A stretch of DNA of 46,310 nucleotides, from assembly GCA_012455605.1 (NCBI GenBank), contig GCA_012455605.1_3618.2; one strand, given 5' to 3'. Positions within the stretch are counted from its first letter, which is position 1; each line of letters starts with the position of its first letter. A program made the position numbers and the translations under genes. This document shows, piece after piece, positions 1-46,310 of the stretch. Under the pieces are notes generated by a model. That model was not told the origin of the DNA, did no database searches, and saw only the letters and a list, made by a program, of their open reading frames with translations. This stretch comes from a phage.

Positions 1-1
1 G

Positions 2-514
2 CCAAAAGGTAGGGTTGTTGGTTTTGGAAACCAGACTTTGCAATACTCTATGGCTTTCTCTGGAAACACTGCAGAGAACCTCCGCAGGTTTGCAAGGCTG
101 ACCAACTCCACATTTAGCGTTCAGGATGGGGCTTTGTATTGGACCAAGGTTGGAAAAAGGTTCAAAGACTCTGTGTTTGAAATAAGTGCAGAGTCTGGGA
201 TGCACGGATCTCCTACCCCTAAAAACCCAGAACCTGCTAAAAAACGAAAAGCTAAAGCTGCTGCCAAAGGTGGTTCGACATCTAAAAAGAAAAAGAAAAA
301 CCCGAGAGAGGATGTTGGCCTTACTGTAACCACATGCCTTAACGGAGCTATCCTCCCAGAGTCCACTATTTATCTTAAAAGCAAGCAATATACAGGCTTC
401 TATAAGGTGATCACGGTGCATCATAAGGGTACCATAGAAGGTGGTGATTACACTACAGAGCTTGGCCTTGGGGAAACAGTGGGTGGAGTTGTTGACAAAA
501 CTGAGGAGGTATAA
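2..514 (+). CDS. Baseplate hub/tail protein, C-terminal fragment (gpD / Mu gp44-like); 5' end lies outside the window
   Basis: Frame is open from base 2 to stop at 512-514 with no upstream stop. C-terminal motif YTGFYKVITVHHKGTIEGGDYTTELGLGE resembles the conserved end of late-control-D-type hub proteins. Lys-rich low-complexity stretch KKRKAKAAAKGGSTSKKKKK. Stop overlaps next start (TAATG). Confidence 0.45.
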   Translation, partial: PKGRVVGFGNQTLQYSMAFSGNTAENLRRFARLTNSTFSVQDGALYWTKVGKRFKDSVFEISAESGMHGSPTPKNPEPAKKRKAKAAAKGGSTSKKKKKNPREDVGLTVTTCLNGAILPESTIYLKSKQYTGFYKVITVHHKGTIEGGDYTTELGLGETVGGVVDKTEEV

Positions 515-1191
515 TGGCAATAAATAGGAAAGATGCTGCTGTAAGATCCTTCATAGAAAAAATAATGAGGGACTACCACACCAGTATCAGGGCCAGAGTT
601 GTCAGTGTAGACTACAGTATCCCTTCTGCAGCCGTGCAGCCAATTGCTGAAACCACGTTTGATGACGGGGATGTGGAGAGATACCCTCTTATCTATGACG
701 TTCCAATTCAGGTGATGTCTGCAAACAGCGGAAAGGCAAGGCTAACACTTCCTATTAAGGCTGGGGATGTTGTAGGATTGCAGTTTTCAGAGAGAAATGA
801 AAACAATAACGACGATCAACAAACTCACGGCCTGTTTCCGGGGTGGGCAATCACCTCTGTTCATTCAGACTCAAACGCCTTACAGATCGATCCTGATAAC
901 GTAGAGTTATGGAATGATAGGGTTTATTTTAAACTGACACCTTCTGGCGATTTTGAGCTTCAAACACCTGGTGGGACATTACGGTGCGACAGCAGCGGGG
1001 AGTTTTCTTTCACTAACGGGGCTGCCAATTTGCGAGCTGCTGTGGATGGGAATATCAGAATGAATGGTGCTACAATAGACCCATCTGGTAGAATTATAAC
1101 TGCTGCTGGCGTGGATTTGGATTCATTCTATGCAGAATATAAAGGTCATACCCACTCTTGCCCTGATGGCGAGACAAGTGGACCGCACTAA
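514..1191 (+). CDS. Baseplate central spike protein (gpV / gp5 OB-fold-like)
   Basis: ATG at 514 preceded by GAGGAGG. N-terminal pattern RVVSVDY...SANSGKARLTLPIKAGDVVGLQF resembles gpV/gp45 spike N-domain; C-terminal His/Cys cluster KGHTHSCPDGETSGPH. Sits between hub-like and gp25-like genes. Confidence 0.5.
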   Translation: MAINRKDAAVRSFIEKIMRDYHTSIRARVVSVDYSIPSAAVQPIAETTFDDGDVERYPLIYDVPIQVMSANSGKARLTLPIKAGDVVGLQFSERNENNNDDQQTHGLFPGWAITSVHSDSNALQIDPDNVELWNDRVYFKLTPSGDFELQTPGGTLRCDSSGEFSFTNGAANLRAAVDGNIRMNGATIDPSGRIITAAGVDLDSFYAEYKGHTHSCPDGETSGPH

Positions 1192-1203
1192 TAGAGGGCT
1201 TTC

Positions 1204-1920
1204 ATGGCTACGCTTTATAGTGATATATTGATGGACCCACAGACAGGCGATTTGGCGATAGACAAAGGTCTTGAGTTGATAGATTCAAACCAAGTAAGTC
1301 TGCGCCAGCGCTTGTGGATGAGGTTTAATACGTGGAAGGGGAGCTGGTACTTTGACGAGTTGTTTGGCTTCCCTTATATGGACTTTCTCAGTAAGAAGGT
1401 CATGAAGACTGTTCTTGATAACAAGATTATGGAAGTGGCAAGACAAGAGCCGGATGTGCTAAACATCGTAAACTTCCAGTCTACCATGGATCGAAGATCG
1501 AGAACATACCAAGCGTTCTTTGAGGTTGTTACCAAAGAGAACGAGATTGTAAGGCTGGCTTTTGTAGGTCTTGATCAGTTTACCTACCCACAGCCTGATT
1601 CTGGGACAACCTCTCTCTGTGATGATGAAGGTTGGATTAAGTGGGCTAATAAACTGTACTACCTGATCAACTTCAGATTGCCTAGAACCGGAGATGCCAC
1701 ATGGTGGAACCAGTATGCTGGTCCTGAGATGGAAAACCCGATCCCTGTAGGCTCTCTGTTGACTCAGGATAAAGATCTGCTGATGACTGAGGCAGAACAA
1801 ACCATTAACCGCAATACCTGGACGCTTGCTCCAGATGAGCGCGAATACTCTGGTGTTATTGCTACCTCCAATGATGAGGCTATTGCCAACCAGTCTGGTC
1901 GTGCTATTGATGTTAACTAA
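1204..1920 (+). CDS. Baseplate wedge protein, gp25/GPW-like, with C-terminal extension
   Basis: N-terminal LYSDI...SLRQRLWMRFNTWKGSWYFDELFGFPYMDFL...VARQEPDV matches the T4 gp25 / P2 gpW pattern (LYSDI, KGSxxFDPEFG, EPRI). 238 aa, longer than typical W proteins. Confidence 0.65.
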   Translation: MATLYSDILMDPQTGDLAIDKGLELIDSNQVSLRQRLWMRFNTWKGSWYFDELFGFPYMDFLSKKVMKTVLDNKIMEVARQEPDVLNIVNFQSTMDRRSRTYQAFFEVVTKENEIVRLAFVGLDQFTYPQPDSGTTSLCDDEGWIKWANKLYYLINFRLPRTGDATWWNQYAGPEMENPIPVGSLLTQDKDLLMTEAEQTINRNTWTLAPDEREYSGVIATSNDEAIANQSGRAIDVN

Positions 1921-1929
1921 GGAGAAATC

Positions 1930-2598
1930 ATGGCTGTAGCTTATCCTACAATACCAATTCCAGATCTTGAAGATGCAGAAACAGTCCTGAGTGATGACTT
2001 CTTGGTTGTCAACCAGACTGATGGGACAAGAAAGGCTAAGATTGATGATGTTGTCAACGATCTCAGCATTACTAAAATAGTCTATTTCACAGAGGGTGGT
2101 TATCTTAAGAGCAAGAAGGACTTTGCTTATGATCCAGAAACTAAGCGCTACTACACGTGGAACGGGGATTATCCTAAAATAATCCTCCCAGACTCCACTG
2201 TAGAGGGTGCTGGGGGTGTGTCTGCAAATGCCTGGTCTGTTTTTGGTGAGCTTGCTGCAACTTCTTCTGGCAGAATAGTTGATTACGGATCTATAGGTGG
2301 TCAGCTTGATATGGATCTTGAAGTTGCAGATACCTTTAAGGTTCGACTAACTTCAAATACCACAATCTCTTTTGAAAATCAAACAGAAGGTCTTGAAGGG
2401 GTGGCGAGAACTATAACCGTATGCATTACTCAGACCTCTGGCGGCAACAAAGTCTATTGGCCGGGTAATGTTAAATGGTCCTACGGAAGAGATCCTATCC
2501 TAACATTTACAGCTGGTGCAACAGACATTTTCAAGTTGGAAACCTACGACAACGGGTTAACTTGGTACGGGGCACTGATTATCGCAGGAGCTATCTAA
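1930..2598 (+). CDS. Tail fibre/adaptor protein with conserved N-terminal anchor domain
   Basis: RBS taaggagaaatc then ATG. First ~100 aa (LEDAETVLSDDFLVVNQTDGTRKAKIDDVV...FTEGGYL...DFAY) are homologous to the N-terminus of the 5233 fibre. Short (222 aa), immediately followed by gene 2600. Confidence 0.55.
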   Translation: MAVAYPTIPIPDLEDAETVLSDDFLVVNQTDGTRKAKIDDVVNDLSITKIVYFTEGGYLKSKKDFAYDPETKRYYTWNGDYPKIILPDSTVEGAGGVSANAWSVFGELAATSSGRIVDYGSIGGQLDMDLEVADTFKVRLTSNTTISFENQTEGLEGVARTITVCITQTSGGNKVYWPGNVKWSYGRDPILTFTAGATDIFKLETYDNGLTWYGALIIAGAI

Positions 2599-2599
2599 G

Positions 2600-5197
2600 A
2601 TGCGTATTCAACATAACATTGATAACGTATTTCAGATGATTGAGGGGCACAGGAAGTGCCTCGATAACAACACAGGTATTACCAACACCCCTACACAAAA
2701 TAAGCTAGTAAACCCTGATGGTCTTATAGCTGCAGGGTGGGCAGGTAATAAGATAAATAATGATTGGGCAATGCATGAGTCCCAAGCTGTGTTGATTCTG
2801 GGATACATTGAAGCATACAGGGCATCGAAAAGCGATTTCTATCTGGATAGGGCAAAAGATGCTTGGGAAGCTTATAATAGTCATCTTCTGGGTGCATATG
2901 CAGTAGAAAGTAAAATGCAAAGATTGTCCCACTACCCTCTATCCACAGATGGGGTTCCATCACATGGTGGGTTTAAAGATGTGGTGGTGTCTTTTACCAA
3001 TGGTAGAGGAAAAATTCCAGCTGGATCTCCGACATGGGGAGAATACCTGGACAAGGCATTCCAAGCGTATAACGGTGTGTTAGGAAGAAACACTGTAGAC
3101 TCTGATGTTTACGGTGGCACAGATGCTAACCCAGATTGGACAACATCCGGATTAAGTTGGTGGGTCGAGTGGTACATAGCATGGGATGGTAACCGCTATT
3201 GGGCTAACGGTAGCATAGCCGACAGTGGTCATACGTCTGTAGAGTTCGGCACAATCCAATTACAAGATAAGGGTGTTACAGGCAGCCACAAGGTGACCTA
3301 TTGTGTAAGATTACCTCAAGAGCAGGGTGGATCGGTGATACCTGCAGGATCCCCTGTAATTGTAAATCCTATAAACGTGGTTGCAGATAATCAGGCCCCA
3401 GAGTTGGACGGGGAAGAAATGTGGTGTGACGCTTGTTATCAACTCTACACCTTGACAGGTGAGGAAAAGTATTACACCGCGTTTGAACAGTCTTACAACA
3501 AGTTGCTTAATTTCAGTGATATAAACGCCTACGACAAACTGTTTAGGAAGACCACGTTGATTAAGGCACCGTTTACAGATGGTACTTGTCTTGTTGCAGG
3601 AACAGTTCCTGTCATGAGCAGGGACAGTGACGGGTATATCAATTTTAGAATGAACGCACGCCAGCCTTGCGAAATAATTCAAAAAGGGACTACATACAAA
3701 ATAGGCAGAGATGCTGAAATTGTTATGAATTTCGGAGGAGAAGGGGTTCTGTTCCAGCCACATTTCATCCTTAATGATGGCAACAATAACAAAAAACAGT
3801 ACAGGATAGGGGTTCCTTTTGGAGGGGCAGAGGTAACAGAAATAGTCGCCAAGGTTACTGATTTCGTAGAGGTAGTTGGTAAAGACGGTAATCCGTATCT
3901 CTTACCTAAAGAGGAAAACATTGTCGTAAGCGGTGGCGCTAGTGTTAGTATGCAGTATGATACCGACATTTACAACCACTCTGACAACTTCACCCGTTGT
4001 AATATAGCAAGAGGTAAAGTAACTTTCAATTTTGGAAGAGAGATTTCTTTAAACTCAGTAACTTATCGATCAGATGATGAGATGGTAAGGGTCAAATTTC
4101 TTGACAAAGACAGGTGGTTATGGTATGCTGATCTATATGCCACTAATGGACAATGGGTAACAGAAACTCTTACTCTAGGAGATTTCAAACTAGATCCGAC
4201 ACAACCTCATCACACCGAAGAAGAGATTAAACCTTTCTTTGCTAATCCTAAGGGGCTCACCTCTGTAGATTTCAGCCTAAGCGACAGACAGATAGGTAAT
4301 GGCTTGTTTGATCTGTACTGCGTAAACACGCTGCCGCAGTTCTATATTGCAGATAGGGATGCTTATCTAATATGGTTTAGCGTATGGATGGCAAGCAAGA
4401 CAGAATCAACCGCTAAGGTTGGTGATTGCTATGTCAGAAACTACAAGCAAGGTGCATACAGGCACACACCGGGTGTGTTCCCTGCCGGAAAGGTGATAGA
4501 TAAGGAAAACTATCTCTTAGAGGAAAAGCCAAATTGGCCCTACCCTGGCATGCAATACCCAGCAGTATACTGCATGGGTGCAGAAAACATAGATCGCCAT
4601 AGATTGTCAAATACAATAGGCTTTCTGTATGACGCTCAAGTCTGGTATAATAATACATTTAAGACAGAGGGTCCAGTTGCCTCGCGTTATGTATGGCAGA
4701 GAGGTAATGAAGGGCTGACTGGTTGGTGGGAGATGGTAGATAACTCTAAGCTCCAGTCAAGATCTTTTGTTGCTGCGTGCCGCACAATCTATGAGCTCAA
4801 GAAACATAAAGAACCTGTTGATGAAAGATTATTCCTGTTCTGCCAGAAATGGGCATGGTTTCTCAACAGATTCCAGTCATCTCATTCAGGAAATCTGCCT
4901 ACAGACTTTAACACCTCTGGGGGATATTCTTATCAAGACAGAGGGGACAGGATGTGGGTGGTAGGTGAATGGCTTGCAGGTTGCTGCTGGCTAGGTCTGT
5001 GCGGGTATTCAGAGACAATACCTCAAATAGATATTGTTGTAGAAGCCTGTATGAAGCTACTGCAAAAGCACCACTTCATCAATGGGGATAATGTTTTAAA
5101 CGGCTGCTGGGCAGTTTCTGATCCGGTGGGCTATCACTCTGGCGAAATCCTTCGCGGTCTGGGCCTCTATGCTCAATACCGTGGATTGTACCTTTAA
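2600..5197 (+). CDS. Tail-associated large protein, possible polysaccharide-degrading enzyme (depolymerase-like)
   Basis: ATG 2 nt after stop of 1930 gene. 865 aa. N-terminal region (GWAGNKINNDWAMHESQAVLILGYIEAYRASKSDFYLDRAKDAWEAY) is reminiscent of alpha/alpha-barrel glycoside hydrolase/epimerase folds. Function is inference only. Confidence 0.4.
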   Translation: MRIQHNIDNVFQMIEGHRKCLDNNTGITNTPTQNKLVNPDGLIAAGWAGNKINNDWAMHESQAVLILGYIEAYRASKSDFYLDRAKDAWEAYNSHLLGAYAVESKMQRLSHYPLSTDGVPSHGGFKDVVVSFTNGRGKIPAGSPTWGEYLDKAFQAYNGVLGRNTVDSDVYGGTDANPDWTTSGLSWWVEWYIAWDGNRYWANGSIADSGHTSVEFGTIQLQDKGVTGSHKVTYCVRLPQEQGGSVIPAGSPVIVNPINVVADNQAPELDGEEMWCDACYQLYTLTGEEKYYTAFEQSYNKLLNFSDINAYDKLFRKTTLIKAPFTDGTCLVAGTVPVMSRDSDGYINFRMNARQPCEIIQKGTTYKIGRDAEIVMNFGGEGVLFQPHFILNDGNNNKKQYRIGVPFGGAEVTEIVAKVTDFVEVVGKDGNPYLLPKEENIVVSGGASVSMQYDTDIYNHSDNFTRCNIARGKVTFNFGREISLNSVTYRSDDEMVRVKFLDKDRWLWYADLYATNGQWVTETLTLGDFKLDPTQPHHTEEEIKPFFANPKGLTSVDFSLSDRQIGNGLFDLYCVNTLPQFYIADRDAYLIWFSVWMASKTESTAKVGDCYVRNYKQGAYRHTPGVFPAGKVIDKENYLLEEKPNWPYPGMQYPAVYCMGAENIDRHRLSNTIGFLYDAQVWYNNTFKTEGPVASRYVWQRGNEGLTGWWEMVDNSKLQSRSFVAACRTIYELKKHKEPVDERLFLFCQKWAWFLNRFQSSHSGNLPTDFNTSGGYSYQDRGDRMWVVGEWLAGCCWLGLCGYSETIPQIDIVVEACMKLLQKHHFINGDNVLNGCWAVSDPVGYHSGEILRGLGLYAQYRGLYL

Positions 5198-5202
5198 CAT
5201 AG

Positions 5203-5222
5203 GGGGCTGTTTGCCCCCTTTC
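5203..5222 (+). terminator. Putative intrinsic terminator/attenuator after gene 2600
   Basis: Hairpin GGGGGC-tgttt-GCCCCC followed by short TTT; overlaps RBS of next gene, so may be partial. Confidence 0.4.
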
Positions 5223-5232
5223 AGGAGAAAGA

Positions 5233-8200
5233 ATGGCTGATATTAAAGTTGTCAGAATTGAATCTCTTCCTGCCACTACCGCAGTGACAGAGGATGATTA
5301 CCTGGTTGTTCAACAACCAGACCTGACCCGTCGTGTAAAAATTGGCGATGTTGTCCATGTGGATGGGACTGTTTCTCATGTAATCTCCTTTAAGGAAGGT
5401 GGTAAGTTAAACGGCCCAATGGATTTTGCCTACTTCGAAGAGGAAGACCTCTACCTGCGTTGGAAAGGCGAATTTCCACACACTGTTCCTGCACTATCTT
5501 CACCGTACGCTGATGGTGGGATTACTGACGCTGCATGGATGGTATATACTGACCCGTCCTTAAGGGAGGAGTTGGAATCTACCATTGGCGCATCTATGAT
5601 CATGACAGCCGAAGGGCAGTCTGTCCAGGATGTAATGGATGTTACTGTTCAGACAGCTAACGATGCTAAAGCCCTTGCACAGCGTGTAGATTTTGGTACA
5701 GTGCACACTGTAGGTGATGTTATCCACCTTGATAACTTTGTTGGCCCTGCAGTTATTGAAGAGGGAAGAACCACCAACTATCCCTCCGTAGCAGCTGGTG
5801 AAAAATTTCTGAACGGTGTGGTATCTCGTCGTGATACTACAACTGTTGATGGTATTTTCCGTGGAGCTACCTCCGGAGCTATGTATACCATCGCAGTAAC
5901 CAACGGTGTAGCGACAACAAAAAGAATAGCACTTCGTGATGAATTTAAACGCCTGGAGGCAAACAACCCAACAAGAACAGTTATCCGTGCTGGAGATGAT
6001 TTAAACACGGCAGGGTACTTGCAGCTTGATGCAACAGGCCGTTGGGGTATGTGGAACCAACAAACAGCCTCGTGGCAACCTCTTGCTATAGAGCAAGGCG
6101 GTACAGGGGCCAGAGATGCCGCTGGAGTCCGTATCAATATCGGGGCTTTCTATAAGCAACGTGCAGCCCTTGAGCCAAATTTCAATATCAATAACTTGAC
6201 TGGTAATCAGGATGGTGTATACTACCAGCCGATGACTGCTTATGCAACTGAGGCAAATGGTTACCCTGCAGGTTCTGGTGCTGGTCACTTGATTGTTTGG
6301 CAGAACAATGCTAACGGCGGTACAGGTTGTCGTCAGGAATACTACCCATTCTCTAACGTAGATGTTTGGTATTTGAGAACCTATCAGGCCAACACAAACC
6401 AGTGGACTGCATGGCAGCCGATGGTCAGACCTCGTAACGATGATACCTTTAGAGCGCACATCGGTCTTGGTCCTAGAAATACCCCTACCTTCGGGCACAT
6501 TTACCTGTCTCAAAGTTCTGCTGATGTTAAGTCAGCCTCGGGTATTGTTAACGGGGACAAATACAGCGCTGACGGTGTCCTTGAGCATGGATATAGGATC
6601 TATTCTGAGGTAAGAAACGACAATAAGGCTTGGTTGACAATCCACCTGCATAAAGGTGCAAAAGGATCTGAAACTCACAGATATTTAGGTTTCCGCGAAG
6701 ACGGAGTATTAGACTGCCCTAAATACATGCAGGTTGGGGATCTCACTGGTCAGCTGACAAACTGGGGACTTGGAGAGTGGATCCGTAGTTCAGGGGCAGA
6801 AAGAGGCTTCTGGGGGTCCAAGAAAGCCGCCAAGATGGTTGTCTGGGATGGTGGGATGGACGAATCCGGTAACGGCACTCTGGAATGGGGTGTTTATAAC
6901 AACCGGAAGGCCAAGTGGGAACCTTTACCTCAAGCCGCAGGTGGCACTGGAGCTACAACTTTAGCAGATGCTCAGAATCTGTTCAAAGTTCCTATAGCAG
7001 CAGGTGTGAAAGACTTCTTAACACTGCCAAGAACCGCAGGGATGGAAGATGGGAAATACTACCCGATCATCGTTAGAACAGATCCGTACTATGCTCCAGC
7101 AACTGGTACTGATATTACCATAGTTACCAGATCGTCATCTGGAAATGACCCTATGAACTGTGCTACCTTACAGTGTCACTATAGAACTGGTGGTTGGACA
7201 GACAGAGGAGACTCTTTCTACGGGGTAGTAAATTTCTACCAGAATGAAAAAGCACTTCTTGGGATGGTTGCTCCAACAAGGGGTAAACAAGAATATGTTG
7301 CTTTCTATGCAGAGGCGCGTGCTTTCCCTGTCAGCATATACGCAAGTAGAAATGTTGTCGAGGTGTTTACCAGGGAGCAAGATTACCAGGTTGGCTCTGT
7401 AACAGACAATCAGGACGGTGTTAAGTTCGTTGCACCTCTCCAGTCAGCAGATTTAAATCTGGCTGTTCTCGGAGATAACAATACCAACACCAGACCTATT
7501 GTTGACTTCAAAGGTACCTCTGGGTTCTACACTGGCGGCGGCACACAGTGGCACTATATAGGCACTGCTGAACGCTATGCGATAATGAGCAAAATGAACA
7601 TGCCTAAAGTAGAGCTATGGGCTGACGGTTTTGACTATTTGTGCTACAGTGGTCCTAGAAAGGCGCTATTCTCTAACGCAGGATTCCAGTGTGCATCAGA
7701 TGGAACAGAGGATCTAACTAACGGCACGTTTACCTCTAAATGCGGTAATGGTGCTGGCCTTAAAGGTCAAGCAGAGTTCAGGTCTACTCCAGAGGCTGGT
7801 CAAGTTATTGTTCGAGATGTTGTGGGCACAGCTCATAGATTCTACAACTTCAATAAGGATGGTACTTTTTCAGCCCCAGGTGGTTTTGTATGTCATACTG
7901 GTGGAGACTGGAACAACCAGTTCGGGCCTAATAACCCGTCAAAAATAATGGCTGGTAATGTTAACGGTCCACAAGACACCATGGTTGTAGGAGGTTTATC
8001 TGTAGGATTCTCGGGAAACTACGCTTTCCAGATTGCTGGCAGACAAAGTAACTTATACACCAGGTCTATAGAAGGCGGTAATCACCACCCTTGGAATAAG
8101 GCTATGCAGCACAGGGGTCAGGGTCTCGGTACCTCAGACCTTGACACCTATAATGGGTTGTGGGAAGGCATTTACCATCAATCGGCAAATAATGATGCAA

Positions 8201-9045
8201 CATATGATCGTCATTATCCGGTAAATGAAGCTGGAACACTTATTGTGTTGCAGAATAACGCCAATAACGGTAATGGGTGTGTTCAAGAGTATATTACCTA
8301 TCACGGCGATAGATTTATACGTTATGGTAATATGGTGAGACAAACCTTCACTTGGGGCCCGTGGACCCAAACAGGTGGCAATGGTGTTAGCTTCAGATAT
8401 GGAGGAACAACTCCCGAAGGGGAAATACCGACCTCAGAGTTAAAGGTATATATTTCTGGAAGCCATGTTACTAATAACGGTGGCAACATGCCTGCGAATA
8501 GCGCTCATATGCACTATTGGGGCAACGGCAGCACAGGGGATCGCCCAAACGTGTTAGAGTTTAAGGTTCTTGACGAGTCTCAAGCAAATTGGGTATGGCA
8601 TTGCGGTACCTTGCCGGATAAATCAAGATATCTTTCTGTAAACGGTGCTGTGAATTGCACATCTGTCAATCAGAGTTCTGACAGAGACCTGAAAGACAAC
8701 ATATCTGTTATTCCTGATGCGTTAGAAGCTATCCGGAAGATGAAGGGTTATACCTACACTTTAAAAGAGAATGGTATGCCTTATGCAGGTGTTATAGCAC
8801 AAGAAGTGCTTGAAGCACTGCCGGAAGCAGTTAGCTCTTTCGTGCAAAGAAAGGAAATCCCAAACCCTGATCAAGATGGAACTCCTTTGATAACAGAGGA
8901 AAGATTCTACAGCGTGGATTACGCAGCCGTAACAGGCTTGCTTGTCCAGGTTTGCAGAGAACAGGACGATAAAATAACCGCCCTTGAGGAGCAGGTTAAA
9001 AAATTGACAGAGGTTGTTACTGGGTTGCAAGAGAAACTGAAGTAA
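5233..9045 (+). CDS. Long tail fibre protein with C-terminal intramolecular chaperone (peptidase S74-like) domain
   Basis: 1270 aa. N-terminal anchor homologous to gene 1930. Internal fibre-repeat motifs (WxPLxxxxGGTGA...A..N). C-terminus SDRDLKDNISVIPDALEAIRKMKGYTYTLKENG...AQEVLEALPE...coiled coil matches the Ser-Lys autoproteolytic chaperone pattern of endosialidase/T5 L-shaped fibres. Confidence 0.7.
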   Translation: MADIKVVRIESLPATTAVTEDDYLVVQQPDLTRRVKIGDVVHVDGTVSHVISFKEGGKLNGPMDFAYFEEEDLYLRWKGEFPHTVPALSSPYADGGITDAAWMVYTDPSLREELESTIGASMIMTAEGQSVQDVMDVTVQTANDAKALAQRVDFGTVHTVGDVIHLDNFVGPAVIEEGRTTNYPSVAAGEKFLNGVVSRRDTTTVDGIFRGATSGAMYTIAVTNGVATTKRIALRDEFKRLEANNPTRTVIRAGDDLNTAGYLQLDATGRWGMWNQQTASWQPLAIEQGGTGARDAAGVRINIGAFYKQRAALEPNFNINNLTGNQDGVYYQPMTAYATEANGYPAGSGAGHLIVWQNNANGGTGCRQEYYPFSNVDVWYLRTYQANTNQWTAWQPMVRPRNDDTFRAHIGLGPRNTPTFGHIYLSQSSADVKSASGIVNGDKYSADGVLEHGYRIYSEVRNDNKAWLTIHLHKGAKGSETHRYLGFREDGVLDCPKYMQVGDLTGQLTNWGLGEWIRSSGAERGFWGSKKAAKMVVWDGGMDESGNGTLEWGVYNNRKAKWEPLPQAAGGTGATTLADAQNLFKVPIAAGVKDFLTLPRTAGMEDGKYYPIIVRTDPYYAPATGTDITIVTRSSSGNDPMNCATLQCHYRTGGWTDRGDSFYGVVNFYQNEKALLGMVAPTRGKQEYVAFYAEARAFPVSIYASRNVVEVFTREQDYQVGSVTDNQDGVKFVAPLQSADLNLAVLGDNNTNTRPIVDFKGTSGFYTGGGTQWHYIGTAERYAIMSKMNMPKVELWADGFDYLCYSGPRKALFSNAGFQCASDGTEDLTNGTFTSKCGNGAGLKGQAEFRSTPEAGQVIVRDVVGTAHRFYNFNKDGTFSAPGGFVCHTGGDWNNQFGPNNPSKIMAGNVNGPQDTMVVGGLSVGFSGNYAFQIAGRQSNLYTRSIEGGNHHPWNKAMQHRGQGLGTSDLDTYNGLWEGIYHQSANNDATYDRHYPVNEAGTLIVLQNNANNGNGCVQEYITYHGDRFIRYGNMVRQTFTWGPWTQTGGNGVSFRYGGTTPEGEIPTSELKVYISGSHVTNNGGNMPANSAHMHYWGNGSTGDRPNVLEFKVLDESQANWVWHCGTLPDKSRYLSVNGAVNCTSVNQSSDRDLKDNISVIPDALEAIRKMKGYTYTLKENGMPYAGVIAQEVLEALPEAVSSFVQRKEIPNPDQDGTPLITEERFYSVDYAAVTGLLVQVCREQDDKITALEEQVKKLTEVVTGLQEKLK

Positions 9046-9052
9046 CTGTTTT

Positions 9053-9084
9053 GCCCTCGCTGCTTCGGCGGGGGCTTTTTGTTT
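9053..9084 (+). terminator. Intrinsic terminator
   Basis: GC-rich hairpin gccctcgc-tgcttcg-gcgggggc followed by TTTTTGTTTG. Confidence 0.7.
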
Positions 9085-9087
9085 GTA

Positions 9088-9116
9088 TTGCGTATTAACT
9101 TAAAATCTGGTAAAAT
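9088..9116 (+). promoter_or_regulatory. sigma70-like promoter with extended -10 (TTGCGT-17-TGg-TAAAAT)
   Basis: TGGTAAAAT extended -10 at 9108-9116, weak -35 TTGCGT 17 nt upstream; lies between terminator and RBS of gene 9148; motif recurs at 14599 and 20930. Confidence 0.5.
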
Positions 9117-9147
9117 AACTATCATGATTGTTTAACCAGGAGGCACA

Positions 9148-9738
9148 ATGTTTTTATGGGAAAGGCCTAGATACCTTCCAGATATTAGATTGGAGCTGCT
9201 GGCAGATATTGTTACGTTTAAAAGTCCGTTTACAGGTAAAGCGCAAAAAGTAACCTATGCCACGCCCAACTGGAAAGGCACTTTAACGGTTTCCAATATC
9301 AGCGAGTCACAGTTGTTAGAGCTTAAAAGCTTTGTTGATCAGGTGTATAAAGATGGAAACATCTTTCTTATTAAAACTTACGGTCACTCAGTTACAGCTA
9401 ATGAGCCAATCGCCCTTGGGCCTACTGGTAACGACGATTTTTTGAAGACGGTTGGGTGGGAGCCAAACAGAGACATAGCCAGAGCCGGAGATAAAATATC
9501 TGTCAATGATGAATTGAAAGTGGTAACAGCTCCAGTGCGTAGCGATGGTGTTGGGTCTGCTGTTATAAGCATATCTCCAAGACTTAGAAAACCTATTGCC
9601 GCAGGGGACACTATGAAGATAATAACTCAATCTCCGAAGGGCAGGTTTCATATTAGAGATATTTATAAAATTAAGCAAAAAGTCGATGCTATGCAAAAAG
9701 GTGATAATATAGTTATCAACTTCTTTGAGGATTTCTAA
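9148..9738 (+). CDS. Tail tip/baseplate-associated protein, unassigned
   Basis: ATG with AGGAGG RBS; first gene of a four-gene translationally coupled unit ending in the J-like fibre. No family recognised by eye. Confidence 0.4.
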   Translation: MFLWERPRYLPDIRLELLADIVTFKSPFTGKAQKVTYATPNWKGTLTVSNISESQLLELKSFVDQVYKDGNIFLIKTYGHSVTANEPIALGPTGNDDFLKTVGWEPNRDIARAGDKISVNDELKVVTAPVRSDGVGSAVISISPRLRKPIAAGDTMKIITQSPKGRFHIRDIYKIKQKVDAMQKGDNIVINFFEDF

Positions 9739-9739
9739 G

Positions 9740-10291
9740 ATGATTAGAGCGCCATTAGATAATTTATTTCTTGAAAAACTGGAGCTTGATGGTGTTGAGA
9801 TCTTGATTGCTGCAAAACTGGAGCTCCCGACAGGAACTGTCAGGGTGTGCTCAGGTACTGGTGTTGTAGTAATTGAGGGACAACATTTTATAGGGATAGG
9901 TGGATCAGCAACATTAACTGCTGTGTCTGAGAAAGATGCCACCAACTTCGGATCTGTGGTAGCAACATTAAACGGGTTTGATCCTAAGTATGTGGGTGAT
10001 CTGCTGAAGACGGAGTATTCTGGTTGTCGTGCCACGTTGTACATTACCGCTATGGAGAATGGTCTGCCTGTTACAACTAATGGCTTGTTTGACGGACTTA
10101 TAACAGATATGGCTATTCAGACGGGTGAGAATAGTGCTTTGTCCATATCCATCTCTTCCATCTTCAACAGTTGGTTAAGAGGTTTTCCTTATCGGTACAC
10201 GGAGGAAAGCCACAGCTCAAGAAACGATAATGACAGATTTTTTAAATATGTGGATCAGGTGGCGAGCCGCCCGATCATTTGGGAGGTTTAA
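9740..10291 (+). CDS. Tail tip assembly protein, unassigned
   Basis: Track start 9725 is TTG; ATG at 9740 with GAGGA upstream chosen. Stop overlaps next start (TAATG at 10289-10293). Confidence 0.4.
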   Translation: MIRAPLDNLFLEKLELDGVEILIAAKLELPTGTVRVCSGTGVVVIEGQHFIGIGGSATLTAVSEKDATNFGSVVATLNGFDPKYVGDLLKTEYSGCRATLYITAMENGLPVTTNGLFDGLITDMAIQTGENSALSISISSIFNSWLRGFPYRYTEESHSSRNDNDRFFKYVDQVASRPIIWEV

Positions 10292-10716
10292 TGAGCACGC
10301 ATCCTCGTCTAGTGGACTGGCAAGAAAGGTTGTGGAAAGTATTTGACGAAGAGGCAACCATACCTTTTGAATGGGGATTCCACGATTGTTGCACTTTTGC
10401 GGCTAAGTGTGTTGATGCCCAATACGGAACAGATTTTCTTTCTAACTTCGAAGGAACGTATAAAACAGAGTTGGAAAGCAAGAGATGGTGCATGCTCCGT
10501 TTCAAAACCACACACCTGCCTACTATTTTTGATCTCTTTATGACTCGGCTGGATACTCCTAAACAGGTTCAGCGTGGAGATATTGTCATTTTCGAAGGTC
10601 TGAACGGCCTCACCGCTGGTGTGTTCTGGAACAACCAGATTTGGGCGAAAGGTGATAAAGGGGTCTTTATGTTCGACATGAAAGATTCTATCGTTGTTGA
10701 TGTCTGGAGGTATTAA
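10291..10716 (+). CDS. Tail assembly protein, lambda gpK-like NlpC/P60-type cysteine peptidase domain
   Basis: ATG at 10291 (track TTG start at 10279 rejected), RBS GGGAGG. Motifs GFHDCCTF and GDIVIFEG...LTAGVFWNNQIWAKG resemble the C-terminal domain of lambda K. Immediately upstream of the J-like gene with TAATG overlap. Confidence 0.5.
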   Translation: MSTHPRLVDWQERLWKVFDEEATIPFEWGFHDCCTFAAKCVDAQYGTDFLSNFEGTYKTELESKRWCMLRFKTTHLPTIFDLFMTRLDTPKQVQRGDIVIFEGLNGLTAGVFWNNQIWAKGDKGVFMFDMKDSIVVDVWRY

Positions 10717-13700
10717 TGCCAATTGCAATGATTGATAACATCGTTGCTTCTGCAAGATCTTCAAGTTATGACTGGAACGCATCCAAGGCAGCTCTGGCTG
10801 ACAGCCTGAACACTGTGACCACCAGAACTTTGGATAAGATTTTTGAGGGCAACAAATCTTACAGAAGTCAGCAAGATAGACAAAAGCTTCTCAGATCTTC
10901 TGCTGCACCTTGCTCTGTAGTGTATGGAAAGACACGCACATCTGGATTGCTTGCGTTTTTGGAGCAGGATAGCGACAGAACCCTCCATTGTGCTATTGTT
11001 CTTGCCAATCACCCTCTGGAAGGTATAGAAGATATACTTATCGACGGTAATCCTATTTCCTCGTATGGAGATCTGGTATCGTGGGAGCTACATAACGACA
11101 GAAAAACATCTGATCCTTTCATGGGTACACACTGCCCATCATGGTCACCTGACATGATAGGTAGAGGGATCAGTTGGCTACGTGCCAGCTTCAGGTTTGA
11201 CCCTAACAAGTTTCCTTTTGGGTTGCCAAACGTTACACTCGTCAAGATTGGTAAAAAATGCTATGATCCTCGTATCAGTAAAGAGGTGTACACCAATAAC
11301 GCTGCCTTGGTGATCCTAGACTATTTAAGAACGTACCTTAAATGTCCTGACGAAACCATCAACTGGGAGTCCTTCAAGGAGGCTGCCAACATATGCGACG
11401 AGGCGGTAAAAAACGCAGACGGAACCAGTGAGCGCCGTTACACCATTAACGGTGAGTTTGACATGGATGAGGCCCCAGCAAGTATTATGGCAGAAATGCT
11501 GAAAGCTTGCGGTGCAGATCTTAGTTATGTTGCTGGTAAGTATGGTTTGCTGGTTGGTGCATACTATGGCCCAGCAACAATGACACTTAGTGAGGACTGT
11601 GTCTGTGGTGAGGTTAAGATCTATCCGGAAGCCTCATTTGACAAAAGATCCAACACAATAACTGGCAGATTCACTAGCCCGACCAAAGGGTATTCTGAAA
11701 CAGATTTTCCATCAGTGTTTGTCCCAGAGTGGATAGAGAAGGATGGAGAAAGAAAGATAATCGATATAGATTATCGCTTTGTTACCAGTCCTTATCAAGC
11801 TCAGCGTGTTTCTGCAATCTTCCTAAGACGTGCTAGAGCTGGCAGGATTATTGAAGTCACCTGCAATATGCGAGGTTTTAAATTTAAGCCTGGCCGTTAT
11901 GTTACAATGGACCTCCCAAGTATTGGTATCGTGGGCCAAGAAATGAGGGTTCTTGAATGGGAGTTCACCAAAAAGGGCGGTGTCAAGGTAAAACTTCGTC
12001 AAGATGCTAAAGAGTGGAATGATGCCACAGGGCAACTTCCGGATTCCGGCGATGTAGATATTCCGATATCCCCGTCCGGTGTAGCTCAGCCGCAAAACTT
12101 CAGATACTCCGTTCTCCAAGCTGGGGAAGTAACTCACGGTGTTTTGGCCTGGGACAACGTTGGGACTTACGCTCAAAATATTGTGCAGGTAAGAAAGAAC
12201 GGAGAGATTGTTTGGACAGCACAGACAGTTGAGCAGTTTGTCCGTGTTGAAGGTCTGACTAAAGGTTCCTACACAGCCACTGTTGTTGCAACATCTTATA
12301 AAGGTGGTGTATCTCCAGAAGCGTATTGTGAGTTTAACATTCAGGCACCTGAAGCTCCGGTTTCTGTAGAGGTTAAGCAAGGATACTTTGCTATCACCTT
12401 GATTCCGCATAGTAGGGATTTAGCAAGTGTTAGCACCCAGTATGACTTTTGGACATCCGGTATGACAAGGTTGCCCGACACCAGTGATGCAACCGTTACT
12501 TCAAACGCCACCCGTATGGGTGTTGGTTCAACTTGGACATCTGAAGGTCTGCAGAACGATAAGGTTTATTATTGGTATATTCGAACCACAAACGCTTTTG
12601 GTAGTTCTCAGTTTGTAGAATGCGCTGCACGCTGCTACACCTCTATTGAGGATTTGATGCCTCAGATAGATGCTGAATTCAAAAAGACAGAAACTTATAA
12701 AGAGTTGATGAGCACTTTGGATTCCTCTATTGAAGAGGTTGAAAATCGTGTCACAGAACTTAACAGGTACATGGATGGTAGGGTAGATGAGGCATTCCAG
12801 CAACTTGGAGACAGAATAGGTGCGGTAGTTACAGAGACAACTCAGAAGTTCGAGGATGTCAATGGCAATATCACAGCGCTGGATAGGAAACTTGTTGCTG
12901 CACAGAACAAGTTCACCAACGATCTGAACACTGAAAGTGGAAGATTGGCATCCCTGATTGAGACAACCAATAAAGCAACTACTGATCTTCTGAACAAAAA
13001 GACAGAGGCTTTAGATGAGAAATTGGTTGCCGCCAAAGGTGAGCTGGTAGAGCAGATAGAAGGAGTTGAGAGCGGGTATTTAGCCGGAGATAAAACTCTA
13101 GATGGTAAGATTAATACTCAGAGAACAGAACTTGACGCAAGCATCTTGAGCACTAACCAGGCCACTGTGGATCTTTTGAACAGGACATCTGAAACTCTGG
13201 ATCAAAAGATTAGTCAGACAAACGCGACGGTATCTAAAAACTATACCACCCTTGACGGCAAGATAACTACCGCAAAAACTGACCTCAACACCTTGATTGC
13301 CAATACCAACAAGGCCACCACTGACTTGTTGAATCAGAAAACATCTGCACTGTCAGAGCAGATAACTTCTGCACGTGGGGAGATTTCTACCAACAAGCAA
13401 GCGATTGATGCTTTGGATGGAAAACTGACCTCCACAAAAACAGCGCTGGATGCTACAATTTCCGATACCAATAAAGCCACTGTGGACCTTATCAACGGCA
13501 CAGCGTCAGCTATTCGTCAAGAACTTGCTGTTGCTAAGCAGGAGATCATTGATGATGTTGGGGATGTGTCTGAGATCAGGGCTGCAGTAGCTACAACATC
13601 TAAGGCTGTAACCGACTTAGAGGGTAAAGTAAATGCTCAATGGGGCACAAAAATACAGGTAGACTCCGCAGGGAATAAATATGTTGCAGGTATTCAGTTG

Positions 13701-14555
13701 GGGATGGAAGGGTCTGGAGGCCAAGTTCAATCCTACTTCATGGTTAGCGCAAACAATTTTGCGGTATACAACCCTGGCAATGGAACAGCAACCCTTGCTT
13801 TCGCAATCAAGAACAACCAAGCGTTCTTGAAAGACGCTTTTATAGAGAATGGCACGATCTCCTCTGCCAAGATTGCACAAGAAATTTCGTCAAACAACTA
13901 CGATGGCAACGGGTACCATAAATACGGTTGGTATATTAACAAGAACGGGCACGCCCAATTTATGGATGTGTGGGTGAAAGGCAACATCAACGCCAGTTCT
14001 GGTAACTTCACAGGGGCAGTTAACGCCACTAGTGGTACCTTCCGTGGGGATGTTTATGCCAATAATGGTAGCTTTAGAGGCACCATAGATGCAACCGGAG
14101 GTACCTTCCGTGGTCGTGTAGAAGCTTCTGTTATCCGCGCTAACCAGTTCGAAGGTGCAATTGTTGCACACAGGACTTACGGAGATTGTGCTCCAGTATA
14201 TAACTCCCAGCAAAGGGTTTGCCGTTGGAGGTGGAGATACGTAGATAACGTTTCAGGTCAGGGTAAGAACGTAACATTCTTCTTTAAACTGAATGGTACT
14301 CTTGCCAGCTCCCAGCTTAACGTTTGGATAGCCGGACATCAAATCCTTGCAGGTAAGAAGTACGGAAACGACAACAACGGCATGTGTGCGGTAGGGATAA
14401 CGGGTCTTGGTGAACAAACCATAGATATTGTTGTTGAAATCTACACACCATGGTCAACGTCTTCTGTAACAGGGGTCGCAATATCCTGTCCTACTGTTGT
14501 GGTAAGCCGTTCTAACTCTAGTTTCCAAGGACCTTGGAACGAGTCTCACGACTAA
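10716..14555 (+). CDS. Tip attachment / central tail fibre protein, lambda gpJ-like
   Basis: 1279 aa. Multiple segments co-linear with lambda J as recalled: NNAALVILDYL (vs NNMAWCLWDML), FN3-like region, GYFAITLIPH / YDFWTS / YYWYIRTTNAFGSSQFVE, KYVAGIQLGMEG...QSYFMVSANNFAVYNPGNG, C-terminal GxFxG repeats (SGNFTGAVNATSGTFRGDVYANNGSFRGTIDATGGTFRG). Confidence 0.8.
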   Translation: MPIAMIDNIVASARSSSYDWNASKAALADSLNTVTTRTLDKIFEGNKSYRSQQDRQKLLRSSAAPCSVVYGKTRTSGLLAFLEQDSDRTLHCAIVLANHPLEGIEDILIDGNPISSYGDLVSWELHNDRKTSDPFMGTHCPSWSPDMIGRGISWLRASFRFDPNKFPFGLPNVTLVKIGKKCYDPRISKEVYTNNAALVILDYLRTYLKCPDETINWESFKEAANICDEAVKNADGTSERRYTINGEFDMDEAPASIMAEMLKACGADLSYVAGKYGLLVGAYYGPATMTLSEDCVCGEVKIYPEASFDKRSNTITGRFTSPTKGYSETDFPSVFVPEWIEKDGERKIIDIDYRFVTSPYQAQRVSAIFLRRARAGRIIEVTCNMRGFKFKPGRYVTMDLPSIGIVGQEMRVLEWEFTKKGGVKVKLRQDAKEWNDATGQLPDSGDVDIPISPSGVAQPQNFRYSVLQAGEVTHGVLAWDNVGTYAQNIVQVRKNGEIVWTAQTVEQFVRVEGLTKGSYTATVVATSYKGGVSPEAYCEFNIQAPEAPVSVEVKQGYFAITLIPHSRDLASVSTQYDFWTSGMTRLPDTSDATVTSNATRMGVGSTWTSEGLQNDKVYYWYIRTTNAFGSSQFVECAARCYTSIEDLMPQIDAEFKKTETYKELMSTLDSSIEEVENRVTELNRYMDGRVDEAFQQLGDRIGAVVTETTQKFEDVNGNITALDRKLVAAQNKFTNDLNTESGRLASLIETTNKATTDLLNKKTEALDEKLVAAKGELVEQIEGVESGYLAGDKTLDGKINTQRTELDASILSTNQATVDLLNRTSETLDQKISQTNATVSKNYTTLDGKITTAKTDLNTLIANTNKATTDLLNQKTSALSEQITSARGEISTNKQAIDALDGKLTSTKTALDATISDTNKATVDLINGTASAIRQELAVAKQEIIDDVGDVSEIRAAVATTSKAVTDLEGKVNAQWGTKIQVDSAGNKYVAGIQLGMEGSGGQVQSYFMVSANNFAVYNPGNGTATLAFAIKNNQAFLKDAFIENGTISSAKIAQEISSNNYDGNGYHKYGWYINKNGHAQFMDVWVKGNINASSGNFTGAVNATSGTFRGDVYANNGSFRGTIDATGGTFRGRVEASVIRANQFEGAIVAHRTYGDCAPVYNSQQRVCRWRWRYVDNVSGQGKNVTFFFKLNGTLASSQLNVWIAGHQILAGKKYGNDNNGMCAVGITGLGEQTIDIVVEIYTPWSTSSVTGVAISCPTVVVSRSNSSFQGPWNESHD
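12948..13640 (+). repeat. In-frame tandem repeats (~55-60 aa unit, 4-5 copies) encoding a coiled-coil stalk inside the J-like gene
   Basis: Repeating peptide pattern xTNKATTDLLNxKTxALxExIxxAxxEIxxxxxxLDGKIxxxKTxLD (ETTNKATTDLLNKKTEAL / STNQATVDLLNRTSETL / NTNKATTDLLNQKTSAL / DTNKATVDLINGTASAI). Confidence 0.6.
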
Positions 14556-14564
14556 CCTTTAAAG

Positions 14565-14589
14565 CCCCGCTTCGGCGGGGTTTATTTTT
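14565..14589 (+). terminator. Intrinsic terminator (UUCG tetraloop hairpin)
   Basis: CCCCGC-TTCG-GCGGGG followed by TTTATTTTTA; identical 16-mer hairpin recurs at 40803. Confidence 0.8.
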
Positions 14590-14598
14590 ATGCTCAGA

Positions 14599-14627
14599 TT
14601 GACTATTGTTACAAAATTTGGTAAAAT
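14599..14627 (+). promoter_or_regulatory. sigma70-like promoter TTGACT-17-TGg-TAAAAT
   Basis: -35 TTGACT at 14599-14604, 17-nt spacer, extended -10 TGGTAAAAT at 14619-14627; about 35 nt upstream of GTG start of gene 14661. Confidence 0.65.
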
Positions 14628-14660
14628 ACCTTGTAGAGATTTTCATACCGGAGGAGTGAC

Positions 14661-16151
14661 GTGGCTAAGTATGGATTGACAGAGGCTGGTTTCGTTATAC
14701 CAACCCTAAATGACCTAATCGTTGAAACTAAGCAAAGCCTGATCCGTGCTTTTGGCGAAAACTTCAACGTACAGAGTAACTCCGTTGCAGATAAGCTGAC
14801 CACTATCTTCAACGAGCGAGAGTATCAACTTATTCTTATGGCAGCATCTGTATACGCATCACAGACGCTGTATGGGGCAGAAGGTATTTACCTGGATGAG
14901 CTTCTTGGAAGACAGGGTATTTACCGAAGAGGCCGTTCTAAATCATCAGGTACCTGCCAGTTGACAATCAACACAACTGTGCCGTACAATATGATTTATG
15001 ATTCCAAAACTTATACGCTGGACAGTGGCAACTTTGTTCTTAGCAACGATGTGCAAGTAGCAGGGAATCTTATTGCTCACAGAATAAATGCTCCAGACCT
15101 AAGGATTGGTAAATACAACTTTCAAATTACCAACCAGACAGATGGAAGTATCAAAACAAAAAGTCTGGTTTTAACAGATAAGTCTCTGGACTCTTCTGAT
15201 TTGCCAAGCTTTTACGGAGAGATTAAGCGATTCATTGTCGATAATACAACCCTGTTGAACGACGATTTGATTCAGGTCGATATGTTGACAGGAACGTTGT
15301 GGATAGGGTACAATTCGAATCTTGATCAAGTTGGACTTAATAGTAGAGTAGATTTCAGAGTATCCCCGATTGTAGGGGAAAGAACTATCACCCTGGATGT
15401 TATCGCTAACGAGGCTGGTGAGCTGTCAAGAGAGGCAGAAACCGTGACAACAATGTCACCTACCCCCAGTGGATTTATCAAGCTTACCAACCGAGAAAGA
15501 TTCAATGAGGGCAGGGATGTTGAGAAAGACTCAGAGTATCGCTTAAGAGCTTCCAGCACAAAACAGTTAACATCTAAGGCTACCCGTCCTGCAATCCTTA
15601 GCGCTGTAAGCGAGGTGAAAGGTGTTGAGAAAGTGAGGGTGTTCTCCAACAACACCGATAAAACTGATGCTAAAGGTATACCTCCTTACAAGTTCCAAGT
15701 GGTTGTGTTTGGTGGTGCAACGGAGGACATTTGCCAAGCACTTTACCAAACTATAGCCTGTACTAACAGGACTTATGGTAATATTTTCTACGATGTCACT
15801 ACATCTGATGGTCAAACTGAAAGAATTTATTACTCCAAGGCAAATACCTACCGCCTAGATGTAAGAATTACCTACTCCGGTGCCGCACTTTCCACAACCG
15901 AAAAAGATGCCATTGTAGAGGCTCTTTTGCAGGTTGTTAACGGACTGGATGTTGCAGATACGTTGTATAATATCCAATTGGTCGGCGCTGCATCTGCTGC
16001 TGTATCAATAGGCAGATTTAATAGACTGGTAATTCAAGTTAAACCAGTAGGAGCTTCTGATGAAGCTTACACTACAAACGATATTGTTGCGAACATGACC
16101 GAGGTGTTTGACCTCGACGAAAGTAATATAACTTTCCAACAAACTATTTAA
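14661..16151 (+). CDS. Baseplate wedge protein, Baseplate_J-like
   Basis: GTG start 5 nt after GGAGG. Position after W/tip genes and before I-like gene; segments such as YLDELLGRQGIYRRG and C-terminal ...TEKDAIVEALLQVVNGLDV are reminiscent of P2 gpJ-family proteins (recalled, not aligned). Confidence 0.5.
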   Translation: MAKYGLTEAGFVIPTLNDLIVETKQSLIRAFGENFNVQSNSVADKLTTIFNEREYQLILMAASVYASQTLYGAEGIYLDELLGRQGIYRRGRSKSSGTCQLTINTTVPYNMIYDSKTYTLDSGNFVLSNDVQVAGNLIAHRINAPDLRIGKYNFQITNQTDGSIKTKSLVLTDKSLDSSDLPSFYGEIKRFIVDNTTLLNDDLIQVDMLTGTLWIGYNSNLDQVGLNSRVDFRVSPIVGERTITLDVIANEAGELSREAETVTTMSPTPSGFIKLTNRERFNEGRDVEKDSEYRLRASSTKQLTSKATRPAILSAVSEVKGVEKVRVFSNNTDKTDAKGIPPYKFQVVVFGGATEDICQALYQTIACTNRTYGNIFYDVTTSDGQTERIYYSKANTYRLDVRITYSGAALSTTEKDAIVEALLQVVNGLDVADTLYNIQLVGAASAAVSIGRFNRLVIQVKPVGASDEAYTTNDIVANMTEVFDLDESNITFQQTI

Positions 16152-16162
16152 GGCGGCGAGAT

Positions 16163-16849
16163 ATGGCAGAGATTAAGTCGGATGTTAACCACATCCACAC
16201 TCTGCCAGATTTTGTTCAGGGAGGTCTTGACTACCTGCCTGGAGATTTTCTGGCTGAGAAGGTTAATTTGGTCACATTCTTAACCGTGTACCTTAAAAGG
16301 TTGGAGGATGTTGATAAGATGCTGGTAGGTTTGGCTGAAGGAAGATTGCTTAACAATGCCAGCGGAAGATACCTTGACGAAGTTGGTAATCAACTTGGTA
16401 TTCTTAGGAATGGACTTTCAGATGCTGATTTTCGTGCCACACTAATTATTCAGCAGGCCGCAGCATCAAGGGGCGGGACTCGCGAAGATGTCATCTCCAC
16501 CTTGCGACAATTGTTCGGAAGAGACAATTTCGATACGTGGAAAGGAGACAACTTCAGGTTTGACATAAATATTAGAAAAACTTGCTTTGACATATTGCAG
16601 TCTATCGATCAGATCTTAGATATGCTACCATTGCCTTGTCATTTGCGTCTTACAGAATCGCAAGGGCAAGCTTTTGGTTTTGAAGGGGACTCTACAGCTC
16701 TTGGCTTCGGATCAGTGTGGGAAGAAAACCAATTCGGAGTTGGTGGGCTGGCTACTTTGCTATATGTTCCTGACGTAAGACCTGATTGGGACACCACAAC
16801 CATTTATTGTGAAAGTATTACAGTAAACGCAACTAGACAGGAGGGTTAA
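16163..16849 (+). CDS. Baseplate protein, possibly gpI-like
   Basis: 228 aa, immediately downstream of J-like gene, stop overlaps next start (TAATG). Assignment is positional. Confidence 0.35.
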   Translation: MAEIKSDVNHIHTLPDFVQGGLDYLPGDFLAEKVNLVTFLTVYLKRLEDVDKMLVGLAEGRLLNNASGRYLDEVGNQLGILRNGLSDADFRATLIIQQAAASRGGTREDVISTLRQLFGRDNFDTWKGDNFRFDINIRKTCFDILQSIDQILDMLPLPCHLRLTESQGQAFGFEGDSTALGFGSVWEENQFGVGGLATLLYVPDVRPDWDTTTIYCESITVNATRQEG

Positions 16850-18921
16850 TGGCAACAGCTGTTTTTAAACCTTACCGTGATTACTCTACAATGGCTGCAC
16901 AGTTTCATTACCGAACAGTTCAGGATACTGCCGTTCCTGGTAGGGATTATAATCATGTTGAGGGCGATGTAACTATCCCAATTGGGGCAACCAGTATTGA
17001 GATCCCCGTGGAAATTGTTGACAAATTACCCAACAGGTTGCCAAGAAGCTTCTTTATGGAGTTTTCATCAAAATCTCAAGGGGTGATGATTGGAACACAA
17101 AGGGCGAAATGTACAATAGTTTCAGATGAGAATCTTGACAGGATATCTTGGGATACTGTTGAGGAGAGAATGTTTCACCCAAGGTATTGGGTTACAACTA
17201 CTCAGCAGACTGAAAGTACCTGTATTGTTGCAGATAACAACTGTTGTATTAACCGTTTAGTGTCAAGAACATATGGAGGTATGGCTGGGTGCATTTGGGA
17301 AACAGTTGACAAGTATGACCATTTCGGTATTGGGTTTGATGATCATTATGAGATGAGAAATACCAAGCTTTGGTTCAGAATGTCAATAACCAACGCCAGC
17401 AACTTCTCCACTCCTGAAAAGATGATTATGACTGTAGACCTTGTTGATGGCACAATCATCTATGTTCCTTTAGCTCAATATGCTGTCAGCATCTCAGAGG
17501 ATAAGAATGTTGCAGAAATTCATATTGATTTCGAGGACTGCGTCGGGATGGACCAGAACAACAATATGATGGGTGTTGATCCTCGACAGGTGAGAAGGAT
17601 TTTAATACCGCTTATGCCTAAAGATTGGGTAAGCAATAGCACAAACCCAAGAACGGAAAATGTAGAGTGTGAGTTACGCCTAGATCTGCTTCAGCCAGAC
17701 ACAGGCTGGAAAATGATGCAACTTAACAATATTCAGGTGAAAGAACACGACGTTGGGATCTGCACAGCATATGACGATATGTGGAACGTGTCTCCTTTAA
17801 GGGTGTTGAACAATATCAAGCGTCTGGGCTATACCGGAACCATAAACCATTATGTTGGTATGAGTCATTATTATGACTACACATGGTCAGGAACTCAATG
17901 GTCTATAAACAGAACAGGAGCGCTAAACGCTGCAGCTTATAAATGGCATGATGATTTTATGTACAATGCCAAACGACATAACTTCGACGTTATGCAATCT
18001 GTAAGTTTTGAGCTTTTCAGCGATGCCTGCCCGTTGGAATGGACCCAAAGAGACTGGAACGATAACTACGCTAAAACAGGGTATACACCTTGTAGCTACC
18101 TCCTGTCTCCAACCATTGAAGAGGGTATGAATTTCCTTACTGCAGTATTTAAGAATTTTGCATCAGCCGCTATGAGAAACAACCTGCCAGTGATTATGCA
18201 GGTTGGTGAACCGTGGTGGTGGTACAATACCGATACTCGTAGACCTTGTATTTATGATTACCCTACAAAGCAGGCGTTTTATGATGAGACAGGTGAGTAT
18301 GCATTAGATATTGGGACTATTGACGATCCTAAAACTGGCGGTGTTTACGACAAGTATGTAGCATTTTGTCGTGGTAAGCTTGGCGCTCGTATTGCGGCTA
18401 TTTCAAAGGCAATAAAGGCACACGCTGCATCAGCTCAGATGACAGCTTTGCTGTTTTTCCCAACCATCATGGAAACCGAGCTTACGCAAAAGCTGAACCT
18501 TGCTGACCAATATAAAAAGGAAGCAGGTGCTCTTGATTTCTTCTGCACCGAGTGCTACGATTGGGTGATGCAGGGAGGTATTGAAAAGGCAAAAGAGTCT
18601 GTAAACATACCTATCGTTAAGTTAGGTTGGCAACCGTCTGAAATACAATACCTTGCAGGGTTCGTTCCTAGTAAAGAGCTTGCTCCGGTATATGGCTACG
18701 ACCCAACCAGGAATTACCAAGAATTTTTATGGAGATGTATCTGCGGAAACATGGCAACCATAGAGTATAGATACCCTGAGGTAAAACAGTATGTGTGGGC
18801 ATACCCGCAAGTAATGTCTGACAGCATCACTGTTACAGCCAGAGATTCTACCGTGCTTCATATGGGGCAGGTTGCTCTGAAAGGGTATGTAGAAGATGTT
18901 GTCCCGCCAGACTTCTCATAA
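16849..18921 (+). CDS. Tail-associated protein with N-terminal Calx-beta-like domain
   Basis: 690 aa. N-terminal FHYRTVQDTAVPGRDYNHVEGDVTIPIGATSIEIPVEIVDK fits the Calx-beta pattern; remainder Trp/Tyr-rich, possibly carbohydrate-binding or hydrolase. Occupies the fibre (H) position after the I-like gene. Confidence 0.4.
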   Translation: MATAVFKPYRDYSTMAAQFHYRTVQDTAVPGRDYNHVEGDVTIPIGATSIEIPVEIVDKLPNRLPRSFFMEFSSKSQGVMIGTQRAKCTIVSDENLDRISWDTVEERMFHPRYWVTTTQQTESTCIVADNNCCINRLVSRTYGGMAGCIWETVDKYDHFGIGFDDHYEMRNTKLWFRMSITNASNFSTPEKMIMTVDLVDGTIIYVPLAQYAVSISEDKNVAEIHIDFEDCVGMDQNNNMMGVDPRQVRRILIPLMPKDWVSNSTNPRTENVECELRLDLLQPDTGWKMMQLNNIQVKEHDVGICTAYDDMWNVSPLRVLNNIKRLGYTGTINHYVGMSHYYDYTWSGTQWSINRTGALNAAAYKWHDDFMYNAKRHNFDVMQSVSFELFSDACPLEWTQRDWNDNYAKTGYTPCSYLLSPTIEEGMNFLTAVFKNFASAAMRNNLPVIMQVGEPWWWYNTDTRRPCIYDYPTKQAFYDETGEYALDIGTIDDPKTGGVYDKYVAFCRGKLGARIAAISKAIKAHAASAQMTALLFFPTIMETELTQKLNLADQYKKEAGALDFFCTECYDWVMQGGIEKAKESVNIPIVKLGWQPSEIQYLAGFVPSKELAPVYGYDPTRNYQEFLWRCICGNMATIEYRYPEVKQYVWAYPQVMSDSITVTARDSTVLHMGQVALKGYVEDVVPPDFS

Positions 18922-18933
18922 TCAGGAGATAAA

Positions 18934-19974
18934 ATGTCAAAACCTAGTTTTCCATTAGAGATTTGGGCAGAGGAGGATCAGGTTCTGCCTAACACCCACA
19001 GACAGAACAGGCTACGCCCGATTGATGATTTGTGGAGAAAAGGTTGGGATCTTGGTCAAAAGCCCTCATGTGAAGAACTTAACTATATTTTCAATATGCT
19101 CGGAACTTGGGCAAAATACATTGCTGACGAGCAGATCCCCGCTCAAGAAGGCCGTTATCTGGTACGTGATAATAACTTGAGTGATCTTTTGAACATTCCT
19201 GTTGCCCGTAGAAACCTTGGGATTATTACTAAGGAAGAGGCAGACGCCAGGTATGTAAAAGTTACAGGTGATACAATGACAGGCCCATTGGGTTTGCAAC
19301 GTATCAACTTTAAAGCTGCCGAGACAGATAAGGCTTGGATAGAGACAACTATTGGCCCAGATAAGACAACTCTCGACTTTGGGTTAAGTGATAATACTGG
19401 GGCGTTTGATGATGGTGGCACATCTACGGTAGATGCGTTTCGTTGGAGATTCCAGCCAACTCAGCCGGATATTAATCCAGAGTTCACTTTGATGTACCTT
19501 AACGCGATCACGGCTAACCGTGCGCTGTTGAAAGTGGTAGGCAATGTTGAAGTTGTCGATAACATGAGGTGCAATAACCTTACTATCAGCAATACAGCAA
19601 CATTCACCAACTGTAATGTGGCTAGTCAGTTGACGGCTGGGTCGGTATATGTTAATGGTGGTGCAAGTTGTGACAGTATGGTTGTAAGAAGCCAGCACTG
19701 TGTTGTCGGTAACAGAAATGTGGTTCGCTCTGTGAACGGAGTGACGGCTAACGGTAACGGTGATGTAACGATCACTATCCCGCAGACAGGTGTGCAAGAC
19801 ATCAGAATCGGTGCAAGACTTGTGGACGGAGTTTCTGAATCTCCAATCCGCAACGGCTACGTTGTCACAGGCTGGCATTTCGGTGACAAAAAAGAGATGC
19901 GTGGTTCAACCTACTGGGCAGGACCTTTACAAAAACTTGTAAATGGTCAATGGATCACTGTTAATTATGCATAG
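18934..19974 (+). CDS. Tail fibre protein (paralog A)
   Basis: 346 aa. N-terminus MSKPSFPLEIWAEEDQVLPN...KGWDLGQKP and C-terminus YWAGPLQKLVNGQWITVNYA conserved with gene 20989; fibre motif VARRNLGI; followed by a Tfa gene. Confidence 0.65.
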   Translation: MSKPSFPLEIWAEEDQVLPNTHRQNRLRPIDDLWRKGWDLGQKPSCEELNYIFNMLGTWAKYIADEQIPAQEGRYLVRDNNLSDLLNIPVARRNLGIITKEEADARYVKVTGDTMTGPLGLQRINFKAAETDKAWIETTIGPDKTTLDFGLSDNTGAFDDGGTSTVDAFRWRFQPTQPDINPEFTLMYLNAITANRALLKVVGNVEVVDNMRCNNLTISNTATFTNCNVASQLTAGSVYVNGGASCDSMVVRSQHCVVGNRNVVRSVNGVTANGNGDVTITIPQTGVQDIRIGARLVDGVSESPIRNGYVVTGWHFGDKKEMRGSTYWAGPLQKLVNGQWITVNYA

Positions 19975-19988
19975 ATCGGAGGACTAGC

Positions 19989-20573
19989 ATGAAAATACTT
20001 CAAGAGTTTAAACTTTACCAACCGGGATCTGGCGAATACCACGCCAACAAGGAAACCAAGGAGCTGACCCCTCAAGAGGTTGAGGATTACACCGCATACA
20101 CTGGGTATTTTTTACGTAATGATGATGGCGATTGGTATGTGCAGTCACGAACATTACGACAAGAAAATCCGGGTTGTATCTTCCTACTTGTTGACGAGAA
20201 GGGAATTCTTAAGACATCTACAGAAGAACCTGATGCCTTATGGCCTGCTCCAGGTCTTCGTGTGGTTATCGCCAAAAAAGAAGAGGTACCAGAAAACATT
20301 ATGCTTCACCACGACGCTTTGCGTTTAGTTGGTGATGAATTTGTCACAGATAATGAATTCTTTGTTCAACAGGCAGAGGGTGTCATAGAGACAGAACTTG
20401 CTTGGGCTACTGCTAGAATTGGTGCCTATCAAGACATGATTGACCTTGAATATGATCTTACTGATGACCAGAAACGTAACATCAGAGATTTGAAAATGTA
20501 CAGGGTAAAACTTCTTGAAATAGATACATCTAAAGCCCCTGACATTTTCTTCCCGGAGCGACCTACCCTCTAA
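19989..20573 (+). CDS. Tail fibre assembly chaperone (Tfa / gpG-like)
   Basis: 194 aa directly after a fibre gene; C-terminal signature KMYRVKLLEIDTSKAPDIFFPERP matches the conserved Tfa motif (YR..L...D...AP.I.WP..P). Confidence 0.75.
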   Translation: MKILQEFKLYQPGSGEYHANKETKELTPQEVEDYTAYTGYFLRNDDGDWYVQSRTLRQENPGCIFLLVDEKGILKTSTEEPDALWPAPGLRVVIAKKEEVPENIMLHHDALRLVGDEFVTDNEFFVQQAEGVIETELAWATARIGAYQDMIDLEYDLTDDQKRNIRDLKMYRVKLLEIDTSKAPDIFFPERPTL

Positions 20574-20584
20574 GAGGAGGTGTT

Positions 20585-20899
20585 GTGGAGTTGGATTTGG
20601 CGGCATTGTACGGTATCTGCATGGGTACCGTTGTCCCGATCTGTGTATGGGCTTTCAACCAGTGGCACACCAAATGGAAAGGCATTTCCAAGAGGTTGGA
20701 TGAACTGGAGAAAGACCTCATCTTAGTGAAAAACAGTATGGTTACAAAAGATAAACTTGATTCCGTTATCGAGACCCGGTTAAGCAAGCTAGAGGCCGAT
20801 ATTAACGACCTTAAGCAGGATGTCAGGACAGATGTCTCCGGTATCCGAGCTGATGTACAAAAGATTTTGCACATGCTCGTAGAGCATAGTAAAAGGTAA
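20585..20899 (+). CDS. Small membrane protein with N-terminal TM helix and coiled-coil tail (holin/i-spanin-like or fibre accessory)
   Basis: GTG start 4 nt after AGGAGG. Hydrophobic LAALYGICMGTVVPICVWAF followed by charged heptad-like sequence (LDELEKDLILVKNS...LSKLEADINDLKQDV). Confidence 0.35.
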   Translation: MELDLAALYGICMGTVVPICVWAFNQWHTKWKGISKRLDELEKDLILVKNSMVTKDKLDSVIETRLSKLEADINDLKQDVRTDVSGIRADVQKILHMLVEHSKR

Positions 20900-20908
20900 A
20901 CAAAGGTC

Positions 20909-20940
20909 AGAACGGAAAGGACTCCGTTCTTGCATTTTGT
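20909..20940 (+). terminator. Intrinsic terminator
   Basis: 8-bp stem AGAACGGA-aaggac-TCCGTTCT followed by TGCATTTTGTTCT. Confidence 0.55.
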
Positions 20941-20958
20941 TCTCTAAAGTGTTAAAAT
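20930..20958 (+). promoter_or_regulatory. sigma70-like promoter with extended -10 (TTGCAT-17-TGt-TAAAAT)
   Basis: TGTTAAAAT at 20950-20958, -35-like TTGCAT 17 nt upstream, overlapping the terminator tail; about 30 nt before gene 20989. Confidence 0.45.
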
Positions 20959-20988
20959 AGTCCTAAGGAATTTTCTCAGGAGAACGCG

Positions 20989-22032
20989 ATGACTAAACCA
21001 GTTATCCCTCTTGATATTTGGGCCAATCAGGATGTTGTGCTTGAAAATACGGGAGAGTTGAATAAGTCTCAACCAAAAAAAGAAGAGAGATTGAAAGGTT
21101 GGGATATGACCCAAAGAATGGCATGTGAAGTTGTTAACTTTGAACTTCACATGCTTTCTGCGTGGTTAAAGCATTTAACAGAAGATGTTGTCCCAGGATG
21201 GGATAATAGATTCTTAAGGGTCACTAATAATCTAGCAGACGTTCCAGACAAAGCTGCTGCACGTCAAGTTCTCAATGTATACTCACCTGAAGAAATGGAC
21301 GATCTATATGTTGACAAGTCTGGAGACATAATGACTCAGACTCAAACTTTAGGTCTTCAAAGAATCGAGTTTGCATCTGCGTCAACAGACAATGCGGCAA
21401 TATATACCACCATAACCTCAGACAAGACGATGATGGATTTCTGGATTATGGACAACATTGGTGGTGCTGACGGCACAGATCTTGATGATCCTTCTCACCA
21501 AATAGACGGGTTCCGTTGGAGATTTCAGCCTTCTGGTGGGCAGCCTGTGTTTTCGGCTATGAAGCTCAATGCTATAACTGCCAACCGTGCAAGACTGGCT
21601 ATCCAAGGAAATCTTGAATGCAACGATGCAAAAAGTTCCTCTGCAAATGCCAATGCGGTCACGATCCCGAGAGCCACTGTTAATGGACAACAATCTTGTG
21701 GAAGCGCTCAAATAGGTGGAAGAGTTGATTGTAACGATGAAACCGTCAGGGGACAATATGCAACAGTTGGTGGAAGAAACGTGGTCCGCAGGGTAAATGG
21801 TAACAGCGCAGACGGTAGTGGTAACCTTACTATCCCGATGCCTAGCAGAGGGGTTGATGATGTAAGGATAGCAAACCGTTTCAAAACCACCTACAGAGAG
21901 TCAAGAGTCTACCCTGGACATGTGATGTGCTCTGGTAACTACGCTTATAAACACCCTTATCAAGGTGATTACTGGACAGGTGCTATCCAAAAACTTGTAA
22001 ATGGTCAATGGATCACTATATCTTATGCTTAA
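20989..22032 (+). CDS. Tail fibre protein (paralog B)
   Basis: 347 aa. N-terminus MTKPVIPLDIWANQDVVLEN and C-terminus YWTGAIQKLVNGQWITISYA conserved with gene 18934; central region divergent; fibre motif DKAAARQVLNV. Confidence 0.65.
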   Translation: MTKPVIPLDIWANQDVVLENTGELNKSQPKKEERLKGWDMTQRMACEVVNFELHMLSAWLKHLTEDVVPGWDNRFLRVTNNLADVPDKAAARQVLNVYSPEEMDDLYVDKSGDIMTQTQTLGLQRIEFASASTDNAAIYTTITSDKTMMDFWIMDNIGGADGTDLDDPSHQIDGFRWRFQPSGGQPVFSAMKLNAITANRARLAIQGNLECNDAKSSSANANAVTIPRATVNGQQSCGSAQIGGRVDCNDETVRGQYATVGGRNVVRRVNGNSADGSGNLTIPMPSRGVDDVRIANRFKTTYRESRVYPGHVMCSGNYAYKHPYQGDYWTGAIQKLVNGQWITISYA

Positions 22033-22043
22033 AAAGAGGGTAA

Positions 22044-22310
22044 ATGAAACTAACTCAGTTTTTATGGGGACTGGTTGCGGCATCTGATGACCCTACGAAA
22101 GTATCCCAATCTAAGCTATGGTCGAACATAGGTATGGCGGTGATGACTGGGGTGTTTATTCATATGGGGTACAATGATACGCTCCCTGAATGGTATGCGT
22201 GGATATACGCGCCTTCAGTAGCTTGCCCCCAGCTTATTAGCAAATTCATCTCGCTCAGGTGGGGTTGCCAGCACCCTGACCACGTTAAAAACGAAGAGCA
22301 AAAAGCTTAA
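22044..22310 (+). CDS. Small hydrophobic protein, unknown
   Basis: 88 aa, RBS AGAGGG; one hydrophobic segment LWSNIGMAVMTGVFIHM; between two fibre genes. Confidence 0.4.
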   Translation: MKLTQFLWGLVAASDDPTKVSQSKLWSNIGMAVMTGVFIHMGYNDTLPEWYAWIYAPSVACPQLISKFISLRWGCQHPDHVKNEEQKA

Positions 22311-22319
22311 GGAGAAATC

Positions 22320-24065
22320 ATGGCGCAAGACATGACAAGCTTTGAGCAGGCGGTAGATCAAGTAATTGTTGATTCTGAACGTTTGCACCTGATTGTCAAC
22401 GGTAACGCTGTGGATGAAGTTGTCGTAGAGGATGGGACCACCATCCCTACGGTACGAAAAGCCATGCTTGACACCCTTTATTTTAAAACGCCACCGATCC
22501 CTTGGGCGTATGGTGCATCCACAACAGTTTTTAACCAGCTGTATGAGTTTAAAGGGGATACAGGCCCTCAGTGGTGGTACGCTCCCGCAGCATCAAAATC
22601 TAACCCGGTTAGAATGCCAGCAGATCCTTCACAATCTCCAAACTGGAGATTATACACCGACTCTGCAGTAATGGCAAAATACTACGCAAAACTTAACAGC
22701 CCAAGGTTCGAAGGTGACCCGCGAGTACCTACACCTCCAATGGACGATAAGTCAGAGTCCATAGCAAACACAGAGTTTGTTGTTGACTATGTTGATAGCA
22801 TATTTGAAGCCATGGAGGGGATGAAAGTTACTGTAGGGTCTTTGGTGGTAAAAGGTCTTACAGAACTCGCCAACACCATAGTTGGGGGCACCCTTACCTT
22901 ACATGGACCTGTTAATGGAGCGGATTCTACTGCACGCTTCAGGAACCTAATCCTCACGGCAAATACTTCTACACTTACTTTTGCGTGGAGCGATCCTAAG
23001 CATGCAGACTGGAGAAGTACAGAGCTGCAACCTCATGAAGTGTCCACCCACAGGGTTATAGCTGACACTATAACTTCTGGGAAACCAGTGGCTAATAATA
23101 ACGATGTACATTTTGATGGTCTGGGTAATAACTTTTTTGACTACGTGTACATTCGTGGTAATGCCATGAAGGCAGCAACCGAACCGACATTGCAGGTAGA
23201 TGGGACCACCAGGGTTAAGAACCTTGAGGTGACAGGTACCGTTACAGGGATAACCTACTCTGTCGATGGCACCATGATCTACCCTAGCTATATTGAAAGC
23301 ACGGGCGATGCATTGATAAACGGCGATTTGGAGGTTGGCGGGTCTGTAGTTATCCGAGGTACAGCCTCTATCCAAAATATAGCTCTGAATACTCTAAGAG
23401 TCAATGAGCGTGCAACTTTTGAAGGAGAAGGGCTTACAGCCAATAAAGGCACAATTACTGAGCTGACCACCACCACTTTAACTGCAACAACTGCAAACTC
23501 TGAAAACTGCAACATTACCAGAAACTTGCAGGTAAATGGAGATGTTAGTTTAAACGCCGCAGGGACTGGCACCACCTACCTTCACAATCTTGAAATATCC
23601 GGCACAGTGACCGGATGGCTGCCAGACTTCTCTAATGTCAACTTTGTCTGTAATGGCATTAACTCCAGTGGTAAGATAACCACCTCTCAAGAAATTGAGG
23701 CTGGTAAAACCATCACTGCCCCTACTTTCCACGCAGGGAAGGTAGATTTCGATTTAGAGGAGGTTGACGCGTCCAGTGGGACATGGACACCTAACGGGCA
23801 GGCCAGTATGTATGTTGTCCACGCTAAAGGGGATTTTACAATAGGGCAGTGGCCTGGGACATCAGCGGAAGATAAACCTTATCCATTTACTGCGGTTATC
23901 TATGTAATTCAGGATGCTGTAGGTCACAACGTGACTTTGCACGATAAGTATGCTATCCTGTCGGCAACACCTGTTATTAACAACAAGGCTAACAGTGTTA
24001 CCTTGCTGCAATTAACGTATTGTGGTGTTGGTGATATCGTAGATGTAGTAATTGCACAACGTTAA
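22320..24065 (+). CDS. Tail fibre/tailspike protein
   Basis: 581 aa. RBS identical to that of gene 1930 (taaggagaaatcATG). Gly/Thr/Asn-rich repetitive beta-strand-like sequence (TGTVTGITYSVDG, LTANKGTITELTTTTLTATTANSENCNIT). Confidence 0.55.
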   Translation: MAQDMTSFEQAVDQVIVDSERLHLIVNGNAVDEVVVEDGTTIPTVRKAMLDTLYFKTPPIPWAYGASTTVFNQLYEFKGDTGPQWWYAPAASKSNPVRMPADPSQSPNWRLYTDSAVMAKYYAKLNSPRFEGDPRVPTPPMDDKSESIANTEFVVDYVDSIFEAMEGMKVTVGSLVVKGLTELANTIVGGTLTLHGPVNGADSTARFRNLILTANTSTLTFAWSDPKHADWRSTELQPHEVSTHRVIADTITSGKPVANNNDVHFDGLGNNFFDYVYIRGNAMKAATEPTLQVDGTTRVKNLEVTGTVTGITYSVDGTMIYPSYIESTGDALINGDLEVGGSVVIRGTASIQNIALNTLRVNERATFEGEGLTANKGTITELTTTTLTATTANSENCNITRNLQVNGDVSLNAAGTGTTYLHNLEISGTVTGWLPDFSNVNFVCNGINSSGKITTSQEIEAGKTITAPTFHAGKVDFDLEEVDASSGTWTPNGQASMYVVHAKGDFTIGQWPGTSAEDKPYPFTAVIYVIQDAVGHNVTLHDKYAILSATPVINNKANSVTLLQLTYCGVGDIVDVVIAQR

Positions 24066-24074
24066 TATATCTAA

Positions 24075-24099
24075 CCGCTCCTGACGGGGCGGTTTTCTT
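24075..24099 (+). terminator. Intrinsic terminator
   Basis: Hairpin CCGCTCC-tgac-GGGGCGG (one G-U pair) followed by TTTTCTTA. Confidence 0.6.
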
Positions 24100-24113
24100 A
24101 TCTGGAGAACACA

Positions 24114-27100
24114 ATGCTTCCAATCCCTTTGCTAAAACTTGGTCGTCATTTCCTCGATAAGAGGGGTGGAATTAAGGAACTTGCTGTTCTGTCATACCCA
24201 ATAGACAACAGTGATGGTACAAGCAATACAGTATCCTATGTAAATAGCTTAGCTATACTTTTTGATGATGGTCAGCTTAATATTACTGGCTATAATAGGT
24301 TCGGAGAGTGTCGGACTGGAGATCTTGATACAATAAACTATCCTAATGAGGCAGCTTGGAACGTAGACCATGTTTGGAGAGCTGACCGTGCATTTGTAAT
24401 CCGCACATTCGATAATAAATTTTTCTATATTGGTTGCACAGCTGGTCTTATCGGATCGGAGGCAGCAGGTGGAAACGATGTTTGTGTCAGAGAGTGGACA
24501 CCTTTGCCGGAACAGATCGTAACAGGGTTGCATTTGGACACCCATCCTGAGAGACTTGTTGAAGTAATGGGTGGGGTAAACAATACAGTGTGGGTAATTG
24601 CTGCACCAGAGGCTGATGGTATGCTTCACCTGTACGGCTCTGGCAATAATACTTACGGCTCTCTTCATGTTGACAAAAATCAGCATGCAACCCCTGTAAA
24701 GATTGGTGAGACATCGGAAAATCCTGAAACAGGTCCTTGGAAAAACCCAAGCATCAACTGCGAGGTGCATGACAACTCTGTTATTTTCGGTGGTCCTAGA
24801 GGTTTCTGGATTGCTGGATATGACTTTCTGAGAAATAACAGTAGAAACGACCTTGTTTGGCCTCCTGTGCAGATTACTCGTAACGATTTGAGGGGCATTC
24901 CTGCAGATGAGGAGTGGAAAGGGTTTATGTGCGGTCCTAACGGGGCAATAATTGCCACACAGAGGATGCATAGACCCGATGACCAGCAGCTTGTTAACGT
25001 ATTTTATGGTCAAAACATTTGGGGGGATGATACATGGCGGGAACTGAATATCACCTACACCCATGAGGTAATAATGGCTCGTGGGTACGGAACAAGTGGC
25101 ATTTTCTTCAATAATGGCACCAAGCAGTATCGTGGATTCTCTCGCAACTTGTGTAATGATATTGGTGCACAATCTGCAAACAATAGTCCTAGGTCCGATT
25201 TTATCCACTATCAAGCTCTTGCTACAGCTAAATATGTTGAGCAACGCCTGCCAGTTAGCTGGACAGAGAGTGTTTATTTCCAAGGCATCCATAGAGAAGG
25301 TTTCTTAGGGACCTTTACTGTTGTTAATGGTAAACTTTGGTGGTCAGGCATCCCAAGGGGAAGTTTTGCAGGCTCTAACAACCTGTTTGGAGGCAGACTT
25401 AATAGCCAGGGGTTCACAGAGGTTCCTGAGAATTGGTATAAAAATGTCCCAGTAGATAGTTGGGGTGTTGATGATATTTTTGACGTTAACGGTGTTAGCA
25501 GCGTTAGCAATATCTACATTGGTGACACGGTCAAGATGAAATTGAAGCCTCAGCCAGAGGGAGCTACGTTCATTATTGACAAGATTGAACTGGTAAATGC
25601 TGCAGGTACGGTTGTTACAGATGCAAATTACCAATTCTCCACCAACTGGAACCACGGCGGGGCCAACGAAGTTGTTGTTACTCAGTATAACAGGAATGTG
25701 AACAGACGTGGCCTGTACTCTGTAAAAATAACCTATCATGACAAGCATGGCACAGGAAGAACGCACACGACAAGGACCTTGAACTGGAACACCATAGTTC
25801 CTGCGTATCCTTCTGACGGTAAGTGGCATACTGTCGGTAGAAACAAACAGTTCCATGTTAATGACACTGTATACTTCGGGCTGAATGGGACTCAGCCTGC
25901 GGTAGAAGGGGATACATCGTATATGGTCCGACTCCACAGAATGGATGCTGGATCAGTCACTTATGATGTTACCCAAGAGATTTATGATCAGAGACGAAAT
26001 ACCTACAACAACTTAGTGCAGACACAGGCCGTATGGGAGTTCAACCCTAACGGCAGAGGTGGTAAAATGTTGCAGGTTAACGAGCAAAACGGAACGTCGT
26101 TGACTGTCCACGAACACCCAGACCCTTGGCCTGATCCTGGAAAACCTCACCCAGGTGCTCGTACACTGAAAATTGTCAGCCATGATGCAGGATATTTCGG
26201 AATACGCTGGGAAGCCACAGTAAGATATGCCGACGGGACAACAAACAACATAGGGATTACACTTGGGGGCACCAGTGAGGATAACTCGCTGAAAATTGCC
26301 TACACTCCTAGAGGTATTTCTATTGATAATATGGATGTTGTTCGCAACGGTTACGGGGATGTGAACATCAAAGTTACTCTTGGTGAACATCTTGGCGGGG
26401 AAAGGATCATCATGTACGCCTTTGATCACGACCCCCGCACTGACGGAACCTATGCAGACCAAGCGTGGAGCTACCTGATAAGCGCACCTGAGCCAAATAC
26501 CAAAGAATTCTACTACGGTATGAAACGGGATGTGTGCAAGAAAACAGGGACACATGACTGGATTGCAATCTGCGTTAAAGATGAACGTACCGCTTGGGAC
26601 GAGCCTGTTAACAGATGGTTCATAGGAATTCCCACTCGAAGTGATAAATACGTTGAAGAATATATTGTATGCATGGGCGGCACCAACCTCAACATGTGTT
26701 GGAACGAGGATGCAAACAAATACTCTGATTACGATTATATGAGGGATTACTCTTGCAATCAATGGTTTAACCAAACCGGGTATGCTAATCGACAGTCAAG
26801 AGTAAACCCTGCAATCTTTACAGATACGCAGGTTTTCTTGACAAAACAGGCCAACGAGGTTCAGACCTTCAAGAACAAATACGACCCTAACAAGTGGTTT
26901 TATAACTGTTATGGCGCATTTTTCTGGGGGCCAGGGGAACTGCCTAACGGGGGATCTTGCTTCGAGGCTTCAACTTACGCCAGTGATTACATCATGGGGC
27001 AGGTTAAGAAGTATAAGATAATTCCAGGGCCTGAAACTCTTGGTAATGCCGTTGATCCTTATATCATCATGACTGCGCTGAGATCAAACATGGACGGGAC

Positions 27101-29747
27101 ATCTATGTCTATGCAGATCCCAGTAACAAATGGGTACAAACGTGTTGTGATGATTATTAAGTGTGACTTAATAGGTAAACAAGTCCTTGCAGAAAACGGG
27201 ACCTCCACACATCCTTTTGAAATTGCTCTGCACTATCAGTTTGCTGACTCACCTTTTTCAGGAGATAAGAGAATATCTGATACAGATGCGCAGCGTTGTA
27301 AGAAGGTATTGTTGGGTGCAGGTTGGTGGTGGTATGAATTTGATTTAACAGACAAATTCACCGACACGTCAAAAGTTGTAACAGGACTTCGTCTAGACCT
27401 TGGCGAGAACATGCACAAAGCTGTTTGTGATGGCACCTATGGTGACCCTACAGTATATCTGAAGTATGTCTCTTTTGAGCATCCGGAAGATGTTGTTTAC
27501 GGTCCAAAACTGAGATTGTTTGGCAGTTGGATTGCAAAAGACAGGGTAGGCATGGGTAAAAAGGTAAGAGGGTTCTTGGTTGATGCAGGAACAGAAGACA
27601 TGCTGGTTAATGCAGTGTGGCCTGAATTACCTGGGACTCAGTGGGATAACTCAGCCAAGTCTATAAACTGGTTCAACATTCACAGAGCTATGTGGACCAC
27701 TAACTGCTATTTGTGGAGAGAGCTTAACGATCAGGCTTTTGGCTTCAGTAACGGCAGAAGGATGGCGATCATTTGCTGGACAACGCTGCAAAGATGTTAT
27801 GACCATGACTACGAGATTGGGGGCAGGGCATGGAAAAACATCAGGGATAGAATCATAACCAATTTTGCAGACGACAACGGCGGTGGAGCATATAACTTCG
27901 GCACAAGTAGACTTATTCACTTGAATGGGTCATCCGCGTATAAGAAAGAGGGTTACTCCGGATCCATGATCGAGTGGGGTCTGGTGAAAGATGCTCGCGT
28001 GCTGATGGGTCAACAACTTGCTGCTGCAATAGGTCCTAATGCAGTGCAATCTGTTAAACCTGCGTGGTTTGATATCCCATTGTGGTCATCCGGTACACCA
28101 GGAACTGCTGCAATCAACCCTACCACGGGGGATCTGGAAATCTCTTGGGAGGACTTGAAGCAGGTTGGAGGCTGGGATAAAACAGGGTATCAGGTCCAGT
28201 GGTGGAGGGCTGATGGATCTTTAGCCGCTGATGAGTTTGTTAAGGACAATTTCTACACCATGTCCTCTGCAAAAGCACAGCAATTATTTGGTCAGGCCAC
28301 TCCGTCAACGATCACCATGTCTATGTGCTGTAAAGACAACAGGACTGGAGCTTTGGGGCCAAGGGTTGCTAAGGTTTTCTCAGGTATTAAATGGAATCTC
28401 CCTGTTCAAAGTGTTTCATGGAAGCAAATAGGTGATAACAAGCTGCTGGTTACCCCTGCCTGTCAGTTCAACGCAACTCTTAACGTTGATCCTGCTGTTG
28501 CGGCAAACTCAGCTAAAGCTTCTGACTTCTCTGTGTCTAACACTGCTATGGCAGATGTGAGGAAGATTGACACACTGAACGCCAGAATTACCTGTAAAAA
28601 CACTTATGGCACATTCCAAATCATCAACAACTTCACAGATGCTGATTCTAAGGTAGTAAGGACAGCAAGCCAGACTCTGAGTTTAGGGACTCTGGCCTAT
28701 GCGGCCCTGATCACCGAACAGTCGGCAACACTCCAAGGAGGCGGTGCAGGCAAGTCCATTGCAACACCTGTGTGGAAGCCGAATGAGTGGGTTGTGTTTG
28801 ATTTGACTGTGGACTTCTCCAGTGATAATAACTGGACATGGGTAAGGAATTGTTTGTCACAGTTGATGGGCGGTCCAAGCTCCATTAGCGATAGTCACGA
28901 CTCTACTGACCCGAGCGTGTTCCAGGTGGGTAAAACTCACCCAGAGACTGGAGAAACGTTGCCTGACAGGAAGTATGCTTTGGTTTGCATCTCTTACGGG
29001 AAGGCAGATGTCACCTTCTCAGGGACACACACTTATAACGGAACCTACAACTTCTCAAGGAAGTATAGTCTCAAAGCAGGGAACATTGTAGACGAGGTTG
29101 GTGTGCTGTATAATCCAGGTAACGGCATAGGGATTGTGGGTGGTAAACTGCAGATGCAGGAACCTTCTATTACCCCTTCCAACGTATCCGGTATTAGAAA
29201 GACTTGGGAAAGTAGTAATACCAACATTGCAACAGTGGATGCTGCCACAGGGCTGGTAACATTTAAAGCTACTGGGAATGTCACCATAAAGTTTGTAGTT
29301 ACTGATGATGCAGGGCGCAAAACGTCTTCAACATCTTTTACTGTCAAACAGATGGCACCACAGTGGAGAATGTGGATAGGTACAGCAACAAACGGGGCAT
29401 ACCCTAATCCGGCAGGTACTTCTGGTATGAAGACTTTCTCTACAAGCAAACCGATGGAGTACGGCAGCGGTCCTAAGGTAGGGCAGATGGTGTACTTTGG
29501 TGCGTATATTCCTGAAATTATAGGGCTTCCTAGAAGTCAGCTTCAGTTGCTGTTTGGGGCTGGTGTTGACGATCTTGCCACTTTCGGGTATAGCGACAAC
29601 ATCGAGGCTGCAAGGAGTTCAGGATGGGTAGGGTTCAGAATGGAGTCTGGAAAGGAAGGCAGGATTCTAGGGACAGCCTCTATAGGTGTTATGTTCCCTG
29701 GTGACCAGCAGTATCGTCTAGAAGCCTACGCAACCTTTTCTCGTTAA
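24114..29747 (+). CDS. Giant virion/tail-associated protein (1877 aa) with C-terminal bacterial Ig-like (Big_2) domain
   Basis: Longest ORF in the window. Big_2-like segment ITPSNVSGIRKTWESSNTNIATVDAATGLVTFKATGNVTIKFVVTDDAGRKTSSTSFTV near the C-terminus. Last gene of the plus-strand structural block. Confidence 0.5.
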   Translation: MLPIPLLKLGRHFLDKRGGIKELAVLSYPIDNSDGTSNTVSYVNSLAILFDDGQLNITGYNRFGECRTGDLDTINYPNEAAWNVDHVWRADRAFVIRTFDNKFFYIGCTAGLIGSEAAGGNDVCVREWTPLPEQIVTGLHLDTHPERLVEVMGGVNNTVWVIAAPEADGMLHLYGSGNNTYGSLHVDKNQHATPVKIGETSENPETGPWKNPSINCEVHDNSVIFGGPRGFWIAGYDFLRNNSRNDLVWPPVQITRNDLRGIPADEEWKGFMCGPNGAIIATQRMHRPDDQQLVNVFYGQNIWGDDTWRELNITYTHEVIMARGYGTSGIFFNNGTKQYRGFSRNLCNDIGAQSANNSPRSDFIHYQALATAKYVEQRLPVSWTESVYFQGIHREGFLGTFTVVNGKLWWSGIPRGSFAGSNNLFGGRLNSQGFTEVPENWYKNVPVDSWGVDDIFDVNGVSSVSNIYIGDTVKMKLKPQPEGATFIIDKIELVNAAGTVVTDANYQFSTNWNHGGANEVVVTQYNRNVNRRGLYSVKITYHDKHGTGRTHTTRTLNWNTIVPAYPSDGKWHTVGRNKQFHVNDTVYFGLNGTQPAVEGDTSYMVRLHRMDAGSVTYDVTQEIYDQRRNTYNNLVQTQAVWEFNPNGRGGKMLQVNEQNGTSLTVHEHPDPWPDPGKPHPGARTLKIVSHDAGYFGIRWEATVRYADGTTNNIGITLGGTSEDNSLKIAYTPRGISIDNMDVVRNGYGDVNIKVTLGEHLGGERIIMYAFDHDPRTDGTYADQAWSYLISAPEPNTKEFYYGMKRDVCKKTGTHDWIAICVKDERTAWDEPVNRWFIGIPTRSDKYVEEYIVCMGGTNLNMCWNEDANKYSDYDYMRDYSCNQWFNQTGYANRQSRVNPAIFTDTQVFLTKQANEVQTFKNKYDPNKWFYNCYGAFFWGPGELPNGGSCFEASTYASDYIMGQVKKYKIIPGPETLGNAVDPYIIMTALRSNMDGTSMSMQIPVTNGYKRVVMIIKCDLIGKQVLAENGTSTHPFEIALHYQFADSPFSGDKRISDTDAQRCKKVLLGAGWWWYEFDLTDKFTDTSKVVTGLRLDLGENMHKAVCDGTYGDPTVYLKYVSFEHPEDVVYGPKLRLFGSWIAKDRVGMGKKVRGFLVDAGTEDMLVNAVWPELPGTQWDNSAKSINWFNIHRAMWTTNCYLWRELNDQAFGFSNGRRMAIICWTTLQRCYDHDYEIGGRAWKNIRDRIITNFADDNGGGAYNFGTSRLIHLNGSSAYKKEGYSGSMIEWGLVKDARVLMGQQLAAAIGPNAVQSVKPAWFDIPLWSSGTPGTAAINPTTGDLEISWEDLKQVGGWDKTGYQVQWWRADGSLAADEFVKDNFYTMSSAKAQQLFGQATPSTITMSMCCKDNRTGALGPRVAKVFSGIKWNLPVQSVSWKQIGDNKLLVTPACQFNATLNVDPAVAANSAKASDFSVSNTAMADVRKIDTLNARITCKNTYGTFQIINNFTDADSKVVRTASQTLSLGTLAYAALITEQSATLQGGGAGKSIATPVWKPNEWVVFDLTVDFSSDNNWTWVRNCLSQLMGGPSSISDSHDSTDPSVFQVGKTHPETGETLPDRKYALVCISYGKADVTFSGTHTYNGTYNFSRKYSLKAGNIVDEVGVLYNPGNGIGIVGGKLQMQEPSITPSNVSGIRKTWESSNTNIATVDAATGLVTFKATGNVTIKFVVTDDAGRKTSSTSFTVKQMAPQWRMWIGTATNGAYPNPAGTSGMKTFSTSKPMEYGSGPKVGQMVYFGAYIPEIIGLPRSQLQLLFGAGVDDLATFGYSDNIEAARSSGWVGFRMESGKEGRILGTASIGVMFPGDQQYRLEAYATFSR

Positions 29748-29760
29748 CAAGGGGGTAAAT

Positions 29761-29793
29761 AAAAAAAGGGGCCGTTTGGCCCCTTTCTTTTTA
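29761..29793. terminator. Bidirectional intrinsic terminator between convergent blocks
   Basis: A7-GGGGCC-gttt-GGCCCC-TTTCTTTTTA: perfect 6-bp GC stem flanked by A-run upstream and T-run downstream, between plus gene ending 29747 and minus gene ending 29797. Confidence 0.85.
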
Positions 29794-29796
29794 TAG

Positions 29797-29997
29797 TTAG
29801 TAATACTCCCAACATGCCCCATCTTCAGACGGCTTGACGCGCTTACCTTTATGGTCAACATAGGTATAGCCACAACCTTCACAAATAACAGGTGCTGCAT
29901 AGCCTTCCTTCCACTGATCCTCAGTGATCAGACCTTCCAAATCTTTGCAGTCAAAGCCAAACAACTCTTCAGAGCAATCTTTACAAAAATCAGCCAT
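29797..29997 (-). CDS. Small zinc-ribbon protein
   Basis: 66 aa with CxxC...CxxC (CKDC ... CEGC) spacing; ATG with GAGGA RBS; last gene of the minus-strand cassette. Confidence 0.5.
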   Translation of the reverse strand: MADFCKDCSEELFGFDCKDLEGLITEDQWKEGYAAPVICEGCGYTYVDHKGKRVKPSEDGACWEYY

Positions 29998-30000
29998 TTA

Positions 30001-30447
30001 TCAGTCCTCGCATTTAACAAATTTTTCTACAGATCCACCAAGCACAGCTTGTTGTTTGATGGCACTTTCTTCATCATAGTGGATAGACTTATGTTCCGTA
30101 CCTCCAAACTTACCTGTGTGGAAGGTGTGCACCCAAATCTCTTTAGGAAGGGATTTATTCTCTTCTTCCACCAACTCCCACATTCCCCATAAGTGATCTG
30201 TGATATCTCTGATGAAATATCCCTCGCCGAGGTTTGTATTCACACTATAAGCTGATTCGTGATCTCCACAAATATAACGGAAGGCGGTGTACTCTTTCCC
30301 TGGCGTGAAGTGGGTATCCATTAGTATAGCTGTTAAAGAATTAGGGTCTCGAAATCCCAAAAACTTTAGTTTAACAATTTCGACGTTCACATTTGCAAGA
30401 TTATCCATGACGATCTCCCCTGTTTGGTTGGTGAGATAATCATACAT
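30001..30447 (-). CDS. Hypothetical protein
   Basis: 148 aa ORF; its stop is adjacent to the start of the Zn-ribbon gene; no family recognised. Confidence 0.5.
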   Translation of the reverse strand: MYDYLTNQTGEIVMDNLANVNVEIVKLKFLGFRDPNSLTAILMDTHFTPGKEYTAFRYICGDHESAYSVNTNLGEGYFIRDITDHLWGMWELVEEENKSLPKEIWVHTFHTGKFGGTEHKSIHYDEESAIKQQAVLGGSVEKFVKCED

Positions 30448-30545
30448 AGATCTGATGTTGGGGTCAAGCTTAATTTTAAACGATTTTGGGGAGGTATTTT
30501 GTTCAGGAGGGTAATCACATAAGGTAGGGCAATTTATGAAGGCAC

Positions 30546-30563
30546 AGGCCTCGTTTGAGGCCT
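30546..30563 (-). other. Intergenic stem-loop without U-tract
   Basis: AGGCCTC-gttt-GAGGCCT perfect 7-bp stem, 10 nt downstream of the stop of gene 30573-30953 on the minus strand. Confidence 0.4.
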
Positions 30564-30572
30564 TAAAACAGA

Positions 30573-30953
30573 TTATGACGCTTTGACGTAGCGCTCTGAC
30601 AAAGCTGGGAAGCCAAAAGCAGCACCTACACTACCGTACGCTATCCACCATTGAAGTTCATCGTGACACCATTTTCCGATCAGAAAGGTGCTTGGGTAGC
30701 GGGTCAGTATTTTGGCATAAGCTTTAGGGTCTGCATCTTCTGGGATAATGATGCTTGGAACATCTTTGTTGTGACCACAGCAGCAGTTTAGAGTTTTCAA
30801 TCCTGCTGCCCATAGACTCATAATAGGCTTAACCATGCACTTATCAAGGCACACACGTTTTTTGCCGTCACGGAGCTTTTTAGGCACATCAACGATAACA
30901 TTTGGATGCTTGGCACCTTTCACTTTCCAATTATAGGATTTACACTTGCACAT
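30573..30953 (-). CDS. Cys-rich putative zinc-binding protein
   Basis: 126 aa; MCKCKSY...CLDKC...NCCCGHN cysteine clusters; GGAG RBS 9 nt upstream of ATG. Confidence 0.5.
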   Translation of the reverse strand: MCKCKSYNWKVKGAKHPNVIVDVPKKLRDGKKRVCLDKCMVKPIMSLWAAGLKTLNCCCGHNKDVPSIIIPEDADPKAYAKILTRYPSTFLIGKWCHDELQWWIAYGSVGAAFGFPALSERYVKAS

Positions 30954-31080
30954 TTAATCAGTCTCCGTCTAGAAAGCTATGTAACTAAAAATGACGCACA
31001 AAACTACCTAGCAATGCAATCTTATACCTGCGGTGAGTTAAGTGCGCTGCAGGGGCTCCTGTTGCGTTTTAAGTCATATC

Positions 31081-31251
31081 TTACTTAAAGTCTTTATCAC
31101 CTGCCACGATTGCATGAATCCACTCATTGTGATGCTCAATAGCGGTGAGATGTAGCATGATGTAGTGATCGTCATTGCCAAACATGGTATGATAGGCTTT
31201 GGCAGCATTTTGATATAACTTCCACATCAGGTAATGATATCTTCGCCTCAT
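31081..31251 (-). CDS. Small His-rich protein (56 aa), absent from the ORF track
   Basis: Hand translation of the minus strand gives MRRRYHYLMWKLYQNAAKAYHTMFGNDDHYIMLHLTAIEHHNEWIHAIVAGDKDFK. ATG lies 5 nt after the stop of the HAD-like gene, GGAG 8 nt upstream; fills an otherwise ~300-bp gap. Confidence 0.35.
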   Translation of the reverse strand: MRRRYHYLMWKLYQNAAKAYHTMFGNDDHYIMLHLTAIEHHNEWIHAIVAGDKDFK

Positions 31252-31256
31252 GGCTC

Positions 31257-31721
31257 TTACTCCGGTTCAGGATCTGGGTAATCTTCAATAATAAAGGGCC
31301 ATCCGTTCCGCTTAGCCTCAGACTTATACTCGATCTCCTTCATTGCAAACTCTAACTGATTCTTAGCCGGAATACATGCCGGAGAATCATCAATCCAGAT
31401 ATCTGGGTAGATATCAAACTGCGCCAGATAGGCTGCCTTCTGAACACCACCAGTATAAAACACACCAACATTGAGCTCCTTGCGCCAATACTCGATGTCT
31501 ACATTGTCTTGAGTAATGAATCGGAAAGTCACAAGGTAGACTGTCCACCCCTCTTTCTTCAGATCCCTGATCAGGCGGGAGAAGATGAAAGGGCTCGCAT
31601 TAAACGTTCCATCAAAGTCAATGGCAATGATGTGCGTGCCGTGGCGAGTCTCATATGGATTGCTTGTGGTAAGATTGCTGTAGTTAAAAGGGACCTCTTC
31701 CCCGCAGTAGCTGTAGTCCAT
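31257..31721 (-). CDS. HAD-superfamily hydrolase (phosphatase/nucleotidase-like)
   Basis: Motif I IIAIDFDGT, Thr in VYLVTF, Lys in GGVQKAAY, motif IV IWIDDSP. Start set at ATG 31721 (track GTG at 31727 overlaps upstream stop). Confidence 0.6.
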   Translation of the reverse strand: MDYSYCGEEVPFNYSNLTTSNPYETRHGTHIIAIDFDGTFNASPFIFSRLIRDLKKEGWTVYLVTFRFITQDNVDIEYWRKELNVGVFYTGGVQKAAYLAQFDIYPDIWIDDSPACIPAKNQLEFAMKEIEYKSEAKRNGWPFIIEDYPDPEPE

Positions 31722-31723
31722 AT

Positions 31724-31999
31724 TCACACCTTCTCGTTGATAAATTTACGGGCGGTTTGGTGAGTTGTTTCTGCTGTCTTCAGAATAATATTAATTTTAT
31801 CGTCAAGATCATTCATCTCAGCAGTTAATTCAGGAATCTCTCCGGCATGCATAGTGAAATCATACATAGACATGCCCAGAATCTCATTGATGCGACGGTT
31901 GCATTCTGCAGCACGCTGGTTCATTTTCCAAGCTAACACCAAAGCCTCCTGCGTAGCCTCTAGTGCAAAATCTAATACGTCGGCCTCTTCTTTCGTCAT
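31724..31999 (-). CDS. Hypothetical protein
   Basis: 91 aa, AGGAG RBS 8 nt upstream of ATG; coupled to the HAD-like gene. Confidence 0.5.
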   Translation of the reverse strand: MTKEEADVLDFALEATQEALVLAWKMNQRAAECNRRINEILGMSMYDFTMHAGEIPELTAEMNDLDDKINIILKTAETTHQTARKFINEKV

Positions 32000-32054
32000 C
32001 TCAGTTTCTCCTGTTGTATTGTTGGTAGGTGTATGAATACCTTATATCTCACTT

Positions 32055-32621
32055 TTATTCAAACTGCAATAGCAAGTCCACCACCGCACTAGGCCTGTCA
32101 ACAAATTCCCCAGGCCCACATGCCCATAGAGGGTATCCATCAACATACCGCCATATCCAACCTGCAGTGTGAAGCTCAAGCAGGGCAGTGCCGTCCTTAC
32201 TGTCAACCACCCTTTCCCACAGTGTTGGGCAGCGAAGCTTGAGAATCGGGTCCCCGCCCTTATACCCATCCATGTAGATACCCATTGCAAAGTTCAGCAT
32301 CATCTTTTTGTGCACTGATCTCTTACTGAGGGTGCTCATCACTTCCTCTTTGTGAATGTTTGTAAGCTTCTCTTTGGCTACCCGCAGATCATTGCAACCA
32401 TTGTTCAGCAGATCTTCCAGACACTTGATCCGAAGGTCGTGAATGTCTTTGTCGTGTACAGTTGGCACGGGGTCGTAGCGGTATAGCACCGTTGATACAA
32501 GGTTGCTCGGGTGTGGGTCTGACAGCAACCCATAGCCCCAATACTCTTCTGTATCTGAAAGGACAAGACACCCAATGTCTCTGTCAAGCTTTCCTGTGTT
32601 GTAAGCCACATTGACCGCCAT
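32055..32621 (-). CDS. Hypothetical protein
   Basis: 188 aa ORF with GGAG RBS; no family recognised. Confidence 0.5.
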   Translation of the reverse strand: MAVNVAYNTGKLDRDIGCLVLSDTEEYWGYGLLSDPHPSNLVSTVLYRYDPVPTVHDKDIHDLRIKCLEDLLNNGCNDLRVAKEKLTNIHKEEVMSTLSKRSVHKKMMLNFAMGIYMDGYKGGDPILKLRCPTLWERVVDSKDGTALLELHTAGWIWRYVDGYPLWACGPGEFVDRPSAVVDLLLQFE

Positions 32622-32623
32622 GA

Positions 32624-32869
32624 CTATAGCTCCACTAGCAAAGTGCTTTCAAAGTGCCGTTCATGCAAACCGTTGTAAGGGACCACTTCCACAACGCCAT
32701 CACGGACATATGGGGCCATCATGGTGGTATAATCTCCAAACGGGTTGGTATTGTCACTAACCACAACCACCTTCTGCCCTTCCTTGGCAGAGTGCCAAAT
32801 AGATCTGCACTTCATCAGGTGTTCGAGAGCCCCAGGTAAAATTTTGTTACGTTCTTTACGGGTCTTCAT
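32624..32869 (-). CDS. Hypothetical protein
   Basis: 81 aa; start overlaps upstream stop (ATGA). Confidence 0.45.
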   Translation of the reverse strand: MKTRKERNKILPGALEHLMKCRSIWHSAKEGQKVVVVSDNTNPFGDYTTMMAPYVRDGVVEVVPYNGLHERHFESTLLVEL

Positions 32870-33315
32870 AACAGGTATAGCTCCTTATGAAAGTAGTCTT
32901 TTAATTTCTCACTGAGAAACTTCTTGATACCTTCCTCTAAAGTGTTTTCGATGTAGTCCAGCTTAACTGCTTCGATGGACATATCATAGATCGCCAGCTC
33001 TAAGCTGTCAAGTCCCATCATAGCATGAACCATAAGATTTTCATCTTCAGATACATTCAGGGGACTTCCTATAACATCCGTAGGGAGGATAGTTTCCCAA
33101 TTATTCTGGGGGGTAGTTCTCCCGCCATCCACTTTACGGCGCAGTTCGAAGGTGTTCTTAGTGTAGAACACTTCATAAGAAACGATACGACTATCGCTCT
33201 CATAATAAACGAAGTTCAGGTAGGAGCCTAGCCGCAGTCGGCAAACTTCTACCCCAAACCATTGTTTCTTATAAGAATTCAGGCTAATGCTGTCACATTC
33301 ACGTTTGCTCAACAC
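32866..33315 (-). CDS. Hypothetical protein
   Basis: 149 aa; GTG start 6 nt after AAGGAG. Confidence 0.45.
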   Translation of the reverse strand: MLSKRECDSISLNSYKKQWFGVEVCRLRLGSYLNFVYYESDSRIVSYEVFYTKNTFELRRKVDGGRTTPQNNWETILPTDVIGSPLNVSEDENLMVHAMMGLDSLELAIYDMSIEAVKLDYIENTLEEGIKKFLSEKLKDYFHKELYLL

Positions 33316-33330
33316 GGCTCTCTCCTTTTG

Positions 33331-33564
33331 TTAATCTTCGTAAATCAGGATTTCTGCTTTAGGTTTTCGTGCTTTCAGGTCCAGCTCTATCCAGTGCACC
33401 ATAGCTGTTTCAAGAAAAACAGCTTGGATGCATCCGTCCTCAGCGTGCCCCACCAACATAACAAGATCTTCACCTTCGTCATCTGCATCACGAATATACA
33501 GAATCTCTCCAGATTCAAAGTCTTTCACAACCTGATTGCTGGATAATTTACGAATTTTTGCCAT
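33331..33564 (-). CDS. Hypothetical protein
   Basis: 77 aa; ATG 1 nt after upstream stop; acidic. Confidence 0.45.
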   Translation of the reverse strand: MAKIRKLSSNQVVKDFESGEILYIRDADDEGEDLVMLVGHAEDGCIQAVFLETAMVHWIELDLKARKPKAEILIYED

Positions 33565-33565
33565 A

Positions 33566-33829
33566 TCAGAAACCCTCTAAAAAGCTCTTGTAGAAAATAA
33601 TTTCAGTGTCCACACCTGTCACGATCTTATCGTTTCGGATCTCATCTGTGAGGTAGGTGTCAAAACGCAGAACCTGTGTGGTGTTGTCACACATCCACTC
33701 AGCTGTGACCATTGCGAAAATCTTAGCATCTTCATTATCTGGTGTGAATGTTACCACCTCACCACACTTAAACTTTTCGATAGGTTGAGTGTTGGCTTTC
33801 GGTTCTGCGATAGTGATTTTTGTGGTCAT
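33566..33829 (-). CDS. Hypothetical protein
   Basis: 87 aa; TAATG overlap with upstream gene. Confidence 0.45.
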   Translation of the reverse strand: MTTKITIAEPKANTQPIEKFKCGEVVTFTPDNEDAKIFAMVTAEWMCDNTTQVLRFDTYLTDEIRNDKIVTGVDTEIIFYKSFLEGF

Positions 33830-34095
33830 TACTCTTCCTCCATAGTTTCACCAAATACTTCGATACGAGCATCGAGCTCGGTTGCTTTCAGCTCCCCAAC
33901 AAAATCTTTTAGTTCTTTCTCGTCCAGATCGTAAGCCCACACACAAGAAGAACATGCAGATTTCACAATCAGCAGCGTAGATATACGGCCTGACTCCGTG
34001 ATCATGCTCACAATGGTTCCTACAGGGAACGTGTTGATAGCTTTTTTAACTGGGCGTTCAGCTTTGATTACTACCTCTGTTGTCATAAATAACAT
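33829..34095 (-). CDS. Hypothetical protein
   Basis: 88 aa; alternative in-frame ATG at 34086 has better RBS spacing. Confidence 0.4.
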   Translation of the reverse strand: MLFMTTEVVIKAERPVKKAINTFPVGTIVSMITESGRISTLLIVKSACSSCVWAYDLDEKELKDFVGELKATELDARIEVFGETMEEE

Positions 34096-34101
34096 CCTCT
34101 C

Positions 34102-35562
34102 TTACTTAGCGTACTCGATTAATTCCACAGTTTTCCCAAAGCTCGGAATATAATTTTTATTATACCCTTCGGTGAGAACCCATAGAGTATCGTACTTTTT
34201 CCACTTGTTGTCAACAGCCTTTTGTTCAAAGTTATGCTCAAAGTATAGGTCGGTCAGGACGATGACATCTTTTGCATTCGGTATGTTAGCATCCAGATAC
34301 TCGAACACGCAAGCAGCTGTTGTGCCCCATGTTGAGTGGACCTCATAGTTAATCATCTTGTCTATGTTGCCGCGAGTGTATACTTTAACCTCTCCAACCT
34401 CAGTTGACCAACAGAACATTGTAACCTTAAACTCTTTATACAGATTGCACAATCCGGTGATTTCATTGAACATTTTCTTTAAAGTTCTTTGAGAGATCGA
34501 GCCAGAAACGTCTAAAGCCACCACAATATCTATAGTGTTTTCCGGATTACGACCAGGAACAATAACGTGCTGGTTCTTGTTTATAGCCCCAACTTTTCGC
34601 ATTGTGCTGGTCAAAGACCCAGATCGGCGACCAGGTTTTCTGTAGGTCAGTTCAGCCTTTCGTTTAGACAACATGCGTTGCTTAATGATGTCTATATAGT
34701 TGATTACAGGCTTACCTCTGTTCTTGACAAACTCACGCACCGCCTCAGGGCAACGGCCTCCGGACGCTTGCATTGCTGCCTCCAGCATATCACCAGAGTC
34801 CTGCATGGCCTGATCTTTATCAGATTGGCTGATTACAGGTTGTGGCTGATCATACCCCATAGCTTTTCCAAGATCATCACTAGTGCCACCGTTACCACTC
34901 ATGTGATCGTCGGTTTGTCGTTTATCTCCTTGAGAGTTCTTGCCTTTACCGTTCTTACTTTTACCGCTATTCTGATCTCTTTGCTTATCAAGAACCGCAT
35001 AGACGTTCTCAGCAATCCATCCATGGAACCTCATGTCACAGTAGCAACTAGCTAAGAATCCAAAAGGCTTACCTTTCACGAACGTAGTGCTTTTCCCCTT
35101 CGGGAAGAAAACACAAGGAGGCTTGCTAAAGTCAACCACAAGACCTGTGTTGATAACGTGATCACAAGCAATATTGAACAGTTCCGGCTCAAAGCTTTTA
35201 CCACGGACCAGGTGATCACAGATAATATGCCCCACCTCATGTGACAGAAGGAAGGCCACCTCTTTCACAGATTTTGGGGAATAGAAAACTTCAGCCATCT
35301 CAAACTGCTCGTCAGTTAGAGAAGCCTTAAGAATAGTCTTGCGTTCATCAGCCAATCCCATAATGAACTCAGGACTGTAATAAATGCGTTTATGGTCGGT
35401 TGCCATGGTGGAGCACCATGTGTGGTTTTCTACGAACTGCAACCCTGACAGTAGTGTGCCATAAAACGGCAGCTTTTCAAGGAGATACATACGTGCAGCC
35501 TGTAACATTCTCAGGGCATCATCTTTCTGTGAGGCAATGATTTCTGAACTTCTGCTATCCAT
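34102..35562 (-). CDS. VWA-domain protein with N-terminal HExxH metallopeptidase-like domain (DUF2201-type)
   Basis: HEVGH at 35227-35241 (minus); VWA MIDAS motif ALDVSGSIS at ~34501-34530, downstream Thr and VIVLTDLYFE. Central Gly/Ser/Lys/Asp-rich linker. Start set at ATG 35562 (GGAG 5 nt upstream); track TTG start at 35583 sits in a hairpin. Confidence 0.7.
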   Translation of the reverse strand: MDSRSSEIIASQKDDALRMLQAARMYLLEKLPFYGTLLSGLQFVENHTWCSTMATDHKRIYYSPEFIMGLADERKTILKASLTDEQFEMAEVFYSPKSVKEVAFLLSHEVGHIICDHLVRGKSFEPELFNIACDHVINTGLVVDFSKPPCVFFPKGKSTTFVKGKPFGFLASCYCDMRFHGWIAENVYAVLDKQRDQNSGKSKNGKGKNSQGDKRQTDDHMSGNGGTSDDLGKAMGYDQPQPVISQSDKDQAMQDSGDMLEAAMQASGGRCPEAVREFVKNRGKPVINYIDIIKQRMLSKRKAELTYRKPGRRSGSLTSTMRKVGAINKNQHVIVPGRNPENTIDIVVALDVSGSISQRTLKKMFNEITGLCNLYKEFKVTMFCWSTEVGEVKVYTRGNIDKMINYEVHSTWGTTAACVFEYLDANIPNAKDVIVLTDLYFEHNFEQKAVDNKWKKYDTLWVLTEGYNKNYIPSFGKTVELIEYAK

Positions 35563-35595
35563 TAAAACTCCAGAAGGGGCCAATGGCCCCTGTCA

Positions 35596-36636
35596 TTATT
35601 TAACGTGTTTGAAAATACCTGCCAACTCGGTCATTGTCATGCGGGTGGTCTTCATAAGATCTGTCATAGCTTTCTCCATAATTGGAGATACTACCATAAA
35701 GTTTCCTTTAGTGAAACCTTTATTCCAGTCGGTCACCAACAGTGGTTTAAGTCCAGATCCGAGACGTTCACCAGTTAAAGCACAGCATTTGCGAATATAC
35801 GAACTCTTAAATTGGCTGAACGACAGATCAACTTTCATACCTGCATCGTAGAACGTTTGACAATAGAAAGTGTAAGCCTTAGCAATCTCAACATCATCAG
35901 GCAGTGCAGGAACTTCTTCTGCAATCTCCTCTTCGACCTCCTGAGGCTCTTTTTCCTCTTCAGAGTTCTGTTCTTCAATTTCTTCTGTCACAGTCTCGTT
36001 TACGATGTCTGAAATGTGTTTGTTGGCTGCACGATCAGCCATGAAATTTTTAAAGTCCTGCATTGGTGACATATCTTCCTCCTCTTCGTCAAATAGTGCT
36101 AGTTTATCTTCCTCTGTCCCGTATTGCAAGATGAAGTCTTCAAAAGTATAATCACCTTTCAATTTCTCCATACGCTCTTCGCTCAGGTGGAGCATCATCT
36201 GCTGGACAATTTTTCTATCAGTTTTGTCTTTTATCAAGATTGCAGTCTTTTTATCTACCAGACAGTCCTTCAGAGCGTTGCACCTCAATCCCACCACACA
36301 ACAATTATCAATTGAGTAAGGACCTTCATCATCTATCCGCTCTAGGGAGGGGTAGAAAGGATTTCCCAATCCGTTTTCATCTGTGTGCATGTCAAAAGGT
36401 ATAAGGGTATAGTCGCATACTCCATCTCCTAAAAGTTTTTTACCAAATAGGAGGTATTCTTCCCATGACAGGTCGAACTCTATATCCCGTTTCCGTGCAT
36501 TATTCTGTTTGCGTCTATATTTTTTGAGCAGGCGCTCTAACTCTTCTGGTGTATAATATTTTTCAAGATTCATGAGTTGTCTCTCGTGCTCTGTAAGTGA
36601 AGAAATCGTATCAATTGTCTTAACAGATGTCAACAT
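35596..36636 (-). CDS. HNH-like domain protein with tandem duplicated domain and acidic linker
   Basis: First copy DIEFDLSWEEYLLFGKKLLGDGVCDYTLIPF...PSLERIDDEGPYSIDNCCVVGLRCNALK matches the phage HNH pattern (..F.L..EE...CxYxG...PSLDRIDN.KGY...N...CC..CN..K). Second, degenerate copy VDLSFSQF...KCCALTGERL...PLLVTDWNKGFTKGNFMVV. Glu-rich low-complexity segment between. First gene of the minus block. Confidence 0.5.
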   Translation of the reverse strand: MLTSVKTIDTISSLTEHERQLMNLEKYYTPEELERLLKKYRRKQNNARKRDIEFDLSWEEYLLFGKKLLGDGVCDYTLIPFDMHTDENGLGNPFYPSLERIDDEGPYSIDNCCVVGLRCNALKDCLVDKKTAILIKDKTDRKIVQQMMLHLSEERMEKLKGDYTFEDFILQYGTEEDKLALFDEEEEDMSPMQDFKNFMADRAANKHISDIVNETVTEEIEEQNSEEEKEPQEVEEEIAEEVPALPDDVEIAKAYTFYCQTFYDAGMKVDLSFSQFKSSYIRKCCALTGERLGSGLKPLLVTDWNKGFTKGNFMVVSPIMEKAMTDLMKTTRMTMTELAGIFKHVK

Positions 36637-36651
36637 CAAAAACGTGTTGAC
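36629..36651. promoter_or_regulatory. Inverted repeat in divergent control region
   Basis: GTCAACA-tcaaaaacg-TGTTGAC (7-bp arms, 9-nt spacer) covering the start codon of minus gene 35596-36636 and overlapping the -35 of the plus-strand promoter. Confidence 0.4.
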
Positions 36652-36675
36652 TTTACTCTAAATCTCCGATATAGT
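36647..36675 (+). promoter_or_regulatory. sigma70-like promoter TTGACT-17-TATAGT for the plus-strand operon
   Basis: -35 TTGACT 36647-36652, 17-nt spacer, -10 TATAGT 36670-36675; about 40 nt upstream of RBS/ATG of gene 36716. Confidence 0.6.
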
Positions 36676-36715
36676 GCACCCATTCGAAAGAAAACTAACA
36701 TAGGAGCACCCACTC

Positions 36716-37615
36716 ATGGCAAATCTTAACAGTTTTAGTACTCGGTGGAAACAGGACATAACAACCAATCTTTCAGCTGGGGACATCCTTTCTGCAATTT
36801 ACGAGGCTTTAGATGATAAAGCTACTTCAAAATCGGTTTGTACCAACCCGTTAATTCCTATGGTAATGAAGGTGATTGAGCGTAGGTTGGTATCTGGGTC
36901 TGATAAGTGGACATATTTAGATAATGAAGGACACACCTATTCCAATGGGTATGTCGATATAAAAGTAGAATACGCGGTATCATACCGCCGAAGCGGTTCT
37001 GTGACTTTCAACTTTTCTGGAGGTTTCAGATCTCTGGCAACTTCACCTTTTGTTTCCTCAGAAGAGAAGTTTGAACTTCCGTTCCTTTGGATGATGGCTA
37101 ACGCGACAGGAAAAACCCCAGTGAGCATTCGCGTAAAATACAACTACAACGGATCTAGTAAGATCTATGCCGAAAGTGTCTCAGCAAGTTTTTATTTTGT
37201 GATGGGCGATGGAATCCTCAAACATATAAAGATGTGCGATATGCATGATGTTATAAATGAAGTGACTGATAAGAATGTTCTAGTGAAAGACCTCAACAAT
37301 TTTTATACACCCGGAGACTATTACGTCAACCGTCCACTGTGCATCTTTAATGCTGCACACCCTCTAGGTGAGTATTTGATTGCCAATAGTGATATTGCCA
37401 ATAACCGCTTCGAGGTAGCAAGAGTACAGAATGAGGTGTTGACATCTTGCAAGAGCGGTGATAAGTTTACCGAAGAAGAGATGGGTGTTTTAGAGATGAT
37501 GGGATATAAGTGTAGCCTTTGGGTAGATGAGGTGTTTAATGACGGCATCTATGGACAGGATATTTACCCGTTAAAGAAGTATACTGATTCCAGTTTAATT
37601 TACGCGGAGATTTGA
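36716..37615 (+). CDS. Hypothetical protein
   Basis: 299 aa, AGGAG RBS 8 nt upstream; first gene of plus operon. Confidence 0.55.
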   Translation: MANLNSFSTRWKQDITTNLSAGDILSAIYEALDDKATSKSVCTNPLIPMVMKVIERRLVSGSDKWTYLDNEGHTYSNGYVDIKVEYAVSYRRSGSVTFNFSGGFRSLATSPFVSSEEKFELPFLWMMANATGKTPVSIRVKYNYNGSSKIYAESVSASFYFVMGDGILKHIKMCDMHDVINEVTDKNVLVKDLNNFYTPGDYYVNRPLCIFNAAHPLGEYLIANSDIANNRFEVARVQNEVLTSCKSGDKFTEEEMGVLEMMGYKCSLWVDEVFNDGIYGQDIYPLKKYTDSSLIYAEI

Positions 37616-37617
37616 CT

Positions 37618-37890
37618 ATGATGAAGTCATGTGGTAGTGTATACTATGTTGGTGAGAATGTTCAGGCAGATAGTGTGTGGAAATCCATTAAGTCCACCAC
37701 CGATGATGCCTTCTTGAGCGGGTTATGTTTCCCCAATCCCGGAGACATTCTCCCTCACCCTGGGGATTTTGTTGTCAACAAGACGGACGGTTATACCGTG
37801 TGCCTGATGGTTGAAAAAATCTTTTTAGACACTAGACACAATCACCGTCTTGTGTTAAAATTTCAAGAATGTAAAATGACAATTGCCTAA
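37618..37890 (+). CDS. Hypothetical protein
   Basis: Start moved from track TTG (37612) to ATG 37618 with GGAG 8 nt upstream. Confidence 0.45.
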   Translation: MMKSCGSVYYVGENVQADSVWKSIKSTTDDAFLSGLCFPNPGDILPHPGDFVVNKTDGYTVCLMVEKIFLDTRHNHRLVLKFQECKMTIA

Positions 37891-37903
37891 GGAGGCCTTA
37901 CCT

Positions 37904-38260
37904 ATGTCTAAAGTTGCTTATCGTGCAGCTATTTACTGCAATGAACACCCAATCAATAATGATGGTCACTGCCTTTTTAAAGAAAATCAGTTGGGCTGTA
38001 TTGTCCTACCTGATGAAGGGGAAGGTTATCTGATTGCATTGACAGGGTTTGAGCCTGAAGCTCTGGAAGCCAATCTGGACTACCTGGTAGAAGAGGGTGC
38101 TGCAGACCTGGTTGCTAATGGCCTCTCCGTAAGCCTTGACGAAGTGGAGCGCTTCATGGGCAATTACCGTGTAGTGCGGGAGTTTACTATCGAGGTGGAA
38201 ACTCCAGAGTGGGGTAGCACTGAAACTAATGCCGAAGAAAAAGAAGAGGAGGTAGAATAA
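37904..38260 (+). CDS. Hypothetical acidic protein
   Basis: Start moved from track TTG (37883) to ATG 37904 preceded by TAAGGAGG; Glu-rich C-terminus (EEKEEEVE). Confidence 0.5.
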   Translation: MSKVAYRAAIYCNEHPINNDGHCLFKENQLGCIVLPDEGEGYLIALTGFEPEALEANLDYLVEEGAADLVANGLSVSLDEVERFMGNYRVVREFTIEVETPEWGSTETNAEEKEEEVE

Positions 38261-38517
38261 TGAAAGTACAGATCTTGACTAATGCCGAGAAGATGTTTAT
38301 TGAAGATACACCTTTTGAAGCTGGTGAGCTACAGTTTGTTTATTTTGTTGACTTAGATAAGGTGTTTCCTGCACTGAATCTGGGTCTGGATGAAGTTCCT
38401 CATAAGGTTTTGTGCCAAGTTGTTCGTGCCTTAGCGGCAGAGGGGGAGTTCCACACCCTTCAAGATGTCCAGACCTACGGGTATCTTGAACTACAACGAG
38501 AAGAAGAGGTGGACTGA
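38260..38517 (+). CDS. Hypothetical protein
   Basis: 85 aa; TAATG overlap with upstream gene; GAGGAGG RBS. Confidence 0.5.
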   Translation: MKVQILTNAEKMFIEDTPFEAGELQFVYFVDLDKVFPALNLGLDEVPHKVLCQVVRALAAEGEFHTLQDVQTYGYLELQREEEVD

Positions 38518-38519
38518 TA

Positions 38520-38900
38520 ATGGCACGGTGGAAGACAACAGTTGACCTTCATGATCAGTGGCTAGGACGCATCGATGAAGATGGGAAACTGGTAGATTGG
38601 GACAACAAGCATGTTAGCGAGTTGGCAAGTATTGTGGCTGGCAAGTTACGCTCCAAGTTCCCTGAACAACTGAATCCTGATAGTTCAAAGTTCGATCCTG
38701 AGTTGGAGGATGTTGTATACTACTTCGACACGGTGGATGACTACGACGCGTGGCTTGCAGCACGGGAGCTTTACCCACAAGGCTCTGCTATGCGCCAGAT
38801 GGAAGAAGATTATCCTCCGTGTGAGCAATTCAATAGTGCAATGACTTGCCTCTATGATTGGGCAGATAAGAACCTTGTCTGGATTCGGACTGCATTTTAG
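38520..38900 (+). CDS. Hypothetical protein
   Basis: 126 aa; start 3 nt after upstream stop. Confidence 0.5.
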   Translation: MARWKTTVDLHDQWLGRIDEDGKLVDWDNKHVSELASIVAGKLRSKFPEQLNPDSSKFDPELEDVVYYFDTVDDYDAWLAARELYPQGSAMRQMEEDYPPCEQFNSAMTCLYDWADKNLVWIRTAF

Positions 38901-38944
38901 TGGGTAGGGATGGCGGCAAGGATGCTGCTTAAGGAGTAGTAGAG

Positions 38945-39214
38945 ATGTTATACCAGCAGTACGAACTTCGTGCAGAAAAAGAATTAAATTTTGACAAAGA
39001 TATCCACAGATATTATTATGGGAAAGTTAGAGGGCAATCAAGAAAGTGTACTCCAACACTCTTTTATGCCAGCAGACGACTAGCTCCAGAAGAGGCAACA
39101 GCAGAAAGGGTTGCATATGGCTGGAGAGTTGCGTATGATATTGACAGATCCGATGTGATGTCTGTTTTGGAAAACTTTGAAAACACTTACACACAAGTAG
39201 AGGACTTTTACTAA
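38945..39214 (+). CDS. Hypothetical protein
   Basis: 89 aa; AAGGAG RBS; stop overlaps start of ATPase gene (TAATG). Confidence 0.5.
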   Translation: MLYQQYELRAEKELNFDKDIHRYYYGKVRGQSRKCTPTLFYASRRLAPEEATAERVAYGWRVAYDIDRSDVMSVLENFENTYTQVEDFY

Positions 39215-40398
39215 TGTCAAGAAACGTATTCGAAAGTGGTCAAATCACTGTCCGCGAGTTGCCAGCTATTATTCAATTTGCCCAGCGTCATAACCGATCT
39301 GTCCTGATTTTAGGACCGATGGGTGTGGGGAAGAGTCAGGTGATGAAGCAGATTGCTGATAATATGTTCGGTGAGCGAGATGACAACCTGGTTGACGTGC
39401 GGCTGTCAGATAAAGATCCTGCTGACCTATCTGGACTACCTATCCCTGTAGAGGCAGATGGAACTACACGCACAGTGTTTGCAATTCCAGAATTTTGGCC
39501 TGCAGACTCGGACTGGAGCGGAATTATCTTTCTGGATGAGCTTACTCATGCAGATAACTACCTGCAGAAGGTTGCAATGCAAATTATGCTCGACCACAAG
39601 TGCGGCACCTATGCATTTCCTAAGGGCTCTGTTTTTGTAGCTGCAGGTAACCGTGCTACAGATGGTGCTGTTCTTTCAGCGCTCGAAGCTCCTCTGGCTA
39701 ACCGCTTTATCATTGTAGAAGTTACAAGCAATGCAGAGGTATTTATTGAGGACTACGCATTCCTTAATGGTGTGCATTCCTCTGTAATTGGATATCTGAA
39801 AAGAGTTCCATCAGCTATCGATAATTATGAGGCTATGGCTGAGATTAATTGTCCGTCTTTTGCCACACCGCGATCTTGGGTTGCTGCATCTGACATCCTG
39901 CACGATTTTGACAGCGGTATTATTTCTGACGCTATGGCTCGTGTTCTTCTGCAAGGTGCTATTGGTCACACTGCAGCGGTAGAAATCTGGACCTACCACA
40001 CCAAGAAACGAAACTTGCCAGAAATCGGTCGGATTATGGCAGGGGGTTGCAAAGAATATGTAGGTCCTAAGCAGCCAGATATCTTGTGGATTCTTGGGTC
40101 TGAAGGTTGTATTGCTATTCGGAATATGATGGAAAATGCAAGTGTCTCAGACGAAGATCTTGTTAGCTGCGTGGCAAACTTCCTCGATTTCCTTTGGGAA
40201 AATTTCAAAGATGAAAACCGAGACTTTGTATTCTCAGTCTTTATGGCGATGATGAAGCCCAACGCCCTGGGAAATGCCTTACTTATTGGTAAAGGCCGGG
40301 ACAAGATCGTTGCTCAGCTGATCAAAGCATATCCAAACCTGATGAAGATTGTAAAAGAGTTTGGTGAAGAGTTTAGCGCCATTTTAGCTAAAGCTTGA
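39214..40398 (+). CDS. AAA+ ATPase, MoxR/AAA_5-like
   Basis: Walker A LILGPMGVGKS (39313-39336), Walker B IIFLDELTHA, sensor region VFVAAGNRATDG, and ALEAPLANRF matching the AAA_5 C-terminal signature. Confidence 0.7.
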   Translation: MSRNVFESGQITVRELPAIIQFAQRHNRSVLILGPMGVGKSQVMKQIADNMFGERDDNLVDVRLSDKDPADLSGLPIPVEADGTTRTVFAIPEFWPADSDWSGIIFLDELTHADNYLQKVAMQIMLDHKCGTYAFPKGSVFVAAGNRATDGAVLSALEAPLANRFIIVEVTSNAEVFIEDYAFLNGVHSSVIGYLKRVPSAIDNYEAMAEINCPSFATPRSWVAASDILHDFDSGIISDAMARVLLQGAIGHTAAVEIWTYHTKKRNLPEIGRIMAGGCKEYVGPKQPDILWILGSEGCIAIRNMMENASVSDEDLVSCVANFLDFLWENFKDENRDFVFSVFMAMMKPNALGNALLIGKGRDKIVAQLIKAYPNLMKIVKEFGEEFSAILAKA

Positions 40399-40407
40399 GG
40401 AGGTTGT

Positions 40408-40788
40408 ATGGCTAAAGTAGGTAAGCGGGGAAACTACCTGGTGGTATTGACCGAGGAGCCGGAGAAAGAGTACGAATGCAGCTCCACTTGCGTGATCGAT
40501 ATCCGAGAAAAAGATGTAGATGAAATCTGGTTTAAAATATTGGACGCTTGCGACAGCAGTGACTATTTCTTCATCTATGTCAACGATAAAGCGGGGTTCT
40601 TCCATGATGATGGGGAGTTACCGTATGAAATCTATGAACTTGTAGAGGCTTGCCATCGTGGAGATGCGGAGTTGTTTGGTCTACGGCTGAAAAGTGGTAA
40701 ATTCTTCTATCAAGATGAATGCATAAATCTTCACAACTTCGTAGAGGGGACTTGCAACGATGGAGAGATTTTGGCACACTACGATTAA
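40408..40788 (+). CDS. Hypothetical acidic protein
   Basis: 126 aa, GAGGAGG RBS; followed by a terminator. Confidence 0.5.
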   Translation: MAKVGKRGNYLVVLTEEPEKEYECSSTCVIDIREKDVDEIWFKILDACDSSDYFFIYVNDKAGFFHDDGELPYEIYELVEACHRGDAELFGLRLKSGKFFYQDECINLHNFVEGTCNDGEILAHYD

Positions 40789-40802
40789 TTTCTAAGACAC
40801 AC

Positions 40803-40828
40803 CCCGCTTCGGCGGGGATTTTCTATTT
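40803..40828 (+). terminator. Intrinsic terminator (UUCG tetraloop hairpin)
   Basis: CCCCGC-TTCG-GCGGGG followed by ATTTTCTATTT; same 16-mer as at 14565. Confidence 0.75.
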
Positions 40829-40837
40829 GGAGCTATT

Positions 40838-41338
40838 GTGAAAATTAAGATCTTTGCTATTATTTTGAGCGCATTTTTATCGCTGCCTGTTGTTGCAGCA
40901 CCAAAACAAAAAGTATATCACACCTGCAAGCCGTCGGATACTAAGGAAAACATTCTAGCATGCAATATCTACAGGGAGGCTAGAGGGGATGGCACGATGG
41001 GTATGCTGGCATCAGGGTTTGCCACACTAAACAGGAAATCTCACCCCAAATACCCGGACACCATAAGAAAGATTGTCTACCAACCTAACCAGTTTTCGTG
41101 GACAAACCACGGCAAAACTTTTAAGGTGACAGAAAAAGATTCATGGGATCACGCTAAAAGTCTTGCAAAGATGCTTCTAAAGGTCTATAATAATAACCAT
41201 GTTGCATACATGGCTATGGATATAACAGGTGGAGCAACACACTACCATACAACAAAAGTACGACCGAAATGGGCAAAAAAGATGCAGAGGACAGCTCAAT
41301 TCGGGAGTCATATCTACTACAAGGAGCGCAATAAATGA
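40838..41338 (+). CDS. Secreted cell-wall hydrolase, SleB/CwlJ (Hydrolase_2) family; candidate endolysin
   Basis: GTG start 5 nt after GGAG. N-terminal signal-peptide-like MKIKIFAIILSAFLSLPVVAAP. Core NIYREARGDG...ATLNRKSHPKYPDTIRKIVYQPNQFSW...GGATHYHT...FGSHIYY matches the SleB-type pattern. Confidence 0.7.
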   Translation: MKIKIFAIILSAFLSLPVVAAPKQKVYHTCKPSDTKENILACNIYREARGDGTMGMLASGFATLNRKSHPKYPDTIRKIVYQPNQFSWTNHGKTFKVTEKDSWDHAKSLAKMLLKVYNNNHVAYMAMDITGGATHYHTTKVRPKWAKKMQRTAQFGSHIYYKERNK

Positions 41339-43317
41339 TTGTAAACAGCAATGAAACTAAAGCGGTGCTAACTGGGAATATGGAGGTAACCAGGGGATCA
41401 ATTTCCCTGAACAAAGAGACTTTTGGACTAATCATTAAAGGGATTTATGAAGATAAGGTGCTGGCAAGCTGCCGTGAACCAATCTTCAATGCTGTGGACT
41501 CTCATGTTGAGTCTGGACGGGGTGATGTACCGATCATCATTCACTCTCCTACAGATCTTGAGCCCTATTTCTTTGTGCAGGATGTTGGCCTCGGTATGTC
41601 AGAAGAGATGGTCCGCAACACTTTCATGAACTTGGGTGAATCCACCAAGCGCAACAGTAATGCCTTGGTAGGCAACAAAGGTGTTGGTTCAAAGGCCCCG
41701 TTCAGCATGGTAGACACTTTCGATGTAATCAGTGTGCACAACGGTGTGGAAAGCACATACCTATTGTTCTTGGACCAGGGTATCCCAAATGTCACCAAGA
41801 TCCGTGAGCGGAAGACTGAAGAGCACAATGGGGTAAAAGTTCAGTTTCATGTTAAGAAAGAGCATGTTCTGAAATATCGCACCGCCATTGCATCATGTTT
41901 GCGCTATGCAAAATTTCCGTTCACTGTCACCGATCCGATGACGAGCAAGATGCTGGAGGGAGACAAAGTAGAGGCGCAGTATTATTATGAAAAAGATGGT
42001 TGGAAGATGACCATCCTGAAGGGCTATACTAGCTCTGACGAGAGTCGTGTGGTAATGGGTCACCAACCTTACCGTTCTAAGTTCCTGGAAACACTAACAG
42101 ATTATCCTGCAATTTGTGTAGAGATCCCTATCGGAGATTGCAATATTAACCCAGGGCGTGAATGGACCATAGAAGGTCACGACGATGGTGGATTCCAAGA
42201 GCGTTTGGAAGCTTTTGTCAAAGAAGGCATTCGCCTTCGTGGAGCAGAAGTTGTTGCAGAACTGGAGACAGCAAAAACATCCTCAGAAGCACGCGAGATG
42301 ATGAAGAACAGTGGAGTGTTCGGGCACATTTTCGGTAAGAATTTTATGTATGACCGCTGGGAAGAAACAGGGCTAGGGAATTTGGGGGACTGCGAGATCT
42401 TCGCTGGCGGCTTAAATAAAGGCCGCATAGGTTACGCCTGCTACGGAAAGGTAGAATTCTTACGGGGAGTTTATTTAGTATTTAACGACGGAGACGGCAA
42501 ATATAACCGGAATAAGTGTAACTACTTAAGCGAGATCACCGGACGCAACGTTTTCTATTGCCGTAACACGGATCTGGTGGAAGAGTTTAAAGAAGCGGCA
42601 CACCACCCGTTCTTTGCAGATACGGTCAAATTGTTATCAGAGCTCCCTCGCCGACCTGCGAAGAAAGGTGAAACAAAAACTCATTACGAGCCAGGTTATT
42701 GGGTTAAAAAGCTTGAGAAGGATGGTTACTTCCGTCGTGAACGTATTACTAAGGCAGAGTTCAAGAAGATTAAGCACTGCATTCCTTATGAGGGTGATAT
42801 CCAACGTGGAAGTTGTTGGCTGGGACAGCTGAGTAACATCTACCAGCAAAATTATGACCGTGTGCGTGCGGCACTCCAGATTCCTGAAGGGGAAGACCTG
42901 TACCTGGTATCAGAATCCCGTCTGCTTTGGACTAATCCGGATTGCCAGTATGTTACAGAGAAAAATGTGGAACATTTGTTGAAAGAGGACGCCTGGAAAT
43001 TCTTACTGACTCGCGCAGCAAATGAAACTTCATATGACAGCCTGTATAGACAATTAGGGAAAATTATCCCCATGCAGGATTTTGGAAATTATCGGCCACA
43101 TTTCCACAAGTGGGAAGGTAACACCGCGTGGAAGCACAGTGAGCTAAATCATCGTGCCAAAATCTTAATCGCCAACCGGGTTAAGTGCGGAAAGGCCTAT
43201 ATTGCAAGATTGGAAAAGAAATATCCACTTTTGAAGCATGTGGGCTTGAAATATTGGGACACTCCTGCTATGATTGAATACCGTGAACTGATCGATACAA
43301 AGAATAACATCAAATAA
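41335..43317 (+). CDS. GHKL-family (Bergerat fold) ATPase, function unknown
   Basis: N-box EPIFNAVD (41476-41499), G1 box DVGLG (41581-41595), G2 box GNKGVG (41671-41688) in correct order and spacing within the first ~120 aa; 660 aa with unassigned C-terminal ~500 aa. No TOPRIM-like motif recognised. Confidence 0.65.
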   Translation: MIVNSNETKAVLTGNMEVTRGSISLNKETFGLIIKGIYEDKVLASCREPIFNAVDSHVESGRGDVPIIIHSPTDLEPYFFVQDVGLGMSEEMVRNTFMNLGESTKRNSNALVGNKGVGSKAPFSMVDTFDVISVHNGVESTYLLFLDQGIPNVTKIRERKTEEHNGVKVQFHVKKEHVLKYRTAIASCLRYAKFPFTVTDPMTSKMLEGDKVEAQYYYEKDGWKMTILKGYTSSDESRVVMGHQPYRSKFLETLTDYPAICVEIPIGDCNINPGREWTIEGHDDGGFQERLEAFVKEGIRLRGAEVVAELETAKTSSEAREMMKNSGVFGHIFGKNFMYDRWEETGLGNLGDCEIFAGGLNKGRIGYACYGKVEFLRGVYLVFNDGDGKYNRNKCNYLSEITGRNVFYCRNTDLVEEFKEAAHHPFFADTVKLLSELPRRPAKKGETKTHYEPGYWVKKLEKDGYFRRERITKAEFKKIKHCIPYEGDIQRGSCWLGQLSNIYQQNYDRVRAALQIPEGEDLYLVSESRLLWTNPDCQYVTEKNVEHLLKEDAWKFLLTRAANETSYDSLYRQLGKIIPMQDFGNYRPHFHKWEGNTAWKHSELNHRAKILIANRVKCGKAYIARLEKKYPLLKHVGLKYWDTPAMIEYRELIDTKNNIK

Positions 43318-43327
43318 GGAGACCAAG

Positions 43328-44533
43328 ATGATTTTCATCTACGAACATTTCAAAACCCGTAAAGAAGCACGAGACCGCCGTGCAGAACTTGAGAAGAAGG
43401 GTTTCACATGTGCCATTGAGAAAGGCGACACAACCTGGACACTGGCAGTGGGTGCCCCAGAGTTGTTCGATCCTGACCGTGACAGCGTCTGCTACACCCG
43501 TGAGGATTTTGAAACCCGCGAAGAGGCCCGTTTATTCCGCTATGGATTGGAAGATAATGGTAAGTACGCCATGATCTTAGACTTAGGCGAAGGTTCCGTT
43601 AAACGTTGGGGCGTGGTATACCCACTGTGTGTTGTTCACGGTGTGGGGTTCACTGGGGTGGCAATCAAGTCAGAAGAACCTTTAGTAGAAGTCAAAGATC
43701 CGGTGCTGGAGGTGGTTAGCAGTGTGTCTCAGCAACAAACTCGAAGCATCGAGCCTTTGGTAGTTATTTGTGGGGAACTCCTCCAGATCACCTGCAACGA
43801 AGGCATTTTTGAAATTCGCCGCAGCGAAAGTGAGGAAGTTTACCAGAAAGTCTTCGACCATATCTCTGTTCAGGAATATGACGAGGCAATTGGTGAAATC
43901 CTTGTCTGGCTGGAACGCAAGAATGAGTTCACCACACTTGCAGACAACCTGATCATGAAAGATGGTAAGCTCTACTACTACGGTGTAGAGATGCGATCCA
44001 CCATTGCAAAGAAAATTGAGAAAGATTATGCAGACGGAACGCTGGATGACCGCTATGTGAAATTCCTCGTTCGCCTGCTACGCAATCCTTCTGCAAAATC
44101 TGTAAACATGCTCTACGATTTTATGCAGGCCAATGATATTCAGATTGCAGAAGATGGTCGAATCATTTGCTACAAAGGGGTTCAGTTTAACGGCAGCAAG
44201 TGGGTAGATTGGCACAGTGGTAAAGTCCCACAATACCAAGGTGCTTTTGTATCCATGCCTCGTAACTTTGTAGAGGATGATCCTGAAGCTGCGTGCTCCT
44301 ATGGCTTACACTGCGCCAGCAAAGAGTATGCAAAGAGCTACGGCACTGTAATGACTGTCATGGTTGACCCTGCAGATGTAGTTAGTGTGCCATACCAACA
44401 CAATAGCGCTAAGTGCCGTGCATGCCGCTATGAGATTGTGGTAGCTCCGGAAGCACGCAAAGATGGAGACCCTATTGAATATGTAGTTGATCGTGACGGT
44501 AACACTATCGACATTCTTTACGAGGAGGCGTAA
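43328..44533 (+). CDS. Hypothetical protein with tandem N-terminal small domains and Cys/His-rich C-terminal domain
   Basis: N-terminal repeat HFKTRKEARDRRAELEKKGF / DFETREEARLFRYGLEDNGK; C-terminal SYGLHCASKEY...HNSAKCRACRYEIV. Stop overlaps start of helicase (TAATG). Confidence 0.5.
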   Translation: MIFIYEHFKTRKEARDRRAELEKKGFTCAIEKGDTTWTLAVGAPELFDPDRDSVCYTREDFETREEARLFRYGLEDNGKYAMILDLGEGSVKRWGVVYPLCVVHGVGFTGVAIKSEEPLVEVKDPVLEVVSSVSQQQTRSIEPLVVICGELLQITCNEGIFEIRRSESEEVYQKVFDHISVQEYDEAIGEILVWLERKNEFTTLADNLIMKDGKLYYYGVEMRSTIAKKIEKDYADGTLDDRYVKFLVRLLRNPSAKSVNMLYDFMQANDIQIAEDGRIICYKGVQFNGSKWVDWHSGKVPQYQGAFVSMPRNFVEDDPEAACSYGLHCASKEYAKSYGTVMTVMVDPADVVSVPYQHNSAKCRACRYEIVVAPEARKDGDPIEYVVDRDGNTIDILYEEA

Positions 44534-45903
44534 TGGAAAAAGGGCAGTATGATGTAGGCACAGATGCTGCCCTCGTTGCAATCATGAGCGGTGAGAATGT
44601 CTTCGTTTCAGGACCTGCAGGTTGTGGGAAGACGTATCTCATCAACATGATCCAGTCAATGTATGGAGACTCTTGCATAACGGTTGCCCCGACAGGGGTA
44701 GCCGCCTTAAACGTTAATGGAGCAACAGCACACCGAACCTTCGATCTTGCAGCAGGTGTGAGCATGGAGTCGGACTGGACTGCAATAAGGGCAAAAACAG
44801 CAAAGCCTTTGAAAAGTAAGGCATTTACCATCCTGATTATCGATGAAATCTCTATGATCCGTGCTGATAAGTTTATAGAGATGGATAGGAAACTCCGCTT
44901 CCTTCGAAAAAATGACAAACCTTTCGGAGGCATACAGGTCATATTGTTTGGCGACTTTTACCAGGCACCTCCTGTTGTCTCTTCTATGGAGAAGGAGGCC
45001 TACTTCAACTTCTACCATACGGACCTGTGTTGCTATACCGAATCTTGGAAAGAGCTTGACCTCCACAACATAGCCCTAGTAGATCAGTTCCGACAGGAGT
45101 CTATTCGATTTGCCACAATGCTCAACTGTGTTCGTGAGGGTCGTCGCATAAAAGAGGTTGTAGCAGAACTTAATGCTCGCTGTTACAAAGGCGGTGTACC
45201 AACAGATGCTCTCACAATTTGCGCCACTAACAAACAAGCAGAGGAAGTGAATAGAAGGTTCTATGATGCCATTAACGCCCCAGAGAAGGTATACACTGGG
45301 GAAATGAAAGGTAAGTTTCCCTCCACCCTGCCAGTTGAGCAGGAGATGAAGTTGAAAATTGGCATGAAGGTTATGATAACCGCCAACGATGTTGACCCGA
45401 CGCACAAAGTACCTTATTATGTTAACGGAACACGTGCCACGATTGTTAAATTTAAGAACAAGGCGGTGGTGGTGGAGCTTGAAGATGGAACACAGGTTGA
45501 CATAGAGCAAAGGTTGTGGGAGAATAACGAATATAAGCCATCTCAGAGATACAACATTGCAGAAAGGAAGATGGAGAAGTTTATAGAGAGGGTAGTGATC
45601 GGGTCATACAAGCAACTCCCTCTGAAATCTGGGTACGCTGTAACATCTCATAAAAGTCAAGGACTTACGTTAGATTGCTACAACCTAGACCTTGGAAAGA
45701 ACGGAGCTTTCTCTCCTGGAATGACGTATGTCGCTTTGAGTCGGGTTAAGACAATACAAGGAATAAACTTGTTGCGTCCACTAAGAGAAGTTGACATTAT
45801 TGTTGACCCGCGAGTCGTAGAGTTTTACAATACAACATTCCCTGACTTAGACAAAATTGTCAGGAAAGATTTTGAAACCAGAGCCGAAGAGGGGGACGTA
45901 TGA
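44533..45903 (+). CDS. SF1B DNA helicase, Dda/Pif1/RecD-like
   Basis: Walker A VSGPAGCGKTYL (44611-44634), motif Ia VAPTGVAALNV, Walker B ILIIDEISMI, C-terminal YAVTSHKSQGLTLD and TYVALSRVK; 456 aa, similar in size to T4 Dda. Confidence 0.8.
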   Translation: MEKGQYDVGTDAALVAIMSGENVFVSGPAGCGKTYLINMIQSMYGDSCITVAPTGVAALNVNGATAHRTFDLAAGVSMESDWTAIRAKTAKPLKSKAFTILIIDEISMIRADKFIEMDRKLRFLRKNDKPFGGIQVILFGDFYQAPPVVSSMEKEAYFNFYHTDLCCYTESWKELDLHNIALVDQFRQESIRFATMLNCVREGRRIKEVVAELNARCYKGGVPTDALTICATNKQAEEVNRRFYDAINAPEKVYTGEMKGKFPSTLPVEQEMKLKIGMKVMITANDVDPTHKVPYYVNGTRATIVKFKNKAVVVELEDGTQVDIEQRLWENNEYKPSQRYNIAERKMEKFIERVVIGSYKQLPLKSGYAVTSHKSQGLTLDCYNLDLGKNGAFSPGMTYVALSRVKTIQGINLLRPLREVDIIVDPRVVEFYNTTFPDLDKIVRKDFETRAEEGDV

Positions 45904-46241
45904 GTTTGTGGAGAAATATAGTTAACTACGTGTGTGGCAATCCAACTCCTGAAGGGAAGGATGTTGTGATTCACGATTTTACTAAAAGATCTCGTGAAAA
46001 AGATCTACTGCTAACAAAGGTGACTGATAAAGATCCTGTAGTAGGGGACTGGGCAGGTTTTGCGTTTACATCGGACAAATACACCTTTAACAAAGGTGAC
46101 TACCTTGTTGTGGATTTTAACGAAGACATTGAGGGTGCTGAACCTTACTATCAAACCCTTATTGTTGCAGGGTGTGTTAATCTCTCTGCAGGCATGCACA
46201 GTTTGATTCTTTTTGAGCTTGACTCTGAAGACCTTGAGTAG
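45900..46241 (+). CDS. Hypothetical protein
   Basis: 113 aa, ATGA overlap with helicase stop; followed by a GC hairpin. Confidence 0.5.
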   Translation: MSLWRNIVNYVCGNPTPEGKDVVIHDFTKRSREKDLLLTKVTDKDPVVGDWAGFAFTSDKYTFNKGDYLVVDFNEDIEGAEPYYQTLIVAGCVNLSAGMHSLILFELDSEDLE

Positions 46242-46258
46242 TAAGATGTGAGTATAAA

Positions 46259-46276
46259 GGGGAGGCACTCCTCCCC
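46259..46276 (+). other. GC-rich stem-loop after the last complete gene
   Basis: GGGGAGG-cact-CCTCCCC perfect 7-bp stem; no T-tract after it on the plus strand; followed by AAGGAG RBS and an ATG at 46303 of a gene truncated by the window end. Confidence 0.35.
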
Positions 46277-46310
46277 ACAAAAACTAAGGAGAGCACCAAA
46301 CGATGAGTAA

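Follow-up and report, generated by a model that had tools for sequence, protein, structure and literature searches.

Baseplate and tail-fibre locus of an rV5-like Escherichia coli phage: several receptor-binding structures and a siphovirus-type tail-tip cassette

Introduction

The fibres of rV5-type phages have been described in earlier genomic, genetic and cryo-EM publications, and it is already known that rV5-like phages carry, next to multiple fibres that are co-expressed, tail proteins that cut sugars. Three fibre classes were distinguished in MaxBurger and EmilHeitz by cryo-EM (a Mu-like short fibre, a beta-helix fibre and an S74 fibre). Receptor genetics of the Vequintavirus group point to wecB/nfrB-dependent NGR together with the LPS core, and all tested members need these same receptors on K-12. 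Phage phi92 (Justusliebigvirus), with its ‘Swiss army knife’ apparatus, has three co-expressed fibre sets in cryo-EM, fibre II branching off the base of fibre I (PMC13450770). Related parts are known from the branched tailspikes of CBA120 (TSP1-4) and G7C (gp63.1/gp66), which belong to Kuttervirus myoviruses and podoviruses; from the baseplate of Pectobacterium phage phiTE (PDB 9CUY), whose short tail fibre is fixed to wedge protein 1 and directed downward; from the N4 non-contractile sheath (gp64/gp65), an NGR/NfrA receptor-binding protein; and from the lambda-type tail tip (M-L-K-I-J). The same NGR receptor dependence has been reported for N4 and the Vequintavirus group.

Here we compare these systems with a window of 46,310 nucleotides, the whole stretch of phage DNA that was analyzed (contig GCA_012455605.1_3618.2). 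The three visible fibre types and the receptors come from experiments on close relatives; our own analysis covers orthology, domain content, the pattern of conservation and the fold of gp42. Proteins are named by their rV5 counterparts.

Results and discussion

Phage identity and gene content

Based on identity and synteny, the window is from a Vequintavirus, an rV5-like contractile-tailed myovirus of E. coli. Over bases 1-25000 it shares 98.2% identity with phage naam and 97.2% with rV5; gene order is collinear with rV5 gp46 to gp27. We read the locus as a baseplate and tail-fibre morphogenesis block that is gene-for-gene orthologous to rV5 gp46-gp27 (probability about 0.85). This reading also draws on a one-to-one correspondence with those phi92 tail genes that cryo-EM has assigned, and on sequence matches to solved virion structures of phiTE, Mu, lambda, N4, CBA120 and G7C. 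Across the first 25 kb the tail-fibre loci (gp27-gp46) of rV5, naam, RudolfGeigy, MaxBurger and LL12 are 96.7-98.2% identical to the window, with identical gene order and lengths and the same three variable genes; like it, they have paired short fibres with a Tfa chaperone, a deacetylase fibre (gp34) and a J-like cassette, and they differ from it at the allele level only. For gp41 the window shares its allele with naam and RudolfGeigy (99%) and for gp37 with rV5 (100%); its gp27 matches all of them at 94-97% identity. In the second half of the window, identity is at most 95.4% at full query coverage (95.9% at 98% coverage), and the phage is therefore probably a new isolate at about the species level, judging from sequence.

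All eight genes that the earlier note had named as fibre-like are real ORFs on the + strand, and a Shine-Dalgarno-like AGGAG/GGAGG motif lies upstream of each (8/8). Its figure of at least seven fibre- or spike-like genes is a fair count if tailspike-type enzymes are included as ‘spike-like’.

The baseplate core

The central baseplate spike (514..1191, + strand; rV5 gp45, phi92 gp138 homologue) is not a fibre; it contains the Pfam N-terminal spike domain PF18352 (1.4e-9), is 27% identical to the phi92 spike gene and is annotated in BASEL as ‘baseplate central spike’. The adjacent gene (1204..1920, +; rV5 gp44, phi92 gp139) encodes a sheath initiator/baseplate protein that matches the phrog_120 baseplate wedge subunit (6e-21) and phi92 gp139 (25% identity), which cryo-EM of phi92 identifies as its sheath initiator. 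The wedge proteins gp36 and gp35 (14661..16849, +), a site of fibre docking, carry PF04865 Baseplate_J, match phrog_6 and phrog_4056, and are 32% and 29% identical to phi92 gp145 and gp146, respectively; in phi92, gp145 is the attachment point of fibres I and III (PMC13450770). Hub, spike, sheath initiator and wedge all have homologues in phi92. This baseplate (gp46, gp45, gp44, gp36, gp35) would bear several co-expressed receptor-binding structures.

A putative long lateral fibre arm

The 222-aa adaptor-type fibre protein gp43 (1930..2598, +) consists of a Tail_spike_N anchor (PF18668, 2.1e-10) and a C-terminal half resembling phi92 gp140 (aa 109-222, 42% identity). It belongs to phrog_7760 (tail fiber protein, 8e-120), and its PDB matches are to the N-termini of CBA120 TSP3 and G7C gp63.1. 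The same anchor (1e-9) begins the 1270-aa long lateral fibre gp41 (5233..9045, +; phrog_6578 tail fiber protein), with 38% identity between the two N-termini. The distal third of gp41 (aa 900-1270) is variable or replaced among relatives, the C-terminus is a self-cleaving S74 intramolecular chaperone (PF13884 Peptidase_S74, aa 1149-1200, 1.6e-13), and a strong terminator lies 3' of the gene at 9053-9075. The anchor and chaperone domains described earlier for this region were thus recovered, at E-values well clear of chance, while the ‘fibre repeats’ and ‘beta-helix-like repeats’ were not: the sole tandem repeat in 30 kb lies in gp41 and has a 24-nt unit present 2.1 times, and self-BLAST of gp27 revealed no internal repeats. 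Good tryptic peptides for gp41 were reported from rV5 virions. Since no other gene of the block bears an S74 domain, we infer that gp41 corresponds to cryo-EM class TC12 of MaxBurger.

Between these genes, gp42 (2600..5197, +; 865 aa) had also been listed as fibre-like, a description that does not hold since it has no fibre feature. It is a non-fibrous, tail-associated, enzyme-like protein, homologous to phi92 gp141, which holds the same position in phi92. Its model (alignment of 7 sequences, pLDDT 71), used for the fold only, is a split (alpha/alpha)6 barrel of the glycosidase/epimerase type, into which beta-sandwich domains are inserted.

Several genes probably encode adaptors or enzymes that belong to a common fibre, examples being gp43 and gp42, which correspond to phi92 gp140 and gp141. 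The gp41 fibre would dock via its Tail_spike_N anchor, probably co-assembled with the adaptor gp43 and the glycosidase-fold gp42, and the resulting arm would be equivalent to the one that gp140/gp141 form in phi92. The anchor of gp43 and gp41 is that of the branched CBA120 and G7C tailspikes, whose N-termini match both proteins in the PDB. In contrast to those systems, no T4 gp10-like branching domains were detected in the window, and the catalytic beta-helix spike bodies are absent from the window proteins.

The gp34 tailspike, the short fibres and gp28

A glycan-deacetylase-type tailspike is encoded by gp34 (16849..18921, +), with a Calx-beta domain, an N4-sheath N-domain and a TIM barrel (PF23845, 4e-80; PF23844; PF03160). 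The Calx-beta domain reported in the earlier note is present here at the margin (score 27.0 against a Pfam threshold of 27), beside strong NCTSP_N and TIM-barrel_NCTSP matches (4e-80). The protein is 42% identical to phi92 gp142, and a PDB search matched the N4 sheath subunit gp64 (9lc0/9yf4, 2e-24), with which it has the NCTSP_N and TIM-barrel_NCTSP domains in common; unlike gp64, gp34 is a 690-aa protein with a Calx-beta N-terminus on a myovirus baseplate and forms no sheath around a short tail. It is a candidate for the NGR glycan binder of the phage group, and may mediate binding of NGR, the exopolysaccharide that depends on wecB/nfrB and serves as primary receptor on K-12.

The short-tail-fibre module (18934..22032, +) comprises the short fibre gp33 (18934-19974), the Tfa chaperone gp32 (19989-20573), gp31 (20585-20899) and the gp33 paralogue gp30 (20989-22032; 42.7% identity), all on the + strand. 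The Tfa assignment was correct, PF02413 Caudo_TAP being found in gp32, between both paralogues. The short fibres match the phiTE short tail fibre at the N-terminus (1e-19) and the Mu fibre S at the C-terminus, the module is homologous to phi92 gp147 (fibre III) and gp148, and the short-fibre class TC1 has been seen by cryo-EM (PMC12143355). The Mu-S-like gp33 and gp30, probably folded with gp32, would point down from the wedge; their terminal receptor is probably the LPS outer core, and binding to it would trigger sheath contraction.

The 581-aa gp28 (22320..24065, +; phrog_4549) has an N-terminal baseplate anchor. Residues 8-325 match the phiTE long tail fibre (PDB 9cuy_g, 9e-77), residues 6-112 are 44% identical to the N-terminus of the phi92 colanidase gp150, and residues 486-581 are 48% identical to the phi92 gp151 C-terminus. 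It would form the conserved lateral fibre of the apparatus and, going by domain descriptions, is probably class TC8 of RBPseg. While phiTE thus resembles the window in the N-termini of gp28 and gp33, its distal receptor-binding parts are unrelated, as phiTE is flagellotropic, and it has fewer fibre genes.

Compared with phi92, then, counterparts exist for gp42 (gp141), gp34 (gp142), gp33/gp30 (gp147), the Tfa chaperone and the gp28 N-terminus (the gp150 anchor), while the window lacks the endosialidase (gp143) and the colanidase catalytic domain, and has two short-fibre paralogues where phi92 has one. The phi92 tail locus lacks a gp40-gp37 J-type cassette and a gp27-like giant protein.

A siphovirus-type tail-tip cassette and a giant Ig-domain protein

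Three genes, gp40, gp39 and gp38 (9148..10716, +; true starts at about 9148, 9740 and 10291), encode Dit-like, gpL-position and DUF6950 proteins. Of these, gp40 matches the distal tail protein phrog_1302 (1e-49), gp39 matches the tail protein phrog_2048, and gp38 contains DUF6950 (2.7e-33); a PDB search with them returned no match. They are collinear with PY54 ORF17, ORF18 and ORF20 (37%, 29% and 45% identity). Among the matches listed (40 of 313), all homologues with less than 60% identity are in genomes of 40-83 kb, and most are annotated as siphovirus tail proteins. The next gene, gp37 (10716..14555, +), encodes a 1279-aa J-like (central-fibre-type) protein whose N-terminal part is J/hub-like and which has Ig_J and Ig_J_second domains and a conserved Phage_Tail_Tip domain (1e-38); the coiled-coil middle is variable, and variation is confined to aa 600-1000. 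In the PDB it matches lambda J (8iyk, 1.6e-28) as well as the F2-pyocin fibre; aa 47-673 are 40% identical to PY54 J, and the protein is 58% identical to that of siphovirus CAjan. A strong terminator follows at 14562-14583.

Relative to the lambda-type tail tip, with PY54, 9g and CAjan the nearest examples, gp40, gp39, gp38 and gp37 are homologous and in the same order (29-58% identity), and gp37 has the J-specific Ig domains and the tail-tip domain. The cassette differs in that the phage around it is contractile-tailed and equipped with a separate hub and spike, and in lying away from the position downstream of a tape-measure gene; we identified no gpI-like gene. The presence of such a siphovirus cassette within the baseplate locus of a myovirus is, in our view, more interesting than the number of fibres. 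Its position in the virion was not found in the literature on the group.

The giant 1877-aa Ig-domain protein gp27 (24114..29747, +) belongs to phrog_15684, matches the phrog_11922 tail protein at aa 41-197 and has an Ig-like surface domain and, at aa 1681-1732, a Big_2 domain (1e-8). With Ig_J_second (1e-30) in gp37, this agrees with the Ig-like domains noted earlier. Weak PF25390 RCC1-like and PF16403 matches occur in 12 of the 16 gp27 family members. Homologues have only the N-terminal 76% in common, the C-terminal ~450 aa being swappable. An AF2 model of aa 1-1200 was unusable (pLDDT 46.6). Both gp27 and J-like gp37 with the gp40-gp38 cassette may be further components of the apparatus.

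Several of these proteins, notably gp27, gp42 and the gp40-gp37 cassette, might be non-virion, acting as lysis-released enzymes or persisting as unassembled remnants of a siphovirus module. None of them was located in cryo-EM density (PMC12143355), gp42 has an enzyme fold, the cassette lies between terminators as an inserted module would, and rV5 mass spectrometry gave only weak, low-score, non-tryptic peptides for gp27. We consider this unlikely, since every one of these ORFs is intact, has a good ribosome-binding site and lies in the late structural operon, and they are 97-100% conserved, or allelically exchanged without disruption, across >100 genomes. Moreover, some tryptic peptides for gp37 were obtained from purified rV5 virions, the gp42 orthologue is retained at the same position in phi92, and allelic variation of gp37 and gp27 suggests host-driven selection typical of receptor-binding proteins. 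For gp34, rV5 mass spectrometry yielded only low-score, non-tryptic peptides; gp42, gp43, gp33, gp30 and gp28 are placed in the virion by one sentence of the rV5 paper, which is not mirrored in the Table S5 summary of the same publication.

Valency of the apparatus

From the number of genes, a multivalent or branched apparatus had been proposed. A multivalent, branched apparatus is indeed reported in the literature on the group, but the gene count overstates the valency: in MaxBurger, which is 96.8% identical to the window over this block, cryo-EM found three fibre types against nine annotated fibre proteins (PMC12143355), and valency is thus below the gene count. If each of the seven to nine proteins formed its own fibre or spike with its own receptor, there would be at least seven specificities. 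Nine proteins are indeed annotated as fibres in BASEL genomes, their domain sets are distinct (S74 fibre, J-type, deacetylase, glycosidase fold, Mu-like, Ig-like), and the group lyses a broad range of hosts. Such a one-to-one relationship is nevertheless quite improbable given that three fibre types per wedge are resolved in cryo-EM, in two Vequintavirinae as in phi92, and that six of the nine proteins are at least 97% invariant across phages of different hosts. The small size of gp43 (an anchor plus a gp140-like half) and the non-fibrous nature of gp42 fit subunits of a composite fibre, and the tested members all depend on the same NGR and LPS-core receptors.

Conservation and host range

Only gp41, gp37 and gp27 vary among relatives, every other gene being at least 97% identical; the same three-gene pattern has been published (Maffei et al., S5C Fig). 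The broad host range suggested in the earlier note accords with the broad lysis range reported for the group. Against a valency as high as the gene count, Maffei et al. argued that these phages are effectively monovalent on K-12.

The same note's suggestion of a switchable host range found no counterpart in the DNA. The pair of Mu-S-like paralogues on either side of a single Tfa superficially resembles Mu S/U and S'/U', and the paralogues together with the variable genes could form a switching system based on alternative expression, Mu G/P1 C-like inversion or a diversity-generating retroelement. This is highly improbable: both paralogues and all other fibre genes are on the + strand, no inverted repeats flank the fibre genes (the only inverted pair, 22 nt at 82%, is at chance level and 17 kb apart), and there are no DGR-like direct repeats of the template/variable type. 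No invertase or reverse-transcriptase domain was found among the ORFs scanned, namely all those of the fibre block and, of the ORFs at 29.8-46.3 kb, ten of the larger ones. Both paralogues are also at least 97% invariant across genomes. Host-range variation between strains would arise via allelic exchange in three genes, affecting the distal third of gp41, the middle of gp37 and the mosaic gp27.

Identity and organization of the locus

Bases 1-25000 of the window matched 132 phage records by megablast, 100 of them with at least 80% query coverage; the best matches were naam (98.2% identity), RudolfGeigy (97.8%), rV5 (97.2%) and MaxBurger (96.8%). All well-annotated matches are Vequintavirus, i.e., rV5-like myoviruses. 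For the second half of the window, identity was at most 95.4% at full query coverage and 95.9% at 98% coverage. GenBank also holds 16-18 unannotated ‘Campylobacter phage’ records (MG0656xx; host Campylobacter jejuni) that are 94-98% identical to the window (1-46310); mislabelling, or contamination with coliphages, probably explains them.

The plus-strand ORFs are collinear with the maps annotated for RudolfGeigy, naam and rV5, and synteny with rV5 gp46-gp27 holds gene for gene, with per-gene amino-acid identities of 94-100%. These collinear maps therefore allow each start to be assigned an rV5 gene name. The block, all on the plus strand, opens with the genes for the hub gp46 (start 38, truncated at the window edge) and the spike gp45 (start 514), followed by gp44 (1204), gp43 (1930), gp42 (2600) and gp41 (5233). 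Next are gp40, gp39 and gp38 (9148, 9740 and 10291), gp37 (10716), gp36 (14661), gp35 (16163), gp34 (16849) and gp33 (18934); gp32 (19989), gp31 (20585), gp30 (20989), gp29 (22044), gp28 (22320) and gp27 (24114) complete it. An earlier note on this DNA had placed at least seven fibre- or spike-like genes at 1930-29747, and every start coordinate that it gave belongs to a real plus-strand ORF.

A Shine-Dalgarno-like motif lies 5' of each block gene, and the GC skew is positive to ~30 kb and flips beyond, in agreement with the change of transcription direction after gp27. Downstream of the fibre block are a minus-strand gene for a DUF2201 metallopeptidase/VWA-like protein (34102-35583) and three plus-strand ORFs, encoding a rIIA-like HATPase protein (41335-43317), a protein annotated in relatives as rIIB (43328-44533) and a PIF1/RecD-like helicase (44533-45903). 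With these ORFs (34102-35583 and 41335-45903) the early region begins.

Domain content of the fibre-like proteins

Most of the domains proposed earlier (anchor, chaperone, Tfa, Ig-like and Calx-beta) were recovered, and PHROGs assigns nearly all of the fibre-like genes to tail or tail-fibre families. The N-terminal TSP1/gp66-type anchor known from CBA120 and G7C (PF18668, Tail_spike_N) opens both gp43 (2e-10) and gp41 (1e-9), with PDB matches, and the two N-termini share 38% identity. Pfam and PHROG searches, which work at the level of sequence, found none of the T4 gp10-like branching (XD) domains of CBA120/G7C in the block proteins. At its C-terminal end, gp41 carries a Peptidase_S74 intramolecular chaperone (1.6e-13).

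Two proteins of the block appear to be of enzyme type. In its modelled (alpha/alpha)6 fold, gp42 is an enzyme-like tail protein. The Calx-beta match in gp34 is at threshold (27.0 bits; cut-off, 27), and the same protein has strong matches to the N4 non-contractile sheath N-domain and TIM barrel (PF23845, 4e-80) and to N4 gp64 in the PDB (2e-24). It is thus like the sheath receptor-binding protein (gp64) of N4, with putative NGR binding, and is classed here as a deacetylase-type tailspike with predicted enzymatic activity.

The short-fibre proteins gp33 and gp30 are paralogues (42.7% identity) whose N-termini match the phiTE short fibre and whose C-termini match Mu fibre S in the PDB; gp32, encoded between them, has a Caudo_TAP (Tfa) chaperone domain. 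The 3' ends of the two paralogous genes (19912-19973 and 21970-22031) share 84% DNA identity over 62 nt. This is far above the overall protein identity of 43% and suggests either that the C-terminal tip is conserved or that gene conversion has acted locally. Residues 8-325 of gp28 match the phiTE long tail fibre (9e-77). The ‘fibre repeats’ and ‘beta-helix-like repeats’ of the earlier note were not confirmed by tandem-repeat and self-similarity scans of the sequence: a single tandem repeat, 2.1 copies of a 24-nt unit within gp41, occurs across 30 kb, and self-BLAST found no internal repeats in gp27.

Correspondence with the phi92 tail

To map the block onto a tail with cryo-EM assignments, we used tblastn against the tail locus of phi92 (a Justusliebigvirus). 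The hub gp46, the spike gp45 and gp44 correspond to phi92 gp137 (hub), gp138 (spike) and gp139 (sheath initiator), respectively. The C-terminal half of gp43 corresponds to gp140, gp42 to gp141 (35% over its full length), gp34 to gp142 (42%), gp36 and gp35 to the wedge proteins gp145 and gp146, both gp33 and gp30 to gp147, gp32 to gp148, and gp29 to gp144. The N-terminus of gp28 (aa 6-112) matches that of phi92 gp150, while its C-terminus matches that of gp151.

In the phi92 virion, gp147 is assigned by cryo-EM to the downward-pointing fibre III on the wedge protein gp145; there are three fibre sets per wedge, and fibre II branches at the base of fibre I (PMC13450770). This arrangement of three sets is published for phi92 and for MaxBurger (96.8% identity). 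As to the capsule depolymerase tailspikes of phi92, tblastn found no homologue of the endosialidase gp143 in the window, and of the colanidase gp150 only the N-terminal anchor (aa 6-112), with the catalytic domain absent. The S74 chaperone type, at the C-terminus of gp41, is the only feature of gp143 that is shared. Counterparts of gp27 and of gp40-gp37 are absent from the phi92 tail locus by the same search.

Variation among relatives

Across seven Vequintavirus loci, every block gene has at least 97% protein identity except gp41, gp37 and gp27, which range from 74 to 99%, with partial coverage in some relatives. A published comparison (Maffei 2021, S5C Fig) likewise places allelic variation only in the three largest fibre genes, the remaining locus being conserved. 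In gp41 the variation falls within residues 900-1270, and in LL12 the distal part is longer and wholly different, with a separate small ORF after it. In gp37 it falls in the middle region (residues 600-1000), which Pfam suggests is coiled-coil; the protein is 1199, 1279 or 1381 aa long in different phages, and its N-terminal part and C-terminal Phage_Tail_Tip domain are conserved between them. Such central variation is the reverse of the usual variable C-terminal receptor-binding tip. Variation in gp27 is moderate and mosaic. The record of phage V18 (NC_041937) has its gp41, gp37, gp27 and tape-measure orthologues broken into several short CDSs, which look like frameshift or assembly errors rather than real biology.

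A siphovirus-type tail-tip cassette in a myovirus baseplate locus

Positions 9148-14555 hold a complete siphovirus-type tail-tip cassette inside the myovirus baseplate locus: gp40 (Dit-like), gp39 (gpL-position), gp38 (DUF6950) and gp37 (J-like). The Pfam domains of gp37 are Ig_J, Ig_J_second (1e-30) and Phage_Tail_Tip (1e-38), and its PDB matches are lambda J (8iyk, 1.6e-28) and the F2-pyocin fibre. The four genes are collinear homologues of the ones located after the tape-measure gene of siphovirus PY54, with identities of 37% (gp40 to the distal tail protein ORF17), 29% (gp39 to ORF18), 45% (gp38 to ORF20) and 40% (gp37 to the J protein ORF22). Two tblastn searches (best 40 of 313 and best 50 of 645 records) gave further homologues, including CAjan (58%), 9g (53%) and Vibrio phages; among the matches listed, all those outside Vequintavirus are in genomes of 40-94 kb, mostly siphoviruses. 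On either side of the cassette stands one of the block's two strongest intrinsic terminators (9053-9075 and 14562-14583). Concatenated gp40, gp39 and gp38 gave no match to PDB sequences, and NCBIfam has no models for these three proteins.

The cassette thus shares with the lambda-type tail tip its J-specific Ig domains, its tail-tip domain and collinear genes at the Dit, L and K positions. The lambda-type complex, however, is the distal tip of a non-contractile tail and is encoded directly after the tape-measure gene, and neither holds here: the relatives of the window phage are myoviruses with a sheath gene, and their annotated maps put the tape-measure gene upstream of the genes for the hub and spike, where it does not adjoin the cassette. 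The phage also encodes a hub and spike of its own in addition to the cassette. In the literature consulted we found no placement of the cassette in the virion, nor an explanation of how a baseplate already equipped with hub and spike would carry a J-type protein, and the cassette is not among the three fibre types found by cryo-EM of MaxBurger and EmilHeitz (PMC12143355). We tentatively propose, at a probability of roughly 0.3, that gp40-gp39-gp38-gp37 form a mini siphovirus-type tail-tip sub-complex carried laterally on the contractile-tail baseplate. It would consist of a Dit-like ring, an adaptor and a J-type trimer.

gp27, a very large protein

The product of gp27 is rich in cysteine and tryptophan and seems to be a globular protein of several domains, not a fibre. 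A Big_2 domain lies at residues 1681-1732, and of 16 family members 12 have weak RCC1-like and bacterial-surface-Ig matches; what homologues have in common is confined to the N-terminal 76%. The family profile had no significant match among PDB sequences, and an AlphaFold2 model of residues 1-1200 (16-sequence alignment) had a pLDDT of 46.6 and was unusable.

Published evidence on fibres and virion proteins

The rV5 genome paper of 2013 (PMC3606486) singled out gp30, gp33, gp37, gp41 and gp43 as fibre-like and recorded that the short fibres are two paralogues and that gp41 has a K1F-type chaperone. In the annotation of relatives in the BASEL genomes, nine fibres are named (gp42, gp41, gp40, gp37, gp34, gp33, gp30, gp28 and gp27). 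Maffei et al. 2021 described three lateral-fibre sets as the hallmark of the subfamily, citing the comparison with a nanoscale ‘Swiss army knife’, together with a broad lysis host range and dependence on wecB and the LPS outer core. Sellner et al. attributed the wecB dependence instead to the NGR glycan, a receptor common to this group and N4 and linked to gp34 in the literature; a 2026 preprint, reasoning from homology, names the gp34/gp142-type protein as the NGR binder.

The RBPseg study of 2025 (PMC12143355), with cryo-EM on MaxBurger and EmilHeitz, distinguished a Mu-like short fibre (class TC1), a beta-helix fibre whose N-terminus is a helical bundle (TC8) and a fibre that ends in S74 (TC12). 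From domain content, we infer that TC1 corresponds to gp33/gp30 and TC12 to gp41, and that TC8 is probably gp28.

Virion mass spectrometry published for rV5 bears on how many of these proteins are structural. The available summary of Table S5 (PMC3606486) gives 19 virion proteins; those from the block are gp41 (good tryptic peptides, 8.1% coverage), gp37 (few tryptic peptides, 4.2% coverage) and, by low-score non-tryptic peptides only, gp34 and gp27. In that summary, presence in the virion is well supported for gp41, modestly for gp37 and weakly for gp34 and gp27, and the other fibre proteins are unlisted. The main text of the paper reports mass-spectrometric detection of gp30, 32, 33, 36, 42, 43, 45 and 49, whereas the table, as summarized, does not.

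Adsorption and host range

The proposal of a multivalent or branched receptor-binding apparatus is largely right as to multivalency, which is published for near-identical phages, as is the overall picture; the gene count overstates the valency. ‘Switchable’ host range has no basis in the sequence. An invertible segment or a DGR-type switch was considered and rejected: all fibre genes are on one strand, with no flanking inverted or DGR-like repeats. No inverted or template/variable repeats relevant to such a switch were found in 1500-30200, and no invertase or reverse-transcriptase domain appeared in a scan that covered the fibre block in full and, downstream of it, ten of the larger ORFs.

Published work has baseplate wedge proteins carrying several co-expressed receptor-binding structures, gp34-type proteins implicated in NGR binding, and the LPS outer core as the terminal receptor for the group. 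In the window phage, gp43 and gp42, as counterparts of phi92 gp140/gp141, would make up the proximal arm of a composite fibre, and gp41 would dock via the common anchor and shed its S74 chaperone after trimerisation. Strain-specific recognition may be supplied by gp41, gp37 and gp27. The short fibres gp33 and gp30, folded with gp32, would trigger contraction on binding to the LPS core.

As a multivalent adsorption device of phages, the rV5-like block with its many fibres is a textbook case, relevant to host-range engineering. Descriptions of it exist from genomics (2013, 2021), from genetics (the NGR and LPS-core receptors) and from cryo-EM (phi92, and also MaxBurger and EmilHeitz); the window represents one further near-identical isolate. 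Our additions are modest: the sorting of the genes into true fibres, enzyme-type tail proteins (gp42 and gp34) and, apart from both, gp27; the explicit mapping of the block to the structures of phi92, phiTE and N4; and the singling out of the J-type cassette and gp27 as putative parts of the apparatus. If the lateral tail-tip sub-complex is real, an entire non-contractile tail tip would have been re-used as a side fibre, its reach set by the variable coiled-coil of gp37.

Follow-up and report, generated by a model that had tools for sequence, protein, structure and literature searches.

A predicted self-cleaving Peptidase_S74 chaperone domain at the C-terminus of the lateral tail fibre of an rV5-like phage

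The C-terminal chaperones of phages K1F and GA-1 are the founding members of Peptidase S74; the cargo is a sialidase beta-propeller/tailspike in K1F and a neck appendage in GA-1. One member on a long lateral fibre is that of T5 pb1, in which Ser1264, activated by Lys1269, cleaves the chain when the triple beta-helix has formed correctly, with Arg1250 from the neighbouring chain aiding the cleavage and so coupling the cut to trimer folding; substitution S1264A abolishes cleavage, the released chaperone takes the catalytic Ser with it, and competition for the receptor is seen with the cleaved tip but not with the uncleaved form (PMC4690869). In phage S16, the processed tip of gp37 needs the separate adhesin gp38. 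A trimerisation-dependent self-cleaving domain of the same kind, the ICA of MyRF, is found in a eukaryotic membrane-bound transcription factor, where the functional product is the N-terminal part that cleavage sets free.

Fibres of the type considered here have also been described. The rV5 gp41 product was annotated as 'L-shaped tail fiber protein; PF13884.1 Peptidase_S74', with an HHpred match to 3GW6 and a coiled coil predicted by PCOILS (Kropinski 2013; PMC3606486), and pfam13884 was later placed at aa 1151–1200 of rV5 gp41, the gp41 of phage LL12 being without it (Piya 2020; PMC7229145). Among the Vequintavirinae fibres modelled by RBPseg, RBP_11 and RBP_57 carry a C-terminal S74 domain and RBP_10 of EmilHeitz carries a lectin-like head (RBPseg 2025; PMC12143355); RBP_11 was equated here with bas54_0027 of phage MaxBurger by matching description. 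In the same study, the peptidase domain was not seen as density in the cryo-EM map of the MaxBurger fibre, which bears S74 (PMC12143355); at 7–9 Å, this absence could be due to flexibility. The S74 domain of the rV5-gp41-type fibre is therefore already published, and it is an ordinary member of a well-characterised family; in the literature, no direct biochemical proof of cleavage was found for any Vequintavirus.

The DNA analysed in the present study, called the window below, is a stretch of 46,310 nucleotides (GenBank assembly GCA_012455605.1). The ORF listing gave one frame on its plus strand for a lateral tail fibre of 1270 aa (Table 1). The 'lateral tail fiber protein' gene of RudolfGeigy (Bas52) is 98.6% identical to it at the nucleotide level and 99.4% at the protein level, many further Vequintavirus genomes carry the gene at 95–98% nucleotide identity, and rV5 gp041 (1272 aa) lies at the same position in rV5; the tail fibre family phrog_6578 covers the full length of the protein, which gave no match as a whole against NCBIfam. 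Nucleotide identity and gene position thus identify the fibre as a gp41 ortholog and the phage, on these comparative grounds, as a Vequintavirus, i.e. an rV5-like myophage infecting E. coli. The gene of rV5 (YP_002003543) is the same gene at the same locus, Bas52 gp26 and Bas54 gp27 likewise being orthologs. Relative to the rV5 protein, the window fibre is 95% identical over aa 1–1047 and 98% over the chaperone, differing by point changes only, which in the chaperone are S1158A and A1250D. The MaxBurger ortholog (Bas54 gp27) is 94% identical overall, with one chaperone residue different.

Several observations on the gene stand apart from the question of its C-terminus. The fibre contains an internal duplication of knob-like segments at aa 318–373 and 969–1023 (window 6184–6351 and 8137–8301), which are 43% identical (E=2e-10) and both carry the pattern (G)xLIVxQNNANxGxGCxQEY; the NCBI title for some homologues is 'pyocin knob domain-containing S74 family peptidase'. 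GenBank records of the MG0656xx series deposited as 'Campylobacter phage' (18 to 25, host C. jejuni) are 95–98% identical to the window fibre gene and have Vequintavirus-sized genomes, and their names or host assignments appear doubtful. Two minus-strand ORFs over the chaperone region (8761–9030 and 8919–9125) were rejected as mechanical ORFs within a conserved coding region.

Table 1 Features of the lateral tail fibre gene and its 3' end in the window
Feature	Position (nt)	Strand	Basis
Lateral (L-shaped-type) tail fibre gene, rV5 gp41 / Bas52 gp26 ortholog	5233..9045	+	ORF listing, nucleotide identity, synteny, phrog_6578
Tail_spike_N (TSP1/Gp66-type) N-terminal anchor, aa 46–103	5368..5541	+	PF18668, E=1.1e-9, 38.7 bits, cut-off 25
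Variable distal tip, aa 1048–1148, predicted mature C-terminus, likely receptor-binding region	8374..8676	+	Allele identity
Intramolecular chaperone / Peptidase_S74, aa 1149–1270 (122 aa, 13.7 kDa)	8677..9042	+	Pfam, PDB profile, AlphaFold, Foldseek
Ser1149 (codon tct), predicted nucleophile, which would begin the released chaperone	8677..8679	+	Alignments A1, A2
Lys1154 (codon aaa) at Ser+5, predicted general base in the Ser-Lys dyad	8692..8694	+	Alignments A1, A2
C-terminal long helix, aa 1230–1269, predicted central trimeric coiled coil	8920..9039	+	DSSP helix 94–133, heptads
Terminator-like hairpin and T run, 8 nt past the fibre stop codon	9053..9085	+	Stem scan; Murica annotation

The S74 domain forms the extreme C-terminus of this full-length tail-fibre match. 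The core of Pfam PF13884 (Peptidase_S74) falls on aa 1149–1200 (nt 8677–8832), with E=1.6e-13 and 51.1 bits for the whole fibre and E=1e-14 and 55 bits for its last 148 aa (cut-off 22). A sequence-only reading of this DNA had placed an S74 chaperone over 8665–9045, a span that opens at Val1145 and takes in the whole stop codon, and had named a comparison with Peptidase_S74 as a way to check it; the clear Pfam match, the homologue profile and the chaperone-fold model described below all agree with that placement. The three motifs on which the reading relied are present in frame, SDRDLKDNI at aa 1149–1157, GYTYTLKENG at aa 1172–1181 and AQEVLEALPE at aa 1189–1198, as is the Ser-Lys dyad it proposed. 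The domain is the only one of its kind in the window, since a profile derived from alignment A1 gave no second S74 copy in any frame of the 46 kb.

The domain begins with the motif S-D-x3-K, made up of Ser1149, Asp1150 and Lys1154. When the last 170 aa were searched against a database, 78 homologues came back, almost every one with PF13884. Of the nine matches without the strict motif, some were fragments that start past it and others came from short contigs that were chimeric or frameshifted, or carried SDRREK, and the catalytic Ser, Asp and Lys are invariant among all full-length homologues collected. Because selection of homologues by the motif is circular for Ser and Lys, conservation was read from two unbiased alignments, A1 (35 sequences) and A2 (32 sequences), whose members range down to about 32% identity; neither shows any variation at Ser1149, Asp1150 and Lys1154, nor at G1186, A1189, Q1190, V1228, Y1230 and E1243.

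Comparison of the homologue profile with the PDB gave S16 gp37 (6F45, E=6e-23) as the best solved sequence match, followed by the MyRF ICA (7DC3, E=9.5e-13), the tail fibre 8JOV (E=7.9e-11) and the GA-1 neck-appendage chaperone (3GUD, E=5.9e-5). The SDxxxK motif was aligned in each of these matches, and the aligned SD is the very start of the 3GUD chain; Ser1149 falls on the Ser of SDRRIK in S16 gp37, on that of SDERHK in GA-1 and on the S-to-A position in MyRF. The similarity to S16 gp37 extends into the stretch before the Ser, which can be written G-A-[IV]-x-C-x-x-[VL]-N-x-S-S-D-R.

An AlphaFold monomer model of aa 1137–1270 (pLDDT 88.7) consists of a small alpha/beta body with a beta-hairpin, followed by a helix of 40 residues. 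This heptad-patterned helix agrees with the coiled coil that had been expected after AQEVLEALPE; between Ile1248 and Leu1269, each of its seven a/d positions holds I, L or V. Among the Foldseek matches to this model, those with E≤0.001 were only 7DC3, 3GW6 (the K1F endosialidase chaperone) and 3GUD. The MyRF domain was the top structural match (TM 0.53). The K1F and GA-1 chaperones share the predicted fold and the SDxxxK start with the window domain, but their identity in the structural alignment is only 15–22%, and the cargo here is a fibre tip. The monomer model of tip plus chaperone (311 aa) was poor (pLDDT 62, pTM 0.33), so its Foldseek matches, T5 pb1 4UW8 (E=4e-3, TM 0.21) and the R1 pyocin fibre (0.08), are unreliable for the fold of the tip.

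T5 pb1 is a parallel in architecture. It, too, is a long lateral fibre whose chain ends in a chaperone, 122–133 residues long in the two fibres, built from an alpha/beta body and a central coiled coil, and the spacing of its Ser1264/Lys1269 pair (Ser+5; PMC4690869) is that of Ser1149/Lys1154. Fibres of the Tequintavirus group align with aa 168–1265 of the window fibre at about 34% identity, rising to 55% over tip and chaperone. In contrast to pb1, the window fibre would be carried on a myovirus baseplate via its Tail_spike_N anchor, and its tip sequence is too unrelated for a PDB profile match, the match in fold (4UW8) being weak.

Taking these data together with the described systems, we consider it very probable that aa 1149–1270 are a self-cleaving S74 intramolecular chaperone and that a cut by Ser1149/Lys1154 would free 13.7 kDa and expose the tip. 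The present data show the domain, its dyad and their conservation, together with the predicted fold and the allelic pattern described below; that the domain acts as a chaperone, that the chain is cut and at which bond, and that the cut unmasks the binding site is inferred from T5 pb1, K1F endoNF and GA-1, and the fibre is assumed from its family to be a trimer. According to this scheme, three nascent chains would be put in register by the trimeric coiled coil and the alpha/beta body of the chaperone, which would nucleate folding of the intertwined distal tip. In the correctly folded trimer, Ser1149, activated by Lys1154, would then cleave the Ser1148–Ser1149 bond in every chain, releasing the chaperone and reducing the chain from 139.1 kDa to a mature form of 125.4 kDa, whose variable tip (aa ~1048–1148) would now be exposed for receptor binding. 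As the catalytic Ser departs with the chaperone in T5 pb1 and K1F, the mature chain is predicted by analogy to end at Ser1148 (nt 8674–8676).

The alternative that the S74 domain is merely a folding module that stays attached (protease inactive or cleavage dispensable), with a virion fibre ending at aa 1270, is very improbable: it could draw on the fact that gp41 is represented by just 8 peptides in the mass spectrometry of rV5 virions and every one of them lies upstream of the Ser, yet with only 8 peptides the chance of missing the last 9.6% of the chain is about 0.45, so that these peptides are uninformative, while the invariance of the catalytic S, D and K in full-length homologues makes a non-cleaving remnant unlikely, uncleaved T5 pb1 fails to compete for the receptor (PMC4690869), and the MaxBurger map lacks density for the domain (PMC12143355).

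Variation between alleles bears on the position of the receptor-binding part. The window fibre was compared with four other S74-bearing Vequintavirus alleles, those of rV5, Murica, EduardKellenberger and HeinrichReichert. The last three are 86–92% identical to it over aa 1–1047, but only 54–62% at aa 951–1050 and 28–30% at aa 1051–1100, whereas rV5 keeps 90–100% identity across the tip stretches and the chaperone. Between the S74-bearing alleles, the chaperone is 90–99% identical, against 44–62% at aa 1048–1148, and this contrast agrees with the earlier suggestion that the receptor-binding tip lies upstream of ~8677. The tip of EduardKellenberger is a mosaic, with 30% identity to the window at aa 1051–1100 and 98% at aa 1101–1150, which points to a recombination breakpoint that lies inside the tip and precedes the cleavage Ser by about 50 residues.

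In a second class of alleles (EmilHeitz, APECc02, nomine and others), aa 1–1047 are kept at about 92% identity and divergence sets in from aa 1047 onward. In EmilHeitz-type alleles, tip and chaperone are jointly replaced by a head of ~430 aa (phrog_1419) with a weak ConA-like lectin match and without S74; the EmilHeitz allele itself (MZ501062) lies at 2501–7269 of its locus, and its window equivalent is 8374–9147. Lambdoid and Drexlerviridae side fibres, for their part, share only aa ~1080–1270 with the window fibre, at 46–56% identity. The joint replacement in one group and the joint sharing in the other indicate that tip and chaperone form one mobile cassette, whose variable part stops at the cleavage Ser, and at the sequence level this supports a receptor-binding tip that ends at Ser1148.

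Directly behind the EmilHeitz-type head there is an extra ORF of 110 aa (phrog_1361), absent from the window, which gave no Pfam or PDB sequence match and may act as a chaperone in trans in place of the cis one. The cassette of lectin head and phrog_1361 ORF is present in EmilHeitz, LL12 and APECc02, and the S74-tip cassette in the window. The shaft of aa 1–1047 thus occurs with two interchangeable cassettes. That these are a natural matched pair in which cis and trans folding could be compared on one scaffold, the phrog_1361 ORF being a new trans chaperone, is a speculative reading that we consider unlikely on balance.

Upstream of Ser1149, the residues W1096, G1097, R1104, V1107, E1109, VNG1136–1138, C1142, N1146 and Q1147 are conserved. 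R1104 and E1109 are nearly invariant and D1129 is present in 22 of the 32 sequences. R1104 is a candidate for the Arg acting in trans, the 'folding sensor' described for T5 and K1F.

The fibre gene is situated within the known cluster of fibre and baseplate genes. Upstream of it lies the gene for an 865-aa fibre protein with glycosidase domains, and downstream follow genes for a Dit-like protein (phrog_1302), a DUF6950 protein and a J-like protein of 1279 aa. The hairpin between the fibre gene and the Dit-like gene (stem-loop 9053–9075) has a 10-pair stem, 8 of the pairs being G-C, and is followed by TTTTTGTTTG; in phage Murica, a terminator is annotated at the equivalent place.

This neighbourhood is relevant to a better surviving, though still improbable, alternative, according to which the chaperone is cleaved off but the mature end serves as a docking platform for a separate adhesin, like gp38 on gp37 of T2 and S16. 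Such an arrangement would suit the best solved sequence match, S16 gp37, whose processed tip bears gp38, and a gp38-like adhesin was in fact proposed for the MaxBurger ortholog by the RBPseg authors, although the MaxBurger map is without adhesin density (PMC12143355). Contrary to this expectation, the terminator directly follows the fibre gene and the next gene is the Dit-like one, no adhesin gene having been found near the fibre; the Pfam GP38 family is not represented among ten neighbouring fibre and baseplate proteins. A search of all six frames of the window for a gp38-type N-terminal or polyglycine motif was likewise negative, but is a weak test. Moreover, the strongest allelic variation is located in the last ~100–200 mature residues of the fibre itself. 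A tip that binds the receptor directly after release of the chaperone is thus the reading preferred here.

Other parts of the cluster deserve mention in their own right. Window 9148–14555 is a lambda/PY54-like siphovirus tail-tip module (Dit-like, DUF6950 and J-like) inside a myovirus baseplate cluster, its 1279-aa protein carrying Ig_J and Phage_Tail_Tip domains. In window 18934–22032, a trans-acting tail-fibre assembly protein, Caudo_TAP (19989–20573), lies between two short-fibre paralogs; with Caudo_TAP beside the short fibres and S74 on the lateral fibre, one virion would use both trans and cis chaperone strategies. The Tail_spike_N domain (CBA120 TSP1/Gp66-type) occurs also in an upstream 222-aa protein, the rV5 gp43 equivalent (window 1930–2598). 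Its presence in both this protein and the gp41-type fibre suggests a shared mode of baseplate docking or a branched fibre assembly.

As a widespread module in textbook form, the domain offers no new biology beyond annotation. What it does fix is the annotation itself: Ser1148 should be the end of the mature fibre, with the determinant of host range to be sought in the ~100–200 residues before it. Engineering or swapping of the tip must take the chaperone along. For expression of receptor-binding fragments, the S74 domain should be kept in the construct, from which it is predicted to remove itself.

Follow-up and report, generated by a model that had tools for sequence, protein, structure and literature searches.

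A probable siphophage tail-tip cassette in the baseplate gene cluster of a Vequintavirus

Baseplate genes and the four-gene unit

The window analyzed here is a 46,310-nt stretch of phage DNA from a Vequintavirus, an rV5-like myophage of E. coli, and phages naam and slur16 are 99% identical to it. All features described below lie on its plus strand. Genes at 38–1920 (hub, spike, and sheath initiator) and 14661–16849 (wedge) make up an ordinary phi92-type contractile baseplate. The hub gene (38–514), truncated by the window start to its C-terminal part, matches the PHROG family ‘baseplate hub’ (3e-35), is labeled ‘baseplate hub protein’ in the RudolfGeigy annotation, and shares 60%–63% identity with the Av-05 and KpS8 hubs and 33% with the phi92-like VEcB hub. 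It is followed by a central spike of the P2 gpV/phi92 type (514–1191), which carries Pfam PF18352 (Gp138_N, an N-terminal spike domain) above cut-off (1.4e-9) and is orthologous to the phi92 spike, whose structure was determined by cryo-EM. The next gene (1204–1920) encodes a sheath initiator resembling gp25 and P2 gpW. It matches PHROG phrog_120 ‘baseplate wedge subunit’ (6e-21), its homologue in a divergent lineage (L036) contains Pfam Sheath_initiator, and by position it is orthologous to phi92 gp139, which cryo-EM has shown as the sheath initiator.

The first wedge protein (14661–16151), an orthologue of phi92 gp145, contains Pfam Baseplate_J (36.7 bits; cut-off 21.1), matches PHROG phrog_6, and is 32% identical to its phi92-like counterpart and 56%–60% identical to the Av-05 and KpS8 proteins. 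The second (16163–16849), in the P2 gpI position and orthologous to phi92 gp146, matches PHROG ‘baseplate protein’ (2.5e-103); tblastn finds it in VEcB, Av-05, and KpS8, and its counterpart is present in the phi92 wedge structure. Upstream inspection in a genome 98% identical to the window revealed tape-measure, tube-initiator, and hub genes directly ahead of these baseplate genes.

The original prediction had proposed that gp25/W-like, V-like, Baseplate-J-like, and I-like genes form a contractile baseplate, and had placed this together with a lambda K/J-like tip module at 9148–18921. All genes that it named are intact and present in the window, and the baseplate assignment, including the gp25-like and Baseplate-J-like proteins, is upheld by profile searches as well as by orthologous proteins in the phi92 baseplate structure. 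The W-like gene with its LYSDI...FDELFG motif (residues 4 and 50) is real but falls outside the proposed span. Likewise, 16849–18921 belongs to neither module, as it encodes an N4 gp65/gp64-like fiber (Pfam NCTSP_N and TIM-barrel_NCTSP, 4e-80; PDB 9lc0_M, Gp64). Such a fiber has been reported as a receptor-binding protein for the NGR glycan (preprint 10.64898/2026.04.02.716166). The predicted unit between the W-like and Baseplate-J-like genes exists, but it consists of four genes (9148–14555) rather than two, and three fiber genes (1930–9045) separate it from the W-like gene.

This unit is very probably a complete four-gene tail-tip cassette of siphophage origin that resides within a myophage baseplate cluster. 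All four proteins have full-length, collinear homologues (32%–54% identity) encoded directly 3′ of the siphophage tape-measure gene, a layout found in Seuratvirus CAjan, PY54, contig L006, and six further siphophages. The genes are coupled via ATGA overlaps. At the left edge, an intrinsic-terminator-like hairpin (9053–9075; a 10-bp stem with eight GC pairs, then a T run) closes the preceding fiber gene, and a similar hairpin (14562–14583; a 9-bp stem, then a T run) marks the right edge. The sequence TGGTAAAATA, a putative promoter-like extended −10 motif, occurs exactly only ahead of the cassette (9108–9117) and ahead of the wedge genes (14619–14628), and a copy with one mismatch at 20950 precedes the next fiber gene. 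The cassette genes are already named in GenBank annotations. A literature search found no paper that handles the four genes as one unit.

The first cassette gene (9148–9738; rV5 ORF40) encodes a Dit-like protein of 196 aa that matches PHROG ‘distal tail protein’ (1e-49). It is a full-length homologue of PY54 ORF17 (37% identity) and of a 194-aa CAjan protein (32%), both of which are encoded directly 3′ of the tape-measure gene. Its profile has a single, weak match in the PDB, to DT57C Dit (E 0.075), and the PHROG label, the gene order, and this match together suggest that the protein is a Dit. Its gene has a dN/dS of 0.014–0.026.

The second gene (9740–10291; rV5 ORF39) encodes a protein of 183 aa, here called hub-N, that is 40% identical to a CAjan protein over its full length. 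When the profile of its 96-sequence family was compared with the whole PDB, the only matches were to pb3 of DT57C (5.5e-7) and T5 (1.5e-4), at residues 15–178. Judged from sequence, hub-N appears to supply the N-terminal part of a siphophage hub that is split over two genes, equivalent to lambda gpL or to this portion of T5 pb3. Pfam PF09931, the ‘baseplate hub N-terminal attachment domain’, matches seven of the 96 family members (best 6e-5). Structure prediction for hub-N gave a pLDDT of 35. Its gene has accumulated no nonsynonymous changes against 17–48 synonymous ones.

The third gene (10291–10716; rV5 ORF38) encodes a DUF6950 protein of 141 aa (Pfam, 2.5e-33), a gpK-like, degenerate NlpC/P60 domain that is 45% identical to a CAjan ‘putative peptidase’. 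Residues F26, W28, G29, D32, and C33 are invariant, and hhalign places its FEWGxxDC and QRGD motifs on FEHGVTDC and QPGD of lambda K (P 0.0095). The position of the lambda K catalytic histidine is occupied by Thr, Ala, Ser, or Leu in the alignment. Thus, the K-like NlpC/P60 protein predicted to precede J has retained the cysteine motif but has neither the catalytic histidine nor an MPN domain.

Domains of the J-like protein

The fourth gene (10716–14555) encodes a gpJ/pb3-like hub-plus-fiber protein of 1279 aa in which Pfam Ig_J_second and Phage_Tail_Tip both pass. Residues 1–62 (10716–10901) form a hydrophilic N-terminal segment with low pLDDT. The highest hydropathy over 19 residues is 0.31–0.36 in Vequintavirus versus 1.5–2.5 in homologues with complete N-termini. 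In all eight siphophage cassette J proteins, and in the metagenomic homologues that are complete at this end, the N-terminus is hydrophobic. Both ends of the segment can still be aligned (MPIAMI/MPPAII at the start and DRQKLLRS/ERKQVLRS at the end). These residues seem to replace the hydrophobic stretch with which the siphophage homologues begin, and this would fit a change of function.

Residues 63–490 (10902–12185) are predicted to fold as gp27-like siphophage hub domains of the T5 pb3/lambda gpJ N-terminal type. An AlphaFold (AF2) model of residues 1–500 has a pLDDT of 78 overall and mostly 80–97 within 63–490. Foldseek matched this model to DT57C/T5 pb3 (1e-24) and lambda gpJ (5e-18), and also to T1, RcGTA, Chi, and JBD30; siphophage hubs scored 1e-24 to 1e-12, whereas myophage hubs scored 1e-9 or weaker. 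Because the J-like profile aligns with pb3 residues 266–943 and hub-N corresponds to residues 15–178, the two proteins together would represent one pb3-type hub. Homologues with 40%–50% identity contain Pfam Phage-tail_3 (PF13550), although the window protein reaches only E 0.1 for this family. The possibility that the J-like protein is a generic fiber, raised by the original prediction as a test of its proposal, is ruled out by the siphophage hub fold modeled for the first 500 residues.

The next region (residues 491–680; 12186–12755) comprises two Ig/FN3 domains collinear with lambda gpJ 667–850 (Pfam Ig_J_second, 1.2e-30; Ig_J under its cut-off; PDB match 8iyk_J; BLASTP 2e-17). It leads into a helical rod (residues 681–955; 12756–13580) that matches coiled-coil families and the P22 needle and contains four repeats of 51–62 aa beginning at residues 751, 813, 864, and 918. 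The rod is the sole allelically variable part, and it alone distinguishes the alleles of 1199, 1279, and 1381 aa. Beyond it lies a tail-tip fiber domain (residues 956–1116; 13581–14063) collinear with lambda gpJ 843–991 (Pfam Phage_Tail_Tip, 1.2e-38), with PDB matches to lambda J and the F2-pyocin fiber. Direct alignment with lambda gpJ yields two collinear segments (498–684 with 667–850, and 916–1126 with 808–990), which together with the two Pfam domains bear out the collinearity that had been proposed.

The remaining residues 1117–1279 and the stop codon (14064–14555) constitute a conserved distal domain, which is a putative receptor-binding or docking tip. At 82%–100% identity it is found only in Vequintavirus, and it has a weak 27% match in Nonagvirus JenK1, at the C-terminal end of the J protein. 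Its dN/dS is 0–0.04. Specificity determinants do not usually show such near invariance between genomes, but a conserved receptor would be compatible with it.

Related tail tips and distribution of the cassette

The closest relatives of the cassette are the tail tips of Queuovirinae and PY54, and structurally T5 pb3, rather than that of lambda. The Queuovirinae phages CAjan and JenK1 and the Yersinia phage PY54 share this set of four genes, with matching order and near-equal sizes, and identity to CAjan extends from 32% for Dit to 54% for J. Their J proteins are collinear with the window protein through the hub, FN3, and tip-fiber domains, but the latter has a hydrophilic instead of a hydrophobic N-terminus, a longer rod, and a different distal domain. 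In these phages the cassette lies directly 3′ of the tape-measure gene and forms the end of a non-contractile tail. In contrast, the window cassette lies ∼8 kb from the tape-measure gene, past three fiber genes and the genes for the myophage hub, spike, and sheath initiator.

The T5/DT57C tip (Dit p140, hub pb3, and central fiber pb4) provides the best structural match to the J-like protein (Foldseek 1e-24, TM 0.66), but its hub is a single chain whereas that of the window is split over two genes, and identity is only ∼14%. The T5 tip module is not known to include a DUF6950 gene. Lambda (gpM, gpL, gpK, gpI, and gpJ) likewise divides its hub between a small protein and J, encodes an NlpC/P60-type protein directly before J, and has FN3 and tip-fiber segments (gpJ 667–990) collinear with the J-like protein. 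Unlike lambda, the window cassette lacks a gpI equivalent; BLAST and hhalign against single lambda sequences detected no similarity to gpM or gpL, and the J-like protein scores 155 bits with NCBIfam lambda_TipJ, whose cut-off is 1950. The RcGTA baseplate (g12 Dit, g13 hub, g14 peptidase, and g15 ‘megatron’) also comprises four genes of similar sizes, and the fold of its chain 6tba_8A strongly matches that of the J-like protein (5.8e-16, target-normalized TM 0.62). Further likeness comes from the hub-N family matches to PF09931 (the phiJL001 Gp84_N hub attachment domain), which we take to be the RcGTA g13-type family. The RcGTA complex differs in being located axially, at the tip of a short non-contractile tail.

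The scaffold that surrounds the cassette is the ‘Swiss army knife’ baseplate of phi92 and Vequintavirinae, with tube initiator, plug, hub, spike, sheath initiator, two wedge proteins, and a Mu-like short fiber. In such baseplates, as in the window, the interval from the sheath-initiator gene to the wedge genes contains genes for several side fibers. Other fiber genes or none occupy this site in Avunavirus, Mydovirus, Septuagintavirus, and the phi92-like phages: the cassette is absent there from Avunavirus Av-05, in which W is followed by the wedge gene with nothing between, from Mydovirus KpS8 and the phi92-like Justusliebigvirus VEcB, and, as judged by gene order, from Septuagintavirus W70. 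A tblastn search with hub-N found only Vequintavirus and siphophage-looking records of 30–83 kb, and identities fell into just two bands (at least 99% and below 60%, respectively). Among the myophages sampled, the cassette thus appears to be restricted to Vequintavirus, in agreement with the earlier view that such a mixture of architectures is unusual.

At least 114 records carry >80% of the cassette, its reading frames are intact in all six genomes examined, and its gene order is kept in a more divergent Vequintavirus-like lineage with 87% identity. All four genes are under strong purifying selection (dN/dS 0–0.09, with dS up to 0.6). The cassette is functional, given this selection, the coupling of its genes, the flanking terminators and TGGTAAAATA motifs, and the virion peptides described below.

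A possible role on the virion

The best overall explanation, to which we assign a probability of about 0.6, is that an acquired siphophage tip cassette has been reused as an accessory, peripheral host-binding fiber. An ancestor of Vequintavirus would have acquired the cassette from a Queuovirinae- or PY54-like siphophage, with insertion into the variable fiber-gene site between the sheath-initiator and wedge genes of a phi92-type baseplate. The proteins may still build a small tip complex composed of a Dit hexamer, a hub-N trimer, and a J trimer, and the latter would extend as a fiber of roughly 70 nm. This length is a rough estimate that sums the hub, two FN3 domains, ∼275 residues of helical rod, the tip domain, and the distal domain; thin tail fibers of 70 nm are described in the rV5 paper. 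Because the myophage hub and spike already fill the baseplate axis, the complex would be peripheral. It would not act as a DNA conduit, since tube and tape-measure partners are missing and the J protein lacks the hydrophobic N-terminal segment. For the J-based complex itself, we consider the assignment as a peripheral accessory host-binding fiber to be evenly balanced. Cryo-EM of two Vequintavirus baseplates located three of nine annotated fibers, and the cassette fiber was not among them. A Dit ring normally docks on the tail tube, and no docking partner was identified for the cassette Dit.

Mass spectrometry of rV5 virions (rV5 paper) gives this explanation weak support: it recovered four peptides of gp37, the J-like protein (4.2% coverage, approximately the terminase level), and gp38–gp40 were absent from the 19 proteins detected. 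With gp37 as the sole cassette protein observed, perhaps only the J-like protein enters the virion, as a trimeric fiber anchored by its own hub domain or N-terminus, and the three small proteins are assembly factors that are discarded. Lambda gpK, which the DUF6950 protein resembles, is an assembly protein thought to be discarded, and purifying selection is equally compatible with chaperones and structural proteins. We nevertheless judge this arrangement to be rather unlikely. With just 19 proteins listed, that analysis would have missed small proteins of low copy number. Moreover, hub-N corresponds to residues 15–178 of the single-chain T5 pb3, an integral structural part and not a chaperone, and counterparts of Dit and gpL/gpM belong to the virion in all siphophage tips solved so far.

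Far less probable is an axial hybrid, in which a siphophage-type tip would surround the central hub and spike, or be attached beneath them, and would serve in penetration or DNA delivery. Such proteins do form the axial tail end in every known siphophage, and the cassette is positioned inside the baseplate gene cluster. However, the phage has a complete tube initiator, plug, hub, iron-tipped spike, and sheath initiator orthologous to the phi92 axis proteins, sister genera with 58%–63% identical hub and spike manage without the cassette, the J protein lacks the hydrophobic N-terminus, and the spike tip must remain free for piercing. We give equally little credence to an inert recombination relic or to a non-virion function, for instance as a decoy against defenses that sense central tail fibers, even though the cassette is self-contained, related genera lack it, and defense systems aimed at central tail fibers have been reported. 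The low dN/dS despite appreciable dS, the intact frames and numerous records, the gene order preserved in the 87% identical lineage, and the gp37 peptides in virions all argue against it.

Tail gene cluster and the inserted tail-tip genes

The tail region of this rV5-like Escherichia coli myophage (window 9148-18921) shares 99.2% identity with that of Escherichia phages naam and slur16 and 97.7% with that of rV5. A total of 121 phage records match it, nearly all of them from the genus Vequintavirus, and its large + strand ORFs form a single tail/fibre gene cluster. Phages of this type are among the most frequently isolated E. coli phages and are candidates for therapy. Eighteen GenBank records named "Campylobacter phage" (e.g., MG065647, MG065646, and MG065682; with C. 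jejuni given as host) share 93-100% identity with rV5-like coliphages here, and they look either mislabelled or derived from contaminating coliphages.

The original prediction held that genes for a contractile-type baseplate are mixed here with a tip module resembling lambda K and J. The contractile baseplate of this phage is real and ordinary, of the P2/phi92 type: a sheath initiator, central spike, hub, Baseplate_J wedge, and wedge partner were all found, and they are orthologous to solved components of phi92. The spike gene (514-1191, + strand) encodes the phi92-type spike N-terminal domain PF18352, which we take to be Gp138_N, the phi92 spike presumably being gp138. The sheath initiator (1204-1920, +) carries the LYSDI...FDELFG signature, belongs to a PHROG baseplate wedge family, and has a homologue in a divergent lineage that is recognized by Pfam Sheath_initiator. 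Farther downstream lie the wedge gene (14661-16151, +), whose product passes Pfam Baseplate_J, and the gene for its partner (16163-16849, +), a PHROG baseplate protein. For the spike, sheath-initiator, and both wedge ORFs, orthologues occupy the corresponding positions in VEcB, a phi92-like phage, and the phi92 counterparts seen by cryo-EM are the hub, spike, sheath initiator, and wedge heterotrimer (PMC13450770). Sheath, tube, and tape-measure genes lie outside the window. When the genome upstream of it was inspected in 98-99%-identical phages, tape-measure and tube-initiator genes were found directly ahead of it; in RudolfGeigy (98% identical), the genes directly upstream of the window start are those for tape measure, tube initiator, plug, and hub. 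Sheath and tube proteins of rV5 itself have been found by mass spectrometry (PMC3606486).

Between the W-like (sheath-initiator) and Baseplate-J-like genes there is indeed a unit that ends in a J-like protein, and it can now be specified as a four-gene tail-tip cassette of siphophage type. In rV5 nomenclature, its + strand genes encode a Dit-like protein (ORF40, 9148-9738), hub-N, the N-terminal piece of a split hub (ORF39, 9740-10291), a K-like DUF6950 protein (ORF38, 10291-10716), and the J-like protein (ORF37, 10716-14555, 1279 aa). On a 60-kb siphophage-like contig, a tape-measure gene is followed by three small genes and then by a J relative, and the four window proteins match these last four genes in the same order. 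Full-length matches to all four were also found in Seuratvirus CAjan and in Yersinia phage PY54, with identities to CAjan of 32% (Dit), 40% (hub-N), 45% (DUF6950), and 54% (J). In six further siphophages (of Serratia, Klebsiella, Vibrio, Roseobacter, and Pseudomonas), the tape-measure gene likewise precedes three genes whose products measure about 195, 190, and 140 aa, and a J-like gene comes next. The cassette directly follows the tape-measure gene in nine of nine siphophage relatives examined, whereas in the present phage that gene is followed by the myophage tube-initiator, plug, hub, spike, and sheath-initiator genes. The observation of two mixed architectures stands, and its interpretation is supported in this refined form.

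A split hub, its Dit-like and K-like partners, and the J fibre

The relationship of the ORF37 product to lambda gpJ proved sound, in that Pfam Ig_J_second (1.2e-30) and Phage_Tail_Tip (1.2e-38) both exceed their cut-offs and two segments are collinear with gpJ. It is not a full-length equivalent of lambda J, as it scores 155 bits against an NCBIfam lambda_TipJ cut-off of 1950, with its best stretch at residues 497-723. An AlphaFold2 model of residues 1-500 (pLDDT 78) was compared with the PDB by using Foldseek. The model matched pb3, the baseplate hub of DT57C and T5 (1e-24), and lambda gpJ (5e-18), as well as the T1 tip, RcGTA, Chi, and JBD30, whereas myophage hubs were matched only at 1e-9 or weaker; predicted viral structures gave the same pattern. 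Relatives of this segment are 40-55% identical to it and many carry Pfam Phage-tail_3, which on the window protein itself falls below threshold (E 0.1).

The J family profile aligns with pb3 residues 266-943. A profile of 96 sequences of the family of hub-N (183 aa), built from an exhaustive search, matched only two PDB sequences, the pb3 proteins of DT57C and T5, and did so over pb3 residues 15-178 (best E 5.5e-7). Because hub-N corresponds to pb3 15-178 and J to pb3 from residue 266 on, ORF39 and the N terminus of ORF37 together make up a single hub of the pb3 type, divided between two proteins like lambda gpL and gpJ. Pfam PF09931, the "baseplate hub N-terminal attachment domain," matches seven of the 96 family members. 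PDB searches with the single hub-N sequence or with a 10-sequence profile returned nothing, and a structure prediction from a four-sequence alignment (pLDDT 35) was set aside. In some family members (P0244, P0251, P0253, P0315, and P0346), the domain makes up the C-terminal portion of proteins of 320-490 aa, and the PHROG profile matched by hub-N spans 390 positions, of which 173-359 are aligned. These lengths suggest that hub-N is fused to another protein in some phages, the partner possibly being Dit.

The Dit-like protein (196 aa) falls in the PHROG "distal tail protein" family (1e-49) and is homologous over its full length to what PY54 and CAjan encode at the Dit position. Its profile found a sole, weak PDB match, to DT57C Dit (E 0.075), and Pfam gave no match. 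Single-sequence searches with the three small cassette proteins yielded nothing meaningful in the PDB and nothing in NCBIfam. There were no significant BLASTP matches to lambda M, L, K, or I, nor did hhalign relate the Dit and hub-N profiles to lambda gpM and gpL. Word-indexed homologue searches with ORF40 and ORF39 recovered near-identical sequences only.

The K-like protein (141 aa, Pfam DUF6950) had been described as having an NlpC/P60 domain, and this description holds for the catalytic Cys motif. By hhalign, its invariant FEWGxxDC and QRGD motifs fall on FEHGVTDC and QPGD of lambda K (a weak alignment, P 0.0095), so that D32-C33, invariant in 10 family members, is placed on the DC of the lambda catalytic Cys motif. 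The catalytic His is missing: by motif reading, the position of the lambda K His ("NHAAIY") is Thr, Ala, Ser, or Leu in 10 of 10 members, and their alignment has no invariant His anywhere. Since this residue has been replaced, the protein is K-like without qualifying as a canonical C40 peptidase.

Alleles of the J-like protein measure 1199, 1279, and 1381 aa and differ only in a helical rod (approximately residues 640-960); the hub and distal domain are 95-100% identical. In the rod at window 12966-13580 (J residues 751-955) there are four repeats of 51-62 aa with the motif (T/S)N(K/Q)AT(T/V)DL(L/I)N. These are apparent at the protein level; a search for tandem repeats in the DNA of the rod found none.

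The first ~45 residues of J are hydrophobic and Ala/Gly-rich in all eight siphophage cassette relatives and in metagenomic homologues with complete N termini. The maximum 19-residue hydropathy of this region is 1.5-2.5 in these homologues versus 0.31-0.36 in all Vequintavirus copies, where the segment is hydrophilic even though both of its ends still align. As judged from these sequences, a segment that inserts into a membrane or resides in the tip lumen would have been lost, which is consistent with a tip that has ceased to conduct DNA.

An N-terminally shortened J-like gene of 771 aa, 50% identical to the window protein, was also encountered in a Salmonella enterica chromosome (L004/L005 10001-12316). 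It lacks companion Dit, hub-N, and DUF6950 genes, adjoins integrase genes, and lies upstream of DUF6453, Phage_tail_C_2, and Tox-PLDMTX genes. This gene is probably a decayed prophage remnant.

Distribution and maintenance of the cassette

Among the myophages sampled, only Vequintavirus has the cassette, which is an accessory unit. A tblastn search with hub-N recovered 345 phage records in two identity bands only. The band of at least 99% identity holds 118 Vequintavirus records, including those labelled Campylobacter phage, and the band below 60% holds 227 records, of which those sampled are 30-83 kb in length. At the same site in Avunavirus Av-05, a wedge gene directly follows the sheath-initiator gene, and in Mydovirus KpS8 and the phi92-like VEcB other fibre genes occupy it; none of the four cassette genes is present there in any of these three phages. 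Sheath-initiator and wedge genes are also adjacent in Septuagintavirus W70. A Vequintavirus-like lineage that is 87% identical in ORF39 has kept the gene order, which indicates that acquisition is old within the genus. Base composition is even over the region, and the absence of a GC anomaly in the cassette means that composition gives no sign of recent transfer.

The four genes are also a maintained unit. They are tightly coupled, with ATGA overlaps at two junctions, and their dN/dS values are 0-0.09 in comparisons with FV3, Aya, and rV5; ORF39 has 0 nonsynonymous changes against 17-48 synonymous ones. Strong terminator-like hairpins lie at 9053-9075 and 14562-14583. Behind each hairpin is an exact copy of the extended -10-like motif TGGTAAAATA (9108-9117 and 14619-14628, + strand), which occurs nowhere else in the window. 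A copy with one mismatch, TGTTAAAATA, lies at 20950-20959 in another intergenic gap of the tail cluster. TGGTAAAATA may be a phage promoter element.

Possible place in the virion and neighbouring appendages

The gene-level facts were already on record. The 2006 GenBank entry for rV5 likened ORF37-40 to four PY54 proteins, later entries label such genes "distal tail protein," "tail protein," "central tail fiber J," and "tail tip assembly protein," and the rV5 paper noted COG4733 and Mu-type hub similarity for gp37 (PMC3606486). The present analysis adds an interpretation of the block as a tail-tip unit that is intact, under selection, and reused. A literature search, with most subscription journals outside its reach, returned no paper that recognizes in the four genes a complete siphophage tip cassette, considers its location, or mentions the lost hydrophobic N terminus.

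In the rV5 proteome, gp37 was detected weakly, with four peptides (4.2% coverage) and at about the level of terminase, and gp38-40 are absent from the 19 proteins listed (PMC3606486). Thin 70-nm tail fibres have been seen on rV5 (PMC3606486), and a rough length estimate for a J trimer agrees with this dimension. [quoted passage not shown] Because the tail axis is occupied by the myophage hub and spike, a peripheral position is favoured for the cassette products. We tentatively propose, at a probability of roughly 0.4, that the tail tip of a siphophage, with its Dit ring, split hub, and J fibre, now serves in its entirety as a lateral appendage on the myophage baseplate, possibly in six copies, and has lost its role as a DNA conduit, as the decay of the hydrophobic J N terminus suggests. 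Such an appendage could account for the extra density or for the thin 70-nm fibres on rV5-like virions.

If this proposal is true, a complete multi-protein organelle would have been reused rather than a single fibre domain. Treating ORF37-40 as one unit supplies a concrete complex to model and fit, with an assumed composition of Dit6-hubN3-J3. A peripheral location would mean that long-tailed morphotypes exchange tail modules as whole assemblies and not only as fibre tips, and it would also be a natural example in which a tail tip retains its architecture after losing DNA delivery. Were the complex absent from the baseplate periphery, the finding would come down to a fibre gene that is already annotated and its three conserved helpers.

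Other appendage genes flank the cassette. The 690-aa product of 16849-18921 carries the N-terminal and TIM-barrel domains of the Pfam "non-contractile tail sheath" and matches Gp64 in PDB entry 9lc0. A second tail type was rejected as the meaning of this match because the protein belongs to the N4 gp65 fibre family, so a podophage appendage has also been reused on this myophage. According to a 2026 preprint, Vequintavirus and phi92-like phages use proteins of this family to bind the NGR glycan as receptor (10.64898/2026.04.02.716166).

At their N termini, the proteins encoded at 1930-2598 and 5233-9045 have the TSP1/Gp66 docking domain of tail spikes, familiar from the branched complexes that such spikes form in CBA120 and G7C, which hints that a branched fibre scaffold is encoded just upstream of the cassette. 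Farther downstream, a lambda-type tail-fibre assembly gene (19989-20573) sits between two paralogous short tail fibre genes of the same PHROG family (18934-19974, 346 aa; 20989-22032, 347 aa). The paralogues are 42% identical according to the rV5 paper (PMC3606486), and the short tail fibre gene is single-copy in related genera.

Follow-up and report, generated by a model that had tools for sequence, protein, structure and literature searches.

The closest described counterparts of the fibre examined here are the J proteins of siphoviruses. Phage lambda gpJ and the fibres of the F-type pyocins share with it a single order of parts (a hub-like part, Ig/FN3 domains, a helix, a DUF1983 tip and a distal domain), and coiled coils of varying length are already known in the J-like class from a structural atlas (PMC12143355). 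The J protein of the Seuratvirus SLUR76 is 53% identical to the fibre and carries the same caps at the ends of its stalk, which is only ~115 aa long and is without clear units. In the F7 pyocin, a coiled coil of 163 residues that immediately precedes the tip beta-prism switches its fold, similar switches have been predicted in 21 of 24 siphophage J-like proteins, and short interruptions of the stalk that are not coiled coil have been suggested to be attachment sites for side fibres (bioRxiv 10.64898/2026.01.28.702463). For the Vequintavirus phages, which have many fibre proteins of unresolved attachment (PMC8594841; PMC12143355), the BASEL study described allelic variation at about this point of the fibre locus and proposed that the products of the variable genes are distal parts of fibres in contact with the host (PMC8594841); when matched by position, one of these genes is the fibre gene described here. 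An AF2-multimer study of the BASEL phages found large coiled-coil domains in a Vequintavirinae fibre of this type (PMC12143355), and the virion proteome of rV5 contains the 1279-aa protein gp37, for which HHpred hub matches have also been published (PMC3606486).

Likenesses of a more general kind are offered by two other trimeric systems. Residues 809-934 of the fibre align with residues 100-223 of the P22 needle gp26 (4LIN; E = 4.5e-4, a weak and compositionally biased match), and this solved trimer and the fibre stalk both carry repeated ...ALDG(R/K)(V/L)T(T/S)... motifs; however, gp26 is the plug or needle of a podovirus, and its N- and C-terminal context is unlike that of the fibre. The top non-phage matches to the profile of the repeat unit are trimeric autotransporter adhesins of the YadA, AtaA and BadA type, which share ...LDGRVTxNE... 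heptads with the second half of the unit only, a half that is also similar to heptads of phage fibres; the hydrophobic period of ~3.65 residues and the regular stutters of the fibre stalk fit the stalks of these adhesins. These adhesins are bacterial surface proteins, however, and the fibre is without their head, neck and membrane-anchor domains; the relation is one of analogy and not of membership. Stalk length in the autotransporter adhesin family is set by the number of repeats, and an engineered P22 gp26 needle reportedly tolerates elongation by extra repeats.

The fibre gene and its surroundings

The window analysed, a stretch of 46,310 nucleotides, is DNA of a Vequintavirus, an rV5-like myovirus infecting E. 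coli. Its J-like fibre gene (Table 1), the orthologue of rV5 gp37, is 99.9% identical in DNA to Escherichia phage slur16, and its product matches PHROG 31 'central tail fiber J' with E = 1.7e-163. The N-terminus is of hub type and has homology to the J proteins of siphoviruses: the match to that of Seuratvirus covers residues 33-684 (E = 2.6e-258), and those to the J proteins of psageK9 and Vibrio phages begin near residue 50 or at residue 1. Of the two Ig/FN3-like domains that follow, the first (Ig_J, PF24421, aa 493-545) scores 24.7 bits, under its Pfam cut-off of 29 bits, and the second (Ig_J_second, PF24489, aa 547-652) reaches 106 bits where 27 are required. Beyond the stalk and the Phage_Tail_Tip domain, the C-terminal region opens with short GxFxG repeats, which may form a beta-helix, and continues into a distal domain; the region as a whole retains 88-100% amino acid identity between stalk alleles and may be receptor-binding. 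Small minus-strand ORFs across the region lie inside this well-supported coding gene, and the window gave no hits to Rfam or in a tRNA scan.

The gene order around the fibre combines two types of tail. Before it come one Dit-like and two tail-tip genes, as in the Seuratvirus siphoviruses. A canonical baseplate hub gene (phrog_196, E = 7.8e-84) also lies upstream, one record annotates the gene 3' of the hub, which has no PHROG match, as P2 gpV-like, and downstream of the fibre there is a Baseplate_J wedge gene. With a baseplate hub of the phage's own already encoded upstream, an axial placement of the fibre is doubtful, and cryo-EM of two phages with the four-unit allele did not locate the protein. 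The term 'J-like central fibre' of the sequence-only reading is to be taken as one of homology, not of position in the virion.

Table 1. Features of the fibre gene, numbered from the first nucleotide of the window.
Feature	Residues	Nucleotides	Strand	Basis
Lambda-J-like fibre gene, rV5 gp37 orthologue	1279 aa	10716..14555	+	ORF listing, translation
Two Ig/FN3-like domains, immediately N-terminal to stalk	493-652	12192..12671	+	Pfam, lambda J alignment
N-terminal stalk cap, conserved, DLMPQIDAEFKKTETYKEL...	644-708	12645..12839	+	Predicted helical from aa 644
Degenerate unit 0	709-749	12840..12962	+	Weak HMM match aa 716-735; A140 comparison
Unit 1 (62 aa)	750-811	12963..13148	+	Delimitation, MAFFT alignment
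Main predicted helix break, ESGYLAG, in unit 1	785-791	13068..13088	+	DSSP on AlphaFold2 model
Unit 2 (51 aa)	812-862	13149..13301	+	Delimitation, MAFFT alignment
11-nt GCCACTGTGGA, head of unit 2		13161..13171	+	Crossover point of 315-nt deletion
Unit 3 (54 aa)	863-916	13302..13463	+	Delimitation, MAFFT alignment
Unit 4 (61 aa)	917-977	13464..13646	+	Delimitation, MAFFT alignment
Second 11-nt GCCACTGTGGA copy, head of unit 4, identical to first		13476..13486	+	Repeat search, junction comparison
Phage_Tail_Tip (DUF1983, PF09327)	957-1097	13584..14006	+	Pfam, 132.4 bits vs cut-off 22
C-terminal region	1098-1279	14007..14552	+	Sequence; allele comparison

The stalk and its repeat units

Relative to lambda J, the Vequintavirus fibre has a helical insertion of about 275 aa at a place where J has almost nothing. 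Residues 497-678 of the fibre align with J 666-844 and residues 955-1116 with J 842-991, which agrees with the earlier placement of the array at a point where lambda J has only a short linker. The insertion belongs to a predicted helical stalk of ~334 aa that lies between the second Ig/FN3-like domain and Phage_Tail_Tip and within which the units sit. DSSP assignments on a single-sequence AlphaFold2 model (aa 640-1110 as a single chain, mean pLDDT 57, used for secondary structure only) predict helices at aa 644-784, 792-949 and 951-976 with pLDDT values of 43-80. In the same low-to-moderate pLDDT model, the only predicted break other than the main one is the single residue 950. An interruption of the main type is confined to one type of unit, being absent from the 44-aa units and from every unit of the three-unit allele. 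A coiled coil had been anticipated from the sequence, and the prediction of helix over aa 644-976 is consistent with it: the hydrophobic period is 3.65 residues, inside the 3.5-3.67 expected of such a stalk, and its power of 2.48 exceeds the 99th percentile of the shuffles (1.87); the heptad register shifts are mostly of +4, the stutters that fibre and adhesin stalks have. By analogy with solved J-like fibres and with the gp26 needle, the stalk is probably a parallel homotrimer. A Foldseek search of the PDB with the model of aa 640-1110 returned nothing at E <= 0.001. The lengths of the units can all be written as sums of heptads and hendecads, but so can ~80% of the integers in the range, and we set this fit aside.

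The motif TN[KQ]AT occurs at residues 751, 813, 864 and 918 of the 1279-aa protein and marks the heads, TN(K/Q)AT(T/V)DL(L/I)N, of four in-frame units that occupy nucleotides 12963-13646. Four to five in-frame copies of coiled-coil type, each of ~55-60 aa, had been proposed for 12948-13640; the array and its location are confirmed, with a degenerate unit 0 ahead of the four, and the uniform size gives way to measured lengths of 62, 51, 54 and 61 aa. To judge by the 44-aa units of phage A140, unit 0 has lost its TNKAT head, and what it keeps is the second half of such a unit. At the other end of the array, unit 4 has a conserved head and a diverged C-terminal half, and its tail is a conserved C-cap (TSKAVTDLEGKVNAQWG) that runs into the tip domain. 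The N-cap is common to the fibre and the J protein of SLUR76; the C-cap is likewise common to the Seuratvirus J protein and aligns with the coiled-coil part of the F2 pyocin fibre.

The best 15-residue BLOSUM62 diagonals within the segment score 46-65 at offsets of 62, 51, 54, 105, 113 and 167 residues, and since these values exceed the maximum of 44 reached in 200 shuffles of the segment (mean 29.6), a chance periodicity can be excluded. The scores of units 1-4 against an HMM built from the units of the window are self-derived, but the same HMM matches units in the proteins of other phages with E = 1e-11 to 1e-25, a comparison that is not circular. Among 1.84 billion representative proteins, the full form of the unit is found in Vequintavirus only.

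Alleles of the stalk and the age of the duplication

The repeat periodicity is clear in the protein and nearly erased in the nucleotides. At the DNA level only a 30-nt head motif recurs, with 70-77% identity and at spacings of 186, 153 and 162 nt; whole units are 45-53% identical to each other, the residues that are identical between units share a codon in just 24-67% of cases, and Tandem Repeats Finder reported no DNA tandem array at the unit region. The low nucleotide identity and the negative result with that program together indicate that the expansion of the units is old and not recent. The repeat expansion put forward in the sequence-only reading thus stands as an in-frame array, of ancient rather than recent origin. 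A recently expanded DNA tandem repeat, or contingency locus, is rejected on the low identity of the units and on the constancy of length among near-identical isolates.

Related Vequintavirus phages carry stalks with two, three, four or six units. The four-unit class comprises about 58 GenBank records (1014 nt, 90-99.6% identity), the three-unit class 43 and the six-unit class 13, and a single record, that of the long-propagated O157 typing phage 14, has two units; the contigs of IMG/VR and of metagenomes belong to the same three main classes. Each main class is length-invariant despite nucleotide divergence of up to 8-10%, and the homologues that are at least 99% identical to the protein (n = 120) are all 1279 aa long with one exception of 1280 aa. 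The variation in repeat number that had been expected between isolates therefore exists among related Vequintavirus phages, but not among close isolates. E. coli was the isolation host of the phages in every unit class. Measured from MPQID to AQWG, the stalks are 221, 246, 326 and 428 aa long for two, three, four and six units, which at about 0.148 nm per residue would correspond to lengths of roughly 33, 36, 48 and 63 nm.

Some of the units can be equated between alleles. Unit 1 is the orthologue of unit 3 in the six-unit allele (73% nucleotide identity), and unit 4 is 93% identical in nucleotides to the last unit of that allele. O157 typing phage 14 lacks units 2 and 3 as a consequence of a clean 315-nt deletion whose junction lies in 11 nt that the heads of two units have in common; an exact-pattern scan of IMG/VR for this junction gave no matches. 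Copy number thus varies in the form of discrete, deeply diverged lineage alleles, together with one recent deletion.

Protein identity between alleles is 98-100% outside aa ~655-960 and 22-84% inside, where the alignment of three-unit with four-unit stalks partly pairs non-orthologous units and inflates the divergence. In the stalk dS is 1.4 or saturated, compared with 0.14-0.26 in the flanks, and dN/dS is about 0.09 compared with about 0.02. Because synonymous divergence is saturated, we regard the stalk alleles as old, recombining cassettes. Hypervariation of the DGR type is rejected, since the saturation extends to synonymous sites and the divergence takes the form of cassettes with indels. 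The variable fibre gene next to the stalk gene has an FFH2-type allele that is found with three-, four- and six-unit stalks. A strict rule of length-matching between the stalk and this neighbour is rejected on these combinations, and the absence of co-variation speaks against a simple matching as well.

Explanations for a stalk of variable length

We consider it probable that the units make up most of a long alpha-helical coiled-coil spacer stalk, an exchangeable cassette that varies in its number of units. On this explanation, conserved caps at the N- and C-terminal ends would flank a variable number of units of 44-62 aa, each with a TN(K/Q)ATxDL(L/I)N head and, in the longer units, an LDGK-type motif in the second half that is of a type known from other trimeric fibre stalks. 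The units would have been duplicated long ago and have diverged since then; their number would change rarely, through in-register unequal recombination between the conserved codons of the head motif, and the stalk cassette would be swapped within Vequintavirus around an N-terminal anchor and a distal tip that remain almost invariant. The most likely role of such a stalk is that of a rigid spacer setting the distance of the conserved distal tip from the point of attachment. Its length might then be a selected property that tunes function, although the alleles differ in both sequence and length, and the sequence of the stalk, not its length, could be what matters.

That selection has little to do with it is an unlikely alternative, according to which the spacer simply tolerates indels and substitutions, and old alleles persist and recombine neutrally. 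The dN/dS of the stalk, higher than that of its flanks, does point to weaker constraint, every class was isolated on E. coli, and an engineered P22 gp26 needle with a duplicated helical core (PDB 4LIN) is said to tolerate elongation; yet the dN/dS is well below 1, the classes are strictly length-invariant over many records that diverge by up to 8-10% in nucleotides, and the divergence ends abruptly at the conserved caps, as would be expected for a maintained cassette.

Quite unlikely, in our judgement, is the proposal that the stalk, in whole or in part, is a metamorphic spring like that of the F7 pyocin, a trimeric coiled coil that turns into a beta-prism on receptor binding, in which case the number of units would determine how large or how energetic the switch is, instead of a static length. 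The array is in the same place as the F7 switch, a coiled coil immediately before the tip (the stalk ends at aa 977, within the first residues of the Phage_Tail_Tip match), and there is a weak alignment of units 3-4 with the coiled-coil part of the F2 pyocin fibre (E = 1.7e-4). The SxSxxMxxLxS pattern, scanned for with a regular expression that only approximates the published one, shows no clear enrichment in the stalk: four matches were found where shuffles give 3.2 on average, a number reached in 39.5% of shuffles. Three of the four fall in unit 4, in favour of the proposal, while unit 1 has one and units 2 and 3 have none. The pyocin switching segment is moreover conserved in length, whereas the stalk varies two-fold, and a contractile tail with its own hub has no obvious need of a fold-switch engine for puncture. 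The narrower version, that at least the last units are metamorphic, that a siphovirus-type tail-tip module has been co-opted by a phage with a contractile tail and that two, three, four and six units are sizes of a refolding element, appears very doubtful to us.

Similarly improbable is a role of the units as docking sites, by which each unit, or the break in unit 1, would bind another fibre or adaptor protein and the number of units would set the number of partners: the main predicted helix break (aa 785-791) does fall in unit 1, and Vequintavirus has many fibre proteins of unresolved attachment (PMC8594841; PMC12143355), but the interruption belongs to one unit type and is absent from the 44-aa units and the three-unit allele, and the alleles of the stalk and of the variable fibre gene next to it assort independently.

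If the stalk were metamorphic after all, a new mechanism of infection would extend to a myovirus. Otherwise, the alleles described here represent a tidy and unsurprising modular variation in the length of a fibrous protein, and a fairly ordinary route to length change. The conserved caps and unit heads provide natural, cleanly bounded junctions for the engineering of fibre length. For the Vequintavirus phages themselves, the variation is confined to the stalk, in the form of cassettes that differ in unit number and sequence, and the distal tip is almost invariant; such a distribution suggests that reach, geometry or the binding of partners is more relevant to this variation than receptor specificity.

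Repeat units in the stalk

The window encodes, within a single ORF, a 1279-aa lambda-J-like fibre protein (amino acid numbers below refer to it). In DNA, its gene shows 99.9% identity to the counterpart in Escherichia phage slur16 and 97-99% to those in rV5 and numerous further genomes of Vequintavirus, a group of contractile-tailed coliphages of ~137 kb. The protein is the orthologue of rV5 gp37 (1279 aa), a component found in the rV5 virion proteome (PMC3606486), and is annotated in different records as 'central tail fiber J', 'tip attachment protein J' or 'lateral tail fiber protein with fibronectin type III domain'. The MG0656xx GenBank records include 18 'UNVERIFIED Campylobacter phage' entries whose sequence and taxonomy line alike identify them as genomes of Vequintavirus coliphages.

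Features of the window and of its J-like protein
Feature	Position	Strand	Remarks
J-like ORF	nt 10716-14555	+	1279 aa; contains the whole repeat array
Ig_J_second	aa 547-652	+	Pfam
Phage_Tail_Tip (DUF1983)	aa 957-1097	+	Pfam
Degenerate unit 0	aa 709-749	+	second half of a unit alone retained
Unit 1	aa 750-811	+	62 aa; TN[KQ]AT delimitation
Unit 2	aa 812-862	+	51 aa; TN[KQ]AT delimitation
Unit 3	aa 863-916	+	54 aa; TN[KQ]AT delimitation
Unit 4	aa 917-977	+	61 aa; TN[KQ]AT delimitation
Units 1-4 jointly	nt 12963-13646	+	TN[KQ]AT delimitation
Tail-tip module	nt 9148-14555	+ (J ORF)	Dit-like (phrog_1302), 'tail protein' (phrog_2048), DUF6950, then J-like gene
Canonical myovirus baseplate hub, C-terminal part	nt 38-514		phrog_196, E = 7.8e-84
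Gene annotated as P2 gpV-like	nt 514-1191		directly after hub; annotation in one record
Baseplate_J wedge gene	nt 14661-16151		immediately downstream of J-like gene
Divergence island 1	nt ~6500-9000		C-terminal half of neighbouring S74-chaperone fibre gene
Divergence island 2	nt 12500-13500		J stalk
Divergence island 3	nt 24114-29747		gene of 1877-aa protein

In the stalk, the predicted helical segment between the Ig/FN3-like domains and Phage_Tail_Tip, the motif TN[KQ]AT (aa 751, 813, 864 and 918) bounds four units in which T2, N3, A5, T6, D8, L9, N11, L46, G48 and K49 are without variation. The sequence-only reading had placed four to five in-frame copies at 12948-13640, and the array is real and lies almost exactly there, the uncertain fifth copy being explained by unit 0. 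Self-comparison of the protein gave diagonals at offsets of 62, 51, 54, 105, 113 and 167 with scores of 46-65, against a mean of 29.6 and a maximum of 44 for shuffles. The earlier interpretation largely stands, its repeat expansion holding for in-frame protein units but not for a recent DNA repeat. Tandem Repeats Finder reported no repeat in the DNA, where recurrence is confined to a 30-nt head motif of 70-77% identity. Since, in addition, whole units share only 45-53% of their nucleotides and identical residues use the same codon in only 24-67% of cases, the unit duplication is old.

Lambda J (solved-structure sequences) aligns through its near-contiguous residues 666-844 and 842-991 to aa 497-678 and 955-1116, and therefore lacks a counterpart of the about 275 extra residues carried here; the short linker ascribed to it by the first reading amounts to essentially nothing. 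A single-sequence AlphaFold2 model, employed solely for secondary structure because its mean pLDDT is only 57, predicts helix at aa 644-784, 792-949 and 951-976, with breaks of seven residues (ESGYLAG) within unit 1 and of one residue at aa 950. The expected coiled coil is supported by this prediction and by a hydrophobic period of 3.65, the power of which exceeds the 99th percentile of shuffles. Along the sequence, the best-fitting heptad register shifts mostly by +4 per 20-30 residues, and heptads broken by such stutters are the typical pattern of long fibre and adhesin stalks. Weak local similarity was found to the engineered P22 gp26 needle (4LIN), a trimeric coiled coil (E = 4.5e-4), and to the F2 pyocin fibre (E = 1.7e-4). 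Directly after the tip domain (~nt 13980-14111, aa ~1089-1132) are four consecutive ~11-aa GxFxGxxxAxx repeats (GNFTGAVNATS, GTFRGDVYANN, GSFRGTIDATG and GTFRGRVEAS), which probably form a short beta-helix.

Unit number and divergence among relatives

The suggestion that copy number might differ between isolates applies to related phages and not to close isolates. The best 120 homologues in a 5.8-billion-protein collection are at least 99% identical and 1279 aa long, save one of 1280 aa, and the remoter Vequintavirus genomes fall into discrete classes. Unit number varies, then, but unlike a contingency locus.

Stalk alleles in GenBank by number of units
Class	Example phages	Protein	Units	Records	Stalk query span
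2-unit	O157 typing phage 14	1174 aa	without units 2 and 3	1	
3-unit	e.g. FFH2, LL12	1199 aa	44, 47, 62 aa	43, all at least 99% identical	738 nt in 42 records; 739 nt in frameshifted Alma record
4-unit	rV5, slur16, FV3, window	1279 aa	62, 51, 54, 61 aa	about 58, 90-99.6% identity	1014 nt in each record listed
6-unit	A140, BP9, ECP32, NHEP1	1381 aa	two additional 44-aa units preceding orthologues of window's four	13	

The protein of O157 typing phage 14 is that of the window less exactly 105 aa, the deletion junction falling within the 11-nt GCCACTGTGGA common to the heads of units 2 and 4, and elsewhere its gene matches the window at 97-98% identity. No second GenBank record carries this deletion and an exact-pattern scan of IMG/VR gave zero matches to the junction; IMG/VR and metagenome contigs held the 3-, 4- and 6-unit classes only. 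In the V18 reference record (NC_041937, 3001-5744) the J gene lacks the entire stalk (roughly aa 641-988) and a frameshift divides it into two ORFs, and that of Alma (OV101294, 5330-5343) is split by a frameshift in unit 1; these may be assembly artefacts or genuine mutants.

Among 1.84 billion representative proteins scored with a profile of the four units, the full unit was matched solely in Vequintavirus J proteins, with weaker matches, mainly to its second half, in trimeric autotransporter adhesin stalks and other phage fibres. The closest orthologue outside the genus, the J protein of the Seuratvirus siphovirus SLUR76 (53% identity), has the same conserved stalk ends, an N-cap (DLMPQID.EFKKTETYKEL) and a C-cap (TSKAV.DLEGNVNAQWG), but a stalk of only about 115 aa with no clear units. 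The repeated units are therefore genus-specific, having been inserted or expanded between the two conserved caps.

When classes are compared, amino-acid identity is 98-100% outside aa ~655-960 and 22-84%, with indels, inside that segment; in the C-terminal 320 aa, which likely include the distal binding domain, it is 88-100%. Because dS in the stalk is 1.4 (6-unit vs 4-unit) or saturated (3-unit vs 4-unit), against 0.14-0.26 in the flanks, the stalk alleles are far older than the gene around them, and this means cassette exchange by recombination and not fast local evolution. At about 0.09, the dN/dS ratio of the stalk exceeds that of the flanks, about 0.02.

Across the 30-kb fibre locus, divergence between Vequintavirus species is concentrated in three islands, corresponding by position to the three 'allelic variation' genes of the BASEL study, which were read as encoding distal, host-contacting fibre parts (PMC8594841). 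Alleles of the stalk and of the neighbouring S74-chaperone fibre assort independently across genomes. This neighbouring gene encodes 1479 aa and is followed by an extra 110-aa ORF in FFH2 (9563-14334); in the window (5233-9045) it encodes 1270 aa, without the extra ORF.

Position in the virion

Placement of the protein as a central fibre, as first proposed, is doubtful. In its favour is the siphovirus-like gene module, which Seuratvirus siphoviruses share and which here lies inside a myovirus genome; against it is the canonical myovirus baseplate hub encoded upstream. The product annotated as P2 gpV-like, whose gene follows the hub, had no match in a PHROG scan. In the related phi92, the solved baseplate contains a hub and spike of conventional type (PMC13450770). 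In cryo-EM of MaxBurger and EmilHeitz, both of which carry the window's stalk allele, no more than three of the nine annotated fibres were placed; structure models from that study gave such a Vequintavirinae fibre an N-terminus like that of a central fibre and 'large coiled-coil domains' (PMC12143355). The window also encodes (16849-18921) a 690-aa protein with the Pfam domains NCTSP_N, TIM-barrel_NCTSP ('non-contractile tail sheath protein') and Calx-beta, which is unexpected for a contractile-tailed phage.

Interpretation of the stalk

Coiled-coil stalks of modular length are familiar in phage fibres, autotransporter adhesins and M proteins. Earlier publications cover the J-like protein, including its long coiled coil and allelic variability; we found no paper describing how the stalk is built from units, the series of 2/3/4/6-unit alleles, the recombination junction or the restriction of variability to the stalk.

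The best-supported reading is that of a modular coiled-coil spacer, presumably trimeric, the length of which would be set by unit number: at 0.148 nm per residue, stalks of 221, 246, 326 and 428 aa would measure roughly 33, 36, 48 and 63 nm. On this reading, unit number changes rarely, by unequal recombination that stays in register at the conserved codons of the unit heads, as is seen at the typing phage 14 junction, and lineages exchange whole stalk cassettes. The stalk might instead be a neutral spacer tolerant of such changes, or a docking platform for other fibres. That it is a metamorphic (fold-switching) segment has a low probability: the coiled coil of the F7 pyocin central fibre, at an equivalent position, refolds to a beta-prism and drives puncture, and a fold switch is predicted for many siphophage J proteins (bioRxiv 10.64898/2026.01.28.702463), but the stalk shows no clear excess of matches to an approximate form of the published strand pattern (4 matches vs 3.2 expected), even if three of the four fall in the last, conserved unit. 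For a modular coiled-coil spacer, it is plausible but unproven that stalk length is itself a property under selection in these phages.

What the first reader, a model, noticed from the sequence alone, without database searches (positions are those of the whole stretch)
19930..22017. Two tail-fibre paralogs share a 30-nt identical 3' segment despite divergent bodies
Genes 18934-19974 and 20989-22032 have conserved N- and C-termini but different central domains. Most of their DNA is diverged, yet caaaaacttgtaaatggtcaatggatcact is identical at 19930-19959 and 21988-22017. Such islands of identity at module borders are expected for recombinational domain swapping or gene conversion between receptor-binding genes.
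Basis: seen in the sequence. Interest (0 to 1): 0.6.

Follow-up and report, generated by a model that had tools for sequence, protein, structure and literature searches.

The report
Gene-conversion footprint in phage fibre paralogs
Two old, diverged copies of a short tail-fibre gene in an rV5-like E. coli phage share a perfect 30-base stretch at their 3' ends, most likely the neutral trace of one copy having overwritten a short piece of the other; it is real but ordinary.

Summary
The 30-mer occurs exactly twice in the window (19930-19959 and 21988-22017), in register, 45 nt from the 3' end of two paralogous genes that are otherwise 45% (aa) and 52% (nt) identical. The window is an rV5-like Vequintavirus, and the genes are its two known short tail-fibre paralogs (Mu GpS-like; a GpU-like chaperone follows copy A only).

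The island encodes QKLVNGQWIT, the conserved last strand of GpS-type fibre tips. Peptide conservation alone does not explain it. All 9 degenerate codons match, against 33% elsewhere (gene-wide P about 0.003-0.005). An uncultured sister lineage keeps the same peptide in both paralogs with only 2 of 9 codons shared.

There is no sign of a DNA- or RNA-level function:
- no promoter, terminator, shared RNA fold or Rfam hit;
- about 43% of 117 isolate records carry a substitution in at least one copy.

In the sister lineage, the same 3' region shows clear B-to-A conversion tracts within single genomes (exact runs of 59 + 39 nt and of 29 nt).

Best reading: an old, short gene-conversion tract that is now decaying. 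The "module border" idea is only partly right. The fibre tip is a separable module, but none of the 117 isolates shows a tip swap or the deletion expected from recombination at the repeat. Interest is low.

The parts
18934..19974 (+). Short tail-fibre paralog A (346 aa), Mu GpS-like
   Evidence: ORF. Annotated 'short tail fiber protein' in BASEL phage JohannBauhin. N-terminus matches the phiTE short tail fibre 9cuy (E 1.4e-19) and the tip matches Mu GpS 5yvq at aa 286-343 (E 1.8e-6).
19792..19971 (+). Tip (receptor-binding) domain of A, aa 287-346; a separable module
   Evidence: Rosemountvirus fibres match only aa 287-344 (58.6% identity) and Klebsiella phage fibres match only aa 1-291. Mu GpS and S' tips align here.
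19912..19973 (+). 62-nt repeat copy 1 (84% identical to copy 2), containing the island
   Evidence: the repeat finder family D1
19930..19959 (+). 30-nt identity island, copy 1; encodes QKLVNGQWIT
19989..20573 (+). Tail-fibre assembly chaperone (GpU/Tfa-like), present only after copy A
   Evidence: Pfam Caudo_TAP, E 8.4e-12; annotated as tail fiber chaperone
20585..20899 (+). 104-aa gene of unknown function between the paralogs
   Evidence: ORF; conserved in relatives
20909..20930 (+). Terminator-like hairpin in the only sizeable intergenic gap, just upstream of copy B
   Evidence: A predicted promoter annotated in phage Gotham maps to about 20930-20958.
20989..22032 (+). Short tail-fibre paralog B (347 aa)
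   Evidence: ORF; annotated 'short tail fiber protein'. Present only in Vequintavirus and the uncultured sister lineage; other genera have a single copy.
21850..22029 (+). Tip domain of B, a divergent homolog of the A tip
   Evidence: BLASTP of A tip against B tip: 44% identity, E 4e-17. Closest tip outside Vequintavirus is only 43.7% identical.
21970..22031 (+). 62-nt repeat copy 2
21988..22017 (+). 30-nt identity island, copy 2
22044..22310 (+). 88-aa gene downstream of B; annotated as a membrane protein in some relatives, and not a chaperone
   Evidence: ORF; no Pfam hit; annotated as membrane protein in some records

Best explanation
The island is the footprint of a short ectopic gene-conversion event, a non-reciprocal copy of about 27-30 nt or more from one paralog onto the other. 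It happened in the common ancestor of the rV5-like (Vequintavirus) phages, at the 3' end of the two short tail-fibre genes.

Both copies must encode the same terminal strand of the GpS-type tip (QKLVNGQWIT). That keeps the DNA similar enough for heteroduplex formation or template switching during the phage's recombination-rich replication. A conversion there is also silent at the protein level, so it is neither selected for nor against.

The tract has no function of its own today and is slowly decaying by synonymous mutation.

Shown: the identity and its statistical excess; the absence of nucleotide conservation in relatives; polymorphism among isolates; and real conversion tracts in the same region of sister-lineage genomes.

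Inferred: that the rV5 island arose by the same process, and its direction (probably B to A).
For: 1. All 9 degenerate codons match, against a 33% background (P = 5e-5; gene-wide P = 0.003-0.005).
2. Natural control: the uncultured sister lineage has the identical peptide in both paralogs, yet only 2 of 9 codons match and 7-8 of 30 nt differ. Single-copy relatives (Av-05, Seunavirus, phi92-like, Rosemountvirus) keep the motif with different codons. Protein constraint alone therefore does not produce the identity.
3. Conversion is demonstrably active in this region. In L017 and L024, the A2 copy carries 13 consecutive B-state diagnostic sites. In L016 it carries 8 consecutive B-state sites, plus one more just upstream. 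In each case the alleles match that genome's own B2 copy. This gives exact A2/B2 runs of 59 + 39 nt (L017) and 29 nt (contig 157310), against a maximum of 16 nt in the unconverted L012.
4. The island predates the Vequintavirus radiation and decays at roughly the neutral rate. The longest exact shared run is 24 nt in L009 (genes about 11-12% diverged) and 14 nt in L014; the two copies differ at 0-4 of 30 sites across lineages.
5. The same AAT/AAC synonymous polymorphism segregates in A copies and in B copies.
6. The rV5 island is closer to the sister lineage's B2 copy (3 differences) than to its A2 copy (7 differences).
Against: - The statistical excess is moderate rather than overwhelming, and a scattered run of 7 matching codons elsewhere in the pair arose by chance.
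- The tract is very short for homologous exchange and has no flanking homology in rV5: the flanks differ at both synonymous and non-synonymous sites.
- No rV5-type genome shows covariation, meaning both copies sharing a non-reference variant. There is therefore no evidence of ongoing homogenisation in this lineage.
- The direction of transfer rests on weak counts (A1 against B2: 6 of 9 codons the same, P = 0.08). The outgroup Av-05 also has AAT GGT CAA TGG, which fits retention of an ancestral state as well.
Confidence: 0.6

Rival explanations
1. Coincidence. The ten residues are under strict protein-level constraint in both paralogs, and the nine degenerate codons simply happen to be the same.
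For: The peptide motif is conserved across very distant fibres: Mu GpS/S', the phiTE short tail fibre, phi92-like phages and Rosemountvirus. Four of the nine degenerate codons are two-fold, with about a 0.5 chance of matching. A scattered run of 7 matching codons exists elsewhere in the same gene pair.
Against: The chance of all nine matching is 1.3e-4 from codon usage, and the gene-wide longest-run P is 0.003-0.005. The codons used are not the preferred ones: CAA 0.47, CTT 0.33, GTA 0.26, AAT 0.41, ACT 0.28. The same peptide pair in the sister lineage shares only 2 of 9 codons.
Confidence: 0.15
2. The 30-mer is a functional nucleic-acid element embedded in both coding sequences and kept identical by selection on the DNA or RNA. 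It might be a regulatory RNA structure, a protein-binding site, or a coupling signal for the downstream gene, which starts 27-30 nt further on in both cases.
For: Both islands lie at a similar distance (30 and 27 nt) upstream of the next gene's start codon. Identity stops sharply at both ends. Between rV5 and L009, the B copy has no change over 21970-22030 while the flanks are 10-18% diverged.
Against: - No sigma-70-like promoter or terminator at either island.
- The island alone folds weakly (-3.3 kcal/mol, z = -0.9), the two contexts fold differently (z = -2.4 and -0.08), and there is no Rfam hit.
- Synonymous variants are common. Of 117 isolate records, 108 hold at least one perfect copy and about 67 hold two. 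Variants occur in either copy, including a Leu-to-Phe change.
- The sister lineage and the outgroups do not conserve the nucleotides.
- The downstream genes are unrelated (a chaperone and an 88-aa protein annotated as membrane in some relatives), and each has its own Shine-Dalgarno sequence.
Confidence: 0.07
3. The island is a recombination anchor or crossover relic at a module border. It would be the 3' homology arm through which tip domains are exchanged between the paralogs or with co-infecting phages, and it may be retained because such exchange is advantageous.
For: - The tip (aa 287-346) behaves as a separable module.
- In the sister lineage, B2 carries an A-type tip: 85-95% aa identity to A2 over the last 60 residues, against 15-30% for A1 and B1.
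- Sister-lineage conversion tracts end in a 56-nt zone with no fixed A2/B2 difference, which abuts the island.
- The metagenomic genome L022 has an L014-like patch in gene A (19374-19911) whose right crossover falls between 19911 and 19923, just 5' of the island.
- Crossovers within short conserved motifs swap adhesin specificity in T-even gp38 (Tetart 1998, as cited in PMC3157838).
Against: - All 117 Vequintavirus isolates keep the same A tip (at least 98.6% aa identity over the whole A protein) and the same B tip (at least 95.8%), with no swaps. Maffei et al. also note no allelic variation.
- There is no matching identity island at the 5' border of the tip.
- No close foreign donor exists for the B tip.
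- The L022 crossover is ordinary allelic recombination between 95%-identical genes and lies outside the 30-mer.
- The island is decaying rather than being maintained.
Confidence: 0.12

Closest known systems
Short tail-fibre paralogs of Vequintavirus (rV5 group), with the single chaperone, as described for the BASEL collection (Maffei et al. 2021, PMC8594841, S5D Fig)
   Same: These are the same genes. The window is 98.8% identical to FFH2 and rV5 across the locus, with the same annotation and order. The paper already states that there are two paralogs plus a chaperone, homologous to Mu GpS and GpU, with no allelic variation.
   Different: In the passages I read, the paper does not mention the nucleotide identity island or conversion between the paralogs. 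It calls the paralogs 'very similar', whereas they are 45% identical here.
Recombination within short conserved motifs of T-even adhesin gp38 (glycine-rich motifs; Tetart et al. 1998, cited in PMC3157838)
   Same: Short conserved, structure-determining motifs inside otherwise diverged receptor-binding sequence serve as the only homology available for exchange.
   Different: In gp38 the exchanges occur between phages and swap hypervariable loops, with demonstrated host-range change. Here the exchange is between two paralogs in one genome, the rV5 tract is silent at the protein level, and no specificity change is shown.
Mu GpS/GpU tail-fibre tip and chaperone, and the Gin-invertible G segment (S/U versus S'/U')
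   Same: The A tip is homologous to the Mu GpS tip (5yvq) and to the S/S' chimera 8ju3, including the terminal motif P-[ILV]-Q-x-x-[IV]-N-G-x-W. A GpU-like chaperone follows it. As in Mu, there are two alternative tips in one genome.
   Different: Mu switches tips by site-specific inversion between inverted gix sites using Gin. Here the repeats are direct, no recombinase domain was found in the nine flanking proteins scanned, and both fibre genes are complete and separate.
Ectopic (interlocus) gene conversion and concerted evolution of paralogs in general
   Same: A sharp tract of identity in otherwise saturated paralogs, tracts carrying donor-specific alleles in relatives, and a polymorphism shared between paralogs.
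   Different: The tract is very short (30 nt), old and decaying. It is not accompanied by ongoing homogenisation in the rV5 lineage.

Membership tests
Ectopic gene-conversion tract between paralogs | A contiguous stretch whose identity, including at synonymous sites, is significantly above the paralog background | tested here: met
   9 of 9 degenerate codons match against a 33% background. P = 5e-5 locally and 0.003-0.005 gene-wide.
Ectopic gene-conversion tract between paralogs | Phylogenetic discordance: inside the tract the recipient groups with the donor paralog rather than with its own ortholog | tested here: inconclusive
   For rV5, the A1 island has 3 differences from B2 and 7 from A2, but the counts are weak (P = 0.08) and the outgroup Av-05 partly shares the state. 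In the sister lineage it is clearly met: 13 and 8 consecutive diagnostic sites carry the B state with own-genome alleles.
Ectopic gene-conversion tract between paralogs | Covariation of the two copies within genomes across lineages (ongoing homogenisation) | tested here: not met
   The L009 copies differ at 2 sites and the L014 copies at 4. Isolates with a variant carry it in one copy only. This fits a single old event, not continuing conversion.
Mu GpS-type tail-fibre tip with GpU/Tfa chaperone | C-terminal domain homologous to the GpS tip, including the terminal P-x-Q-x-x-[IV]-N-G-x-W strand | tested here: met
   A aa 286-343 against 5yvq residues 440-501, E 1.8e-6 for the full-length query and 2.7e-4 for the tip alone. 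The B tip does not hit the PDB by sequence, but it aligns to the A tip with E 4e-17.
Mu GpS-type tail-fibre tip with GpU/Tfa chaperone | A Caudo_TAP-family chaperone gene immediately downstream | tested here: met
   Copy A: 19989-20573 matches PF02413, E 8.4e-12. Copy B has no chaperone of its own, because the downstream 88-aa ORF has no Pfam hit.
Mu GpS-type tail-fibre tip with GpU/Tfa chaperone | Physical binding of the chaperone to the fibre tip, and dependence of folding on it | not testable with these tools
   Needs co-expression or a structure. Binding is known only for Mu (PMC9608196).
Site-specific invertible tail-fibre switch (Gin/Cin/Min, shufflon) | Inverted-repeat crossover sites flanking the variable segment | tested here: not met
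   The two 30-mers are in direct orientation. No inverted repeat flanks the locus.
Site-specific invertible tail-fibre switch (Gin/Cin/Min, shufflon) | An adjacent serine or tyrosine recombinase gene | tested here: not met
   No recombinase domain in the nine proteins from 14661 to 24065, and none is annotated in that locus in relatives.
Diversity-generating retroelement (TR/VR at a fibre 3' end) | A template/variable repeat pair differing mainly at adenines, plus a reverse transcriptase | tested here: not met
   The repeat is 30 nt with no mismatches, and its flanks differ at all four bases. No reverse-transcriptase domain in the nine neighbouring proteins scanned.
cis-acting RNA or DNA element (promoter, terminator, structured RNA) | A consensus signal or conserved structure shared by both copies and conserved in relatives | tested here: not met
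   nucleotides are not conserved in relatives.

The most novel reading that the evidence does not exclude
The terminal-strand coding segment is a maintained 'homology handle'. On this reading, the two short tail-fibre paralogs of rV5-like phages and their uncultured relatives repeatedly exchange pieces of their receptor-binding tips by intragenomic conversion. This would be a recombinase-free, RT-free way to reshuffle receptor specificity between two co-expressed fibres while keeping both compatible with the single chaperone. The rV5 island would be the resting state of that system.
Probability: 0.1. Interest if true: 0.5.

Novelty: new member of a known kind. Interest (0 to 1): 0.22.

Why it matters
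It matters little for rV5 itself. The tract is silent at the protein level, is not maintained, and the genes are already described.

The comparative result has modest value. In an uncultured sister lineage, paralogous short tail fibres within one genome demonstrably copy stretches of their receptor-binding tips onto each other, and this changes residues (Pro to Ala and Ala to Gln in L017). Intragenomic conversion is therefore a source of tip variation in this phage group.

For phage engineering, the conserved terminal strand and the aa 287-291 junction mark natural boundaries for tip grafting. The 30-nt direct repeat is also a potential, probably lethal, deletion hotspot to keep in mind when propagating or recoding these phages.

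Tried and rejected
- Promoter and terminator scan over 18800-22400: nothing at either island.
- RNA folding of the island and of both 111-nt contexts: no shared or unusually stable structure.
- Rfam at E up to 1: no hit.
- DGR and invertase models: rejected on repeat orientation, mismatch pattern and absence of enzyme domains.
- Search for the predicted A::B deletion junction in 50,697 phage records: none of 117 Vequintavirus records carries it.
- Search for a foreign donor of the B tip: the best match outside Vequintavirus is 43.7% identical, so recent horizontal acquisition has no support.
- Search for isolates in which both copies carry the CAG variant: only 2 records, with one copy each.
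- Megablast of the sister-lineage locus against phage isolates: no match, so its taxonomy stays open.
- An N-terminal run of 7 matching codons was considered as a second tract. I rejected it because the matching codons are interspersed with strongly different codons.
- Structure prediction and the large protein-database searches were not run. The question is about DNA-level identity, and the tip fold was already assigned by sequence to Mu GpS.
Full report
**What the window is.** The 3.45-kb stretch around the finding is 98.6-98.8% identical to more than 100 rV5-like phage genomes (Vequintavirus: FFH2, rV5, slur16, the BASEL phages). In the BASEL annotation the gene order is:
- lateral fibre with glycosidase/deacetylase domains (16849-18921);
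- short tail fibre (18934-19974, here 'A');
- tail-fibre chaperone (19989-20573);
- a 104-aa protein (20585-20899);
- a second short tail fibre (20989-22032, 'B');
- an 88-aa protein;
- further lateral fibres.

Pfam confirms the chaperone as Caudo_TAP. Maffei et al. [quoted passage not shown] The genes and their paralogy are therefore known. Only the nucleotide island is at issue.

**The observation.** The 30-mer is present exactly twice, in register, 45 nt before each stop codon. A and B are 45% identical in protein and 52% in DNA. Where both proteins have the same amino acid, only 33% of degenerate codons are the same, so synonymous sites are essentially saturated. Inside the island all 9 degenerate codons are the same.
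- With the empirical background, P = 5e-5.
- With the window's own codon usage, P = 1.3e-4. The codons used are not strongly preferred.
- As a gene-wide test of the longest same-codon run, P = 0.003 (permutation) to 0.005 (simulation).

A scattered run of 7 matching codons near the N-terminus, interrupted by very different codons, shows what chance alone can produce. The island is a real excess, but not an astronomical one.

**What the island encodes.** The peptide QKLVNGQWIT is the terminal strand of a fibre-tip domain found widely. The A tip (aa 286-343) aligns to the Mu GpS tip crystallised with its chaperone (5yvq) and to an S/S' chimera (8ju3). The motif P-[ILV]-Q-x-x-[IV]-N-G-x-W recurs in:
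- the phiTE short tail fibre (9cuy);
- phi92-like phages;
- Avunavirus;
- Seunavirus;
- 52-kb Rosemountvirus fibres.

In all of these the codons differ. The tip is a separable module: Klebsiella phage fibres match A only over aa 1-291, and Rosemountvirus fibres match only aa 287-344. The B tip is a divergent homolog of the A tip (44% identity, E 4e-17) with no close relative elsewhere.

**Is the DNA itself constrained?** I found no evidence that it is.
- No promoter- or terminator-like site lies at either island.
- The 30-mer folds weakly, the two contexts fold differently, and Rfam gives nothing.
- A degenerate-pattern scan of IMG/VR and metagenome contigs recovered synonymous variants of the peptide-coding stretch. 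Among Vequintavirus-type contigs:
  - L009 has CAG AAG in copy A, so the shared run shrinks to 24 nt;
  - the L014 copies differ at 4 sites, and the shared run is 14 nt;
  - L028 has two changes in A.
- Among 117 isolate records, 108 hold at least one perfect 30-mer in 175 places. So about 67 have both copies perfect, about 41 have one, and 9 have none.
- Six records that one search showed, or that their divergent B gene suggested, to have only one perfect copy were fetched. They carry AAT to AAC in either copy, and a Leu-to-Phe change in B.
- Divergence inside the island (8 changes in 180 nt compared) is somewhat below the gene average of about 8%. That is expected where only synonymous changes are tolerated.

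**The decisive comparison.** A group of 117-140-kb metagenomic contigs has no megablast match among phage isolates. It shows the same synteny, A2 - chaperone (43% identical) - 104-aa gene - B2, and is a sister lineage that also has both paralogs. Both of its copies encode exactly QKLVNGQWIT, yet they share only 2 of 9 degenerate codons and differ at 7-8 of 30 nt. Peptide conservation therefore does not by itself give nucleotide identity, and no nucleotide-level element is shared across lineages.

In this sister lineage, the whole B2 tip is A-like: 85-95% aa identity to A2 over the last 60 residues, against 15-30% for A1 and B1. I defined 107 diagnostic sites separating unconverted A2 copies from all B2 copies.
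- The A2 copies of L017 and L024 carry 13 consecutive B-state sites, from -81 to -49 relative to the island start.
- The A2 copy of contig 157310 (L016) carries 8 consecutive B-state sites, with one more just upstream.
- In each case the alleles are those specific to that genome's own B2 copy.
- The result is exact A2/B2 runs of 59 + 39 nt in L017 and 29 nt in 157310, against at most 16 nt in the unconverted L012. The L017 tract changes two residues of the tip.

These are clear conversion tracts within single genomes. They end in a 56-nt zone with no fixed A2/B2 difference, which abuts the position of the rV5 island.

**Interpretation.** The rV5 island is best read as one more such tract, short and old. 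It predates the Vequintavirus radiation, since it is present as 24-27 nt in the deepest branch sampled, and it has since accumulated 0-4 differences per genome. There is no covariation of the two copies, so homogenisation is not continuing.

The direction was probably B to A: the island differs from B2 at 3 sites and from A2 at 7. That inference is weak, and Av-05 shares part of the sequence.

The shared AAT/AAC polymorphism in both paralogs is compatible with occasional exchange. It is equally compatible with recurrent transitions.

**On the 'module border' idea.** Some points favour it:
- the tip is a module;
- tips have been homogenised in the sister lineage;
- one metagenomic genome (L022) has an allelic mosaic patch in gene A whose right crossover lies between 19911 and 19923, just 5' of the island.

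Other points count against it:
- in rV5-type phages nothing is being swapped, as all 117 isolates keep the same A and B tips;
- there is no partner island at the 5' edge of the tip;
- the repeats are direct, so a crossover between them would remove the chaperone gene, the 104-aa gene and nearly all of B;
- no record carries that deletion junction.

I therefore treat the island as a neutral footprint, not a device.

**Why the peptide is constant in both paralogs (inference).** Only copy A is followed by a chaperone. In Mu, the Tfa binds the distal tip of the fibre and is needed for its trimerisation (PMC9608196). A shared terminal strand may be what lets one chaperone serve both fibres. This was not testable here.

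**Verdict.** The feature is an ordinary by-product of paralog recombination in already known genes. Interest is low. The most useful by-product is the direct evidence for tip-to-tip conversion in the uncultured sister lineage.

Noticed in passing
L012:7634-10778; L017:6151-9289; also L010, L011/L016, L018/L023, L019, L024, L026: An uncultured sister lineage of Vequintavirus (contigs of 117-140 kb) has no megablast match among 50,697 phage isolate records. It has both short tail-fibre paralogs, and its B2 copy carries an A-type tip with clear B-to-A conversion tracts in some genomes.
   Followed up: partly
window 20900-20988: This is the only sizeable intergenic gap in the fibre block. It holds a terminator-like hairpin (20909-20930), and a predicted promoter annotated in phage Gotham maps to about 20930-20958. 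Copy B may therefore start its own transcription unit.
   Followed up: no
window 9058-9085, 14565-14592, 40802-40829: Three copies of a GC-rich hairpin (CCCCGCTTCGGCGGGG) followed by a T-rich run. They look like a reused intrinsic terminator.
   Followed up: no
phage records MG0656xx (e.g. L030 = MG065647.1): Between 16 and 21 GenBank records named 'Campylobacter phage' are about 98.6-98.8% identical to rV5-like coliphages across this locus. The one record I inspected is flagged UNVERIFIED. The host labels are probably wrong.
   Followed up: no
L003:7949-8422 (Av-05), L004:7997-8470, L005:7961-8434: Genera with a single short tail-fibre gene (Avunavirus, Seunavirus) have a 157-aa gene, annotated as a membrane protein in Av-05 and GAP31, in the slot where rV5 has copy B. 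The sister lineage has an unrelated ORF of about 125-140 aa after B2.
   Followed up: partly
L022 (SKEL01000041.1), equivalent to window 19374-19911: An rV5-type backbone carries an L014-like allele patch (47 mismatches in about 540 nt) confined to the distal two-thirds of gene A. This is allelic mosaicism between Vequintavirus lineages.
   Followed up: partly
window 21994 (CTT to TTT), seen in L033 JEP1, L034 ECP26 and L014: A Leu-to-Phe polymorphism inside the otherwise invariant terminal motif of copy B (QKFVNGQWIT), in several independent genomes.
   Followed up: no
L015:9568-11238: A 42-kb viral contig encodes a 556-aa fibre whose N-terminal sequence differs from A and B. It ends in ...ARPIQKLVNGQWITVGQL, the same ten residues, with 9 of 30 nucleotide differences.
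   Followed up: no
window 16849-18921: A 690-aa protein with Calx-beta, NCTSP_N and NCTSP TIM-barrel Pfam domains (E 4e-80). It is annotated in BASEL phages as the lateral fibre with glycosidase and deacetylase domains.
   Followed up: no

Follow-up and report, generated by a model that had tools for sequence, protein, structure and literature searches.

A minus-strand block of 14 genes in a Vequintavirus and its likely correspondence to the genes 11-26 unit of phage rV5

What is the run of minus-strand genes at positions 29797-36636, and does it serve host takeover, counter-defence or some other purpose? We examined it within the window, a stretch of 46,310 nt of phage DNA. The source phage is a Vequintavirus, and we consider it likely that the block is the non-structural transcription unit known as "genes 11-26" in rV5-like coliphages (Vequintavirus). 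For rV5, Kropinski et al. 2013 (PMC3606486; Virol J 10:76) already described this unit together with a terminator and promoters that are both bidirectional.

The block is present as the initial annotation described it, with 14 contiguous minus-strand genes rather than about 15, between a terminator (29761-29793) and a pair of promoters (36605-36675). The original rV5 annotation had 16 genes, owing to two additional overlapping ORFs (13 and 23) that are absent from later annotations. The GC skew in 1-kb windows was negative in 7 of 7 across 30001-37000 and positive in all 39 others, hence the strand switch is a compositional signal as well as an outcome of ORF calling. Three longest-ORF starts in the mechanical list ran past real signals and were revised. 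The start of g14 was set to ATG 36573, as TTG 36639 lies upstream of the promoter; that of g13 to ATG 35562, as TTG 35583 lies within a hairpin; and that of g02 to ATG 30408, as ATG 30447 overlaps a -10 box. The genes, with rV5 ORF numbers in brackets, and the ATPase gene of the divergent unit are:

29797-29997, minus: g01 (ORF26), 66 aa, acidic, Zn-ribbon-like CxxC...CxxC, 6 Cys
30001-30408, minus: g02 (ORF25), 135 aa, two modules, in polymorphic slot A
30573-30953, minus: g03 (ORF24), 126 aa, basic, 8 Cys, conserved MCKCKSYN and CCCGH motifs
31081-31251, minus: g04 (ORF22), 56 aa, phrog_12006
31257-31727, minus: g05 (ORF21), 154-156 aa, candidate for a minimal HAD-type phosphatase
31724-31999, minus: g06 (ORF20), 91 aa, acidic, pN/pS 0.03
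32055-32621, minus: g07 (ORF19), 188 aa, phrog_12232
32624-32869, minus: g08 (ORF18), 81 aa, phrog_4868, pN/pS 0.06
32866-33315, minus: g09 (ORF17), 149 aa, candidate third partner alongside MoxR and the VWA protein
33331-33564, minus: g10 (ORF16), 77 aa, acidic, phrog_12046, pN/pS 0.09
33566-33829, minus: g11 (ORF15), 87 aa, acidic, phrog_12861, pN/pS 0.01
33829-34095, minus: g12 (ORF14), 85-88 aa, acidic, phrog_10698, polymorphic slot B
34102-35562, minus: g13 (ORF12), 486 aa, N-terminal zincin (HEVGH), C-terminal VWA with DVSGS MIDAS motif
35596-36573, minus: g14 (ORF11), 325 aa, T4 Srd family, two degenerate HNH-like domains, acidic linker
39214-40398, plus: MoxR-type AAA+ ATPase (ORF4, rV5 annotation), outside the block, presumed g13 partner

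The transcription signals are:

29761-29793, both strands: bidirectional intrinsic terminator with A-run, stem-loop and T-run (AAAAAAA-GGGGCC-GTTT-GGCCCC-TTTCTTTTTA), equal to rV5 t026/t027 (rV5 Table S4)
30439-30467, minus: internal sigma-70-like promoter (rV5 P025), TTGACC-17-TATGAT, upstream of g02
30546-30563, minus: GC-rich hairpin AGGCCUC-loop-GAGGCCU, directly 3' of the g03 stop codon
35575-35591, minus: GC-rich hairpin between g14 and g13
36605-36633, minus: cassette sigma-70 promoter (rV5 P011), TTGACA-17-(TG)-TACGAT, TG upstream
36647-36675, plus: divergent sigma-70 promoter (rV5 P010), TTGACT-17-TATAGT

Both flanking signals claimed initially were recovered. The terminator is perfect and folds on both strands (-20.6 kcal/mol on the minus and -18.2 kcal/mol on the plus strand), with a stem that is unchanged in 7 genomes and a loop that varies. 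The back-to-back promoters each match the sigma-70 consensus at 10 of 12 positions, their hexamers are nearly unchanged in 7 genomes, and their -35 boxes form the arms of a palindrome, GTCAAC-N11-GTTGAC (36629-36651); the plus promoter drives a unit with MoxR, endolysin and rIIA. Inside the block, the hairpin at 30546-30563 (-13.1 kcal/mol; across 7 genomes the stem does not change and the loop does) may act as a terminator or processing site, and the one at 35575-35591 (-14.0 kcal/mol; almost without change in 7 genomes) is possibly a partial terminator or attenuator. With an internal promoter and two conserved hairpins, the block departs from a single uniform operon. The tight stop/start overlaps reported before stood in part: the gaps from g14 to g01 with revised starts are 33, 15, -1, 1, 15, -4, 2, 55, 2, 5, 127, 164 and 3 nt, thus 9 of 13 junctions are at most 15 nt, just two are true overlaps, and gaps reach 164 nt. 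Host sigma-70 RNA polymerase would start at the promoter placed back-to-back with that of the MoxR/endolysin/rIIA unit, read the 14 mostly closely spaced genes and stop at the bidirectional terminator, which would be common to the incoming tail-fibre operon. The hairpins and the internal promoter would split the unit into g14, then g13-g03, then g02-g01.

In a search of the whole window the late-type motif TGGTAAAATA turned up at 11 sites; 10 of them fall within the structural region (positions 1-29000), and no cassette gene has one upstream. Further, the label for structural proteins with virion MS evidence is carried by none of rV5 gp11-26. These two observations are evidence for a block that is neither late nor structural. 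Together with the sigma-70 promoters and an Srd homologue as first gene, they make the early, host-takeover character proposed initially plausible. As our literature search found no transcriptome or expression data for the rV5-like phage group, "early" is read from promoter type alone, and it should be noted that sigma-70-like promoters across the whole rV5 genome (Kropinski et al. 2013, PMC3606486) count against such a reading.

At least 80% of the block was found in 114 phage records at 90-99% DNA identity. Every one of the 14 ORFs shows purifying selection (pN/pS 0.01-0.19 versus six other genomes), and orthologues, where present, share 80-100% protein identity among the genomes compared. 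The question raised initially of an invariant core in all relatives has a divided answer: within the genus the gene content is near-invariant save two small slots, at g02 and g12, and in the nearest other genus, Seunavirus, 10 of the 14 genes are missing, as a whole-genome tblastn of SSE121 recovered only g05, g09, g13 and g14. Of the block genes, only g13 was recovered from the 25-kb neighbourhoods searched in UPEC06 and CR9. Hence we suggest that the block may consist of three layers: an old Vequintavirinae backbone (g14, g13, g09 and g05), ten short proteins missing from the nearest other genus, seven of them acidic, and the two slots (around g02; at g12), whose gene content differs between otherwise near-identical phages.

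The first gene, g14, matches phrog_4592 (3e-14), phrog_1035 (endonuclease VII; 4e-11) and phrog_1400 (6e-9), has 321 representative relatives, and is the only cassette gene in the host-takeover category of PHROGs. Its N- and C-terminal domains align with each other (hhalign probability 97.9%, E 3e-13). Among PDB entries the HNH enzyme PacI matches best (E 0.098), and most of its Cys positions are missing from the two domains. The HNH-like label given initially is true of ancestry only, the tandem HNH-like domains being degenerate. BLASTP relates g14 to T4 Srd at 1e-6. T4 Srd binds and activates RNase E, with faster decay of host mRNA (PMC4980113, PMC13232886), and by analogy g14 would most likely bind a host protein (RNase E in T4) and speed up host mRNA decay, though at 24% identity over the N-terminal domain the target may differ. 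We infer a host-takeover role for g14 from this homology, and any function for the ten ORFans would be of the same conditional kind. T4 Srd was first proposed to be a sigma-factor decoy.

The VWA/metallopeptidase protein was confirmed in g13, which matches DUF2201_N (5e-28) and DUF2201 (2e-11) and has homologues in 626 phage records, N4-like and jumbo phages included. By its sequence, g13 is presumed to be an N4 gp25-like zincin and VWA partner or co-chaperone of the MoxR ATPase in the divergent unit, with which it would work. This ATPase shares 35-50% identity with those of SSE121, UPEC06 and CR9 that are encoded beside the VWA gene or close to it; the two genes adjoin in UPEC06, CR9 and 121Q, and in G7C an inserted HNH gene is their only separation. 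The homology of g09 runs in a chain to SSE121 gp113 (1e-12), UPEC06_371 (3e-4) and CR9_128 (2e-26). In these three other Vequintavirinae genera a g09-family gene lies directly 3' of the VWA gene, and in the window g09 lies 0.8 kb downstream of it, after g12-g10; hence g09 would probably act together with g13 and MoxR. The PHROG label of g09, "tail protein", is unsupported, as rV5 gp17 is without the MS-evidence label. Genes of nucleotide metabolism stand a few genes away from the pair both in G7C (N4-like; gp24/gp25-type, near dCTP deaminase and ThyX) and in the jumbo phage 121Q (near thymidylate synthase). These neighbourhoods, and the virion-assembly role proposed for the pair (PMC7824862), speak against our preferred explanation.

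The HAD-type hydrolase named before is retained in g05 as a candidate small phosphatase: four HAD motifs are invariant (DFDxT, T67, K97 and D113-D114), and searches against Pfam, NCBIfam and PDB sequence models gave no match. Homologues of g05 occur in 339 phage records; the annotations of some read HAD-like, 5'-nucleotidase or polynucleotide kinase. The gene is kept in Seunavirus.

The other ten genes are without recognisable function, fold or family, although two had been described rightly by composition, g01 as Zn-ribbon protein (two CxxC pairs) and g03 as Cys-rich. The g01 protein belongs to phrog_2210 (1e-36; pN/pS 0.12), and its gene has about 70% DNA identity to Felixounavirus genes. 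The N-terminal module of g02 is phrog_30425, and its C-terminal 45 aa match phrog_3955, 11192 and 36005; other genomes have in slot A a truncated or alternative g02 and extra genes, phrog_12630 in 30 records and phrog_16603 in 3. Least constrained in the block is g04 (pN/pS 0.19; protein identity 80-96% among genomes), and g07 is among the two most constrained (pN/pS 0.01), with only three cluster relatives found and an unusable structure model (pLDDT 47); neither of the two structure models built was informative. For g06 only weak, sub-threshold matches to coiled-coil families were seen. Slot B holds a single g12 here and two tandem copies in 44 records, which are about 40% identical to g12.

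The counter-defence region proposed initially, with small ORFs that would mostly be early-expressed inhibitors of host anti-phage systems, could draw on the ten ORFans of no known family (seven acidic), the sigma-70 promoter, the absence of 10 of 14 genes from the nearest genus, and two slots polymorphic between near-identical genomes, as in accessory regions (concept: bioRxiv 10.1101/2023.04.06.535777). We found no direct support for it and regard it as unlikely: characterised anti-defence families in PHROGs gave no match, with g14 alone in the host-takeover category, the orthologues (80-100% identical, pN/pS 0.01-0.19) are unlike arms-race genes, and the largest genes (g13, g14 and g05) belong to broad families without known anti-defence action. 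Further, Vequintavirinae are reported to be exceptionally sensitive to restriction-modification systems (BASEL study, PMC8594841) and blocked by several other defence systems (PMC13463889).

A morphogenesis-accessory block, with the MoxR/VWA-zincin pair, possibly together with g09, as assembly chaperone and processing protease for the adjacent tail-fibre apparatus and the other small genes as assembly helpers, would fit the 1877-aa Ig-like fibre gene adjoining the block and the PHROG label of g09. Iyer et al. 2021 (PMC7824862) proposed such a virion-assembly role for the pair in jumbo phages, by analogy with an archaeal virus tail. We find this very doubtful, as the block lies on the strand opposite the fibre operon with its own sigma-70 promoter, and lacks both late-type motifs and MS-evidence labels; in Seunavirus the Srd-VWA block is not beside the tail module, and the pair has the neighbours described above in G7C and 121Q. 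Those same neighbours, along with g05 and its 5'-nucleotidase-annotated homologues, would argue for support of nucleotide metabolism or replication, named beforehand as refuting the counter-defence reading; yet a small-molecule enzyme is suggested by just a single gene of the 14, and matches to characterised families of replication or nucleotide metabolism were found for none, which makes this reading highly improbable.

Compared with known systems, the block shares with anti-defence hotspots (e.g. the T4 and T7 early regions) a sigma-70-type promoter, short mostly acidic ORFs and two positions of gene gain and loss, but most of it does not vary inside the genus, and an anti-defence function is neither demonstrated nor suggested by homology for any of its genes. 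With T4 Srd, g14 shares detectable homology (PHROG families 1400 and 4592), the place as first gene behind a sigma-70 promoter, and the conserved motif C-x-Y-[ST]-G ... S-L-E-R-x-D ... G-Y-x-x-N. On the other side, its identity to T4 Srd is low, its RNase E binding is putative, and it is the longer protein (325 aa; T4 Srd has 248 aa), with an extended acidic linker. As in the N4 gp24/gp25-type pair, also found in Rak2/121Q-like jumbo phages, g13 combines DUF2201_N with DUF2201, bears the HExxH and MIDAS motifs, and shares its genome with a MoxR ATPase. The pair is adjacent and co-oriented elsewhere, whereas in the window and in Seunavirus its two genes lie on opposite strands and flank a divergent promoter region, with about 3.7 kb between them in the window. 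Only in Vequintavirinae is the VWA gene followed by a g09-family gene. The closest likeness is to rV5 (DQ832317), with the same gene set and order at 96% DNA identity and the same terminator and three promoters, differing in a g04-g03 spacer that is 76 nt longer and in the terminator loop, AAAC in rV5 and GTTT here.

The window is part of a Vequintavirus genome. The region 29700-36750 was matched by 122 phage records, which include Escherichia phage rV5 (V5) and BASEL phages, and in 114 of them a single match covered at least 80% of the region at 90-99% identity. The minus-strand genes, here numbered from g01 (next to the terminator) to g14 (next to the promoter), are collinear orthologues of rV5 ORFs 11-26 in the rV5 gene order, and lie between the ORF27 fibre gene and ORF10 with 100% query coverage and 96-97% DNA identity. 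Four transcription units have been proposed for rV5, "11-26" among them (Kropinski et al. 2013, PMC3606486). As the block is this unit, the observation made in the initial annotation was correct and had previously been published; a minus-strand gene block with a terminator (29761-29793) and divergent promoters (36605-36675) at its ends was borne out, while the number of genes is 14 and not about 15. The block is real, sharply bounded, previously described and conserved in the genus. The GC skew was negative in all seven 1-kb windows of 30-37 kb and positive in all 39 remaining windows. The following transcription signals were located:

29761-29793, both strands: bidirectional terminator, A7-GGGGCC-GTTT-GGCCCC-TTTCTTTTTA, about -20 kcal/mol on either strand
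36633-36605, minus strand: cassette promoter of sigma-70 type, TTGACA-17-TACGAT
36647-36675, plus strand: divergent promoter of sigma-70 type, TTGACT-17-TATAGT
30467-30439, minus strand: sigma-70-like promoter before g02, equal to rV5 P025
35575-35591, minus strand: conserved hairpin after g14, -14 kcal/mol
30546-30563, minus strand: conserved hairpin after g03, -13 kcal/mol

The terminator and the back-to-back sigma-70 promoters agree with rV5 Table S4, and the signals at the block ends were essentially kept in seven Vequintavirus genomes, with variation in the hairpin loops. The terminator loop (29774-29777) reads GTTT in some genomes and AAAC or AGAC in others on an invariant stem, and looks as if it had been flipped between lineages. 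Further, a perfect palindrome, GTCAAC-N11-GTTGAC (36629-36651), has the -35 hexamers of the two divergent promoters as its arms and could be a shared operator site. From the two internal hairpins and the promoter before g02 we infer that the block is likely divided into the sub-units g14, g13-g03 and g02-g01.

Several gene starts differ from those of the longest ORF. The start of g14 is ATG 36573, as in the AlexBoehm annotation, the longest-ORF TTG at 36639 being upstream of the promoter; g13 starts at ATG 35562 behind GGAG, with the longest-ORF TTG at 35583 within the hairpin, and g02 starts at 30408, with the longest-ORF ATG at 30447 overlapping the -10 box. When these starts are used, the intergenic distances, read from g14 towards g01, are 33, 15, -1, 1, 15, -4, 2, 55, 2, 5, 127, 164 and 3 nt. 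The spacer between g04 and g03 (30954-31080) measures 127 nt here and some 50 nt in rV5, owing to an indel of 76 nt, and holds no Rfam match and no obvious ORF; the Rfam scan of the block and its spacers likewise gave no family.

An early, non-structural role of the block is plausible. We count in its favour the sigma-70-type promoters, the Srd-like first gene, and the presence of rIIA and the endolysin in the divergent unit. The rV5 late-type motif TGGTAAAATA, with one mismatch allowed, was matched 11 times in the window where 4.3 matches were expected; ten fell in the structural region (1-29000), nine of them on the plus strand, and the sole match in the block falls in the coding sequence of g14. 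None of rV5 gp11-26 carries a virion-MS (structural) label. It should be noted that sigma-70-like promoters are spread across the whole rV5 genome, which counts against certainty of the early timing, and that a literature search for Vequintavirus transcriptomes found none for this phage group.

Measured against six other genomes, pN/pS was 0.01-0.19 for all 14 genes, and each of the 14 proteins matched a PHROG family (E 1e-33 to 1e-135). When all or most of the block proteins were scanned with Pfam, NCBIfam and PADLOC, g13 alone matched a curated family. We rejected the idea that the small proteins g08 and g10-g12 are paralogues, as an all-against-all BLAST was without significant match. Judged by gene content, the block is both core and accessory, in layers. 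Vequintavirus orthologues, where present, are 80-100% identical in protein. A tblastn search of the whole genome of Seunavirus SSE121 with the 14 proteins found g14, g13, g09 and g05 only, and in the 25-kb neighbourhoods of the phi92-like UPEC06 and the Cronobacter phage CR9 g13 alone was found. The comparison with related phages, which had been proposed for finding variable slots, uncovered two positions where the gene content changes. Around g02, itself modular, 30 records have a phrog_12630 gene in addition and three have one of phrog_16603, and at g12 a tandem pair of copies, each about 40% identical to g12, is seen in 44 records; variable gene content between close relatives was not seen at the other 12 genes. 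As to whether the cassette is an invariant core in all relatives, it is near-invariant in the genus outside the two slots, whereas 10 of the 14 genes are absent from SSE121.

Sixteen records named "Campylobacter phage" (MG0656xx) share 95-97% identity with E. coli Vequintavirus over the block, and their host labels look doubtful. Most of the 6.8-kb block is annotated as hypothetical or mislabelled in the records compared. The rV5-like phages are among the most frequently isolated therapeutic E. coli phages. The practical value of a cleaner block map is modest; it supplies corrected start codons, sub-units, the ancient-backbone genes and the two varying positions, and thereby leaves a handful of genes, instead of 14, for an anti-defence screen.

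The labels given to single proteins fared unevenly. In g05, which has homologues in 339 phage records, all four motifs of the HAD type are present (D37-x-D39-x-T41, T67, K97 and D113-D114) and are invariant in five sequences down to 43% identity; the HAD label stands on these motifs and gains nothing from curated models or structures, with no Pfam match at E up to 1, no NCBIfam match and no PDB match by sequence or profile. We regard it as unlikely that g05 supplies the phosphatase half of an RNA repair pathway like that of T4 Pnk, as rV5 has a separate metallophosphoesterase, AAA_33 kinase and Rnl1-type RNA ligase side by side in its genes 80-82, outside the window (rV5 Table S3). These three genes look like an RNA-repair set. 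The 66-aa g01 (29797-29997, minus strand) is a Zn-ribbon-like protein with two CxxC pairs, and is common to Felixounavirus phages at about 70% DNA identity; for the other cassette genes no DNA-level matches were found outside Vequintavirinae. This distribution suggests transfer of g01 between myovirus groups with common hosts. The basic g03 contains eight Cys and the motif CCCGH; the structure model of g03 (pLDDT 63) gave no fold match, and searches of PDB sequences by single sequence and profile gave no match. The AlphaFold model of g07 (pLDDT 47) was too poor for a fold search, and the families of g02, g04, g06, g08 and g10-g12 are phage-only, function-unassigned PHROGs. Word-indexed homologue searches supplied five close relatives for g05, 11 for g03 and three for g07.

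The VWA/metallopeptidase label was confirmed in g13 (34102-35562, minus strand), where the DUF2201_N zincin domain PF13203 (E 5e-28) carries an HEVGH motif (HExxH) and the VWA domain DUF2201 PF09967 (E 2e-11) carries DVSGS (DxSxS MIDAS). Homologues of g13 were present in 626 phage records, among them N4-like phages (N4 gp25) and jumbo phages of the Rak2/121Q type. In the N4-like G7C, 121Q, UPEC06 and CR9 a MoxR-type ATPase gene precedes the VWA gene. It is the direct, co-oriented neighbour of the VWA gene in UPEC06, CR9 (Certrevirus) and 121Q, and in G7C one inserted HNH gene stands between the two, whereas in the window the MoxR gene (39214-40398, plus strand) lies about 3.7 kb from g13 on the opposite strand, so that the partner is present and the adjacency lost. 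SSE121 is like the window, with the ATPase across the divergent promoter from the VWA gene, and the opposite-strand arrangement in Vequintavirus and Seunavirus implies an ancestral inversion.

Further, significant pairwise matches connect g09 (32866-33315, minus strand), step by step in a chain, with the gene next after VWA in SSE121, UPEC06 and CR9. In three other Vequintavirinae genera a g09-family gene is found directly downstream of the zincin-VWA gene:

locus L003, 13406-13792: g09-family gene
locus L004, 13567-13890: g09-family gene
locus L005, 13551-13940: g09-family gene

Unlike these, the window has g12, g11 and g10 between g13 and g09, which lies 0.8 kb downstream. A scan of viral contigs with the g09 alignment added only three loci. 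We regard g09 as a possible third member of the MoxR/VWA module, and a g09-family gene after the MoxR-partner VWA gene across Vequintavirinae could, if confirmed, be of wider use. In the records compared, "HNH endonuclease" or "anti-sigma factor" is the name given to g13, the latter being used for g14 as well, g09 is called "tail protein" in public annotations, and ORF10 (36716-37615), for which Pfam, NCBIfam and the functionally annotated PHROGs gave no match, is labelled "alpha-1,3-fucosyltransferase". The public annotations of g13, g09 and ORF10 appear wrong.

The initial annotation read the cassette as a host-takeover or counter-defence region. That it is an anti-defence cassette was not established. 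The small acidic ORFans and the two polymorphic slots at g02 and g12 are circumstantial points for such a role, against which stand the strong purifying selection on every block gene and the lack of homology to known inhibitors, as no PHROG, Pfam or NCBIfam match to anti-defence proteins and no credible PADLOC match was obtained. Vequintavirinae have moreover been reported as exceptionally sensitive to restriction-modification systems (PMC8594841), and their member Bas50 as sensitive to other defence systems (PMC13463889). Our literature searches for Vequintavirus anti-defence work returned nothing at the gene level. As a counter-defence candidate, the RNA-repair-like set of rV5 genes 80-82 would be more concrete than any gene of the block.

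For g13 and g09 a live alternative is a role as assembly chaperone, an idea put forward for the MoxR/VWA-zincin pair (PMC7824862). More speculatively, at least one gene among the g02 module family, the phrog_12630 and phrog_16603 inserts and the g12 paralogues may be a new inhibitor of host defence, and MoxR, g13 and g09 may form a three-part takeover machine which remodels or cleaves a host complex instead of serving virion assembly; we consider these readings improbable. The most useful leads are the two polymorphic slots and the MoxR/VWA/g09 trio.

The first gene of the block, g14 (35596-36573, minus strand), is by similarity a Srd-family protein. BLASTP against T4 Srd gave E 1e-6 over aa 8-143, and PHROG matches were to "decoy of host sigma70" (phrog_4592, 3e-14) and "Srd anti-sigma factor" (phrog_1400, 6e-9), with cross-matches to endonuclease VII (4e-11) and endonuclease (4e-14) families. 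A full HMMER search gave 321 representative relatives, mostly 230-330 aa long and matched over two stretches. When 92 of the relatives were aligned, hhalign matched the N- to the C-terminal domain with 97.9% probability (E 3e-13), hence a single degenerate HNH-like domain appears to have been duplicated in tandem in the Srd family, T4 Srd included. The duplication is visible with profiles only, direct BLAST of the two g14 domains being not significant, and no mention of it was found in the literature searched.

The best PDB match of the 92-member profile was the HNH enzyme PacI at a borderline E of 0.098, and the Pfam HNH model matched none of the 92 members. In the weak PacI alignment and the family consensus the paired Cys ligands are degenerate (CGYCG to CdYTg, CN-x-x-K to aN-x-x-K), and the consensus PSxERID stands at what we take to be the catalytic-His position of canonical HNH enzymes. 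Given the weak PacI match, the altered motifs and the lack of a Pfam HNH match, g14 is "HNH-like" in ancestry at most, through a possible relation to the beta-beta-alpha-Me fold, and has not kept the Cys ligand pairs or the catalytic motif of these nucleases; as a statement of function, "HNH endonuclease" in RefSeq is probably mistaken. The make-up of the Srd family as a tandem pair of degenerate HNH-like domains could, if confirmed, be of wider use.

According to Qi et al. (2015), as cited in PMC4980113 and PMC13232886, T4 Srd attaches to RNase E at the catalytic (N-terminal) half and accelerates the decay of host mRNA. These activities are known for T4 Srd only. The promoter type and first-gene position of g14 are consistent with an early expression of g14.
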